This document shows positions 1 to 64,000 of a stretch of DNA of 64,000 nucleotides, in pieces. Within the stretch, counting starts at the first letter, position 1; every line of letters begins with the position of its first letter. Source of the DNA: Octopus sinensis. Taxonomy: Eukaryota. The notes under the pieces were generated by a model, which worked only from the letters and a program-made list of their open reading frames with translations, was not told where the DNA came from and made no database searches. Location of the stretch: assembly GCF_006345805.1 (NCBI RefSeq), contig NC_043005.1:39990001-40054000 (forward strand), read 5' to 3'. Both the position numbers and the translations under genes were made by a program.

Positions 1-745
1 TCTATCTGCATATCTATTGAGATATTTCTAGAATCACCTATGTGCTTATCTATCTATCTGTCTCTTTATTTATTTATTTTGTTATTTTCCCATTTGCCAA
101 TGTATGTATTTGTTTGCCTTCATAATGCTTGTAAGCATTAAAAGTTTAATAATAAAAATGAAACGAATAATGGTGGTGTCCCAGCATGGCCACAGCCTCT
201 GGTGGTCTTGAACACATAAAAGGTAAAGGTGTATCATCCACAGCTATTTGCTAACTAAAGTTACTTCATTTAAATCTAACTGCCAATATCTTTTAATGCA
301 TAAATTTAGAGATCTTCATCACATTATTTCATTATATTGAACATTTCAGTTGCACCCACAAACTTGAACCCACAAATGCAGAATGATATAGACCCCCTCT
401 CTCTCTCTCAACCTCTTGTGTTTTCACTTTCTATTTTTTCATATTGATTCCACTACTTTAATTTCATTCTTTGTCTCTCCTTCCCCACCTTCTCTCTCCA
501 TATATTTCTCCATTTGAGTTATTATCTCCCTTGGTGTAAGTGTAATACACAGACAAAATTGACAGCCTGCAGGAACACATAGATTGCTAATATAGATATT
601 GTACACTAACATAATGATTTTCTCTCTACTTTAACAAGTATGTTGAAGACTATACTTAACTTATGAGATTTGAAACATGTCAGATGTAGTTTCCATACTT
701 GCCAAAATAGTTAAAATAAGACTAGTAAATGATTAATATTGTCCA

Positions 746-955
746 GGTGGTGAGCTAACAGAATCATTAGCACTCAAGGCAAATTGCTTGGCAGCATTTC
801 GTCCATCTTTGTGCTCTGAGTTCAAATTCTGCAGAAGTTGACTTTGCCTTTCATTCTTTCAGGATCAATAAAATAAGTACCTGTTTGGTACTGAGGTCGG
901 TGTAATTGACTTAACCCTGCTCTGAAATTGCTGGCCTTGGGCCAAAATTTGAAAT
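746..955 (+). mobile_element. tRNA-derived SINE family B (short-tail variant)
   Basis: Head GGTGGTGAGCT...GAGTTCAAATTC, core GACTTTGCCTTTCAT..AAGTACC; flanked by aatattgtcca direct repeat. Confidence 0.8.
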
Positions 956-1630
956 CAATATTGTCCATTTCTCACTGTCTTTCTAGTTAACTTTTTAATG
1001 TTCCCAGTGAACTATTAATAAAATGACTTCGTCATCAGCTTCAAAGAAATTTCAGTCATGTTGAAGGTGAACCATTAGAAGGCTTAGAACATGTTTTACT
1101 TAAATGTTATGTTATATATAAAAGTTGATAATTGACTTTATAATATCAAGAAAATGTATGACATCTTAATTTAGTAGAAAGATTTCAAAAATTTTGAAAT
1201 ACTTTACAAAAATCCAGTTGCAGTAGTGGAAAATTTTTTTCACGTTTAAATGGCTTTTTGCTTATTTAAAATATATTTATCTCTTAAGGTTTTGTAAAAA
1301 TTCTGGAATAATTTTTATAAAAACCTATTTTGATCTTTCCATGAGATTTTTTCTCATCTGAAAGATTTCATATTCTTGTTAATGGAACATAAGTTGTTCC
1401 TCTTAAATACCAGTTCTCTCAAAAATTGTACAGGTATAGTGAGTTGGCTGAACTAAATAGAACTAAATATCATGTGATCACATTTTGCAAGGGACAAGAT
1501 TTATAAAATAAGCATCTGTAATATGCTGTTGTCAAGCCAATTAAATATCCTTGTGTCTAGTCAAAAAATATCTATATATATAATATGACCAGTAATAGAA
1601 ATATAGATTTTTGATATCTTTATTTTTCAG

Positions 1631-1779
1631 CAAATAAATGGATAAGTATTGGAGGTGTTTCTGGAAGTCCCATTCGTTTTACCTTGGAAGAAATAGGTGG
1701 AAAACCAGGCGTGAACCATACCTATGACTATCATTCATTTTTTGCAAGTATTCAAGACAATTCAGAGACTGTTTTTGAG
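1631..1779 (+). CDS. Exon 1 (phase 1-0): NKWISIGGVSGSPIRFTLEEIGGKPGVNHTYDYHSFFASIQDNSETVFE
   Basis: tatttttcag acceptor, GTAAGT donor, 149 nt open; joins exon 2 to give VFESPKGIVC. Confidence 0.88.
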
Positions 1780-4555
1780 GTAAGTATTACAAAAATATTT
1801 TAATATGATTTCTGGAACATATCTCCTAATTATTAATGTCAGTAGTAACAATATGATTGTTTCTCTGCTGGACATCTTCTTCTTCTACTAATATGTACAT
1901 ATAAACAAGTTACTGTTTCTCCAAGCACTCTTCTTTAAACCCAGTACTAAAGCTCACTCTGGGATATTTTAGCTATCACTGCATTTATAATTAAATTAAA
2001 TTCACTGGATACCTGAGACAGTCATAGATGGTGGTCATATTTACTATATAGCCTTACCATAAAGAGTAAAAAAGAGATTGACTGAATAATACTGTTTCTA
2101 GTTTATTAAACTTCATCAGCAACCTCTGCATAATTGCATGATTGAAGAATCTGCTGTTACACCTATAACTAAATCAAATAGACTAAATTGTGTATTAGGT
2201 ACATCTAATCATTTTAAAAATTAATTAGTGAATGCAGTAATGGCTAAAAATTTTGAGTAAATCCCATGTGTAATTTTAATATGGAAAATAAAAACTATTG
2301 TCACATCCATAACAAAGATGTAACAGAACTAACAGTTGAAAGTCTGTGTAATATTCAAATTAGCTTGCCTAATTTAAACTTAATAACAGTAGCTTCAAGT
2401 ACAATTTCACAGTGGACATAAAATATAGGGTATCTGATTGTCAAAGGTTAATAAACTAGAAACAGCAGCATCAAATCAATTCCTCTTTTATTGTGCATGG
2501 TGAGGTTGTAGAGTAAACACGACAGCTATCTATCACTGTTTTAATGTATCTAATGATGTTAATTTATTTAATTAATTTATGGAAGCAATATATATATTTT
2601 GGTATATTTCATAGTTAACTTTAATTGAAAATAAACATTGTAGGCACATCAGTAATTTAAACTGAGTGTTTATATTTCTTTATCCTACATCATCATTACT
2701 TTCCCCAATCAGTCATCTGATCAGTGCTTAATCAAGGCATCGTTTTACTGCTCAACAACTTCTGTCCCAAAACTTCAGTGCATCTACACTTAACACACAA
2801 ACTTCATTACTCTTATGCTCCTAAATATTTCACTAACAGCTGTGTTGTATCTGTACAGTGTATACAGTCACAATGCACACAATACTCAGCTGAGATGCTT
2901 TCACACACAACAATACTAAGGAGAAAAAATGTTGTTTTCGTGTAGTGCACAACATGAAAACTTTCTCACAAATTTCTCCAAATTGCATCAGCAACTTCTG
3001 GTCCTTTGCCTAAAAGATCTCCCCAACCATCAGTTAAGACAGCTTTGTAAACAACTTCTACTAAAATCCTGAGTTTGCTGCCCATTTTGCCTTTTATACC
3101 ACATGGTTCACATTCTCTACAAAACTAAGCAATAAATATTTCAGCTCTGACTGTCTCACTCCACTACATGTGTAATCATTAAGTTCAGAATTCTATTTAT
3201 TTGAGTTAACAAAGAAATCATTTCTAATATTTTCCTCCCATTGTTCTCAAGGGGTATGCTTTAGAACAAGTGTCTATTCTCATGACAGCTGATATTGGTG
3301 TGTTTACATACCCATAACTACAACTAAAATTCTTCAAAGCAATGCCCCAGCATGGCCACACTCTAATGACAGAAACAAGTAAGAGACACCATATATCTAT
3401 ACATTGAATGTTTCTTGAGTTAAAGTTTTTTTTTATTTTTGGTTATATATATGTAAGCATACATGTGCAAGAGCAAGAGAGAGAGAGAGTGTGTGGGAGT
3501 GAGACATGTCTGCTAACGGTTATATATAAACCATTACTACCTTTCTCATGATTGGGCCACCATAGACTTAACTGGCTGCTCCACATAGAAATCTTTACCC
3601 AAGTTTAGGAAGGTGTATGAACATCCTACTGTACCAAAAGCAAACCTTCAAAATGACAGGGAAATCCCTTGTTGATCAACAACCAGTCACTGCAGCTGTT
3701 TTCACTCACAATTGTTGATGCTTTCTTGCCAATGGAATCAAGTGTGTAGTCTATGGAAGGTTTGCTTAACTACACTGCTCTCCCAGTTGTGATGCAGTAG
3801 TATGGATAGGTGAAGCTCTTCTCAGCTTTTCCTGATAGAATTTTGTCATTAAGTAATGTTGATATTTTAGTACATGTTGATTTCTAAAACGTGAAGTTAA
3901 ATCAGTGATCAGTGCATGGAACATCCACTATACTTTCATTCACACAGATTAGTTCTCTGAGCAACTAACACAATTCAATTTCTTTCATTCCATTTAAGTA
4001 TGTGGTTGCTGATGGAAATATATTTGTTTTTGATCTTAACTCAGTTCAGCATAACTCAGGATTCAAACTTCTTTGAACAACAAACAGGCAGGAGATCTTT
4101 CAGTATTGCATCAGATGTGTCTTGCCAATGAAATACTAACAGATTTGTAGTTTTGACACACAGAAAGTGCAGTATCAGCAGGAGCAGTCACTAATCTCTA
4201 ATCTACACAAATACATCTTCAGTTGTGATGGCACGAACATAGTGTTCTTGGTCATTTATGAAAATGAAAATGAACAACCAACCAGTTATCTAGTTCAAAT
4301 ATGAATTCATACACATACTTACAAGTATATACACATCCACATACATGCATATAGATACATAACCAAGGACATAACCACATAAATATACTATATATATAGG
4401 CGCAGGAGTGGCTGTGTGATAAGTAGCTTGCTTACCAACCACATGGTTCCGGGTTCAGTCCCACTGCTTGGCACCTTGGGCAAGTGTCTTCTACTATAGC
4501 CTCGGGCCAACCAAAGCCTTGTGAGTGGATTTGGTAGATGGAAACTGAAAGAAGC

Positions 4556-4614
<59 letters not shown>

Positions 4615-4822
4615 GTGTTTATGTGTCTGTGTTTGTCCCCCCCCCCAACATCGCTTGACAACCAATGCTGGTGTGTTTATGTCCCCTTAACTTAGAGGTT
4701 CAACAATAGAGACCAATAGAATAAGTACTAGGCTTACAAAGTATAAGTCCTGCAGTCGATTTGCATGGCCACAGTCAAATGACTGAAACAAGTATACGAG
4801 TAAAAGAGTAAAGAGTGTATAT

Positions 4823-4875
<53 letters not shown>

Positions 4876-5075
4876 GTGTTTATGTGTCTGTGTTTGTCCC
4901 CCCCCCCAACATCGCTTGACAACCAATGCTGGTGTGTTTATGTCCCCTTAACTTAGAGGTTCAACAATAGAGACCAATAGAATAAGTACTAGGCTTACAA
5001 AGTATAAGTCCTGCAGTCGATTTGCATGGCCACAGTCAAATGACTGAAACAAGTATACGAGTAAAAGAGTAAAGA

Positions 5076-5113
<38 letters not shown>

Positions 5114-6622
5114 CACACACACACACATGTAAATGAGTGTGTGTGTATGTTTGTATGTGTGTGTGTGTAGTATTTTGCCCATTACTGTAGTTTCACTTGC
5201 ATAGATTTTTTTTCAAATATTATGCATTGAATTATGTGCATGTATATGTCACCATTTTTAGGAATTCATACGGGTGAAACTGTACAGTAATGGATAAGTC
5301 ACTAGCTGTTTGGTACATACATATTTACTCTACAAAAGTATTTAGTTCTCTCTGAGCTTTTTCTGTAATCATATGTAGTTAAGCATTTGAGTATATACAT
5401 ATATATCCATACACACACACACACACACATGTAAGCACATACATACACATATAAATACTTACAAATGTAGTATCGTTGATAAATGAAAGAACTACTTTTG
5501 TTGCTGACAATGTCAAACAATGATAACTAACAAGGGTCGCTTACAACAAAGAACAATCGAAGGAGCAGATTTAGCCTTAAATTGAATGACACAACAGTAA
5601 CTTCATTGTTATGAAAATTATGGTAGCATGCACATAAACTGATTAAAGATAACCAAGGACAGAAAGTGACTGCAGCATGACCTTTTGATCAGTAGAATGC
5701 AACATGATTACAACAATGGCATCGCCAACAAGATATGAAGAAGTGACTTTTATCTGACCCAGATTTGACTGAAGTCTGGTTGAGGCAGTACAAGAAGGAT
5801 AACAGGAGCTGAGAACATTAAAGGAGTCTCAATAATGTTATATCTTAGTTTAGGAAGAAATTAAATCTGAGGATATAAAGGAAACGATAATGTCATTGAT
5901 GAGACCAAAGAAGGATTGGTTATTGCTTAACCCTTTAGCATTTAAACCGACCATATCCGACCCAAATATTCTATCTGTTTTTCCTTCAAACTGGCTAGAT
6001 CTGGCTTCTCACACTAACCCTACAGTGTCGTTCTAAAAGTAAACACTCACATCATTGAAATTTTGAAGTTATGAGATAATTCATGATAAATTCAAAGCAT
6101 GGTGAATAAATAAACATTACATTTGCCAGACCAATCTGAACCCTATAGGGTTAAGGAACATAGTTTTTGGCTGCAAGGCAAATGCTAACAGAGCCAATTT
6201 AAAACTATCATGTAAGTTAAAGAAAAGCTGCCTGCTTTTGTGAATTTGATAAATTGGGAGTGGAAGGACAGGCTGGAGAGGATGACTGGATGACCAGATG
6301 ACCAGATGACCTTATACAAATGCAGCTGACTGATGGACAGTTAGATCACCGTCATGCAATTTCCATAGATGATGTTAGCAGGTTGAGCCAAACATATTCA
6401 GCATTTTGAGATATTAAATGATTTTAATTCGGCTCCAATTAGTAATAATAATGGTATCATAAAAGAATGACAGTTTCACATGTAGATATGAATCACGGAA
6501 TTGCACTTATGTGCATGTGTTAAGTGATAGGTGATAAAAAAAAAACTGAGTTCAATTAAAAAGAAATACACTTTTCACTATCCAATCACCACCACCACCA
6601 TCATCTCTCTCCCCCCCTCCCC

Positions 6623-6668
<46 letters not shown>

Positions 6669-9600
6669 CTTTAACCTCATCATCAGAACATCACCCCCTC
6701 TGCTAAAATTATATTTTTAACTCTCCTCCTCTACCCTCAACTAACTTTTTTAACCTTGTAATAAATATTACGTTCCCCCTACCTCACATCATGGACGCTT
6801 CTCTTTCCCTCTTTTGCTTTCTCCTTTTTCTGTCTCACTCTTTGCCTTTGCCTCTTTTTCTCTCTCCTTTTTTCTTTTTCCTCTCTTTCTCTTCAACTAA
6901 TCACATGAAAGTGTTACAATTACATTCCCGCTACCTCATATCATGGACACTTCTCTCTCCCTCTTTTTCTCCCTTTCTCTTTTCTTCTCTCCCTCTTTCC
7001 TTTCTCCCTCTTTTTCTCTAATCACATGAAAGCATTACTGATGGGCTAAGTAACACAATGACAAGCTGAATTATTATAATATGTACACATTATAAAGAGA
7101 AAAACAATTAGTTTTAAATCTCTGAGTGAGAAATATGTAGTAACAGTTCTGTATAGTAAAGTCTGTTTGCCAACGTAAAACGGCAGTCCTGCTTAGGACG
7201 ATGTTACTATTGTTTAGCCCCAGGAAAACATCTTTTCCAGCTGACTACCAACACATCATCTGTGTCTGTATACAGTGAGCAAGGGAGTTAATGCTCCCCC
7301 TCCAACCTTAGTGTTATCTGCAGACCAATGGCTCCTGGGTTATTTTCCTTCCTCAGCACAGGACAATCGCTGGCTAGGAATAGCAGCCACTTGACCGCAC
7401 TCACAATATATACTTTGAAAGTGACACACAGTCACTGACCTTGTAAAGAGAAAAACAGCTAGTTTTAAATCTCTGAGTGAGAAATATGTAGTAACAGAAC
7501 TGCATAATAAAGTCTATTTACCAACGTAAAGATGATGTGTTAATAGCCAACTGGAAAAGATGTTTTCCCAGGGCTAAACAGTAGTAATATCATCCTAAAC
7601 AGGACTACCACTTTACGTTGACAAATAGACTTTACTATGCAGTTCTGTTACTACATATTTCTTGCGCAGAGATTTAAAACTAGTCGTTTTTCTCTTTATG
7701 AAGTCAGTGATTATGTGTCACTTTCAAAGTATATATCGTGAGTGCAGTCAAGTGGCTGCAATCTCTAGCCAGCAATTGTTCTGCACCAAGGAAGAGAAAT
7801 AACCCAGAAGCCATTGGTCTGCAGGTGTCACTAAGGTTGGAGGGGCAACATTAACTCCCTTGCTCACAGTATACGGACACAGATGATGTGTTGGTAGTCA
7901 GCTGGAAAAGATGTTTTCCTGGGACTAAACAGTAGTAACATCGTCCTAAGCAGGACTGCCACTTTGCATTGGCAAAAAGACGTTAATACACATTATAATA
8001 AATACAAAAATACATTAGAATATGAATTTAAGGAATTATTCAGAAATTAATTTGAAATTTTTAATTATATTTCAGTCACCAAAAGGAATTGTATGCAAAG
8101 ATAGAAAAAGTAACATGAGCCTTCCAGATCTGCCACCAACAATTTCAGCAAGCATTGAGCTTACATCTGAGTCTCAAGTAAAAATTGTTGATGTAAGTAT
8201 TGTGATTCTAGTATTTTCCTTTTTATATATACATATCAAAACAATTTGATCTAATACAATTTAATCAGGGCTGAATTAAGACCATAGAGGCTCTAAGTAC
8301 TTAAAATATTTTGGTACCCATCCTCATATATATGTATATAATTAAAAATGTAAACAACAATAAATCATAAAATAAACTTTTATTTTTCAAAATGAAACAA
8401 AACTAACCGTAAGATGGAAAATAATGCTTATCATTTGTATATTTCCACTTAATTTATACCTGAAAAATTTTCTCCAGCTTTTTTTTTATTGCAAAGTCTT
8501 TGACTAGATCCTCACTGTGATGTCATGAACACTTCAAAATTACATTTCCAATAATATGAACCACTTTAACCCTTTACTGTTCGCATTATTCTACCAAAAT
8601 TAAGGTTTTTTCATCCACATTGCCTTGAACTAATCAGGCGTTACCTTGTAGCTTTGAGATTTTGATGAGGTAGCTGTCAATTTTTAAAACGATATTGTAG
8701 GGTTGGTGTGAGAGACCAGATCTGGCCATTTTGAAAATAAAACAGGGAGAATACTTATGGCCGGATATGGCCGGTTTAAATGCTAAAGGGTTAAATATTA
8801 TTTTAGTAAGTTTAAAGAATTTCTTTTGTGCTGTAAACTATTTAACATTGCTGTGGTGCTCTCTCTTTTCCCTTGATGCCCTAAGCACGTTTTATTTTGC
8901 TTAATAGTTAGTCCAGCACTGAATTTAATGCTTGGCTTCCACGCTTGCTTCTTGGTTACAGTTCCTGGGATATGCTTATTAATGATTATACACTTTAAAG
9001 AATATGTGCTTTGAAACTCTTCACTATATTTTTGTCAGGCAAAATCATTATGCAGTAACAATTATTTATTAAATACTTGTATTAAATACCATATTCAAAA
9101 AAGTAAGGAACAAATAAAACATATTGAAAAATTAAAGCCTGAAGTTATAAAACCAGCCAAATCAGGCTACCTTGGAGAAACAAAATTAAAGAAAGAAATT
9201 ATGGAAGAATAATTACATGACTAAAATTTCATTTGATTGTATAAATCTAATACTTGATTCATAATTAATTTTATTGACCTAAGAAGGGTGAAAGTTGACT
9301 CTGGAAGGATTTGAACTTAGAATGTAAAAATGCATAATAACACTATCATTTCAAAGTGCAATGGACAAAACTGCAGGATAACTGTAGCCTATCTGAGAAT
9401 AAGCTCTACAACATGGAATGATTGCTACAGTGAGTGTTGCTAGCCATTTTCTATGGCAATGCCATTGTGATCATGTCCATGAGGCATGGCTGAACATGCC
9501 ATTTGCTTTGTGATGTACAATCATTAATCCCTCCCACCATCTTCTACTGTTTAATCCCCCTTCTCCCTGAATGAAGACTCATATTTAAGCTAAAATAAAG

Positions 9601-11334
9601 TAGTTTTACTACTTTAACTTTCAGAAATTAGAACATATTCTTGCAAGCATGCCTATTTTAAAGCTGTTTTTTTTTTCTGTAAGACAATTCCTTTTTACTT
9701 TTGTGAATTCCAACATAGTCAGTGGTATATTGTTTAGATCTTTCATATAACCATTAAGGTTGAAACTGTAACCAATGGAATTGTCATTATACTTTGTGAT
9801 CTCTTCCTTAAGAATTTTACTCACCACACTAACCACAGGCCCCTAGAAATTTTGATAACTGCACATTGATGGTTCATCGTATATGAAGGTCATTTTGAAT
9901 ATACTTTTGAATTACATATAATAATGATGTTTCCAGGGAACAGAAAATGACTGAGAAATCAATAACTATCTCAGCATAGAACATCACCAATCTAAACTGA
10001 TCCAGGTTGTTCCTCTACCTCAGAACACTGTAGTACCATGCTCAGGTGTCTCTATTCATACTTGAACACTCCTCATCTTGTCCTGCCTTTGGCTATATGA
10101 TGTATAAAAAGAGTTCCTCAATGGGAGAGATTCGCCCATCCTCAGTCATGGCCTTCAGTGTGTAATGTTTTGCCACTGTTGCATTTCCACTTGGTCTATA
10201 TGCAGCTGTAAAGAAGTGTCTGATGTTCCACCTATTGAACATTTCCTTCAGCAGCCCCAACAAAAATACTGTTCTGTTGTCTGTCAACAGCTCATACTCG
10301 GGCCCCCTTTCCAAAAATATTACATCCAGCACCCTTGCAATTTCATCCACAGTCCCCATCCTGACTTCTCTCTGTATCACTGTTTACCCTCACCTCGAGG
10401 CAATCATTGAGAGGAACGATCTTTGGTGGTACATCACATAAATTGTCATCCTCTTTCAGTCTTCTTCCACCTGAGGCTTCCCAATTTCACGCACACTGAA
10501 TATAGAGTCAGTGGACTGACTCTTGTCACAGTTTCCAACCACCTTCCAGATACTTTGATGATTTTAAAATAAACTAAGACTGTCTCATTTCATGGGGAAT
10601 ATAAGAGTGAGAGTTATTGCTGTGGGCAAACATAAGTATATAAAATGAAATAGATGTATGTGGTAATGGCCTCTGTATAGCAGTGGCAATGTTTATAGAC
10701 AGCAATGAAATGTGGAAAAAGAAGAATGTGGTTGTCTAAGTTCTAAAATATATGTTATTTGATAAGAAAGAATTTTCATAGATATATGTTGTAATGGAGC
10801 TTCTTATCTAAGTCACTCAGTAATAGATGGAGCACATAAGCGATTTGATAGAAGATTCATAATCTAAGGCTTTGATAACATTTTTCTTTATCAAAGTTCA
10901 TAAGTACAAAAATCCTCCACTATGTGACATAACAGGAAAGATTTTACATAGGAATTGTTTTATAGAAATTATATGTTATTGGTGAAGTGGTAAAGAGATT
11001 CAAAATTGTATAAGAGGTTGTTGCAATGTGCAGAGTAAAAAGTTCATTTCAGTTAATTTTGTTTGAGACACATAAAGTTGTATCATGGAAATGGAAAGTG
11101 CTAGAAATTTTTAAAAGTGAGCTTAAGAAGTTTGCTGAAAAATTGTTAGGTTTGATGATTATGAGCACGTGATGAAAAGGAAGGCTACAAAAGAGTAGTT
11201 CATTCAAAGTTTAGTTATGTGTGATGATGGATTCAAAGATAGCAGTAAAATATGTTGAAATTTCTTTGTAAAATGAATCCTTATAGAATTATTGAGTTTG
11301 AAGAGTGACAAATTTCATCATCATCATCATCATC

Positions 11335-11373
<39 letters not shown>

Positions 11374-12538
11374 TTCATCATCATCATCACCACCATAATC
11401 ATCATTATCATCATCATTTAACATTTGCTGGCATGGTTTGGACAGTTTGATTGGAGATGGCTAGGCCAGGAGTTTTAAAATGCTCCATCGTCTGTTTTGG
11501 CATGTTTTCTACTGCTGGATGCCCTTCCTTAACATCAACCATTTTACAGAGTGTACTGAATACTTGCAAAATAAAAATTTAAAAAAAGATACTTTTGATA
11601 AGTGCATGACTACAATTGACAAGGATTAAGATTTTGCAGCTTGTGTGTTGCTCAAGAGCATCTTTTTGCTCTCAGAATGTATAAGCTTAATTTCCTTACA
11701 GATTCCTTGCACTTGTTGTTAGTAAGAATCTTTACATTCATTTCAGGTAATTGAAAGAGATCTTCACTAACTCTAATGGTTAGTTATTTCTTTATTGCCC
11801 ACAAGGGGCTAAACATAGAGGGGACAAACAAGGACAGACAAACAGATTCAGTCGATTACATCGACTCCAGTGCATAACTGGTATTTAATTTATTGACCCC
11901 AAAAGGATGAAAGGCAAAATCAACCTTGGCAGAATTTGAACTCAGAATGTAACAGCAGATGAAATACCACTAAGCATTTCGCCGGCATGCTAATGTTTCT
12001 GCCAGCTCGTCTACTCTAACACTAATGGTTAGTGTAGGTAGAAACACTCATTCTTGTAAACCATTTAGTGTTTCTTAGCTTGCACATGTAGAATTATGTG
12101 GGATATAGTTTGATTATTGGTTTGGAATTACTTTTTTTTTTTGAAATTTGCAAATATAAAAATTATGCATTAAAATTTAAGCTTTAATTTGATGATTTAA
12201 TGTAAATATATAAACTTATAGAATAAGAGTGATGCAAGTTTTCTCTTTTTCTCTTTTTTATATTTCTTTTGAGTATTTTTTAATTGTTTCAACTGTGCAT
12301 ACTCTCTCTCTCTTTTTTACTCTTTTACTTGTTTCCTTCATTTGACTGTGCCCATACTGGAGCACCACCTTTAGTCAAGCAAATCAACCCCAGGACTTAT
12401 TCTTTGGAAGCCTTGTACTTATTCTATCGGTCTCTTTTGATGAACTGCTAAGTTACGGGGATGTAATCACATCACCATCAGTTGTCAAGTGATGTTAGGG
12501 CGACAAACACAGACACACAAACATATATACACACATAC

Positions 12539-12569
<31 letters not shown>

Positions 12570-15500
12570 CACACACACATATATACGAAGGGCTTCTTTC
12601 AGTTTCCGTCTACCAAATCCACTCACAAGGCTTTGGTCGGCCCAAGGCTATAGTAGAAGACACTTGCCCAAGGTGCCATGCAGTGGGAATGAACCCAGAA
12701 TCATGTGGTTGGTAAGCAAACTACTTACCACACAGTCACTCCGCACCTAGTGTAATGTTAGTTATATTTCTTATCTTAACTTTCAGTGCAATTTCTTAAA
12801 TGCATATATTAGTGCCCAGAATACTTTATTAAGAGAAATGTTAAAATAAACATAAAAGAATTTAAAGAATAAAATGATTTATTTCATCATTTAGAAGATA
12901 AGCTATTATATATAATAGTGGCACGTAAAAGCCACCATCCAACTGTGGCCGTTTGCCAGCCCTGTCTGGCACCTGTGCTGGTAGCACGTAAAAAGCACCC
13001 ACTACACTCACGGAGTGGTTGGCGTTAGGAAGGGCATCCAGCCATAGAAACATTGCCAGAGCAGACTAGGCCTGGTGCAGCCTTCTGGCTTCCCAGACCC
13101 CAGTTGAACCGTCCAACCCATGCTAGCATGGAAAGCGGATGCTAAATGATGATGAAGATAATGATGATGATATATATATATATCCAATAACATTTCACGG
13201 TGAATATTAAATGAGAATAGCTAAATAAAAAGTTTTGACAAAAAAAAATTTTTATGGAAACTTTGAAATTGTTAAATATTGAAGTGAAATTGATGGAACT
13301 TACTAGTTGTCTGATCTTGATACTAGTGTTGTCACCTAAATGTTCTGAGACAAAGAGCCTCAAGCATCCAAATAATTTACGATAGAAACTTTCCTTATCC
13401 AAACAAAACAAATGGAGCATTTTACACCACGAGCAATAATTCTCCATATCAACTGATAATAACAGACGTATCTTTTATCTTTTACTTGTTTCAGTCATTA
13501 GACTGTGGCCATGCTGGAGCATCTCCTTTTTGAGCATGTATTTCTGTGAGTCAAAATGTGTTTATACAATTTTGTATATATGAAATTTTTCACTGAGTAG
13601 TTTTTAAATGAGGAAACTTTTTTCTTTTACTTATTTCACACTGTTTGGTATTATGTTTTTATATTATCCACAGGTCTACTATAGTAAATCAGATCAATTA
13701 TTGAAAATTGACTATCAGCCTGGAGGCAATGAGGATAGCCCTCATCCAGAGTTTGTGAACACAATATCAGAAATAGATGATTATAAAGCAGGTTTGCTTA
13801 CTTCTATATTTTTCTTTGTTATTTCACAAGTTATAACTATTACGATATTTTGTTTAGACAAGCTTCTTGCAAACTTTCTTTCTCTAACAAAACTGCATTA
13901 AAAAAATATTAATCCTTATTGCTCAAAAAAATAGTTCATAAACTTAAGAGTGGGATAAGTTAATTGCATTAAATTTATAATGGATGGTTACGATAAGCAA
14001 AAAGGATATGCAATTTTAGCATAAACAATTCATTTTATCTGAAGAGTTGGATCAATATTCAGTGAAGCTCAAGCATTTGAACGTTCATATGCTAAAGAGA
14101 GGAATTTGGGGATTGGCCTCTCTTCTGGGTGGTTAAATGTCAGTCTACTGGAATTATAAAATCAGTTTTATAGGTGTTTAGGTAGAGGTCAATGCAAAGT
14201 TTGCATGTCATGCAATTAATGAGCAAGAAAGAATTCAATGCAAACACTCAAAGAAGAAAACGTTTAGAAGCAATATAATTCATTTGATTATAATTTTTTT
14301 GCTGCTATTGTTTAGCAGATGCTGTCTAGGTGTTACCATGCAGTACTGTCTGCACTGATCTTAAACCTCCCCTTTTTCCTCTTTTCTTCTGTCAACGGTG
14401 CTGTTTCTGTGTAAATTTACAGTCAATGTCTGGATTTTTCAGGCTTTTATGTCGATGGAACAGATTCCTCTATACACCAGTTGAGTATCCCAAATGTTGA
14501 TATCAGTCCAGGTACTGCAAATACATTGTGGGATATTGTCTTGTTGTAAGAGGAAAGCTCTGACTGCTAGATCTTCTAAGTCTAATATAGTATACTTTGG
14601 TTACTCAGTCCTTATTTAGAGTACCTTTGAAAGGTACATTCTTATCAAAATCTGCATATTTGTAGTAACTGCTTTAGTGAATGGGGGAAATATAGAAACA
14701 ATTGATACAAAGGTTCAGGGATTGGGAAATAAATTTTCTATGTTCAGCTGTTAATTTTACATAAACATATTGTTCTTCTAATTCCCTCATTGTTCAACTT
14801 GTAAAAAATTACCAAGTGTAATTTATTCACTCTAACATGTACAATGACTATGTAATATGGATGGATTTGGTTATTATTAGAGAGAAAGTCTTGTGAGTAT
14901 GATGCACTGGTTCTTTGGTGTGATGGTTCAAAATTTTGTTTCGGGACTGGTCACACACACACATACACACACAAATATGCACATGTACACACACACACAT
15001 ACACACACTCACATGCCCCTGCACATGCACACATGTGCATATGCACATACACAGGCATACATGCAATATTATTGTCAATATATAAATTAAGGCATCATAA
15101 ATTAAAGGCGGCGAGCTGGCAGAATCGTTAGCATGCCGGGCGAAATGCGTAGCCGTATTTCGTCTGCCGTTACGTTCTGAGTTCAAATTCCGCCGAGGTC
15201 GACTTTGCCTTTCATCCTTTCGGGGTCGATAAATTAAGTACCAGTTATGCACTGGAGTCGATGTAATCGACTTAATCCGTTTGTCTGTCCTTGTTTATCC
15301 CCTCTGTGTTTAGCCCCTTGTGGGTAGTAAAGAAATATATATAAATTAAGGCATCATTACTAATAGCTTCATGATAAAGTTAATAAACCAAGCCAAACAT
15401 CAGACAATATAAGAACAACAAACTTCTATGAAATCATCCAAACTCCTACACTGACTATCAGTATGGGATCAAAGAACTGGCAGAAAGGTGGCTTCAGACC

Positions 15501-18500
15501 GTGCAAACCTGATGGTCTCTACTTCGAATGCTAGGCTACTTTTGTACTTAACAAATAAAGCAAATAAGTTACCAAAATATTGCAAAGCTTTTGATTCAAC
15601 ACAGTAATTATTCATTAGTTTGAAGGCTCTAATTAGAAGCAGTCAGTTGATTTAGCTTTGAAATAGCCCTGGTTGTTGTTGTTCTTAGCATCAAACAATT
15701 GCTCTTGTTCTAATATTGGTTCCTCAATGTGATCACACAAATTGTATATGAAGTGCCTAACATAAAGTTAGTGTAACCAAGTCACTCCAATTAGCAAAAC
15801 CAATGTGATAATTGAAGGTATAAATGGAATAGTTTTAACTAGGAAGTGAAGTTACATTGAAATGTTACCCTTGTTTCATGATATCCAACACACTGATTTC
15901 TTTAAATATTTTTTTTTATTTTCAAATTTACTTTAAAGGCATTCGATACTTGCAAGATTCTGTGCTTGGAAATTGTTCAACATCAAAAATTAAAAACACA
16001 TCACTTGCTGATGGAAAACAGATGTTAGGAGACACAACATCATATGAAGGATACATTATTAGGAACATAATGCAAAGTTTCATCCAAAAAAAAGACTTTG
16101 AATATGTTGGACTGGTAAGCTAACATTAATTTACAATATCATAATTTTCTATTAAATTTTTTGTGTTACACTGCTATATTTGGTTGCTAATTAAGCAATG
16201 TATTTATGGATGGTTAATGGGTAGGATGTGAAGCCACACCTGAAAAAAAAAATCAATGTTCAAGGCAACAGGACATTTTATACTTTTTGTTTCATTTACA
16301 TATTTTAAAGAATTTGTATTAGATATTCATATAGCAGTATAATTATCTTTTTCCTTCCAGAGAACAATTCGGAATATTGATTGTTTTGTGTTTGCTGCTC
16401 ATAAAAATCAGTTTATGCTTCAAGATGGCTCACCAGATTCGGCAACTTATGAAATTTATTTATCATCTGTGAGTATATATATGGTCCCTTCCCTTTTGAC
16501 TGCTTGATCAATGTGTTTGTGTTTGATGCTGTTATTTAGAGGATGTTTTTTGAGCAATGTCATGCATCTTATCTTCTGATGTAAAGTTTATCAGTATCAA
16601 TGTTGACTCTTTGAGCTTGACATCAGATTCTTGCACTTTTAAATATCAATGGATTAGATTTCTTCTGACTTTTAAGTCTAGTTGTTTCTCAGCACTGAAA
16701 ATATCTTTGGTATAGATCTATAGATCATCAACTAAATTATATGTTACATTGTTGTTTCTAACATAAAAGGTATTTTTAATTTTTTCTTTGTTTTGTAAAA
16801 GTAGTGAAAATGAATCTAGTGCCAAAGTAAATTATAGTTGTAGTTTGCTGTTCCATAATAGTTTTCATTTGACCAGAAAATCCACCAGTTATGATGAACA
16901 ACATGAGTCATCCAATTGTGTACTTCCAACTAAACCCACTTTATGCACTTGCTTTTTCTTTCTGTTGTCCTAGTAGCATCTCACTTTCAGTCACTATACT
17001 TAATATAGACCCCATAACTGCATAAGTGCATCTGGAAATTCTTCCTCACATGTTCACATTAAATATAGACAGCTTTAACATTATACTTGTACAAATGTAC
17101 TGTGGTTTCCAAACTCCATTAGTTAAGCCCTTAAATGCATCCGAGACTTGAATTCACAAACATATTTCAATATAATTTTGTTACTGTTATTAATTAGTTT
17201 GAACATGACCATCTTTAACATTCTTTAACTCTCTCAGACCTGGGGTCCTGAGTAAAACAATAAAACAATAGTTGCATATACAGCTCAGACTAATAGATAG
17301 AGTCACAGAAAAATTCAATAATAAGCCTATCTCTGAACTACCATATTTGTTCACCCAAATTGCTACTCTTCTCATCCCTTTTACCAGTTTGATTATCTGA
17401 ATCACTCTCATTGTCTGCATAAGGATAAACTATTTGTCTGGAAACTAAATATCATCAATAATTTCCTCAACTGCAAAGAGTCTAAGCCTTGCTCATTTAT
17501 CAGACGAAGTGCTGGGTTTCTTACATGCTTGTTTCATTGCAAAAAATCTGGGGGGTTTTTTTCAATTAAAAACATAAGTAAATAATTGCTATGGGTGACA
17601 CCATTAACAATGAGCCATAAACACACTTGACTACAAAGCTGCAATGTGAACAGTTGCATACTATTATTATTTTATCTTCTTTTTCTGCCTGTGTTGTTCA
17701 TTACCACTTTACTGGGAATCCAGTGGAGATTACATTTATGCTATTTCCAGTATACCAGGAACATAGCACAGCAGCATTAATGTTTGACTAGCAACAATGA
17801 TATATGCATAACCAACTGAGACATTGTGTCATGCTGATGTGGTGATATTGGTGTGATATGCTTATGTATAGAATGAAAACCTTGATGGCAATGATATAAA
17901 AGCTCAAATCTGTTTTCTATAGCAGCTCTAATTTTATTTTGTTCATAGCATTTCCAGATAACCAAACAAAATCAGAACTTTTAAGCAGAGAATATACATC
18001 CACTGGTCACACTTGGATTTGTAAATTTTATTTCATGCATTATGCTATCATGAGGAATTGTGGAGAAAGTTTAGTTCTATTACACACCAGATCTCACTGA
18101 GAGTCACTCTAGGAATGTACTATTAACATAATACCTAGTAATTCAAAGTCACAACAAAGTTGTTCTATGAATGCTGCAGTTATGGTATAAATAACTCAGA
18201 GATTGTTTGCATCAGCCATTATTTAAATTCTGCATTCTGCTGACAGGTGATTGTCTGAAACAACTTTCCCACTCTTTATGACAAACTTGTTAACTCCTAA
18301 AACTTACCAGGATTTATTATTACCATTCTCACCAATGCAGTCTATCTCTTGTTTCCTTAAATATCAGAATTTATAGTTACCTACAGGCTATTGGTGAAAG
18401 TGCATAAATTTGATATCAGCAATTCTCCTTCTCCATGCAAAAAACTGTGAGTGATTTGGTGTACTTAATTAACAAGTTGCTTACTAATACTGCTGCAAGT

Positions 18501-21500
18501 TAAGGTCTACATTCAATAGATGAAACCTTAAGAAAAAATGCAAAACAAGCAAGCTCCAGAGATGCAGGCATGGCTGTTTGATTAAGAAACTCTCACTTTG
18601 CAACTAAATGGGTTTGGGTCCAGACTCACTGAATGGACAAGTGTCTTCTACTATAGCACTGAGCTGACCAATGCCTTGTGAATGAATTTGAGAGACAGAA
18701 ACTGCATGGGAGCCCATCATGTACATGTGTGTGTGTGTGTATGTGTGTGTGTGTGTACATGCGCACATGTGCAATGTGTGCATGTGTGTGTGTGTGTGTC
18801 TGTCTGTCTGCTTATCTGTCTTCGTGTTTGTATCCATCCCCTGCATCACTTGACAACCAGTGCTGGTTTGTTTACATCCACATACTTTAACAATTTGGCA
18901 AAATAGATTGATAGACTAAATACCACATTTAAGAAAAAATGAGTACTGTGGTTGATTTGTTCAGCTAAAACCTTCAAGATGGTGTCTCACATAGTCACAT
19001 TCCAATGACTTAAAACAAGTTTTAGAAAATGAGTATGTCTTAAACTGTTTCCTATACTTGCCAAAGAAACATATAATATTAGACCCATCCTCTACAACAG
19101 AACTGAGATCCTAAAATCATAGTGCCACATTAAAAGTGCTGATACCACATAAAAAGCACTGGCAATGATGCCATGTAGAAAACACCCAGTACACTCTGTA
19201 AAGTGGTTGGTGTTAGGAAGGGCATCCAGATGTAGAAACTAACCAAAACAGGCTATGGAACCTGGCAGGGACCCTGGCCTTGCCAGCTTCTGTCAAGCTT
19301 TTCAACCCATACCAGCATGGAAAACAGATTTTAAATGATGATGATGATGATGATGATGATGACGACGATGACGATGGTGGTGAAGAAGAAGAATAAAAAG
19401 AAGAAGGAGGAGGAGGAGGAGGATATGAAGAAGAAGAAGAAGAAGAAGAAGAAGAAGAACCAATATTGTTTTTAAGCAAGAGAGAGAGAGCAGCAAGCAG
19501 CCACTAATTAAGAATTCATTAAGAAGTAGTGAATTATGAGAAATATGACAGGCTTATAAGATTGTTGTATTCAAACATGTATTCAAACAGTTTTCTGTTA
19601 ATTTCATAAGGCAAATTAAAAAAGTAAAAAAAAATATTCATGATAATACCAATGTAAAAATTAAGAGTTAAAACTGTGTTCCATAATCAATTTTACAAGA
19701 AATATTTTGAATTTTTCTCTACAGTTGAAATTTTAATATATTTTTATAATTTATATTTTTAGAGTGACTGGACAGTTTTACCTGATAGAAGTGGACAAAC
19801 ATTTGCAAATTATCCTGTAATGGTTAACATAGCTTTAGACACGGTAAATTTTAATATTTGATATTTTAATATTATCTGAATTAGGATTTATATCTGTATT
19901 GTTGAGCTTCTCAAAAACTTGTTTGAAATTTAATAGAACTTATGACAAATCATTTGTCATAGGTATTTAAAAGAATGGCTTGTGTAGGTGAATTAAATTT
20001 GTTGTATGTCTTAAAGTTTAAATTCAGTTCTCAAATTCAAGTCAAACATAAGGAATCTCAAATTGCTTATCTTTTCAAGACATTTAATATTTTTATACTA
20101 AAGAAATATTGGTAAATTTGCCTAAAAATGAAATAATGTATCTATTCATTTCTCTCATGAATTATTGCCAAAAAATAATTTGATACTGAAAAATATGAGA
20201 TAAATTTTAATTCCAAAATATAACTAGATTATTATTGAATGGAAATGTTACTGTATATACAAGGGGGTGCTGTAAAGTTCCTGGCTTTAAGGGTATTGTG
20301 AAAGGCCTGGTTGGAGGCCTAACCCTCCAGTTCTTTTACAAGGCTTAGAAAAACTGAAGGATCATTACAATAAGTGTGTATCTGAGAGGGAAATATGTTG
20401 AATAAAATCATGATTAACTGATCTTCCTGTATTTTATCTTACCCAAAGCTAGGAATTTTCCAGCACCCCCTTGTGTATCTAACGTCAGAAATCTCTTTTT
20501 ATAACAACAATATTCATTTATAGGCTGAATTATCATATCAACTTAGCTTCATTGATTTTTCGGATCAGCAACAAGAGGTTGATGTATCAACTTGTTATGA
20601 TGCAAGTAAAAAGATGCATATTTCAATACTTTTGAGTGGTAAGTTTCTTTTGGAAATACATTTCATTCATGTATGTTAAATTGACTTCTTTCAAGCACAG
20701 ATTAGTTGTTTTATGAGGGTGTAGTTATAACCAAAGTAAATGATCTCAATATATTACTAATTCCTATTTAATAAAAGATAGAAAAAACAAAGTTGATTCT
20801 AACAGAGTTTGAAGTAAAAATTTAACAGGGCAGTACTAAAGATACTAAAAAATATATAAAAAAAACATTTCAAGAAACTTTCCAAGAAAGATATAATTTT
20901 AAAGAAACAGATTTTTCTTATTGTCATATAGGACTCTAGTTTGTTTTGTTTTGTTTTTGTTTTTTGCATAAAAGTCTTTAATTTAGATCTTTATTTTTAA
21001 TAGATCTGTGTTAATTCTGTAGTTGGAAGAGTGAAAATAATGTTCAATATTAATCAATACTGATAAACTGAAAGGTGATAATGCCAGACATTTTATTTAT
21101 GCAATACTAATGCAAAATATGCAACAGAGAAAATGGCAACTGAAAGAACTTTGATTACCACTTTTTTTTTGACAGTCTAAGTATATCAGGACAATCATTT
21201 GAGAGCTAATCTTGTGAAAATATAAGATTCTGCATTCCACTGAAGAAATCAGGAAACTCATAAAATGTTAAATATTTTATCATCAAAATCAAAGATGGCA
21301 CTCAAAATAACAATATAGCTTTTATGCAGCAGAAGTAACATTTAAACGGTATTAATCAAGTCAAAACACTTGACCGTTGAGCCATGCAATAGGATAGAAC
21401 TTGAAACCATGTAACCATGTAATTAAGCAGTTTTCTTGATATCCATTCAGTCTACCTGTACACACAAAAATGCACACATATGTATACCCATATATGATTA

Positions 21501-23632
21501 TATACACACACATAAAGCTATATCATCATCATCATCATAATCAACATCATCATCATCATCATCATTTAACGTCCATTTTCCATACTAAAAAGGCCAGGAG
21601 CCACACCAGGTTCCATCAACTGTTTTGACAAGGTTTCTATGACTGAATGCTCTTTCTAATGCCAGTCACATCACAGAGTGTACTGGGTGCTTTTTACACA
21701 ACACCAGTACTAGTGCTTTTTATGTGCACCATCACCAGTGCTTTTTACATGGCACCAGCATCTGTCTTTTATGTGGCACCAGCACCAGTGCTCTTTATGT
21801 GGCACCAAAACCAGTGTTTTTTGGATGCTACGGGATGAAATCTGGATGGGGGAAGAAGGTTGATGGAGCAGAGTCCCTCATGAACCAAGGTGGTTTAAGA
21901 TATCAATTCTATTGTGGTAGTGGGGTCTTCTTGAATACAACAACGTGCCCTATATATCTCGGTCCTTTTTCATCTTGAAAGTCTTGGCATTTTGCGATCG
22001 GCCTTTAATGCTTCATTCCATGTCTCTCTGGGTCTCCTTCTTCCACAACTTCCATCCACTTTAAGTGACCAGCACTGAGCTTATCTATACACATCACACA
22101 GCCAAACTAGCACAGTCTTCTCTCTTGTACACTGGATCCAATTCTTATAATGCCTATATTCTCTCTCAATATACTAGTGCTCTGTCATACATATACACTG
22201 ACATTGCACACCCAGCAGAGCATGTCAGCTCTATTCCTCTCTGGTCTTCACACAACATCTGCATTCAAGACCCATATATCACTACCATGTAGCATTACAG
22301 TTCATATACATGCATTATACAATCTTCTTTTCACTCGAAGAGGGACCTTTGGTTGCCAATAATGGTAAAAGTCCTTTGAACTTTCTCCATCCTATTCTTG
22401 TTCTAGCAATTACATCCTCCTCTGTTGCTTCAAGTAAATAGCCCTGCTCAATCTCCAGGAAAGGTATTGGCAGGGACATAGAGGTGCAGGAAGGCTGACA
22501 GAGAAAATAGTGTTCATATGTGGAAGATGTACAGGAGTCATAAAGACTATATAGATACACAGCAAACTGATTTCCTCACATATCACAGAGACTCTCAAGA
22601 AGTTGTAAATAATTTCTGCTACCTAGGTGTATCTATATAGTCTTTATGATTCCTGTACATCTTCCACATATGAACACTATTTTCTCTGTCAGCCTTCCTG
22701 CACCTCTATGTCCCTGCCAATACCTTTCCTGGAGATTGAGCAGGGCTATTTACTTGAAGTGGGAAGGGTTCTGTCCCATTTCTTGCTTACTAGAGCCTTG
22801 GTCTTTACTAAGTGAACTTTAAGACCCTTTCATTCCTGGTTTTGTTTCTGCGCCTGGAATTTCTTTTCTAATTCTATTACAGGATTTTACTATGAGGGCA
22901 AGATTATCAGCATATAGTAGTTCCCATGGGCTTCCAATCTTAAATTTCTGTTATAGCCTGGAAGACAATGATGAATAGGAGTGGGGTGAGGACTGAGCCC
23001 AGATGAACATCTACTTGTACAGTAAATTCATCATTGTATTTATGGTCAAATCTTACCTTACTAACAGCTGCCTGTACATGGCTTGTACTGCATTCACAAG
23101 CCATTCGTCTACCTCTAGCTTTCTCAGAGACTACCATATCACAGAGCAATGGACTATGTCAAAGGCTTTCTTCAAATCAAGAAATGCTAAGTACTTGTCT
23201 TGCAGTTGCCTGACTTTGAAAATAGGACAAGTCCAAACTGCATTTCATATAGTCTAATTCTTTTCCTAATTAACTGGGCTATAACTCACTCCATAACTTT
23301 CCATCAAAGATCTCTCCCTTGCCTTTATAGCAGCTGACTATGATGCTGCTACACCAGTCACTGGGGATTATGCCTTTCTGAATAACCTGATTAACTATGT
23401 AGGTAGCTAGACAATATCCTACTCTACCAGATATGCTAAGCCTCTCAGCAGTGACACCTGATGGACCAGGGGTCTTCCCCGTCTTCATATCTTTGATTGC
23501 TTTATTTATCATACTCCCATCAACTAGGATAGCCAGTCTTCTGGTTGGGTTCATATGGGGGAAACTCCCTTTTTCCCATTCATTCTCTGCATTTATTAAA
23601 TGTAGAGAATGGAAATTAAAAGAAGTATATTG

Positions 23633-23675
<43 letters not shown>

Positions 23676-26600
23676 GAAAATGGATGCATTGTGTTCAATT
23701 GAATAAATAATGTGTTATATATATATATTCAATTTCTGTACACCACACCTAACACTCTATACATACATATACATATATAAACATGCATATATGGGTACAG
23801 GATGTCACCAACGGTGCAAATAACTTACACACGAGAGATAGATACAAGACATGGACAGTAATTACAGGACAAAAATGCGTGAAACATGTCTGTGTATGTG
23901 TGTGTTTGTGTGTCCCCATCTGACAACTGGTGTTGGTGTGTTTACATTCCCATAACTTAGCAATTCAGCAAAAAAGACACTAGACTAAGTACTAGGCTTT
24001 AAAGTAAAAATAAGCAGAGGGGTCGATTTGCTTGACAAAAATTCTTTATGGCAATGACCCAGCATAGCCACAGTCAAGAGACTGAGGCACGTAAAAGATA
24101 AAATGTAAAAGAGTACTTAATCATAGGCGCAGATGTCGCCATGTGATAATGAGTTTGCTTCCCAACCACATGAGTCCAGGTTCAATCTCACTGTGTGGCA
24201 CCTTGGATAAGTGTCTTCCACTATAGCCTCAAGCTGACCAAAGCTTTGAGAGTGGATGTGGTAGATGGAAACTGAAGGAAGTGTGTGCGTATCCACTTCT
24301 TGACAACTGATGTTGGTATGTTTACATCCTCATAAGTTAGTGGCTTGGCAAAACAGACAGATAGAATAAGTACCAGCCTTTGAAAAACTAAATACTGGGG
24401 TTGATTCATTCAATTGAAATTCTTCGAGGCAGTGCCCCAGCATGGCCACAGTGTTATGACTGAAAAAAGATAAAAGATGCCATAAGATTGTACTAATTGA
24501 AACATGTAAATAGAAATTAAAGTGGGCAATTGTCAATCAGTCTTTACTATTTTAATGATAAATCATCTCAAAAATATGTAAATCTCATCTGACTAATCAT
24601 ATTTGTTTCGTTAAAGGTAACTACATCAAATCTACAAAAGAGGTAATTGAAACAATAGGGAGAGCAATGATTCGAAAACTTGTGGGCATTGATGCTCTTC
24701 AAATACAAAATGTTCAATTATCTTACGATGCTAACTTAATGTATTTATATGCAAGTATCCTGGACAATGCACCTGAAGGTAAGTATCAAACTTTACTTTG
24801 CATTAGAATGTTTAGTTTTATGTTATCATAAATGTTCCACATATGTATGTAACAATGGTTTCAAAGATAGCAGTAAAATGTGTTTTCTTTGTAAAATGAA
24901 GTCTTACAGAGTTATTGGGTTTGAAGGGTGACAAGTTTCATCATCCTCCTCCTCATCATCATCATCCTTTAGCCTCTGTTTTCCATGCTAGTATGGGTTG
25001 GACAATTTAACCAGAGCTGGCAAGCTGGAAAGCTGCACCAGGTTTCCATCTGATTTGGCTTGGTTTTTATGGCTGGATGCCCTTCCTAACAGCAACCACT
25101 TTACAGTGTGTGCTTTTATGTAGGACTGGCAAGAGAGCCACTTACATAACACCAGCACAAGTGCTTTTTATGTGGCACCAGCACAAGATTCTTGCAGGCC
25201 AGTCCTCCTCGCCAGGGGATGCAGGCCAGTCCTCCTCGCCAGGGGATGCAGCCCTAGCACTTCCGCTGTGGAGGATGAGTCTTCTTGAGTACAACAAGGC
25301 ACCACGTATCTTGGTCCTTTGTTAACTCATCTGAAAGGTTCAGCATTCTGAGGTTAAGGTGGTGGTGGTGGTGGTGGTGGTGGCGGCGGCGGCGGCGGTG
25401 GTGGTGCTGGTGGTGGTGGTGGTAGCAACTGATGCTGGTTTTGTTTGTGCTCAGGGCATAGTCAGGACCATTTAATTCTCTCAGCTAAAATGTATTCATC
25501 TCTGTGTTGTGTCTCTGTTGAAAAGTAGGACAATAACCAAACAATGACCTTTCTTTTCCTTATATATTTGAAGCTAAGATAATGAATTGTGACACACAAA
25601 AACGTTTTCTTGTTTTTAATGTAGATAAGATATTAATAAAATAAGCACAAGTAGAAGATATTGAAGTATACTGTGAGCAAGTTGAGAGAGTGGCTGATTG
25701 AATCATAGCTAGGTTTTACATTATATATAGTAAACAACATATCCAAATCAACATAATGATAATTTTAAACTATTTACATGGATCTAACTGCATTTTTACT
25801 CGCATTGTGTTGGTACATATCTCTCAGCACACTATCAGCCATCCAATAATTTGGACCTGGAGATCTCCATTTCCAGCGACTTCAAGGGCCACCTCCCAGT
25901 GGTGTTGGGTGTCAACGAAGAGCCCTCGACTACAACAAGACAACCAAAGTTTTTTTTTTTCCAAGGTCTGGGGTCTCCCGCCCCTAAGCCCTAGACCATC
26001 ACCTAATCACCCTTACCCATCTTGTTGCTTAACAACAACAACAACAGCGCACTATCACTCATTGTAAAATTTACTATGCTGGTATATAACATATGATTCC
26101 AAAGTCTAATTGTATACTAATATATTCTGACAGCAACAAGGTGGTATCAAAAAGTTCCTGAACTAGTTCTGTAGTGCACCAACAGATGACAGCATATGGT
26201 TGCGTGCACAGTGAGAACTAGCAGTGACCTTCATGAGGCAGTGTGTTGAGTAACATTGTTGTGTTTACTTTGCAAGTTGTGAAATTTGTGTTTTTGTGAT
26301 CAGGTAGCCTGCAATTTTATTTATCATGGACAGAAACAAAGGGCCAACGTGAAATTATGTGAAGTCTGCTACATTGAGTATGCTTTGGCAAGTTTATGGT
26401 GATGAGGCAATGGGTCATATGCAATGTTTTGAGTAGCACAGGTGCTTCAAAAGCAGAAGAATGTCCCTGAAAGATGATGAGCAATCTGGAAGACCTGCCA
26501 CGAATGTCACCCCCAGAAATATGGTATTGTGAATTGAGAATTCATCTCCTAGGGTCAGGCCATCAATCAATAGTTCTAATGCAACATTTTGAAGCATTTG

Positions 26601-29600
26601 AGAGAGGACATTCAGCAAGAGCGACAAGATCTGTGGAGCATGAAGAAATGAATTTAGAGTGCAAATAATTTCACTCATTAAAATACATTTACTTTTTGGA
26701 GCTCCTCTGAAATTAGGAGCCCAGAAGCCTTACTGTTATAAATCTGAGTTCCAATCTTTATAACCATCTAAACTTTAACACTGTTAAAAGAAATTAGAAA
26801 AATGAATTTGATTATACATATACAAAAATGACTTGCAAAATGATTTATAATCAAGTAACTTAAACATACAAAAAATAGAGGATAATATTTTCCAAATCAG
26901 TGTTATATTCATATGAGTTTGAGTATGTGATGCATTTTCTACAAGAATTGGAAATTCTTCTAAAAATAAATTGAATCTATCTTGAAAAAGTCAGTAGCTG
27001 TCATTGGAAATTAAATTTGTAACTGACATTTTCTACTGTTTTACTGCATTAGAAATTCATATTCCATAATTAATATTCTACACAGTCTTTGAAAAATTAC
27101 CCTGAAACAACCCTACAATTCATGTACATGAAAAATGCATACCAAAGTAAACTGGCTCAATGGTAGATGCAAATATAAAAGAAACTTAATAAAAACTAAT
27201 TTACTGTTGAAAGATGGAATTCTATAACAACTTTTTCACATTTTATGCAGAAGGTGGCACTACAAGATTGTAATGATAATAAAAATACCTAAAAAAAACC
27301 CATTTAATTTCAAGTAATTTGGAGAAGAAAGGACAATTCTTCATCAAAACTATAAGTATCAGTTTAGAAACAAATATTTCTGATTTGTTTTTGCTAATTT
27401 CAGGAACTCAAGGTCAAGTTTCTTCTCTTCAATATGCATTTCAAACATTAAGAAGTGCAATTGCACAGAGGGAGTTCATTTTTACTGTTAATGTTGGAAA
27501 TGTAAGTATTTTTCAATTTGAAAATGCTTTTGACTTTCATGTTTATCTTTTTAATGCCATGTAGGAATATATTTATGTGTTTATTATATGTTTATAAAGT
27601 TATACTCATTTGGAAATTATGTAATAGATCTGATCAACAAATTGTCCATGCCAATTCTAATCGATTGTTGCAAGATAGTAAAGAAAATATATAAGTATTT
27701 GAGATATATAGGTGAGGAAATAATATTTAGTTAGAAACAACTTGGGCTGCATAACTGATAGTCAGTTCTGTAATATCAGAGTTTGTGTAAGTTAGAAAGT
27801 TATAAATATATGGTAACTTACTACAACGGTACGACTGGGTAGATGGAAAATATCTAGATTTTATAAAATTAAAAGACTGTTCAAAATTAATAAAGTCTGC
27901 CCAAGAGTAAGAAAATTAAATAATTGTATTTATAGCATCCATTTTGTTGCAGAACTTACAAAAGTAAAGCTCTTAACCTCAAAATAGGGCAGTGAAATTT
28001 TTCATTTTCTAATAATCAATAAATTAGTTGAACATGCATAATGCAAAAATATAAGTCAAATAACATTGTAGGATAGGGTTTTCAATATAGTCAAAGAACC
28101 AAAGAGAAACATCGAGATCATTATATCACAACTAGGCATAATCAGATGAACATATTAAGCCTGTCATATGCATGTTATTGTGCAGTTAATTAAGCAATTT
28201 ATCATCACCATTATTATCATCAGGTTGAGTTTGCTTGAATTCCGATGACTCTGATTTTCATCTATCTTTATCTTCCAGGGTACTGTCCAGAGTCATCACT
28301 TAAATGATCACTGTATGTCTTTGCTGGGTAAACTAATGTAATTTTAATTTGCTTGAGTGTCGATTGTTGGATGTCACTAACCAGCAACATAAACTCTTCT
28401 TTCTTGAATACTTTAGGAGGCTTCTTTTATAATTTTTCTTTGTTGGGAAATGCTTTCTAGGACATATTCAAAATGGCATGAATCATACATGTATCAGTGC
28501 CGTCTAGCTTGGTTTCAAATTTTTTGGTTAGCTTCCAGGTGAAAGAGCCATGAAACAACCAAGACTCAATCACTAAGCAAATGAAGTTTCTTTTACAATC
28601 TCCTGGTTGCTTAGATTTCCATATTACGTGAGATTTTAAACGCTTCCCAATTTTTGCTGATACATATCTAAGCATCTGACTCTGAAGATGTTATGTTGTT
28701 TCCAAGGTACATAAAAGAATTTGATGATTTAATTGAACTTCCAGATAATGAGGTGATTGTACCTTATAAATTTTAACTGATGAATTCTATTTTACTAGAG
28801 TTAATATAGAAACCAATGCCTTTTGTAGCTCTTCCAGTCTTTGAAATAGGATAATGGTTACTATATAGGACTAAGTTATCAGCATAATTTTCATTTTTAT
28901 TGTTGAATTGGATATCTGAAACTTTTTTTTTTATTTTGTGAGGATAAAGCCAAGTTCCTTTTTGTAATTTACTAAAGTGTAGTGAGCATAATCAAGACAG
29001 GTTTTGAATAAGAAAGGTGCTAGGATATCTCCTTGTGAAAAATCTGCAAGAATGACTAAAAAATTTGTCTCCATCGGGTGAACACATGTTGTTTTGTAGA
29101 GCATCCTTTTTGCAACTATTATTTCTTGAAGGATTTCATTGGCTAGTAGAATTTGTTGCATCTTACTTCTGTGAATTAAGTCAAAAGCTTTAGAAAAATC
29201 TATAAACAATGGAATGATAGGAAGAGTTTTTGTTTGAACATACGTTATTATTAATCTGCCAATTGAGATTTAACTGGTTATTGAACAAATGCATATCTAT
29301 AATTTACCATTTTTTCGAGAATTTTTTAAAAATTTAATCATAATAATCCATATCTAATACAAATTTCTGCAAATGCTCTACATTTCTATTAGATGATTTT
29401 TTCAAATGTATATTTGTGATATTTATTACATCAATTTTCAAACTTATATCTTCTTCTATCAAAACAATGTACCTTGGTATTTGCTGAGGAAGTCTATAAC
29501 TTTGATGTTCTTCATTTCAATGTTGACAGCAACTGCTCTAGTTGATTAATTCAATGAACTGATAAATTGCATTCAGAATGTAAGCATTAAAAATTGAAAA

Positions 29601-32600
29601 TATCATAGAACATTTACATTTAAGTAATATAGATTTGTTTTTAGGTTCTACAGTTGATTTTTTCAAATACTAGTAGAAGCCAAAACCACAGCAGAACATG
29701 TTCCTTGTTTGATCATGTGACAAGTGATGCAAGATGAATATCTAGGCAGTGTTAAAATCATATTAAATCTTTCAATGGTTGAATAACACCTATGGTTGCT
29801 AGTTCTGTGGATGTGAGTTATTGCTCTCATTCAGAACTAGACAGCACTAGTCAATGCCAACAATACAATTCCAAATTCCACATTTTGTGAGCTTCTCCAT
29901 CAATCATTGCTTAATTGATTTCTCCACAAAAAATCTGTTCATTCCCGAGGATTCTGACTGTGATTCTCATTTAGTATGATCCTGTACTTAGACCTGCTCA
30001 ACTGGGTTAGATTAATTTTCACTGGTATAGCTCCTTGTATTATAAAGATATACAAGCCCTGCCAGCATGATCAAAGCTAGTATCATGACTGATACAGAAA
30101 AATAATGTTTAAGGTGTTACTGGACCTAGTGTCACGTTGTGTCCTTGAGCAAGGCACTTTACTTCATGTTGCTTCAGTCTATTCAGCTCCATGAGAGTAC
30201 CAGTAACCATTTGGGGTTAAACTTTGCGATAAATTGGTTTCTGTCAGGGTAAATTATGTACTCTTAATCTCTGAAATACCTCAGGTACCTGAAATAAGCT
30301 CTCAGTAAATGAGCCAGTTGGCATGAAATAGACTTAAGCATCTTACAAAGTGTTGAATTTGACAAACATCTTCCCTTATGGCTTGTGACATAAACCTATT
30401 AAAGCCACTTAAAATAATCCTTTCTACAATGTGAATAGACAAAAAGTTCTTATTTCAAACTTAGCCAAAGTATTTGTGTATGTGTAGAAATAGAACACCT
30501 GAATATACTGATCAAAATGAAATATAAAATGCCAGATAAAAATGTAGGCTTATTAACCAAATGCTATTGAAAATATCTATAATAGAACAACTTGGTTAAA
30601 GAAAAGTTATTTTAAATAAATAATGAGACTTAGTGAGTTACATGGAAATTTAGAAAAAATCATTTAAGTATGTAAATAACGAGCTCATAATCAAAGAATT
30701 TTTACTCTTAAACTTAAAAGAGAGCATGTAATAAACAACTGTATGGTAACTGAAGAATCTAGCACAAATCAAATCATGAACCTGAAATTACTAACCATCT
30801 CCTGGATTTTTAATAATGTTATTTAAGTTATAGTAAGAACAAATATAACTACATATTTACTAGTCGGACTGGTCATCTGCAGTGACTTCTTTTGATTTCC
30901 TTGTGTAAAGAAGAGTCCATTTATTTAAGTGTGCATTTGGATTTGTGCAACTGTAACCATTTGTACTATATTTCACTACTGTAAAGAGTACACCAAAAAT
31001 GTTCTTAAAATACATGCAGTAATGTTTAAATTTGATCATTGTATCATACAAATATAAAAAGAGGGTTACTTCATATGCTATTTCGTATTAGGTTGATTTT
31101 TGTAGAAGGATGATCTTACAGAATGAAAAAAAGCATCCACAAACATAGCAAATGACAGGTTATATTAAGTTACTCTTTTACTCTTTTACTTGTTTCAGTC
31201 ATTTTGACTGCGGCCATGCTGGAGCACCGCCTTTAGTCGAGCAAATCGACCCCAGGACTTATTCTTTGTAAGCCCAGTACTTATTCTATCGGTCTCTTTT
31301 GCCGAACCGCTAAGTAACGGGGACATAAACACACCAGCATCGGTTGTCAAGCAATGCTAGGGGGACAAACACAGACACACAAACATACACATATATATAT
31401 ATATACATATATATGACAGGCTTCTTTCAGTTTCCATCTACCAAATCCACTCACAAGGCATTGGTCGGCCCGGGGCTATAGCAGAAGACACTTGCCCAAG
31501 ATGCCACACAGTGGGACTGAACCCGAACCATGTGGTTCGTAAGCAAGCTACTTACCACACAGCCACTCCTGCACCTTGTTCATGTTATTTGTTATTCATG
31601 CATGAACTTTAAAATGACCATCCCCAAATACAACAATACTTGTTTCAAAACATGATTCCACATCAAGAGTCTTGCAAAACAAATGCATAAATGTAACAAC
31701 CTAAATATTATTTTATTTGAATTTAAAAAAAATAAAGATTTTTCTGTTTTCCAAAATTTGTTATGTTTTTCTTTATATATTATTACACAGATTCAAGCAG
31801 AATACATAGGCCTACATGTTAGACTGGATGCAGGTAAATATCTTTATGTTTTTAGCATCAAGATATCGGTTTACATTATAAACTGTACATTTCACTGTAA
31901 TGAAGTATTTGCATTCTGTTTGTATTTATTAAGGAAAACTCCATAAACCAAGTCTTCCAAATTTTGATGATGATTTTCAGTACCAATCAGAAATTGTAAC
32001 ACCCAGTAAGAACCATATGGAACTAGTAAAAGTGAGTTAATATTTACTTTTACTTTTGATAGATATCATAAAAGAAATTAAATTTGTGACATAAATAAAT
32101 ATTCATTTTTTTGTTAAGGAGACCAACTAGATGAATACATTAATAAAATTTAATAGTTTTGGGGGGGATTTTTCATATAATTGCATGAATCAAAATTAAA
32201 TAGTAAAGTGTAGATCTTTATCATTTTGATAAAAATAAATAAAATAAATGTGCCCTTTTAAAGCCTAACCAGGCTCATGGGCCCGGTTTCCCGGTTTCTA
32301 TGGCATGTGTTCCCCAGCTGGATGGGATACCAGTCCATCGCAGTGTTACTCATTTTTGCCAGCTGAGTGGACTGGAACAATGTGAAATGAAGTGTTTTGC
32401 TCAAGAACACAATGCGTCGCCAGGTCCAGGAATCGAAACCACAATCTTACGATCATGATGCTGACATCCTAACCACTAAGCCACGCACCTCCACTCTGTT
32501 ATTTTGATACCAGGTTTTATTGTTTAAAGTTATAAAGTGAATACAAGTATGTGTATTGATGTGTGCATGTATGTGTGTATGTGTGTGTAAGTGTGTGTGA

Positions 32601-35600
32601 GAGTGTAGGTATGACAGGGTGTTTTTGACATGAAAATTAAACCATTCAAATTTTTGATCTAATGTTAATTGTGTTAAACTCCCACCATCACTTGTACACA
32701 CAAGTAGTCCATATCCGATGGTGGGCTATAATGTAATACAAAGAACACAGTAATAAAAATAAGAAAAAAAACATGGACATAACTTGGTAATTCTTTATTC
32801 CAATTGTTACATATTTTTTAGTATCCATTGCTACAGATGCAGCTTACAGGGCCAGCATGGAGCAAACACATCATCAGACAATTAGACAATCATTTTTTTT
32901 TTTCCAGTTGTCTGACAATATCTTTGCTTCATGCTTGCCCTATAGTTTGCATCTACTTATTGCATTTGTAAAGTGATAACATGTGCTGCAGAATACTGAA
33001 ACATATGTAACAATTGTAATAAAGGAGTACCAAGTTATGCCCATATTCTTCTATTTCTCTTATACATACATACACACACATACAATTTCTAAATTCCTGT
33101 TTTGTTGTGTGTGTGTGTGTGTTTTCTCATTTTCATCTTTACATATTTTCCCTTAAAATATTGACTTGGTGAGTTACAACATTTACTCCAAGAGTTTCAT
33201 TATCTCATCATTTATTATCCCTGTTTGTTCTCTTTTCATTATCATTAATTAACTATTTCATAAATATTTACCACACATACCACCTTTGTCATTGACATGG
33301 TATTTTCTTGACAATTAGCAAGAAAATACTTCAGTTCAGTTATTTGTTTTCGGTCTATCTCTCATCCTTCCCCTGTCTCATTCTTACTATTCTGCTGTTC
33401 CCACACACACATGCACACACTTTTTCTGCACTGTTATTCATCTCCTATTATCTCCTATCTCCTCTAAGTCATATTCATCATAAGTCACATCCCACCTCTT
33501 TGTAATCTCTAGCTACATCCTCCTCTCAGCCCTGTCCAGTCTCTACAGTTGTCACCTACTCTTCCCTTCTTTCTTTACTTATCCTTCCTTAACACCTGTT
33601 CCTTATTATCTTCACCCATTCATTTCTCATTTCTAACCATCTTCCTATCTACCACACACTTTTGCAATCTCTACTCACCCATACTCCCTGATTTCCTGTC
33701 CCCTTTTATTTCTACTCACCTCGTACCTTGAGAGTCCATTCTGATACTTCCTTATATTTTTATCTCCTCCCAGCTCCATGCCGTCCACTCTCACTTTCTC
33801 TTCTATAATGTGAGTTGTCATATAACTGCTCTACAGCAAGAAACTTGTTCTGTTGTGGTCCTCTTCTCTCAAACTTTAACTTACATCTCCCAGAATAAAG
33901 CTTCTTTCTTTTCTACTGTGTCTCCATTCAGTCAAAGGAGGCTGTAGTCTTACAAACTGTATTGCAACCTCATTAGTGTTAATGCCATGGAAAGTACCTA
34001 GCACTCACTGTAAAGCTTTAGGAAGAACATCCAGACATAGAAACCAAAGAAGACATCAGAGTACAATGCTGTCCCCTGACCATCATCATATCCATTCAAA
34101 TCATCCAGCCTATTGGAACATGAACTTTAAATGGTGATGGTATATTGAGTTCAACTGTGAACTTTCAGTTTGGTCAACTGAACTACCAAACTCATTGAAC
34201 TAGCATGTAAATGGCTGAGCATTCCACTTATAACTGTGCCTTTAATGTAAACCACAGGTGAAATCAACAGGACATAATGTGGCATGGGTAAATCTTTGAT
34301 TTACAGATGCAATCCATCCACTATGCTTCCACATAGTTTCTGTCTATCCAATTTCATTGACAAAATATGAATTGACTTGTAATACAGGAATAACACTTGC
34401 TCATGATGCCAAGTTAAACAAGTTCAATTCAGACAAAAATAAATAATTTACCTTAGATTTAAAATCACTAATTTATCTAATATTTTATGTCGCACTAGTT
34501 CTGTGGAAAAAGACATAGTTCTGGTTCCATGCAATGGTTTGGTACAGCTTATCCAATAATATTTGGAGAAAGTGTATTTACATAATTTCTTTATGAATTA
34601 AGCAAGTGGAACAGCTTTAGCTATTACATCAAATGAATTTGGTTTTTAATGTTTATTCAGTCATAAATTAAAAAGATAATAAGGGATTAAGGTTTTGATT
34701 AATAATTGTTAGTGAAAGAGACTCAGGAAATTCACAGCAGGAAATTTCAGTATATATAAATGATTTCAATACTTTATGTAAAGTTCTAGATAATTGGCTG
34801 AGGATACAGTAACTTTGCTTGAGCACTTGGCTTTAAAAATGATTCTCTCTATTACAATAAAAGCAAAATTCTGTCTGTCCATCTGAGACCCTGTATTTCA
34901 GTCTACATTTGCTCTGCATAAACATATGCCTTTTTGGAATCAGAATGATCCTGGGATTGAAAATCTGCCCTTCATTTAGTTCTTGAACATCCAGTATTGG
35001 GATCTGATTTAAAAGCATTTGGGTTGTTATTTCTAGTAAGTAAAGCTTGGCTGATTCACACCATCTTGGTTGGCATTTGTCAGATGACGTCAGAGATCAA
35101 GGTGGAGATAAATGATATTTGCTTCATCAATTTTACATCAAGTTAAGAATTTTGAGACAAATTGGCCAAAGGGTGAAATTCAACATGGGACTGAAACAAT
35201 AGAATGATTGCATTACAGAATTAATTCTCATCTTTAACCTCTGAGCAAACAACAACAAGGTATATAGTCTTTATAGACTGTAGTCATGCTATTTAGCTCT
35301 CCTTAGTTTTGGGCCACAGGCCCTATTAACCCTCCGCAGGAGCTAGTTTAAAAGTTCACATGGAGTGCAGCTTTTAAGCTAGAATTAATAAAAGGAAAAT
35401 AATTAATAAAAGGAAAATAATTAATAAAAGGAAAATAATTAATAAAAGGAAAATAAAAGCATTCTGATGAAATTAATTTCTTTTCATTTAGATATTTTAT
35501 GATAAAACAAAAAATTTATCAAGGTTCGATGTAAACCAAGAACACTGTTCAAATTTATGCACTGGACCTTCAGAAGTTATACAAGATTTTACAAGAGGTA

Positions 35601-38600
35601 AGTTTTTATTACATAATTATCATAAGTTTGAGGTTAGAGGATGATAATCATAAGTTTTTGACAGTATTTCCTTTCTTGACTTTTCTATTTTTCCGCGTTT
35701 TCACTGTTGCGAATATATAAATACAGGATATTTGGGCTAAATTTCACAGTTCTTGTAAAAGGAAAAGAAAACACAAAATTCCATACTAAAATAAAAGTAT
35801 TCTAAAAAAATATTAAAAAACATCAACTAGATTATGGCTAAGAGATCACTTAAAGTAGCCACCCTCAGCTTCCATCATGGCTTCATGAAGGCTCCAAAAT
35901 CTGGTGCATGCATTACTCACAGAATCCCTGAGAAGATCTTCAAACACCTCCTTGATCTTGGCTACCAGGTTGGCTTTGGTGTTTCAAGCAGAGCAGTTGA
36001 TGCCTTTCTCAACCATACCCCTCACGCAATAGTCCACAGGATTACAATCAGGAGAATTAGGAGGCCAGAAATTGAGGCACGTAAAATTTACTGACAACCA
36101 CTTCTAACTTTTCTGGGCATATGGCAAGGAGTAAAAAACACTTGCAGCCACACATATAGCTTTCCAACAGCACCCCTCTCCAGGCAGGGTTTGACCACAA
36201 TTTCCAGCTGCTTCACATAGCTGTCTGAATTGAGCCCAAGGCCCTGTTCAAAGACATGGAGTAACATAATATCATCCTCACTGGAGACACACACAAAGGT
36301 CAGCTTGGGGGAACGAACTGGGCTTTCATAATATGTGGGACATGTCTATGTCACATGGCCTTTACAGTGTTCACAGAGCATTGAACAGCAGTCATGATGT
36401 CAGCATTTTGACACTTATGTGAATCATGAGATAGGTAACTCTTTTCCAATATTCAGATGGCTTTCAGTCTTGCATGTCACCTAACTTTTTCTCAACAATT
36501 TTAATCTTTAATATTTATGCTCTCCAATACTGTTAACCGTTCACCAATACATCAAGCTATTCTTGAAGAAAAGGGACATAAAAATTTGTCAAATTTAACC
36601 TGTACACTTTGTATGTAAGCAAGACGAGTTTTAATATTTTAAAAAAGTAGCATTACTAAATAAGTGTTTTTAAAAAGATATCTATTAATTTTCAAATGAA
36701 TATTCTAATTATGGTAGTTATTCTTTTCATTTATTCACTTATTTAAAGGTGTTTCCTACGTGATAGAGAAATCTAAGGGATCCTGCCAAATTCAACCTCT
36801 TTTTCAAGCTTTTGATGTGTCACAAAGTAGAATGGAAAGTGGTGCACAGTTGTTCTATTTTGACAATACATATAAGTATGTTGGCCAAGTAAGTAATATC
36901 AGTTTTATTACATTTCCTTTTTATCTCATTTATTATTTAGTTGATAATCCAAGCAGATTAGATATACCCTGGCTCACTGTTGATGATATCAAAACTGAAA
37001 TAAATACTAAATATTATTATGCAAGAAGAAAATATTTTTAAAAACTATCACAAATAATGGGTTGTGTTAGACAAAGCATATTATTCTTCTGAAATAGAAA
37101 ATAATTTCTTCTAATTCCAAGTATATTCATCCTTAGTTGCTCACATTTTGGAGTTGAACAACTGAATTAAGGAAAGCATCCAAGTATCAAAAGAAATTTT
37201 CTAGTCAAGTCCCATAAAATCTTTCAAGTTTTCTTGCTCATACCAGCATAGAGAACAGCTATTTTAAAATACTTTAATAGATAAAAGAAAATAATATTTG
37301 GAAATGAAGTTTTGCATTTATCTCATTGGCCTCATCATGGATTGCCATCATATGTGATGGTGGTATTTCCCATCAAAGACAACGTATAACGTATGAGAGT
37401 TCAGCTTTTACAAACGACCTGCACAAATGATTTGTTTATAGTGATCGAATGTATGTGCTGTACATTAAGCTCACTCACTCCATCAAATCAACATAGCCTG
37501 AACAGGTGCAATTTGTACCATGAGTCAGGTGTTGAAGTGATGATCATAGAGCAGCATGAGATTGAGTGTTTTGCTCAAGAACACAATGCACCTCCTGGTC
37601 TAGGAATTGGAACCATAATCCCACGATCATGAGTGCAACACCCTAACCACTAGTCCATGTGCCATCGTATGTACCGATGCATGTTCATGAAGCATATGAG
37701 TTGCATGTAAATCCTTCCATCTGTTGAAATATTTTCATAGAATATGAAATGTTAGTTTGATGGTAGTTTTATGATATGTTAATATGCATCAGTCTGCACT
37801 GGGATAATGTGCATACTACACACATTCACATTCTGGCTTACAACAAAATGGTGATTTGCTTAATAATTCATCAATGTTCAGCATTTTCTATTATCATATC
37901 TTGCTTTATCTCATTTATTGCTGTCTTCGTATAGTCTTATCTACAACCATTATATTTTATGTCTTCACATGGTTTCACTTACTGCTATTACACTATCATG
38001 TCCTTCACAATGCCTAATATGTTGCAATTTCAAAGTAATGTCCTTACTTTGTGTCATCTAATACTGTTAAAATGTCATTACTGTTAATGCACTGGTATCT
38101 TCTTCGATGAAGCAACTGAGTAAAATGTGTATACTTATTACCTACTACCTTCTATTCAGTCATCTCTACCATGTATCACATTATAAGCCCATAAACTATC
38201 ATTATCATCATCATCATCGTTTAACGTCTGTTTTCCATGCTGGCATGGGTTGGACAGTTCGATTATGGTCTGGAAAGCCAGTCGGCTGCACCAGGTACCA
38301 GTCTGATCTGGCAATGTTTCTACAGCTAGATGCCCCTCCAAACACCAACCACTCTGAGAGTGTAGTAGGTGCTTTTTATGTACCACCAGTGCAGGGGCTA
38401 GAGGGGGCTGGCATCAATCATGATTAGATGGTGCTTTTTAGATGCCACCGGTACAGGAGCCAGTCAAGGCAGTGCTGGTATTGGCCGCGTTTGGATGGTG
38501 CTTTTTACATGTCACCGGCACAGAAACCAGTCAGGGTGGATTGGCTGGCATCGACTATGTTCAGATGGTGCTTTTTATGGGCCACTGGCACAGGGACCAC

Positions 38601-41600
38601 AACTGCAGTTTCCATTTGATTGTGATTTAATTTCATTTTGATGTTACTGTACTTGACTCAATAGATCTCTTCAAGCACGGCATGTTACCCTACAATCCAA
38701 GGGTACTTTTTGAGTTGGCTGGTTATGCGACACTGTGGTTACAGCAGCGATCTCACTTTATTTGCCAGGTCTTCTCAGTCACAGCATATCTCCAGAGGTC
38801 TCTGTCTTTTGTCATTTCCTCTGTAAGGCCCAGCATTCGAAGGTCATGCTTCTCCACCTCATCCCATGTCTTCCTGGGTCTCATTCTACTCCGGATTCCT
38901 CCCACTGTTTGGGAGTGGCACTTCTTCACATCTGAAGTACATGACCATACCAATGCAAACATCTCTCTTGCATGCCACATCCAACATTTCTCTCGGGGCA
39001 CTTACACTCTATTGTGTGTGCACACTGACATTACACATCCAGCAGATCATGCCAGCTTCATTTCTTTTGAGCCTATGCAAGTCTTCAGCAGTCACAGCCC
39101 ATGTTTCACTGCCATGAAGCATGGCAGTTTGCACACATGCATCGTACAATCTACCTTTCACTCTGTGTGAGAAGCCCTTTGTCACCAGAAGGAGTAGAAG
39201 CTGTCTGAACTTTGCCCAGGCAATTATTATTCTAGTGGTAATGCTCTCTGAGTATCCATCCCCACAACTGACTTGGTCCCCTAGATAGCAGAAACTATCA
39301 GCAACTTCTAGTTTCTCCCCCTGGCATGTGATGGAATCTATTTTCTTAGCATCTGTGGCATTTATTGCCCCTGTACATCTGTCACACCTGAAAGCTGTCT
39401 TCCCGGTTAATCTTCCTTTGATGCTGCACTTTTTGGCATCCATAGCTTATACTGGGTACATCTTATGGAGTTTCTACCTACACCTTTTCTACAGATTGAG
39501 CAGGGCCACCTACCTGAATGTGTTCACCTTCCTACTTACTAGAACTTTGGTCTTTGCGACATTGACTCTAAGGCCCATCGACTCTAAACCTTGCTTCTAC
39601 ACCTGGAATTTCTTCTCTAGTTCTGGTAGTAATTCTGCTATGATGACCAGGTCATCAGCATAGAGGAGCTCCCAGGGACAACATGTCTTGAATTCCTCTG
39701 TTATTGCCAGGAGGACAATGATAAATAAGAATGGGCAGAGGGCTGATCCTTGGTGGACCCCTACTTCTACCTGGAATTCTTTACTATACTCATTGCCAAC
39801 CCTAACCTTACTAATGGCATCTCTTTATAGGGCCTGTACAGCTCTTATTAACCATTCATCAATTCTCCGCTTCCACAGGGAATCTGTCAAAGGCTTTCTC
39901 CAAGTCCACAAAAGCCAAGGTTTTTTTTTTTAATGCCTTCTTTAGTAACTGTATTCTTCTGAAACTCACTCTGATGAAATTTTTGGCTCACCATTAACAT
40001 AAAATTATTCAAACTGAACATTAAACATATTTACCTTGCTCAGTTATCTCTATCTACTGCCTGTAAGGACAATGAGTACTGCTTGTTTCTCCTTAATTTA
40101 AATTATTAAAATGAAAGATTTAAAGAAATATTACAAAATGGAATGTTTATTTTCATTTTAATATATTTCCCCCTTAAGAAAAAATTCAAGCCAAAGTTCA
40201 GTTACATATTTGGTATTTAATTTAATGTACTCCAATAAACAAGTAGAATTTTTTTATTAATTTAATTTTTTTTTAAATGTTTTACTCTCTTTTATAGCAA
40301 CATATTCGTGGTATACTGACAAACATCTTTGAATCCCATGTGGCTGCATTTCAAAATAACCTCTTTCGCTTCTACTTTCTGGATGTAAGTGGCAATTTAA
40401 AAATTTTGTTTTATGATAAGAATTGTAAAGAGCTAATTAATCATATTATCATATGCTTACTGTATGTGTATTGTTTACAAGCCAGGAACTGCAGTTTTTC
40501 ATCTGAGAAAGAGTCCTTTCAAGATGTATAGCATTAAAAAAAAACGTATACTTTAGAACTAGAGAAAACAAAATCACCCTGGAAGTGGAAACAAGAGCAC
40601 CAGATACAGTATTTCACTGTTTTTGCCACTTATCAATTCCCCACATGTGCCTCACTTTGGAAATGCAATTGGAATTACTAGTCTGAAATATATACAAAGT
40701 GATACTGAAAAGTTCCTGGCTTTGGGTAAAAGAAAATACAGGAGCATCAGTTAATTATGATTTTCTTCAACATACTCCCCTCTCAGATTCACACACTTAT
40801 TGCAGCAGTTCTTCAGTTTTTCTAAGCCTTGTAGAAGAACTCGGAAGATTGGACCACCAGCCAGGCCTTTTGTAATACCCTCAAAGCCAGGAACTTTTCA
40901 GTGTTCCCTCATGCAGAGCTAAGCGAGGTCCCTACACTGCTCCCCATGCAGAGTAAAAAAATTCTTTATTAAAACATGCCTTACTTCTAAATATAAGTTT
41001 AGAATCTATTAATTTTTTTACTTAAAAATTTATCCGTGGTTAATTTCTAATTATATTTCTTTATAGGAAAATTGGAGTGGTAGTCCATTTTTTGTACCAG
41101 TAAAATTGGAAATGGTGTCAGATAGTGTAAGTATTTTTTCAATTTAAATATGTGTCTGTGTGCATGTGTGTGCATGTGGTGTGTGTGTGTGTGTGTGTGG
41201 TATGTGTGTGTTTGTGTGTGTGCTTGTGTGAGTGTGTGTGTGCATATACACATATCATCGTCATCATTTTTACATCTACTTCCCATGTGCTTCCTTGGGT
41301 TGATTGAGTGTTCACTAATACAAAAGTTTACCACTTGTTGCATTCCTTTGACTTCTTTTTTGTGAGGCTATGCTCTGCTTCCCAAGATTAGCTTTCACCA
41401 CTTTTTCTCATGTTTTTCCTAAGGTTCCTTCTTCCTCTGATTCTTTCAACATGAGTCTTTATAGCACTTGTTCATCCACCTGCCATCATCCATATGGATT
41501 ACAAGTCCATACCCAGCATGGCCATCTATCTGGAATACTACATTTGATACTTCTTATACTAAATTTTTCTCAGTTTATTTGTGCCTGATCATTTATGCAC

Positions 41601-42401
41601 ACTGACATTTCACATCCAGTAAATTATACTCAATTCATTTCTTTCCAACCTTCACACACTCTCAGCATTCAGTGCCTATGTCTTATCATGACGCAGCATT
41701 GCAATTCATATACAAGCATCATACATTTCACCCCTTTCTCAGATAGAACCCCCTTGTTAAACAAGGTCACAGCACTGAGAACTTTTTTTTACCTTATTCC
41801 AAAATTGGCTGCTGTGCTTTCAGAACACCTTCCTCCTCTGTTGATTTGGTCACCTAGGTAACAGAAGCTATCGACTGCTTCAATAGAGACTTGTAAATAT
41901 TTCAAGGAATATATTTTGCTAGTGTCCTGAGGGTTAATTATTTCTGTACATCTAAAACAGGCAAAGCTTTTAGTTACTGTCAGGTTACCTTTGATCCCAC
42001 TACACTTCTAGGATACTCATAGATCATATTGGGTACATCCTATTTCTCCCTGATCCCATTCTGCATACTGAACATGATGACCGTTTCCCTATCATTCTCA
42101 TTGTACTGTCTTCTTTTCTAACTGAAGAAGGGGGTATAATTTGAAGAAAGAGACAGGCTTGTTGTCTGGATATTAGAGGACAGTTGTTATGAGCTAGCTG
42201 AATCGTTAGCATGTCAGGCAAATGCTTAGTGCATTTCATCCATCTTTACATTCTGAGTTCAAATATTGCCAAGGTCTACTTTGCCTTTTATCCTTTCAGG
42301 GTCGATAAAATAAGTACCAGTTGAGTACCAGGGTTGATGTAATCAACTATCCCTCTCCCCAAATTTCAGGCCTTGTGCCTATAGTAGAAAGGATGATTAT
42401 A

Positions 42402-42442
<41 letters not shown>

Positions 42443-43598
42443 CATTGAGTGAGAGAGCAGTTCATGCCATCAAAGTGACACTGGGGTAAAATATACGAAG
42501 CCCAATATACCCATCATGACTACCCGTCTGATAAAGGTACACCAGGCACATGCATCACAACCATATGTGCGCGACATGGTGATCTCATATCAAGATAAAC
42601 AGCACATGACCTTGCAGGTGGGGCCCAGTTAGAATTTTCTTCAGGTTGAGTAGCCCATCCCGCTCAAACGGTCCCTGAATAAGGGTTGTTTAAGGATGTT
42701 GAAAGAACCACCCATGTTTCCAGAGGTGAACTATTCAAACCCCAAAGAATCCCTCTCAACACATGGCTATGATGTTCCCCCACTACTTCTGCTCGTGATC
42801 AGAGATGCACATATCGTCATCCACTAAGGGACATGCTCAACTGGTTACGGTCAAACAACTGACAAGCAAATCTGTGGTATTGAGCAGAATATTTGCTGTA
42901 GCCCATCTTTTATACCAAGACAAAACAATGTACATGATAACACTTCTAATCAGTTAAGATCAGAAGCCATGAGAGCCACTGCCTGGTACTGCATCAGGGC
43001 ATTATTATTATTATATTATTATTATTATATATTATTATTATCATTGAGTGAGAGAGCAGTTCATGCCATCAAAGTGACACTGGGGTAAAATATACGAAGC
43101 CCAATATACCCATCATGACTACCCGTCTGATAAAGGTACACCAGGCACATGCATCACAACCATATGTGCGCGACATGGTGATCTCATATCAAGATAAACA
43201 GCACATGACCTTGCAGGTGGGGCCCAGTTAGAATTTTCTTCAGGTTGAGTAGCCCATCCCGCTCAAACGGTCCCTGAATAAGGGTTGTTTAAGGATGTTG
43301 AAAGAACCACCCATGTTTCCAGAGGTGAACTATTCAAACCCCAAAGAATCCCTCTCAACACATGGCTATGATGTTCCCCCACTACTTCTGCTCGTGATCA
43401 GAGATGCACATATCGTCATCCACTAAGGGACATGCTCAACTGGTTACGGTCAAACAACTGACAAGCAAATCTGTGGTATTGAGCAGAATATTTGCTGTAG
43501 CCCATCTTTTATACCAAGACAAAACAATGTACATGATAACACTTCTAATCAGTTAAGATCAGAAGCCATGAGAGCCACTGCCTGGTACTGCATCAGGG

Positions 43599-43643
<45 letters not shown>

Positions 43644-43654
43644 CATTATTATTA

Positions 43655-43710
<56 letters not shown>

Positions 43711-46700
43711 GGCAGTGAGCTAGCAGAATTGTTAGCACACTGGGCAAAATGCTTAGTGGCATTCCATCTATCTTTGTGTTCTGAGTTTAAACACTGCTGG
43801 GGTCGACTTTGCCTTTCATTCTCTTAGGGTCGATAAAATAAGTACCATTTGAACACTGGGGTTGATGTAATTGATTTAGCCCCTCCCTGAAATTTCAGGT
43901 CTTGTGCCTATAGTAAAAAGGATTATTATTATTACTACTATTCTTATTATTATTATTATGAACTACTATAATTTCAACCAAGTTTCTCAAAGATGAATAA
44001 GTAAATTTAATGGTATGTCTGTTAAATAACCTACCATATCCACTTAATAATGAGAAATGCTTGTCTACAACCACAACCCAAATGATTATTTACTGAATAA
44101 CCTGGTTCCGTATCTTTCCTCTGTCTATTTGAATTGATCAGTAGCAGTTTTAATTAGGTGGAATTTTTGCCATAAATATTCCTCAAGTTAATAGGTGGGA
44201 TTGTTGAAATTAAGTATCATATTACAATTCTAGCATGATCTGATAAATACTGTTCCTAAGTAGGCCTGATCAAATATTGTTGCTTTTACTGCTGTGTGCT
44301 TGAAAATGTCCTCTATTCTAAGCAATGTGGTATAGCTTTAATAGAGATAGGATGGTATTAAATTTTAATATCACTGTAGAATCTTAGTCAAGGAAAAATG
44401 GGATTAATATGTATGATTTCTGCATCACAGAATTTTGAAACACTATTTGGAACATGCATAAGCAAATTAAAGAATATATAATTGTCCATTTTTGTGTTTT
44501 TCTTTTGCATGCATGTATGTGTGCATGCATATATGCATGTGTGTGTGCATGCATACATGCATGTGTGTGTGTGTGTGTGTCTGTGCAGTAGCAGTGATGG
44601 TAACTCAGCAAGGGCATGGTCCATGGACAGGAAGTAGCAAAAGAGTAAAATGATTATTAATATTATCATTACTACTGGTTTTATTGCGTGTGGTGTTCTC
44701 GAGCAAGGCACTTTATTTCACGTTGCTCCAGTTCACTCAGCTGTAGAAATGAGTTGCGACATCACTGGCAGCCAAGCTGTATCGACCTTTGTCTTTCCCT
44801 TGGATAAGACTGGTGGCATGGAGAGGGGAGGCTGGTATGCATGGGCGACTGCTGGCCTTCCATAAACAACCTTGCCCGGACTTGTGTCTAGGAGGGTAAC
44901 TTTCTAGGTGCAATCCCATGGTCATTCATGACCGAAGGGGGTCTTTACCCTTTTTTTACTGGTTTTATTGCAGGTGATATGGTAAGTAATCATCAAGCAA
45001 TAAGTATAATCAGCAGTGACCACTTTAATTATTCCACAATACTCTTTGAAAAACTATAGATATAATTTTTGAATATTATGCTCTTAAATGCCTTATCTTT
45101 ATAGAATTAGTTTTTAAAAGAAATTTTAGTATTTTTAACATTAATGTAGTTTTATGCTTCATATATTTCAGGATAGATTCTATAGAACAGATAACTATTT
45201 CGAATTTCTTGATGATATTTTGATGTCGACATTTGATGTTTCTCCATGCTACAGAGAAAACAACAAAATAACTGATTTACAAATAACATTTAAAGGTAAA
45301 AATCAAAAATTAATATTAAAAAATGATAAAAAATTTATTGGAAGTAAGAAATTCTTTTCCAGTGACTTCCTCTGGGGACTTTTGATTCTAGATAATCTGA
45401 CATGCTTTGTAACTAACAAAACTAAGCAGAATGAAATATTTCTGAAGCATGATCAGAGCTTGATAAAACCAGTTTATGTCTCTGTGGTATATGTGAGAGA
45501 TTCGAAATAAAGGCACCTACCTTCTCTTCGCTCAGATGGTAACCCTTCAGCGGTAATGGATCCTTCAACACAGCCTGACCCGAATGCTAGAAATAGCAGC
45601 TGCTTCTCCCAACCTTAACAATGTGCTGACCCGACTTCCTCGTTCGGCGACCATGATCAAAAAGGCCGAATGCCACCCTACCTGCGCGCGCATCACTGCT
45701 GCCCCTTCCGGTCAGCACCCCAGCTGCTGACGTCACCCCACAGTCTCATATCATTTAAAAGATCCTCTTCAATTAAATTTGCTGATATGACTTATGAATA
45801 TTTATTTATGCAGTACCTGCACTCTTCCAGATATGCGAGCAGCAGCATATTATTTGCCATACATGTTCTTTGTAGAGAATCAGTAACTGTTCAAACTTGA
45901 AATATATCTGATTTTGAAGAAGAAACCTAGCTTTTGGGATGTATTGCTGGCAATATTATAGATGTCATATCCTCTTTGACTGTGAAGCCCAGCCATTTTG
46001 AACTTAAAATATTTTGTATGTACTTTCTATTGATTTTAATTTCACAAAGAATCAGCTAATGTTTAATTAAAAAAAAAGATTAGAACTAATATATTAATTC
46101 TAAATTATCTTTTTCAGGGGCATACAAACAGAGGTCAATAAACTTTATTACAGCAGCAATAAATAAGATAATGCAATTTACACATCTGCCTTTCATAAAT
46201 CTTCAAAATCCTGAGCTTTCTTATGATGAGGACAAAACATATTTAAGAATCTCTTTAATTGATCCAAGTCCACAGCCTATTGGTAAATATTTTCTATATT
46301 TATTTTCATAATATCTAACTTGTTAATTACTATAATTTAAAATCTATAGAACTTTTGATGTTAAGAATACTTCACACAATTTTCATTTCCCAATATTATC
46401 ATAATTATTTTGAATTTTATGAAAGATTGGGCATAGCTGTGTGATCAAGTAGTTTGCTTCCCAACTGCATGGTTTCAGATTTGACCCCACTGCATAACAC
46501 CTTAGACGAATGTCTTTTACTCTAGCCCCAGACTCACCAAAGCCTTGTGAGTGAATTTGGTAGTTGAATAGAAATAAATCTGTCATGTGTGTATGTGTGT
46601 GAGTGAGTGCTTCTTTGTCTTGATACCATGTGATTGCGGAAAATGAGTGTCACCATCCTGCAATTAATGTCAAAATGTTTTCAATCTTTCATGGAAACAC

Positions 46701-49391
46701 ATCCGGTCATGAGGAAATATTACCTTGCTTGGAAACAAGTGAAAGTTGGAAAAAGAAAGGGCAGAACAGTTTTAATTTCCAAAGCCTGGCAGTGTACTAC
46801 AGTCTAGTACATTTACTTAGCAATATTTCCCTCATTTGTTTTGTAATTATTGTGAAGTATGTTTTACTAACAAAGTCATAGTAAAAGCAAAGTTGTCTCC
46901 ATTCCTGCTGAAATATTTAAAAACTATTAATCAAACAATGATGCTTGTTTTTGCTTCTTTTTTTTTTTTTACCAGTGCATAATTATATTTAATGAGTTTT
47001 TTTAAAGATCTCTACATTAAATATATTAACAAAGTTATTTTTTATATAGATCATGTTCTCTGTCTAATTTTTTCTCAAAATAATTCTAGTTTTCTATGTC
47101 ATCTAGCATAGATTTTTGTGCATTTACTTACTTTCATTAATACTTCAGCATGTGTAGTAATGTCTATACTTTGCTGATGAGATCATCATAAGACGGAAAC
47201 TTATCCTGAGTTGACTCTTGTACTTGCTGAAATAATTAAAACATTACCAATTATATTGTTTTTACAACACTGTAATTTTAGAATTATCTTTAATTAACTT
47301 TTTAATGCTTAGTGTATTAAATTTGATAGTACTAACTTAACTATTCTTTCTTACTGTGCTCTGACAAACAAGTAAGAACCATTTCAAGCAAAAGAAGTGT
47401 TGTGCACTTATCATCAATAAAGCCTCTAACAGTAACTGGCATGAGAATCTCCTAGCAAGGCTGCTTACCTATTGGTATCATCTGTTTCTAATTTCATGGA
47501 AACCCAAGTATCTGTTGAACTATTGCTGTATGTTCTGACAAGCTTCTTTCCATCCCATTCTCACTTTTTTCTATATATCACTCACAACTTTCCTTCTATA
47601 GTTTCAAAAGGGTTAACAAAACATCTATCTAAAATGTATTTTGATCATTCATATTTATCTATTTCTGCAGGATTATTCACTGTTAAACCAAATCTTAAGC
47701 CTAATCCAAATCAAAAGCCAGAGACACAATTAAAAATACAGACACCAAATGAATGTGCATCTTCATGCATTAAAAGCAACTGTAAGGCATTTGCATATTG
47801 TAAAGGAAAGAAAGTGTGCCAGGTATTCAGTGAATCACCTTCAAGCAACCAAGATTCTGATGACTGTAATTTATATACCAGTAAGTGAGGTATTTTATAT
47901 TATACTATTTTTATTAACTTTATAGTTTTCTGAGTTTATTTAGGTAAAACTTTATTAAATACAAACAAATCATGTAACGTAGGGCATTAAATTTCTAATT
48001 CTTTTCATTTAAATTAAAGAAAATTTTACTTTTCATTGACTTTTTATTTTCATGTGCAGAGAGAAGAAGGCTATCTTTTCTTCTACAGGAGTCAGCTGAC
48101 CTCATATCACTTCTTATTTCTTTATTGCCCACAAGGGGCTAAACGTAGAGGGGACAAACAAAGACAGACAAAGGGATTAAGTCGATTACATCGACCCCAG
48201 TGTGTCACTGGTACTTAATTTATCTACCCCAAAAGGATGAAAGGCAAAGTCAAACTTGGCAGAATTTGCACTCAGAACGTAGAGACAGATGAAATACCTA
48301 TTTCTTTATTACCCACAAGGGGCTAAACATAGAGGAGACAAACAAGGACAGACAAAGGTATTAAGTCAATTACATCGACCCCAGTGCATAACTGGTTCTT
48401 AATTTATTGACCCCAAAAGGATGAAAGGCAAAGTCGACCTCGGCGGAATTTGAACTCAGAACGTAACGGCAGACGAAATACCGCTAAGCATTTCGCCTGG
48501 CGTGCTAACATTTCAGCCAGCTCGCTACCTTATATCACTTCTACTCTGGCCCTTCTCATTCACTCATCTTTCCTTCTCTCATTACCTGTATTGACCTCTC
48601 TGCACAAGTCTTGGCACTAACCACTATGGACAGTACTTCCTTACCAGAATGTCAGACTCCTGGAATTCTTGCTCTGTCTATGATTTTCCTACAAGTGTTG
48701 ACTATCAACTTCACAAAAGGAACATTAGCCAAATCAGTCTCACCAGTTTTGGAAGGCTGTGTTCTTAACTGCTTTTTAATTTTGGATTATATATACATAA
48801 AGAGGTGGTGAGCTGGCAGAATTGTTAGCACACCAAACAAAATGCTTTAGTGTAATTTCTTCTATCTCTACATTCTGAGTTCAAATTCCACTAAGGTCAG
48901 CTTTGCTTTTCATCTTTTCAGGGTCAATGAAATAAGTACCAGTTGTGCACTGGGGTCAATGTAATCAACTAGCTATCTCCCTGCTAATTTCAGCCCTTGT
49001 GCCTATAGTAGAAAAGATTATAAATACATAATAAAACTGTTGAGAAATATACTATTGTTATAGAAACAGACCACCATTTCAGTCAAGTATTTCAAGAAAT
49101 ATCAATACAATGTCATTATAACACTTTATGGAGATGGTTGAAGTAGAGGTGCAAAAATTATCAAGAATAACTCATGAGAGGTTTATATCATTTGAGTAGT
49201 AAACAATTCATTTAGTATTATTATCAAAGGCGCAGGAGTGGCTGTGTGGTAAGTAGCTTGCTAACCAACCACATGGTTCTGGGTTCAATCCCACTGCGTG
49301 GCATCTTGGGCAAGTGTCTTCTGCTATAGCCCCGGGCCGACCAATGCCTTGTGAGTGGATTTGGTAGACGGAAACTGAAAGAAGCATGTCG

Positions 49392-49424
<33 letters not shown>

Positions 49425-51240
49425 TTGTGTGTCTGTGTTTGTCCCCTAGCATTGCTTGACAACCGATGCTGGTGTGTGTTTACGTCCCCGTCACTTAGCG
49501 GTTCGGCAAAAGAGACCAATATAATAAGTACTGGGCTTACAAAAAATAAGTCTCGGGGTCGATTTGCTCGACTAAAGGCGGTGCTCCAGCATGGCCGCAG
49601 TCAAATGACTGAAACAAGTAAAAGAGAAAAGAGAGAGAAAAGAGAAAGGACTCTGATTGAACATCATCATCATCATTTAGCATGGGTTGGATGGTTTGAC
49701 AGGAGCTGGCAAGGCCAGGAGCCACATCGGGTTCCATTGAAAATTATTTCTGATATTATTCAAGGAACTAGGGGGCGAGGTGGCAGAATTGTTTGCACAG
49801 CAAGCAAAAAGCTTAGCAGCATTGTCTTATTCTGAGTTCCAATTCTGCCAAGGCTGACTTTGCCTTTCATCCTTTTGGGGTCAATAAAATAAGTACCAGT
49901 TGAGCACTGGGGTGGATGTAATTAACTTACTCCCTCCCCCCACCCACTCAGATTTCTGGCCTTGTGCTGAAATTTGAAACCAATATTATTCAAGGAATTG
50001 CATAAAATCATGGTGCTTTTGAAATGTTTTTGAGATTCACATCATATTTCTTTTTCTTGAGAGTATTGAAGATTAAATAAACATTCTTAATTAAAAGTTG
50101 TTTCTTTGTATTCTGTCCATAACAGAGTATATGTTTGTTATTTTCTTTTTATTGACAGAAACTAAGGAACAGAAAAGTAACTCTTTATCCAGCAAGCAAG
50201 TTATAAGGGATTTGGACTCACTTATTCAATCTGGAACATTTAAAATCAGTTTCACTGTGGACACAGTAATAAATATTTTTTCTTTAAGTTTGATGTATTG
50301 CTTTATGATGTGTGTACCAATACTGCTGGAATGGGTTATGGTCCTATGTAATGTTATTTTAGCTGAAACTTGTAAGATTTTTAAATTGTTGTTATTTTAC
50401 TCAGTTTCCAAATTCTATAGATTTAGGAATGGTATTATAATTGTTTGTGAATGCAATATTTTCTTCTAGCCAGTATGTTTTTGGTGTATACTTGGGATTT
50501 TATTAAACTCTGAGACTTTACAATTTGGGGGTTTTTCGGTTGCTTTTATGATATTTAGTGGAGCAAGAACGTATCTTACATTTTCTGTTTTTGTCTTTTT
50601 TTTTGGCTGATTTTGGTAAATGTGTTTGTTTACTGTTAAAGTATATTGAAAATGCTATAATTATCGGCTATCCCAAGATTAATCCTGATAAAACAGGGTT
50701 GAGCTTCCTTTCTTTCTTTTTCCAGGCTCAATACTTCTAGTTTATCATTTAGTGTGTCCTTCCTTCCTTCAGATCAGTACCTCTCAATCATTTTTTACCA
50801 GTGAGCTCCTTCAATACCTATAGTTATTCAATGCTTAAAAAATCCTAATGTTATTTTCATAATTATATATTATTAAGAATTTTATTTTAAAAATCTTTAA
50901 AATATTTATGCATATTGTAGAAATGCAATCAATTTATTGCACAAACTTTAACAACAAAATTTTATATGGATCCCAAGGGTCATATGGAACTCTGTTAAGT
51001 ACCACTGCTATAGATGATAGGGTTGATTAGAAGATTTGGCTGGTTTTTTCTTACATATTAAATGGTTAGATGAAGACTCGGTATTGTGAAATATGATGTA
51101 CTGTGGCCATTATTAGAGTTTTTAACACTGCTAATTACTTTGAATCAAGTTGGAGACATCTCCTTTGCCCTTGTAACAGTTGACTATAATGCTGCTACAT
51201 CAGTCATTGAGTGATCTTTCTCTCTCTCTCTCACTCTCTT

Positions 51241-51287
<47 letters not shown>

Positions 51288-54133
51288 AGCTTGGCTTGGT
51301 TTCATGAATGAAAATCAAGAAAGGGCTGGTCCACATTGACTGCAGGCACACTCGTGACTGACAAGGCCAATGCAGGACAGGCAGACACGACCACAGTGGC
51401 TGCAGTTGAAAGTCTGGTCAGAATTTGATGATGTGGTGTTGCAGTTCTTCTTCCTATTCCTTTTGTCCTTGAAAGCAGCCCTGTAAATGTTTATGAAGGA
51501 AGAGTAACTGTACAGGTGACTAGACCATATTCTATTCTTACATATATTGTAAGGATCTTGGTGGAAATTTCTGATGGATCTGAGGCCTTCCCTCACTTCA
51601 CATCTTTAATTGCCATACCTTTCTCACTTTGTGAACTAGAAAAGCTGGTCCCTGTGTATCAAATCCCACAAAGTTCAACATGGTTTGGCCTGTAAGGGTG
51701 TAATTAAGGATGTGAAAGGTCCAGTACTGGGGTAATTTTTGATTCCATAAAAGTATTTTTCATTTTTAGACCATTTGTGAGTTTAACTTTTTGTACTAAA
51801 TTTATGCCATATGGCATGGGTACTTTTGTTGTCACTCAGATTTTGTGCTTTATGTGTTGACTGCTTTGGCTATTGTTGTTCAGAGTGCAGCAAAATTTTA
51901 AATTGCAGCCAATGATTTAGTAGGAAGATAGTCTCTTTACTTTTCTGTATTGATTTTGTGTTTAAGTGTTTGCGTTTATATGTTTAAGAGTGTTTGATGC
52001 ATTATGTTAACGATTCATATTTGTGCTAGTTTTTGACAATTGGGCAGTAATATCACCTCTAAGATTTTCTCACTTTTTTAGCAAAGCTTAATGTATACAT
52101 ACATAACTGCATAGATTATCAAGTGTATTCTTCCTGTTTTAAGATAATAGATGTGATTGATATGAGAGAGGAGAAAATGTTCCCTGTGTTAAAGAGCAGC
52201 TTTACTAAATTAAAGAGCTGTAACTAGTCCATTGTAATTCCTCACATATCATAATCCAAAGAACATTTATAGATCTATACATTATCTTTAATCAGTCTGG
52301 ATTAGAGAGAATGAGATCATATCATAAGCTATTAAAGATGTTTTTTGGGGACAGTTCTCTTGTAGTTCTCATACCAGGAATATGTCATTTATGACACTAT
52401 AGCCTAATACAAGCCAAAAATTGCCTCCTTTTCAAATTCATTGTATTCTGTATTAGTTTTTCCATATTACTGCCATTATTTATTTGCTTGAGATCATCAT
52501 AATTTCTCCAGTGTAATTTATCCCTTTCTACCTTTGTATTAATTAATAATGCTGATCCGATGGAAAGTTTTATTTTTTCTGCATAACATCGATACTAAAA
52601 ATTTGTGGCTAAAATTACTTAACCTGTCTGAGATTTCCAGTCTTCACACCTTTCCTAATCATCATTGCTAATGGATCTCTTTTATTTTTCCCATTGAAAC
52701 ATATCCATAGATATTCATTGTCACCCCTCAACAAGAAAACCCAAATAATTTTGAAAAGTTCTCAGTGATATTCCAGAATATTCTTTCAAACTTTCTGAAC
52801 ACTTCCTCTCTCACATTGTGCATACTATCTAAATACTACCTGTTGTTTTTCCTCTTGAATAGATAAACCTAAGTCAATATTCTATCTCAACTTTTGGTGG
52901 GTTGTTTAGTCAGTGAAAGAGAAGAGGTATCAGTAGTTCTTGCAGATGTTCACACTCTTTGATGCGAGTGATGTTTAGGCTGAACTTTCTCCGTCTTTAA
53001 ATCCAACTTGTTCTTATAGGTGGTTCAAGTTATCTAAATTCTAAATATTCCCTTGATATCTTTTCTTTTGTTTTATTTATCTTTCCAAACTTGTACCTTA
53101 TCTATTATAGCACTTTACCATTATCTTATTGTTTGTTTCTTGGCTGGGCTCCTGCTACGACTTCAAAAGTAATCAAGGGTTTACAATAATATGTCTCAAC
53201 TGTACTCAACATCCCTGCAGTTTTCTATCTTTATCCGCAAAAAGTGCAGGCCTTTTAGAAGCATCTTTTTGCTTTCAAATTGTTTTTTCTTATTAAAATT
53301 CTTCTCACTTCCAACATTGTTTTTATTTTAATTTCCTTAATCCATAGTGTTGGGGGATATTATTCCATTGAGCGTGATAATCTACACTTAGTATTAGAAG
53401 ACATAGCATTTGAAATTAAATGTTTCTGTTTTCGTGTCAATATTTAAACATGGTTCTTTTTAAAGTTTTCAATTCCTTTAGTAGGCTGCTATAAATGAGA
53501 AAATAGTATAATTAGCTGCTGAAATGTCAGCTAATTAGATTGTACAGGAAATAGTTTTCCTCAACGATTGTCAGAGCTAAACTTTTTGAAAGAACTATGA
53601 TGTTGTTTAGCAAGGTAATATGATAGCAAGGTAACAGATATAGAAATGCTTCAGCACCAGGAGAAGAATGAACTTACAATCAGCTCAATATTCAGCTTCA
53701 GTTAATAAAAACATCTTGTAAAATGTGTGGTGAAAAAACATTTAAACATCAAAGACATTGATCACTATGAAAAGTAGTTTTGCTTATCTAATACACATTA
53801 CTGATGCATTGGGTTAAGTGATAAAATAACTTTGGAGCCTACTTATGATAGAAATAGATAAAGAAAGAAATACAAGTTTATCAGTGTGTTAATGCATTCT
53901 TATGAAGTAGAGATTACCTACCAGAATTAATTCACTTCAAAAATATTAAATCCTGCTTAAGTTCAAAGCATCTTTTAGTTTAAAAATATAAGTTTACTGA
54001 ATATTGTCTAAGAGCTACAACTTGAGGAGCCATTTAATACGTCTTACAGCATTTAACTTCAAGTTTCTTAAATTATATCTGAGCTACCTCAGCTTCACTC
54101 ATTTTTTTTTATCTTCCTGATGTGAGTCTGTTG

Positions 54134-54165
<32 letters not shown>

Positions 54166-57100
54166 GGTGATAGTGGACATTCCACATACTAAGAGCAATG
54201 GTTTTCTCTTCCATCAAAATACTATAAAAAATTTGTTAGTACTTTTCATTTCTACACTTTTTTTCCTATTTCCAAGATATTAATTGCCAAATAAAAATAC
54301 ATTTAATTTTTTTTTTTTCATTAACCTTAAATTATAGGAACAACACTTCACAGCTGTATCTATGTTAAGCGACATTGATCGGTCAAACTCAAGAAGTGTT
54401 TCTTCTGGTAAGTTCATTTTGTCATATATTTTTACTTGGAATTCATCTATTTTCAGCAAATTATCCCACTTTCAATATTGCTTTTAGCTTTTAATCCTTT
54501 AATTGTACTTGTTTACCACTTGCAATATAGGATAAGAAATGATCAAAGCCAGTGAGTTGTAAAAACTGCAGATGTAAATCATTTCTTTTTCTTTTTACTT
54601 CCTGAGTCTGGAGAAAGGGATGACCCTCTGGAATTGGTAAGATTGATTCTCTTAATGTGCCATACCTGCAGAGAAGACATGAGTAGGAAGGAGATTTTAG
54701 AGGGCCGATGTTCTTGGAATGAAGGATTTGACATAGTTGTTAGTGGACAAAGGGAGGGGTACTAAGAGGTGAGGTCAGGGGCCCCTGAGGGGTGAAGGTA
54801 TAAGACCAGCTAGCTCCAAGGAGTTGAGGTTATTTTAATCATGATAAAAAAAAAGGATAGAGAAAGAAAATATGTTTGTGGGCCAGAGATAGGGAGTTTT
54901 TCCATTAGCATAGATCATCAGCCTGCTGAGTGGACCTTTTCTGAATATGATTCGGTACGTCAGGAAGTATAATAATAGCAGTATCCCAGATGTGATCCCA
55001 CTTCAGCCTTATCATGATCTAATAAGTACATATCCTAAACAGGTCTATAAAGATTATCTCTCTACCCTTAAGCTGGTTAAATATAAGTGGAGGGATGAGC
55101 TGACTTTAAATCATTAATTATTCCCTTTAAAATAATCAACAATATAAGCAATGGTAATATGACTTTGACAAGAATAGGATGCTGTTGAACCTCTCTCTCT
55201 CTCTCCCTCTCTTTTTCTCAATGATTTGATACATTATTAATTGAGGTAAGACTAAATTATAGTTAACCCAGTTAGGGAATTAGTAAGCATACATGAACGA
55301 TTTACGTTTAGCTGTTTGCATTAATGGGTAATAAATATTCTTACAAATAGCAAAATTTCTGAATATATCCACTCTCATATCTCCAGGTTTTTATTCTTTT
55401 AAACTTTTATGCATTTCAGCTGTGGCCATGCTGGGGCACCATCTGTGTTATCACCTTTTTAATTGCCATTATTTTGTGATTGCTTGTGCTTGAAGAAAGG
55501 AGTTCAATATTGCTGCCTCTCATAAGTTTCTTGATATGATGTAGGTTCAGCTGAGGTGCTGTCATGTAGGTTCATCAGAGAGAATGCTTAGTCCAAATGA
55601 AAAGGACTTTTACTAAACAGTCAGTAAATGTCCCAATATAGCAGAATCTTAAAAATCCCCTTTTCCCAATCAATCGTTACCAATCATTTCTCTCATTCTA
55701 GACTGACATTCACAACCTTTATCACAATGCATGAAGCCCAAAACTACACCAATGTGAATTATAACTGATAGATATTTCTCTCTATAGTTTTAAACCAAAT
55801 CTAAAAACACAAAGTAATACACAATGTAAATTTGTTTTTGTGGCTTTACATAGAAGAGTTGACTATATCAATTTAAACTTGTGTTGCAGTTTTACTTTAT
55901 TAAATAAGGTTAAAGTAGAATTTGTATGCAATAAAATGTTTCTTGTTTAAAAATTTGATATGATTTAATTGGGTTGTTTAGTATTGTGGTAGTAATAATC
56001 TAATTTACTCAACCACTCTTATTTATGAGAAAAATAATCAGGCCGACCAAAGCCTTGTGAGTGGATTTGGTAGACGGAAACTGAAAGAAGCCCGTCGTAT
56101 ATATATATGTATGTGTGTGTGTTTGTCCCCCTAGCATTGCTTGATAACCGATGCTGGTGTGTTTATGTCCCCGTCACTTAGCGGTTCGGCAAAAGAGACC
56201 GATAGAATAAGTACTGGGCTTACAAAGAATAAGTCCCGGGGTCGACTTGCTCGACTAAAGGCGGTGCTCCAGCATGGCCACAGTCAACTGACTGAAACAA
56301 GTAAAAGAGTAAAAGAGTAAGAGTTAGTCTCAGTTATTTCAAAACAGGTTTGATGCAGCAGACAGGAAAAGTAGGATGGCGAACCTGACAACAATTAAGT
56401 ATATTTTCTGCTTTACCATCGTCATTCACTTAGCTTATTTTAAACTTGTTTGATTTAAAGTATATTGGAGCTCAAACATATTTTTAGTATTGGATCAACT
56501 TAAAACTCACAGTCATGAATAAAAGTCAAAGGTAGTGCTGTTAAATAGTACTATGAATAATCACTGAATTGGAATTGATAGCTTACAAGCTTTTAATATA
56601 GTGCCTTTGATAATGCAGAGTCCACAGCATATGCTACTTTTGCTGCTAGGTTAATCTGGCCCTATTTCTGCTTGCCACAAAAGGAAGAGTAGATTGTGTG
56701 ATGCTAGTGTACATAGGGCAATGCAGCATAGCAGTGAAAGATGGGCTGTTTGTAGTGAAACAAAGATGTTTGATGAATAGAATGAAACAAAGTAAACAGG
56801 TTGTGTTCTAGATGTGTAATGTCAGTGTGCATGAAGTACAAATGAAATGAGTGGAAAAAAACTGAGTATGAGAGACAAGTGACCATGACAAGGGGTAAGC
56901 TGTTGAAGAAAACTCAAGCAAGTGAAGAAAGATATATGCAAAAATAACTGATAACAGTGACAGGGTGGGGTGGAGGTAGTGATAGTATTGGTTCTCTCCT
57001 CTTCCTCTTCCTTTTCCTCCACCTGTGTCTACTTCATCTTCTTTGACTTCTTGTTATTCATAATAAGTTTAAAGGCTTGATAAATTATTTCTAAACTGTG

Positions 57101-58707
57101 GTTGTATTTTAAAAGCAATGTTTTATAATGTTTAATTTCCTCTGCATTTAAAATGCCTTTTTTTTATTATTTGATTTTTGGCTTGCATTAATAAAATTAT
57201 GTTTAATTCTAATTTACTGTTGTAGTTCAAAATATGAAGATGTTCACAAAGCTGAGTAAAAGTGGAACTTTGAAATCTAGTGGTCCTTTCTTTAAGCAGG
57301 TATCAGTGGATGATTGTGCTAACTTATGCATTAATAATAAAATATTAAATTGTGAAGCCTTCACTTATTGTTACCTGCGTGGTAGTTGTTTTTTGAGTGA
57401 TATACACCCAAATGATACCAATGTTCAAGCAACGGATGGTTGCAATATTTTTCAACGTAAGTTGTGATTTATTCTGTTCTTTTATTTCTGTTATTTATGT
57501 ACTGTAACTTCCTAAAAGATAAATTGATTAAAATGAAAAAAAAAAACATAAAAGTATAAAACAGGTCAGTCTTTTTATTTCTTTTTGCTAATTCATACTT
57601 TTTTTATTTTTTAAGTGAGATATATATATTGCTAATTCATACTTTTTTATTTTTTAAGTGAGATATATATATAGCAACTTTATATTTTCAGGGAATTATG
57701 TTAACATGTTTGATCAAATTCCGGGAAAGACATTTCCAATGAAAGGGGATGTATTGCCTGTCATTGCCCAGAGTGCTGATGTTTGTGCTAAAAGTTGTCT
57801 TGATAAGGGACTCAAATCATGCCAATCGTTTGAATACTGTCCCGCTAAAGAAGTATGTACTTTAAGTTCTCGACATGTAATGGATGTACCTTCAACAGAT
57901 ATTATCACCACAGAGACTTGTAACTTGTACACTGGTAAGTCTCTTTTTCTGGTCTCTATTTCATGAAGAATATACCATTTAATTATTGTTTGGTTCTGTC
58001 CTTCACTTTTTACTTAGATTAAGTTGTGTATATGGTTAAAACTAATTGCAAATAGGACATTAATGATCAAAGAAAAATATAGGAAACATCATTCAATCCT
58101 AAGATGCATTCTAGACTGAGATAAATATCTCAACACACATCTTTAAGGGAATAATTTGTCAGGAAACTTCTAATCCAAGTGACAAGAAAGAGTTGCTGTA
58201 ATAAACAGATAAACAGATAACAGAAGATTCTCATGCCAGATTCAGTCAGAAACTTTGCAGACATCAAGGGAATAATATTGTATATATATATATATATTCT
58301 TTCTTTACTTGTTTCAGTCATTTGACTGCGGCCATGCTGGAGCACCGCCTTTAATCGAGCAACTCGACCCCGGGACTTATTCTTTTGTAAGCCCAGTACT
58401 TATTCTATCGGTCTCTTTTGCCGAACCGCTAAGTAACGGAGACATAACCACACCAGCATCGGTTGTCAAGCAATGCTAGGAGGACAAACACAGACACAAA
58501 CACATACAGGCATATATATATATACATATATACGACGGGCTTCTTTCAGTTTCCGTCTACCAAATCCACTCACAAGGCTTTGGTCGGCCCGAGGCGATAG
58601 TAGAAGACACTTGCCCAAGGTGCCACACAGTGGGACTGAATCCGAAACCATGTGGTTGGTAAACAAGCTACCTACCACACAGCCACTCCTGCGTCTATGT
58701 ATATATA

Positions 58708-58738
<31 letters not shown>

Positions 58739-61700
58739 TTATATACACACAAGCATACATACATACAACATACATACATACATACATACATACATACATA
58801 CATACATACATACATGATAATGGCTGCTCCCTTGTTATTGAGTATGTCCATTACACAAGGCTTAACAGTTAACAGTGCTGTGATTGAATGTGACTTTTTA
58901 GCCCAGCTAAAGATCTACAATGTCTTGGACAGAATTGGCAGCTAAAACCTTTACTGGCAATAGCTGGCTGTAATAGTAATTGGGCTTCATGTACCTTTGC
59001 ATGTTTTTTAAGTCCTCATGCCAAATCACACTCCTTTCCACATGCCAGACAGATATGATTAGTATGGTGTGTAGCACCACCACCAGTGTCCTGGTAGTCA
59101 GTCATCGGTCTCGCTTTATGACTACAAAAATGAGCCCAGCTTTACTGAGGCAGGGTGTTGCACAGACATTGCATGTCAGCGTCATAGGAAGACCCTTACC
59201 GTCATGCACAACTCAAGATTTCTCAAAAGTAGCTGTCCCCTCATGCACAATCCTTCTGTACCAGCTATGGTCAGTAGCTATGCCCTCCCATGTGTCACCC
59301 ATACATATATACATACATACATACATACATACATACATACATACATACATACATAAGCATACAAATATACATCTAGACCCATTTATCAACGCACACATAC
59401 AGCGACAGATATAAGAATTTGGAGACACAGATAATAACTAATAGACATAAGTAAATGCAATACCAATTAAATATATTTATTACCCTTAGAAAGAATATAT
59501 ATTCATATATTTAAATATCATTGCTAATAATCATTGGAAATTTTGAAATGCTGTCACTTAAATATCTACATATATTTCCAGTTTCTCCTCTTCAACACTT
59601 TGTACATTCAACGACAAAGATGGAAAAGCTTAACAGTAATTTATTGGTAAAAAATATATCTCTAAAAGCATGTGCAAAGCTATGTATGGAAGATGAAGGA
59701 TTTGGTTGTATCAGCTTTAGTTATTGTCCAGTAACATCAATATGTCATATAACAGGAGCTAATCAAAAGACAATTAATATTGAAACAAATATTGTGGCAA
59801 ATTGTTCACATTATATAAGTAAGTATTTTGGTTTAAAATTATTTAAAGCCATATAATATTTTTTGTGTTTGTATACTGAAATGACAAAGGATCAAGCTAT
59901 CTGATGCTCAGCCATACCCAAGAAAACCCGTGCCCCACAGCAGAAGTATTAAGACTGATCCTTCTGGGTATGTAAAGCAACCATGGTGGTCCCATGTAAA
60001 AGTTCCCATGTGGTGCCATATAAAAGTGCCCATGCAGCAACACATAAAAACGCCCATGCAGCACCATGTAAAAGTGCCCACGTAGTGCCATGTAAAAGCA
60101 CAGTGCCACGTAAAAGTATCCAGCACACTCTGTAAAGTGCTTCCATGTCTACTATCACCAGTCACATCTTCAGTTGTCCTCCAGCTCATTTGTACCAGCC
60201 TGGAAGTGAAGCTAAGTTGATGGCCTTGTGAAGGAATTTCCCAAGAGATTAACAGAGAGTGTGCCCAAGCTATCTTAGATGTCTTATGAGTAGAGCTTGC
60301 TGCAGCAGGTTGATACAACAGCATCGTTGTAGTTCAGCAGTAGTGGTTGAAGACTTCAAGTTTTTAGAGATTTTCAGCTTTTGCTGGCCAAGACTTGCAC
60401 CCATAGAGAAAGGTGGTCTATATTTTCCCAGCACTCATCTAATCAGATATTTATTTATTCTCATTAGTTAACTATGAGAAAGGTGTTAAAATCAGTGAAA
60501 AATTCAGCTGAATTACTTAAATATGAACATGTGGAAAAGAAGACAAGCATATTGTCTCTATTGTCTATTTTAATGCATACATATTAGAGAGAGAGGGGGA
60601 GAGAGAGAGAGAGATGTTTGAATTGTATGCCTGCAAGATAAATCAGTAATCGACAAAAGTATTTTAGGGACCCCAGAAAATGTTTTACTTTATATGTATA
60701 TATTGGTATGTATTGCAAGAAACAGCTAGGTTTCTTTCTCCAACAGTTTATATAGTTCAGCCTACAAGTTAATGAGAAAAACAAAATACAAATTTTGAAA
60801 GAAATTTCTATAAAACTAGCTTCTAAACATCAAATGTCTATGGGTATCCACCAGAATAAAATAATAATCAAAGAGTCCATAGATAAAAAATGGTTGAGAA
60901 CCTCTGTTCTAGAATATAGCTTCTCACTTTTTACATGCCTTCCATAGTCCTCTTCTGATCATAGCTACATAACTTCACTAAAACCACCTCCAGAACTTCC
61001 AATATAAGTTATTCCTTGGGGGGTTTTTTTTCTAGAACATTTTCAGCATCAGATCAGTAAAGACTTTTGTGAAGATATTTTTGTACCAATTGTACAACAT
61101 TGAGCACACGTGTGTTCTTGTTTTTTATTGAGCCTTTAGAATTCACCTGAGGGAATTCTAACCTGAAACAAACTTCCTAAACTGAAATTGTCGATAGATT
61201 TTCAAATGCAAAAACATTCAGTTCTGTATTTGAACTTTTTGTAATCTTTGGGAACTGTGAAGAAGAGAAAATGATGAACCCTGACCAGTTCACTAAAGTC
61301 TTCTGTGAATTCACTGCTACATTGTTCTAAGATGACCTGAACTATTACAGATTTTTTTAGTTTCTTAGTGTCTTCCAAATTATAGAATGTAGAGCATCAA
61401 CAGCATCCTAGGTCAATTAATACAAAAATTTCATCCACTTAATGGATGCTATGAAAAATGTGAAACAAAGTCACAGGAGACAATTAAGAGAGGATCCATT
61501 AAAATTATATCCCCTGCTTCCCAAAAGGCCTAGGTGAGTTGGGATATCAACAAAAAACGTGATGGGATCAATGTGTGTGCAAGATTAATATGTGTGTAGT
61601 GGGATTGGAGAGGGAATTGGGCAAGTGCATATGCTTATGTATGTCTGTGTGTGTATGGTTTGCACACAGGCTGTGATGGTGGACAGACCAACAGTGGAGG

Positions 61701-62816
61701 TCCTAGTGTTTATGATCATAGTGGATCCCATAAATAAGCAGCAACATCTCACCCCTGCACTTTTAGTAGCTATCCATATGGAGAAAAACTTTTTTAAGAC
61801 AATTCTTTCTCTGCTAGGCATAGCCTGCACTTTCTGCTACTGTTAAAATAAGGTTGGCACTTACCCAGAATTCTCCACTTGATCTCGTATTCCATGGTGC
61901 TGTCCTTCAACAACTATATATGCCTAACCAGGTCTGCAACATTGTGTCCCTCTCCTGGATATTACACGAGGATTTATGGTTGGTAAATCTGGTCCTGAAA
62001 GGACCTTCTTTCACACCCACATACTTCTACATATTTGACTGTCTGTTGAGATTCTTTGATGATCCCTACATTAATAACTAGACTATATATATAAAGAGAG
62101 AATCATATCCATGTGTAGTTGGCATTTGAAGAACTCCGAAGATAACCAATAAGGAATTTATATAACTCCATCAATAATAATAATTAATAAGCAGTAGTGT
62201 GTACAAAGCTTCTGCAGAAATCTATATGTACACAAAATTCCTCACTAAACTTGTCAAATCTAACCTTGCTAAGCACCTTTGTACATAGCTTTACAGTTTC
62301 TTAAAGAGAGAAATTCATCTGTAGCTGGTGAGAAAATAAGGCATCATCACAGGTCTCCTCTGCATCAATGAATGCATAATTCTTTAGTAATTATCTCACT
62401 TGAAATGTATTATCACTTTTTGCTTTGTGCAAGTAAAATTGCATAAAAATAAATCTAAGTGGATTGTGAAATTTTCTTTTCTCTTTTATTTATGAAACAT
62501 TGTTATAAAAGCTCACAAACTAAAGTTTAACTTATCAACATCTTAAACATGACAATTAACATTCTTTTTTTATTGAAAGGACTTGATCCACCTACTCCAG
62601 TGGCTTCAAAGACGGTTGAAAAAAGTGGAAACAAAGGTAATATACACTTAATTAAAATTATAAATCTAGACTAATGGTGATAAAATACTAATATATATAT
62701 ATGCGTACCTATGTATGTGTATATGTATATGTGTATGCATAAATATGCTTTGTGTATGTTTAGGTATTTATATGTGTGTGTGTATATGTGTAAACATGTG
62801 TATGCATGTGTGTGTG

Positions 62817-62847
<31 letters not shown>

Positions 62848-63378
62848 ATGTATATATAGACACACACATATACTACACACACGTATGCACAAAGAGACAT
62901 GTACCCAAAGAGATACACACATTACGTACATATGTACATACATATGTACATACATACGTACGTACATACATACATCATACATACATACATACATACATAC
63001 ATACATACATACATACATACATACATACATACATACATACATACATACATACATACATACATAAGCATACAGTCATACATACTCATATATGTATGAATGT
63101 ATGTATCTATGCATGCAAGCATGTATGTATCTGTGCGTGAATACCATATATGTATGGTGTAACTGTGCTTCTCTCTACATCTTTTTTCTATGCATTTACA
63201 TTTTATTTTGTTCTTTGATTTTCTTATATTAACAGGTAAACTTGTTGCCCTTGGCATTGGTACATTTATACTTGGATGTCTGCTGGGATTGATCACAATC
63301 TTTTTAATTCACAAGAATGCTTGTACTATGAAAGACGATCCAATGAAAGTAAATTTTTATAAACTGGACAAAATGTAA
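1631..63378 (+). CDS. 25-exon gene (5' end outside window): single-pass membrane protein with tandem EPDR/LolA-like repeats, SEA-like modules and 4 PAN/apple-like domains
   Basis: Seen: 25 exons with pyrimidine-rich AG acceptors and GT donors whose phases chain without a break; sum 3245 nt = 2 + 1081 codons ending TAA at 63376-63378; many N-x-S/T sequons; hydrophobic C-terminal helix. Domain names are inference from motifs. Confidence 0.88.
3560..4100 (-). mobile_element. Highly decayed RTE-like LINE fragment
   Basis: Interrupted - strand translation resembles the RTE post-RT region (TTLL...FHRL...HWQE.I.N); boundaries approximate. Confidence 0.35.
4399..4817 (+). mobile_element. tRNA-derived SINE family A (internal (TA)n/(TG)n, GAGTAAAA tail)
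   Basis: Head GGCGCAGGAGTGGCTGTGTG...GGTTCAGTCCC; same body at 12315, 31171, 49229, 56041, 58296. Confidence 0.9.
4605..5078. repeat. Exact tandem duplication of the SINE-A 3' half (period 261 bp)
   Basis: 4605-4817 matches 4866-5078 including private variants; bounded by (TA)n. Confidence 0.92.
5927..6154 (+). mobile_element. piggyBac-like MITE
   Basis: TTAA-CCCT...AGGG-TTAA ends; TTAA target and CCC/GGG termini are established piggyBac hallmarks. Confidence 0.75.
7084..7998. repeat. Fold-back element built from a ~350-bp unit, flanked by 12-bp direct repeat TACACATTATAA
   Basis: 7094-7530 forward (1.25 units), 7531-7981 inverted; direct repeats at 7084-7095 and 7987-7998. Confidence 0.85.
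8076..8192 (+). CDS. Exon 2 (0-0): SPKGIVCKDRKSNMSLPDLPPTISASIELTSESQVKIVD
   Basis: ttatatttcag acceptor, GTAAGT donor, 117 nt; inside ORF 8022-8249. Confidence 0.92.
8566..8794 (-). mobile_element. piggyBac-like MITE, same family as 5927-6154, opposite orientation
   Basis: TTAACCCT...AGGGTTAA; end ggtttaaatgctaaagggttaa is the reverse complement of the start of the 5927 copy. Confidence 0.75.
10020..10500 (-). mobile_element. Gypsy-type LTR retrotransposon integrase remnant
   Basis: ORF 10093-10380 FLERGP..LLTDNRTVF...RWNIRHFFTAAYRPSGNATV matches the retroviral-type DDE integrase core (D-N-x-x-x-F, YxPxGN). Confidence 0.8.
11315..11560 (-). mobile_element. RTE 3'-end fragment (family C) with (GAT)n tail
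   Basis: (CAT)n then ttaac..gcatgg..ggatgcccttcc. Confidence 0.65.
11786..12012 (-). mobile_element. SINE family B, full length, CpG-decayed
   Basis: Reverse complement of the 15106 copy; ~17-bp TSD ctaac(t/a)ctaatggttag. Confidence 0.88.
12315..12748 (-). mobile_element. SINE family A
   Basis: Reverse complement of the 4399-type element. Confidence 0.88.
12916..13170 (+). mobile_element. RTE 3'-end fragment (family C)
   Basis: GTAAAAAGCACC modules, GGAAGGGCATCC motif, CCATGCTAGCATGG palindrome, (GAT)n tail. Confidence 0.75.
13674..13791 (+). CDS. Exon 3 (0-1): VYYSKSDQLLKIDYQPGGNEDSPHPEFVNTISEIDDYKA
   Basis: tattatccacag acceptor, GTTTGC donor, 118 nt; inside ORF 13608-13901. Confidence 0.9.
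15106..15336 (+). mobile_element. SINE family B, young CpG-rich copy
   Basis: 21-bp TSD atatataaattaaggcatcat at 15078-15098 and 15337-15357. Confidence 0.92.
15939..16114 (+). CDS. Exon 4 (1-0): GIRYLQDSVLGNCSTSKIKNTSLADGKQMLGDTTSYEGYIIRNIMQSFIQKKDFEYVGL
   Basis: tttactttaaag acceptor, GTAAGC donor, 176 nt. Confidence 0.92.
16361..16468 (+). CDS. Exon 5 (0-0): RTIRNIDCFVFAAHKNQFMLQDGSPDSATYEIYLSS
   Basis: tttttccttccag acceptor, GTGAGT donor, 108 nt. Confidence 0.92.
18561..19030 (+). mobile_element. SINE family A, diverged
   Basis: Same head, body and tail order as the 4399 copy with many substitutions. Confidence 0.75.
19130..19460 (+). mobile_element. RTE 3'-end fragment (family C) with expanded (GAT)/(GAA)/(GGA) tail
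   Basis: AAAAAGCAC modules, GGAAGGGCATCC, ttaaatgatgatg. Confidence 0.7.
19763..19843 (+). CDS. Exon 6 (0-0): SDWTVLPDRSGQTFANYPVMVNIALDT
   Basis: ttatatttttag acceptor, GTAAAT donor, 81 nt. Confidence 0.88.
20258..20477 (+). mobile_element. mariner-derived MITE
   Basis: TIRs TACAAGGGGGTGCTG..AAGTTCCTGGCTTT / AAAGCTAGGAATTTTCCAGCACCCCCTTGT; interior keeps the end of a mariner ORF. Confidence 0.8.
20524..20638 (+). CDS. Exon 7 (0-1): AELSYQLSFIDFSDQQQEVDVSTCYDASKKMHISILLS
   Basis: ttcatttatag acceptor, GTAAGT donor, 115 nt; DVSTC parallels DVSPC of exon 16. Confidence 0.9.
21530..23580 (-). mobile_element. RTE-clade LINE remnant (RT region plus 3'UTR) containing an inverted duplication
   Basis: GKTPGPSG (23279 ORF), LGSVLTPLLFIIV (22940 ORF), PWELLYADN near 22900, RIGWRKFKGLLPLLATKG (22315 ORF); ends in family-C tail. 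Confidence 0.9.
22428..22759. repeat. 133-bp inverted repeat with 66-bp spacer
   Basis: 22428-22560 is the reverse complement of 22627-22759 with one mismatch; ORFs 22315(-) and 22627(+) share their first 44 aa. Confidence 0.95.
23890..24478 (+). mobile_element. Two adjacent diverged SINE-A copies (3' half at 23890-24110; near-complete at 24126-24478)
   Basis: Family-A body and tail motifs present twice. Confidence 0.7.
24617..24778 (+). CDS. Exon 8 (1-1): GNYIKSTKEVIETIGRAMIRKLVGIDALQIQNVQLSYDANLMYLYASILDNAPE
   Basis: tttcgttaaag acceptor, GTAAGT donor, 162 nt; paralogous to exon 17. Confidence 0.9.
24940..25330 (-). mobile_element. RTE 3'-end fragment (family C) with 27-bp duplication at 25194-25247
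   Basis: (CAT)n, ggatgcccttcc, gtgcttttta modules; gcaggccagtcctcctcgccaggggat x2. Confidence 0.7.
26130..26660 (+). mobile_element. mariner transposase pseudogene (internally deleted)
   Basis: MLWQVYGDEAMGHMQCFE*HRCFKSRRMSLKDDEQSGRPAT (mariner HTH-like) then NILKHLREDIQQERQDLW (catalytic-domain piece). Confidence 0.85.
27404..27501 (+). CDS. Exon 9 (1-0): GTQGQVSSLQYAFQTLRSAIAQREFIFTVNVGN
   Basis: gctaatttcag acceptor, GTAAGT donor, 98 nt. Confidence 0.88.
28200..29330 (-). mobile_element. Non-LTR (RTE/RTEX-like) reverse transcriptase remnant
   Basis: FIDFSKAFDLIHR, QGDILAPFLF, YADN near 28880, and GSFTWKLTKKFETKLDGT in ORF 28457. Confidence 0.85.
31171..31576 (-). mobile_element. SINE family A, young
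   Basis: Near-consensus copy with most CpGs intact. Confidence 0.92.
31791..31833 (+). CDS. Exon 10 (0-1): IQAEYIGLHVRLDA
   Basis: tattacacag acceptor, GTAAAT donor, 43 nt; needed to keep phase between exons 9 and 11. Confidence 0.78.
31934..32031 (+). CDS. Exon 11 (1-0): GKLHKPSLPNFDDDFQYQSEIVTPSKNHMELVK
   Basis: gtatttattaag acceptor, GTGAGT donor, 98 nt; P-x-LP...F/I-x3-E pattern shared with exon 2. Confidence 0.85.
32254..32494 (-). mobile_element. tRNA-derived SINE family D
   Basis: Reverse complement head GTGGAGGTGCGTGGCTTAGTGGTTAGG...GGTTTCGATTCC, then TTCTTGAGCAAAACAC..CCACTCAGCTG core. Confidence 0.8.
35383..35454. repeat. 18-bp minisatellite x4 (aattaataaaaggaaaat)
   Basis: Four perfect units ending 37 nt before the exon 12 acceptor. 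Confidence 0.95.
35492..35597 (+). CDS. Exon 12 (0-1): IFYDKTKNLSRFDVNQEHCSNLCTGPSEVIQDFTR
   Basis: ttttcatttag acceptor, GTAAGT donor, 106 nt; paralogous to exon 3. Confidence 0.9.
35840..36605 (-). mobile_element. maT/DD37D-type Tc1/mariner transposase remnant
   Basis: VSSEDDIMLLHVFEQGLGLNSDSYVK..VVKPCL and, across a frameshift, WPPNSPDCNPVDY...EAEGGYFK*; WPPxSPDxNPxDY is typical of DD37D. Confidence 0.82.
36749..36888 (+). CDS. Exon 13 (1-0): GVSYVIEKSKGSCQIQPLFQAFDVSQSRMESGAQLFYFDNTYKYVGQ
   Basis: cttatttaaag acceptor, GTAAGT donor, 140 nt; paralogous to exon 4. Confidence 0.92.
37380..37665 (-). mobile_element. SINE with family-D head and a different body
   Basis: ttttgctcaagaacacaatgc..ccctaaccact head shared with the 32254 copy. 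Confidence 0.65.
38205..39910 (-). mobile_element. RTE-clade LINE, 5'-truncated, continuous from RT to (GAT)n tail
   Basis: GSALCPFLFIIVLL, PWELLYADD at 39650-39680, ORFs 39009 (SFCYLGD..KGRLYDACV) and 38753 (RPRKTWDEV..DRDLWR), then modular 3'UTR. Confidence 0.93.
40298..40384 (+). CDS. Exon 14 (0-0): QHIRGILTNIFESHVAAFQNNLFRFYFLD
   Basis: ctctcttttatag acceptor, GTAAGT donor, 87 nt; paralogous to exon 5. Confidence 0.9.
40693..40913 (-). mobile_element. mariner-derived MITE, same family as 20258
   Basis: Same TIR core AAAGTTCCTGGCTTT; reverse complement interior LEKLKNCCNKCVNLRGEYVE is a mariner C-terminus. Confidence 0.8.
41067..41126 (+). CDS. Exon 15 (0-0): ENWSGSPFFVPVKLEMVSDS
   Basis: tttctttatag acceptor, GTAAGT donor, 60 nt; W...P-V pattern parallels exon 6. 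Confidence 0.85.
41255..41890 (-). mobile_element. Decayed RTE 3' fragment
   Basis: Shares gcacactgacatt..catccag and gaagctatcgactgc pieces with the 38205-39910 element. Confidence 0.55.
42186..42395 (+). mobile_element. SINE family B with (TTA)n tail
   Basis: Family-B core; tail runs into the (TTA)n at 42396-42442. Confidence 0.8.
42443..43600. repeat. Two identical 559-bp elements in tandem (42443-43001, 43042-43600) embedded in (TTA)n
   Basis: Period 599 bp; no differences seen by eye; each copy bounded by (TTA)n. Confidence 0.95.
43711..43925 (+). mobile_element. SINE family B with (TTA)n tail
   Basis: Family-B head and core. Confidence 0.8.
44688..44956 (+). mobile_element. 5'-truncated SINE with T-rich tail and 15-bp TSD
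   Basis: TSD tactggttttattgc at 44673-44687 and 44957-44971; core gagcaaggcactttatttcac..cactcagctg, also seen near 30130-30190. Confidence 0.8.
45172..45295 (+). CDS. Exon 16 (0-1): DRFYRTDNYFEFLDDILMSTFDVSPCYRENNKITDLQITFK
   Basis: catatatttcag acceptor, GTAAAA donor, 124 nt. Confidence 0.88.
45483..45742. mobile_element. Solo LTR (260 bp)
   Basis: TGTGG...CCACA termini, 5-bp TSD GTCTC (45478-45482, 45743-45747), 14 CpGs. Confidence 0.8.
46118..46282 (+). CDS. Exon 17 (1-1): GAYKQRSINFITAAINKIMQFTHLPFINLQNPELSYDEDKTYLRISLIDPSPQPI
   Basis: atctttttcag acceptor, GTAAAT donor, 165 nt. Confidence 0.9.
46428..46760 (+). mobile_element. SINE with family-A head and alternative 3' body
   Basis: ggcatagctgtgtg..aagtagtttgcttcccaac..caaagccttgtgagtg head; body differs from other A copies. 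Confidence 0.6.
47671..47880 (+). CDS. Exon 18 (1-1), PAN/apple-like domain 1: GLFTVKPNLKPNPNQKPETQLKIQTPNECASSCIKSNCKAFAYCKGKKVCQVFSESPSSNQDSDDCNLYT
   Basis: ctatttctgcag acceptor, GTAAGT donor, 210 nt; C-x3-C / C-x2-F-x-Y-C / C / C pattern. Confidence 0.93.
48115..48530 (-). mobile_element. SINE-B dimer (full copy plus 5'-truncated copy) under one 11-bp TSD
   Basis: TSD atatcacttct at 48104-48114 and 48532-48542; junction at 48298/48299. Confidence 0.85.
48804..49020 (+). mobile_element. SINE family B
   Basis: Family-B head and core. Confidence 0.8.
49229..49630 (+). mobile_element. SINE family A, young
   Basis: Near-consensus. Confidence 0.92.
49771..49982 (+). mobile_element. SINE family B
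   Basis: 15-bp TSD atattattcaaggaa (49753-49767, 49983-49997). Confidence 0.85.
50159..50265 (+). CDS. Exon 19 (1-0): KTKEQKSNSLSSKQVIRDLDSLIQSGTFKISFTVDT
   Basis: tttttattgacag acceptor, GTAATA donor, 107 nt; paralogous to exon 9. Confidence 0.85.
51290..51600 (-). mobile_element. RTE LINE C-terminal fragment with zinc-finger-like motif
   Basis: KRNRKK...FNCSHCGRVCLSCIGLVSHECAC matches the RTE ORF terminus (CxxCGRxCxSxIGLxSH). Confidence 0.75.
52100..52420 (-). mobile_element. Possible very decayed non-LTR RT remnant (R4/Dong-like motifs)
   Basis: AYDMISFSLI and TQGTFSPL..QSHLL loosely resemble KAYDMVPH / FQGDSLSPL / ISHLL. Confidence 0.3.
54338..54407 (+). CDS. Exon 20 (0-1): EQHFTAVSMLSDIDRSNSRSVSS
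   Basis: ccttaaattatag acceptor, GTAAGT donor, 70 nt; keeps phase between exons 19 and 21. Confidence 0.8.
54600..55050 (-). mobile_element. CR1-group LINE 3' remnant
   Basis: Interrupted frame DHIWDTA..HIQKR..LSLAHK..SLELAGLIP resembles CR1/Zenon C-termini. Confidence 0.45.
56041..56322 (+). mobile_element. SINE family A, 5'-truncated, young
   Basis: Begins at ggccgaccaaagcc; near-consensus. Confidence 0.9.
57226..57456 (+). CDS. Exon 21 (1-1), PAN/apple-like domain 2: VQNMKMFTKLSKSGTLKSSGPFFKQVSVDDCANLCINNKILNCEAFTYCYLRGSCFLSDIHPNDTNVQATDGCNIFQ
   Basis: ttactgttgtag acceptor, GTAAGT donor, 231 nt. Confidence 0.94.
57587..57673. repeat. 44-bp tandem duplication just upstream of the exon 22 acceptor
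   Basis: gctaattcatac(T)6-7attttttaagtgagatatatatat x2. Confidence 0.92.
57692..57934 (+). CDS. Exon 22 (1-1), PAN/apple-like domain 3: RNYVNMFDQIPGKTFPMKGDVLPVIAQSADVCAKSCLDKGLKSCQSFEYCPAKEVCTLSSRHVMDVPSTDIITTETCNLYT
   Basis: tttatattttcag acceptor, GTAAGT donor, 243 nt. Confidence 0.94.
58296..58695 (-). mobile_element. SINE family A, young
   Basis: Full-length reverse copy, roughly 90-95% identical to the 56041 copy by eye. Confidence 0.92.
59582..59818 (+). CDS. Exon 23 (1-1), PAN/apple-like domain 4: VSPLQHFVHSTTKMEKLNSNLLVKNISLKACAKLCMEDEGFGCISFSYCPVTSICHITGANQKTINIETNIVANCSHYI
   Basis: catatatttccag acceptor, GTAAGT donor, 237 nt. Confidence 0.94.
59975..60430. mobile_element. Family-C modular repeats (+, 59975-60140) joined to a decayed RTEX-like fragment (-)
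   Basis: Six ~20-bp (c)atgtaaaag(t/c)gc units, then cagcacactctgtaaagtg; second part weak. Confidence 0.5.
62580..62636 (+). CDS. Exon 24 (1-1), stalk: RLDPPTPVASKTVEKSGNK
   Basis: tttttattgaaag acceptor, GTAATA donor, 57 nt; P/T/S-rich juxtamembrane linker. Confidence 0.82.
62690..63140. repeat. Compound (TA)/(TG)/(CA)/(TACA)n microsatellite filling most of the last intron
   Basis: Direct inspection. Confidence 0.95.
63236..63378 (+). CDS. Exon 25 (last): TM helix and tail GKLVALGIGTFILGCLLGLITIFLIHKNACTMKDDPMKVNFYKLDKM*
   Basis: cttatattaacag acceptor; about 22-aa hydrophobic stretch followed by basic HK; TAA. Confidence 0.93.
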
Positions 63379-63415
63379 ATTAAAATGTAAATCAAGTTTA
63401 ATCAAATTTCACAAA

Positions 63416-63486
63416 AATAAAGATTTTTATACGATTTCTCATATTTTGATGATTGCTTCTTTACCATGAATATGCACTTTAATAAA
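63416..63486 (+). terminator. Candidate poly(A) signals AATAAA at 63416-63421 and 63481-63486
   Basis: Canonical hexamers starting 38 and 103 nt after the stop; which is used is unknown. Confidence 0.5.
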
Positions 63487-63554
63487 AAGTACTAGTTAAT
63501 TCAGTTACAACCAAATACTATTATTCACTGATTTTAACACAAGTTAAGAAAATA

Positions 63555-63745
63555 TTATAGTGATGAACCTGCACCTGTTTTTTCTCCTTCAGCCTCTTTT
63601 TCTTCATCGTTTGTGTTTTCATCTTTAACCTTCATCATTCGTTTACTTTTACATTTGAAATTTTCTTCCATATTCACTCTACTACTGTCAGCTTTTCCTT
63701 TCATGTGCTGTTTTAGCATTTTCACTTTATAATCTTTTATTGCAA
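63555..63745 (-). CDS. Probable last coding exon of a convergent neighbouring gene, K/E-rich C-terminus: AIKDYKVKMLKQHMKGKADSSRVNMEENFKCKSKRMMKVKDENTNDEEKEAEGEKTGAGSSL*
   Basis: 62 stop-free codons ending TAA; frame stays open up to 63797; candidate acceptor AG at 63747-63746 has a weak pyrimidine tract, so the 5' boundary is uncertain. Confidence 0.5.
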
Positions 63746-63815
63746 CTAAGTTTTCCGAATATTTAAATTTATTTATGGCAGCAAGCTGGCAAAATTGTTA
63801 GCACACTAAGCAAAA

Positions 63816-63979
63816 TGTAGAGGGTTTGTAGGACACAGCGGAGACGACTGTTGTTATCGTTAGGCCTAACTCATCGTAAAGTCAATACCACCATGACTGA
63901 TATCCAATCTACAGTGGAGAAGGCTAGCCACTGGATTTGGTTAAAAAGAGACGATGAGCGATGGCTAGAAGTATATTGA
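63816..63979 (+). mobile_element. 3' fragment of a HERO/NeSL-like RLE non-LTR retrotransposon
   Basis: CRGFVGHS / RRLLLSLGLTHRKVNTTMTDIQSTVEKASHWIWLKRDDERWLEVY* resembles the EVGCRGF...AEKASxWxWxKR C-terminus. Confidence 0.7.
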
Positions 63980-64000
63980 GTTCTTCATAACCAGCTGATC

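Follow-up and report, generated by a model that had tools for sequence, protein, structure and literature searches.

What kind of protein is encoded by an octopus gene that appears to join several copies of a lipid-binding fold to recognition modules and a membrane anchor? To our knowledge, the LolA/EPDR fold is known in animals solely from small soluble proteins whose functions are debated. The gene, LOC115215790, lies in Octopus sinensis CM016867.1:39,990,001-40,054,000, the 64,000-nucleotide stretch analyzed here (hereafter the window), and its 1085-aa product (P0001) is annotated as "uncharacterized". An initial annotation of the same DNA had read it as a ~1080-aa, 25-exon, single-transcript gene for a receptor-like protein with ependymin/LolA-like repeats, SEA-like modules and PAN domains.

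The gene is real. Its 25 coding exons in the window, all on the + strand, mapped to P0001 with 100% identity (Table 1), each of the 24 introns had exactly one GT-AG solution that reproduced P0001, and translation of the spliced CDS gave residues 5-1085 and the stop codon. Intron phases were compatible along the whole gene. Position 63378 is the final base of the TAA stop codon, and position 1631 is the base directly after an acceptor site (ttttcag, followed by CA). What had been called exon 1 starts at a splice acceptor and is therefore not the true first exon; the gene extends upstream beyond the window. No RNA genes were found in the window (Rfam). An all-against-all BLASTP comparison of + strand ORFs for repeats returned mainly transposon and low-complexity matches; exon-sized BLAST misses the repeats of this gene because they are too divergent.

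Table 1. Coding exons of LOC115215790 within the window (window coordinates) and the protein segments they encode.
Exon	Position	Strand	Residues (aa)	Content
1 (as in window)	1631..1779	+	5-54	C-terminal part of A-type LolA-like domain R0
2	8076..8192	+	55-93	R0 end (...FESPKGIVC, to base 8096), then B-type R1 start (SLPDLP...)
3	13674..13791	+	94-133	R1 strands, VYY and start of D-Y-x-x-G motif
4	15939..16114	+	133-191	R1 GNC (Cys145), central helix, FEYVG
5	16361..16468	+	192-227	R1 RTIRNI and next strands
6	19763..19843	+	228-254	R1 W...PV strand
7	20524..20638	+	255-293	R1 end (DVSTC, Cys278), then alpha/beta module 1 strand 1
8	24617..24778	+	293-347	alpha/beta ("SEA-like") module 1 helix 1, strands 2-3; next intron phase 1
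9	27404..27501	+	347-379	alpha/beta module 1 helix 2, strand 4
10	31791..31833	+	380-394	alpha/beta module 1 final strand
11	31934..32031	+	394-426	B-type LolA-like repeat R2 start (PSLPNF...)
12	35492..35597	+	427-462	R2 IFY and D-F-x-x-G motif
13	36749..36888	+	462-508	R2 GSC (Cys474), YKYVG
14	40298..40384	+	509-537	R2 HIRGI and strands
15	41067..41126	+	538-557	R2 W...PV strand
16	45172..45295	+	558-599	R2 end (DVSPC, Cys583), then alpha/beta module 2 strand 1
17	46118..46282	+	599-654	alpha/beta module 2 first half: helix 1, strands 2-3
18	47671..47880	+	654-724	PAN domain 1, single phase 1-1 exon, in strand 3-helix 2 loop of alpha/beta module 2
19	50159..50265	+	724-759	alpha/beta module 2 second half: helix 2, strand 4
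20	54338..54407	+	760-783	alpha/beta module 2 end and linker
21	57226..57456	+	783-860	PAN domain 2, phase 1-1 exon
22	57692..57934	+	860-941	PAN domain 3, phase 1-1 exon; top PAN_1 stretch (866-939)
23	59582..59818	+	941-1020	PAN domain 4, phase 1-1 exon
24	62580..62636	+	1020-1039	short membrane-adjoining stalk, Pro/Thr/Lys-rich
25	63236..63378	+	1039-1085, TAA stop	TM helix (ALGIGTFILGCLLGLITIFLI), 23-aa cytoplasmic tail with DDPMKVNFYK

It has been reported that gene models with several ependymin domains were treated as probable mis-predictions in a 2018 survey (PMC6280359), and such a model could arise if annotation had fused EPDR-like genes with a PAN/TM gene. However, an orthologue of 1351 aa (P0153), ~40% identical to the octopus protein and collinear with it, is encoded by an unbroken ORF. 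The contigs that contain it, 5.1-5.2 kb long and assembled from several sequencing runs, are read here as transcripts; the protein has both a signal peptide and a complete A domain, and its source is squid-like, as judged by similarity to the octopus protein. In 32 blocks of the collection, one unbroken ORF on a contig of transcript size encodes the whole architecture (the contigs shown each come from a different run), and the same architecture occurs in scallop, chiton, Littorina and Babylonia proteins. The single-transcript reading of the exons is thus borne out, with the architecture demonstrated in the squid-like relative, and a fused-gene artefact, rejected on this transcript evidence, is extremely improbable.

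The public O. sinensis model is nevertheless short at its 5' end and needs correcting. An upstream exon of the first LolA-like domain (L001 9909-10013), outside the window, carries a 1-base frameshift: one of its frames gives VSKEKNVIRGIPVNTFVANIVW, another gives ELHNFKLTMNFA, and both parts align to the A-type domain (defined below) of relatives. Because of this frameshift most of the first domain is missing from the public model, which starts at an internal Met just past the shift; the O. vulgaris model also omits the counterpart exon. A signal peptide was seen only in orthologues (O. vulgaris P0003, P0153 and P0002), and the O. vulgaris signal-peptide exons were not found within the window or in the 10 kb upstream of the gene model start. 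Since the shift interrupts the frame, the O. sinensis copy could be damaged, and we considered that it might be a pseudogene or yield only an N-terminally truncated product. We regard this as quite unlikely: none of the 25 exons downstream is interrupted and all have canonical splice sites, and just 7 differences, all conservative, separate the protein from the O. vulgaris model P0003 (99% identity over ~1000 shared aa). A 1-base error in a short G run is, moreover, a common long-read assembly artefact.

Two complete repeats, which we call B-type, are present in P0001, R1 at residues 62-293 and R2 at residues 393-599. Each taken together with the first half of the following alpha/beta module, they share 21% identity over 277 aa (BLASTP E 4e-13), and an HMM built from other species only gave scores of 194.8 bits for R1 and 145.0 bits for R2. 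All motifs listed in the initial annotation were found in both: LP near the start, VYY/IFY, D(Y/F)xxGxxY...GxC, (F/Y)xYVGxxxIRxI, W...PV and DVSxC; only the spacer before GxC had to be amended, from 7 residues to 6. The tail of a third repeat, proposed for exons 1-2, was also recovered. This C-terminal segment, residues 1-61, comes from a repeat of another subtype, named A-type, with residues 3-66 aligning to positions 160-227 of a 227-position A-type HMM (27.6 bits).

An AF2 model of R1 and the next module (residues 62-395) had a pLDDT of 81.1 and a pTM of 0.80, with 11 strands and a central helix (107-121) followed by a beta-alpha-beta-beta-alpha-beta unit. A Foldseek search of this model against the PDB gave 57 matches at E<=1e-3, and the best 50 of the 57 were all LolA-fold structures with probability 1.0. 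Among these 50 were sponge EPD-BCP1 (8i34; top match, E 2.6e-7), LolA (9c89), human EPDR1 (6e7o; target TM-score 0.66-0.69) and frog and mouse EPDR, within E 1e-7 to 1e-5, as well as RseB, VioE, LppX and LprG. At the level of the predicted structure, the matches to EPD-BCP1, LolA and EPDR1 confirmed that the repeats adopt an open LolA/EPDR half-barrel, built of ~11 antiparallel beta strands and carrying a helix on its concave face.

Does this make the protein a true ependymin-family member, that is, a tandem, membrane-anchored EPDR1 paralogue with EPDR1 function? Vertebrate EPDR1 and fish ependymins (PF00811; 6e7o, 6e8n, 6jld, 6jl9) have the open beta half-barrel with the helix on the concave side in common with the octopus repeats, EPDR structures are among the best Foldseek matches, and EPDR1 and, as predicted, the octopus product are secretory-pathway proteins with conserved Cys pairs, putatively of the disulfide type in the octopus protein. 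Cys145/278 and Cys474/583, from GxC and DVSxC, are invariant pairs that by alignment appear equivalent in position to C113/C210 of human EPDR1, a near-universal pair in EPDR that joins strand beta6 to the C-terminal loop (PMC6363788). In addition, the final residues of the A-type domain, F-x-(S/T)-P-x-G-(V/I)-x-C, are similar to the C-terminal motif of EPDR, and sub-threshold Ependymin matches (E 1e-4 to 0.05) were seen on the D-x-x-G...C region of several relatives. However, the highest of these scores (22.3, 19.8, 16.4 and 14.3 bits) fall below the Ependymin gathering cut-off of 32.3 bits, neither R1 nor R2 matched PF00811 in Pfam, and the repeat is filed separately as PF25898. When profiles from 21 A-type (A1, A4) and 24 B-type (A2) domains were searched against PDB sequences, no EPDR or LolA chain was retrieved at E<=10, only chance matches. 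Finally, EPDR1 is a soluble homodimer of ~200-aa chains and EPDRs are single-domain and secreted (PMC6363788), whereas the octopus protein has three tandem domains and other modules in one membrane-anchored chain. The initial label of EPDR/LolA-like repeats is therefore kept for the fold; membership of the ependymin family by sequence was rejected, and an EPDR1 paralogue is an unlikely reading.

EPD-BCP1, a marine-invertebrate protein of the same fold with a known hydrophobic ligand (PMC10470211), is also differently built: two single-domain chains form a secreted heterodimer that binds carotenoids at the dimer interface. Its sequence identity to the repeats is 11-16%. Bacterial LolA/LolB, LppX/LprG and RseB belong to the same fold superfamily and are carriers or sensors of acyl chains or glycolipids; they are single-domain periplasmic proteins or lipoproteins with no detectable sequence similarity to the octopus repeats.

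Each B-type repeat is followed by an alpha/beta module. The SEA-like modules had been placed on exons 8-9, which do belong to the first one, but its span is wider, beginning in the last part of exon 7 and reaching exon 10; the second comprises the last part of exon 16 together with exons 17, 19 and 20, and PAN1, nested within it, lies on exon 18. The assignment of exon 19 is based on weak HMM matches at 732-762 in the expected order and on alignment with the corresponding part of the orthologue. The AF2 model of the module alone (pLDDT 87.7) contained E6-14, H19-37, E44-52, E55-63, H77-89, E94-99 and E102-114. SEA domains and the membrane-proximal domains of EpCAM/Trop2, SorCS2 and CELSR1, the latter being the best-probability Foldseek matches, likewise have a beta-alpha-beta-beta-alpha-beta fold of ~110 aa within a membrane-anchored ectodomain. 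That common topology is what remains of the SEA comparison. Pfam SEA (PF01390) gave no match at E<=1 on P0001 or P0002 and none at E<=10 on 19 module sequences; Foldseek gave no match at E<=1e-3 (top E 7e-3) and no SEA structure among the best 50; and there is no G/SVVV-type self-cleavage motif, the strand 2-3 turn being SYDANLMY and SYDEDKTY. On the basis of the models, these are generic ferredoxin-like domains.

As first described, four Cys-rich PAN domains, a stalk and one TM helix complete the protein. Four stretches matched PAN_1 (PF00024; E 7.5e-22, 77.4 bits versus a cut-off of 21.4), each with six Cys (682-719, 813-855, 891-936 and 971-1015). Among PAN proteins, the four-apple-domain proteins plasma prekallikrein and factor XI are similar in having four PAN_1 domains of six Cys, with a separate phase 1-1 exon for each; the octopus protein differs in lacking a protease domain, in having one PAN nested in another domain and in being membrane-anchored. 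The only hydrophobic helix (~1040-1062) precedes the tail, and 19-residue hydropathy windows above 1.6 occurred solely at 1039-1068 of P0001. A C-terminal TM helix was present in 123 of 151 homologues of >=500 aa; its small-xxx-small pattern is conserved, and motifs recur in the tail.

The caveat that a family entry might already exist was well placed. PF25898 (LolA_2nd_metazoa) is a precomputed Pfam match on P0001, P0002 and P0153, flagged neither "weak" nor "faint". The family is both large and widely distributed: in a profile search, 676 representatives reached E<=1e-3 and 95 reached E<=1e-30, so that it comprises at least 676 clusters at 50% identity. A word-indexed search with the 24-sequence alignment A2 found nothing at E<=1e-5; this result was set aside as a limit of the index because it is at odds with the exhaustive profile search. 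PF25898-type members were seen in molluscs (Octopus, scallop, chiton, clam, abalone, limpet and Littorina), a brachiopod (Lingula), an annelid (Owenia), a starfish (Patiria) and amphioxus (Branchiostoma). Judged by these profile matches, LOC115215790 is a member of a large invertebrate family already in Pfam and not a new kind of protein. The 20 clusters whose names were checked are all uncharacterised, and the claim that no characterised member is known held for these clusters and for the literature searched, in which searches on PF25898, the locus names and ependymin with PAN/apple returned no description of a LolA/PAN architecture. We know of no study of any PF25898-type protein.

Within the family, the number of LolA-fold copies per protein ranges from two to six. 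Carriers of PF25898 such as Mizuhopecten LOC110457136, Babylonia LOC143294838 and O. vulgaris A0AA36B7T2, all annotated as uncharacterised or "Apple domain-containing", contain the same repeat family, and the scallop and squid-like orthologues follow the octopus order of A and B LolA-like domains, alpha/beta module, PAN and TM. Most PF25898-type members, however, are short forms of ~650 aa without PAN, and an amphioxus relative has SRCR where PAN stands elsewhere. The LolA-like pair is the most conserved part, whereas the recognition modules are swapped, or absent in the short forms. Echinoderms and the other marine invertebrates listed above also carry membrane-anchored, multi-copy LolA-fold proteins with recognition modules.

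What might such a protein do? We infer that it is probably a single-pass type I membrane glycoprotein with a receptor role, in which the LolA-like half-barrels would hold a hydrophobic ligand and the PAN domains would bind a partner. Its ectodomain would run from the A-type domain (tail in the window) through a B-type repeat with its ferredoxin-like module and a second such pair with nested PAN1 to three further PAN domains and the stalk; the chain would then cross the membrane in the conserved TM helix and end in a short tail that bears a conserved motif. Bound at the cell surface or in endosomes, the ligand of the half-barrels would be a lipid, a sterol or a carotenoid-like molecule; through its PAN domains the protein would dock onto a glycan or another protein, and the TM helix and tail would link it to a sorting or signalling partner. 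A hydrophobic ligand is suggested because lipids or carotenoids are the ligands of solved LolA-fold proteins. Hydrophobic grooves are present in EPDR1, which binds membranes containing anionic lipids (PMC6363788), and EPD-BCP1 binds astaxanthin and mytiloxanthin (PMC10470211). Identification of a ligand for the family would give a direct handle on the animal LolA-like fold at cell surfaces.

Not every LolA-fold protein is a carrier, VioE being an enzyme and RseB a regulator, and EPDR proteins are also linked to adhesion and matrix contraction. The protein might instead organize adhesion or matrix at the surface, with the LolA-like and alpha/beta domains serving as rigid protein-protein modules and PAN binding matrix or glycans, and with no small hydrophobic ligand. 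This possibility, to which we give a minor share, is consistent with the presence of four PAN/apple domains, classic protein- and carbohydrate-binding modules, with the resemblance of the alpha/beta module to membrane-proximal domains of adhesion proteins, with the surface-recognition module SRCR replacing PAN in amphioxus and with the diverse non-neural functions linked to EPDR proteins (PMC6280359). It is at odds with the pattern of conservation, which favors the LolA-like pair over the recognition modules, and with the fact that most fold members listed by Foldseek (LolA, LppX, LprG, EPDR1 and EPD-BCP1, with RseB and VioE as exceptions) bind or carry hydrophobic ligands (PMC6363788; PMC10470211).

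Within the preferred hydrophobic-ligand reading, a more specific arrangement can be tentatively suggested. The abutting A and B LolA-like domains may fold as an intramolecular pseudo-dimer, like the EPDR1 homodimer or the EPD-BCP1 heterodimer, with a hydrophobic-ligand site between the domains, and PF25898 could then be an unrecognised class of membrane-anchored lipid/carotenoid receptors. If so, this class would receive its specificity modules (PAN, SRCR) by phase-1 exon shuffling, including insertion into an alpha/beta loop.

The locus itself is a clear case of domain shuffling. Exons 2-10 and exons 11-17, 19 and 20 have the intron-phase string 0,1,0,0,0,1,1,0,1 in common, indicating that a nine-exon unit was duplicated with its intron phases kept. 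PAN shuffling is equally visible, each PAN domain being on its own phase 1-1 exon and one such exon being nested in another domain. The phase 1 intron after exon 8 is the position of a PAN exon in orthologues and in module 2 of LOC115215790; a search of this intron 8 for a decayed PAN exon found none. The squid-like and scallop proteins retain a PAN exon inside their first alpha/beta module, whereas Octopus has lost the corresponding exon of the duplicated unit.

LOC115215790 is a new, mis-modelled member of a family that is catalogued but unstudied. Its protein, P0001 (1085 aa, "uncharacterized protein"), was retrieved with a query assembled from those exon pieces that were most clearly open, which also returned one distant full-length relative, P0002, from the snail Babylonia areolata. 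Contig look-up placed the gene on CM016867.1 of assembly GCA_006345805.1, the window being 39,990,001-40,054,000 of the + strand. P0001 matched the window in 25 blocks at 100% identity, exactly one GT...AG pair for each of the 24 introns reproduced it, and the spliced exons encode residues 5-1085 and the stop codon. The initial annotation had placed a membrane-anchored protein with ependymin/LolA-like repeats, SEA-like modules and PAN domains at 1631-63378; these coordinates run from the base immediately after a splice acceptor to the final base of the stop codon. That observation was confirmed overall, and its interpretation was supported in part. We hold the anatomy described here with high confidence.

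The gene spans more than 66 kb, and fusion of neighbouring genes by annotation was considered. A squid-like orthologue, P0153 (1351 aa), shows about 40% identity to the protein of Octopus, and the two are collinear all the way from the A domain, the first LolA-like domain, to the tail. The 4056-nt ORF of P0153 runs without interruption on 5.1-5.2 kb contigs assembled from several sequencing runs, which makes a fused gene very unlikely.

The window's first exon opens at an acceptor site, so the gene extends upstream, and the public model starts ("MNFA") outside the window, 4.5 kb further upstream. The exon at that point, on the retrieved contig stretch L001, encodes VSKEKNVIRGIPVNTFVANIVW in one reading frame and ELHNFKLTMNFA in the following one, the frameshift falling between ...GIPVNTFVANIVW and ELHNFKLTMNFA. 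Each piece could be aligned with the Babylonia protein's first domain, and the two joined scored 49.4 bits against an A-type HMM (positions 129-227) from which Octopus sequences had been left out. Since the two frames both match the A-type domain, the public model has been cut short by a one-base frameshift, which accounts for its internal-Met start and the loss of most of the first LolA-like domain. The shift may be either an error of assembly or a genuine lesion. Exons for the signal peptide and the N-terminal part of the A domain were not found within 10 kb upstream of the model's start; the O. vulgaris model P0003 and the transcript-derived P0153 both open with these two elements. P0003, an orthologous model, skips the PAN2 exon (window exon 21) as well as the upstream exon that holds the frameshift, and runs past the stop codon into 58 extra residues; the two skipped exons and the read-through are probably annotation errors.

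Residues 1-61 are the tail of the A-type domain, a related but distinct subtype whose C-terminal end is F-x-(S/T)-P-x-G-(V/I)-x-C. The motifs first listed for two complete repeats are indeed common to R1 (residues 62-293) and R2 (393-599), both of B-type. Each taken with the first half of the following module, the repeats matched one another at E 4e-13, and an HMM from other species only gave 194.8 bits for R1 and 145.0 bits for R2. Exons 2-10 share the intron-phase string 0,1,0,0,0,1,1,0,1 with exons 11-17, 19 and 20; thus, a nine-exon unit, comprising a LolA-like domain and an alpha/beta module, was duplicated in tandem.

An AlphaFold2 model of residues 62-395, based on a 24-sequence alignment (mean pLDDT 81.1, pTM 0.80), consisted of eleven strands plus a central helix, with a beta-alpha-beta-beta-alpha-beta unit after them. 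Foldseek returned 57 PDB matches at E<=1e-3, and the best 50 were all LolA-fold proteins. Matches included sponge EPD-BCP1 (E 2.6e-7), human EPDR1 (target TM-score 0.66-0.69), LolA, frog and mouse EPDR, RseB, VioE, LppX and LprG, so that the proposed LolA/EPDR half-barrel was borne out in model and search. Ependymin identity could not be upheld by sequence: Pfam Ependymin did not match R1 or R2 and, in the minority of relatives where it did match, scored only 14-22 bits, below its cut-off of 32.3, and A-type and B-type profiles found no EPDR or LolA chain among PDB sequences at E<=10. Precomputed annotation assigns P0001 to PF25898 LolA_2nd_metazoa, an entry newer than the Pfam copy used for local scans. 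The invariant Cys pair of these repeats (GxC ... DVSxC) sits at the location of C113/C210, the near-universal Cys pair of EPDR (Wei et al., PMC6363788), an agreement that may serve as a lead.

Modelled alone, module 1, which follows R1, had a clear beta-alpha-beta-beta-alpha-beta order (pLDDT 87.7). The topology is as expected of the "SEA-like" label; the remainder of that label did not hold, with SEA domains absent from the top 50 Foldseek matches of module 1, none of 19 module sequences matching Pfam SEA, and no GSVVV-type motif. Foldseek gave module 1 no match at E<=1e-3, and its best-probability matches were membrane-proximal domains of EpCAM/Trop2, SorCS2 and CELSR1 and designed ferredoxin folds. 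As modelled, the unit is a ferredoxin-like alpha/beta module.

The four PAN domains initially proposed were recovered by Pfam PAN_1 (77.4 bits, four stretches, six Cys per domain); PAN2, PAN3 and PAN4 each occupy one phase 1-1 exon. An HMM of uninterrupted alpha/beta modules from short-form relatives matched P0001 in three places, a pattern reproduced in a second HMM search. PAN1 (656-723), likewise encoded by a phase 1-1 exon, separates the two halves of module 2 and is therefore nested inside it. P0153 and a scallop protein carry a PAN domain at the same point of module 1. No PAN relic was found in Octopus intron 8, and the module 1 PAN exon appears to have been cleanly lost in Octopus.

Among 151 homologues that are 500 aa or longer, 123 were predicted to have a C-terminal TM helix, which shows a small-xxx-small pattern conserved in the family, (A/G)G(L/V)(A/G)xGM(L/I)xxG. 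Tails follow (D/E)xMxVxF(V/T/L)(N/K) in the PAN class (DDPMKVNFYK in Octopus) and G(I/F)(P/S)Yxxx(E/D) in short forms. Conservation of these motifs points to a membrane or cytosolic partner. EPDR1 has hydrophobic grooves and binds anionic-lipid-containing membranes (PMC6363788), and EPD-BCP1 binds carotenoids at a heterodimer interface (PMC10470211). By analogy, the half-barrels would hold hydrophobic ligands, the PAN domains would bind a glycan or protein partner, and the conserved TM helix and tail would contact a partner within the membrane or beneath it; the A and B domains, which abut one another directly, could possibly mimic the EPDR dimer. Such a ligand-binding receptor role is proposed tentatively, at somewhat below even chances. 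Its main rival, an adhesion or matrix role with no small ligand, seems rather unlikely.

Exhaustive profile search yielded 676 representatives (50%-identity clusters) at E<=1e-3, 95 of them at E<=1e-30. Sampled members came from molluscs (Octopus vulgaris, scallops, chiton, clam, abalones, limpet, Littorina, Babylonia), the brachiopod Lingula, the annelid Owenia, the starfish Patiria and amphioxus. They were named "uncharacterized", "hypothetical" or "Apple domain-containing", with two domain-derived exceptions: "DMBT1" for P0071 (Branchiostoma lanceolatum), which has an SRCR domain, and a glutamate-receptor-domain name for an Owenia protein that looks like a fused model. In P0071, SRCR stands where molluscan long forms have PAN, and DMBT1 is a misnomer. 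The commoner form (about 620-680 aa) has a signal peptide, A domain, B domain, alpha/beta module and TM helix; the long form, to which the Octopus protein belongs, has in addition a second B domain with an alpha/beta module, and the PAN domains. In some database relatives, of metagenome or ENA origin, five or six LolA-like domains lie in tandem (P0055 and P0144, 5-6 stretches each, P0055 resolving into five domains; P0094, six stretches), and fold copy number therefore varies widely across the family. Literature searches found no account of this architecture; a 2018 survey regarded multi-ependymin-domain models as probable errors (PMC6280359).

Features of LOC115215790 and its introns
Feature	Position	Remark
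Upstream exon, one-base frameshift	L001 9909-10013	about 2.9 kb before the window begins
Module 1 match	residues 279-382	full HMM length, E 1.3e-9
Module 2, first half	residues 588-651	HMM positions 4-71
Module 2, second half	residues 732-762	HMM positions 81-111, weak
Intron 8, phase 1	window 24779-27403	site of nested PAN exon in squid-like/scallop orthologues and own module 2
TM helix and tail exon	window 63236-63378	
Intronic tandem repeat	window 4561-5110	261 bp x 2.1, 99% identical
Intronic tandem repeat	window 48115-48482	184 bp x 2.0, 88%
(ATAC)n microsatellite, intron 24	window 62913-63082	about 150 bp upstream of last exon
Decayed intronic transposon ORFs	window 10093-10380, 28931-29209, 23279-23698, 39009-39443	

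Intron 15 contains a direct duplication (42431-43629; 599 bp spacing) whose 300-nt copies are 100% identical, with identical ORFs in both, and an (ATT)n run follows (43600-43709). The decayed transposon ORFs, on the minus strand, gave weak integrase-core (rve) and reverse-transcriptase (RVT_1) matches. In addition, a short interspersed element is present in many copies (e.g., window 4383-4690, 12284-12715, 31149-31610, 49216-49835 and 58276-58815).
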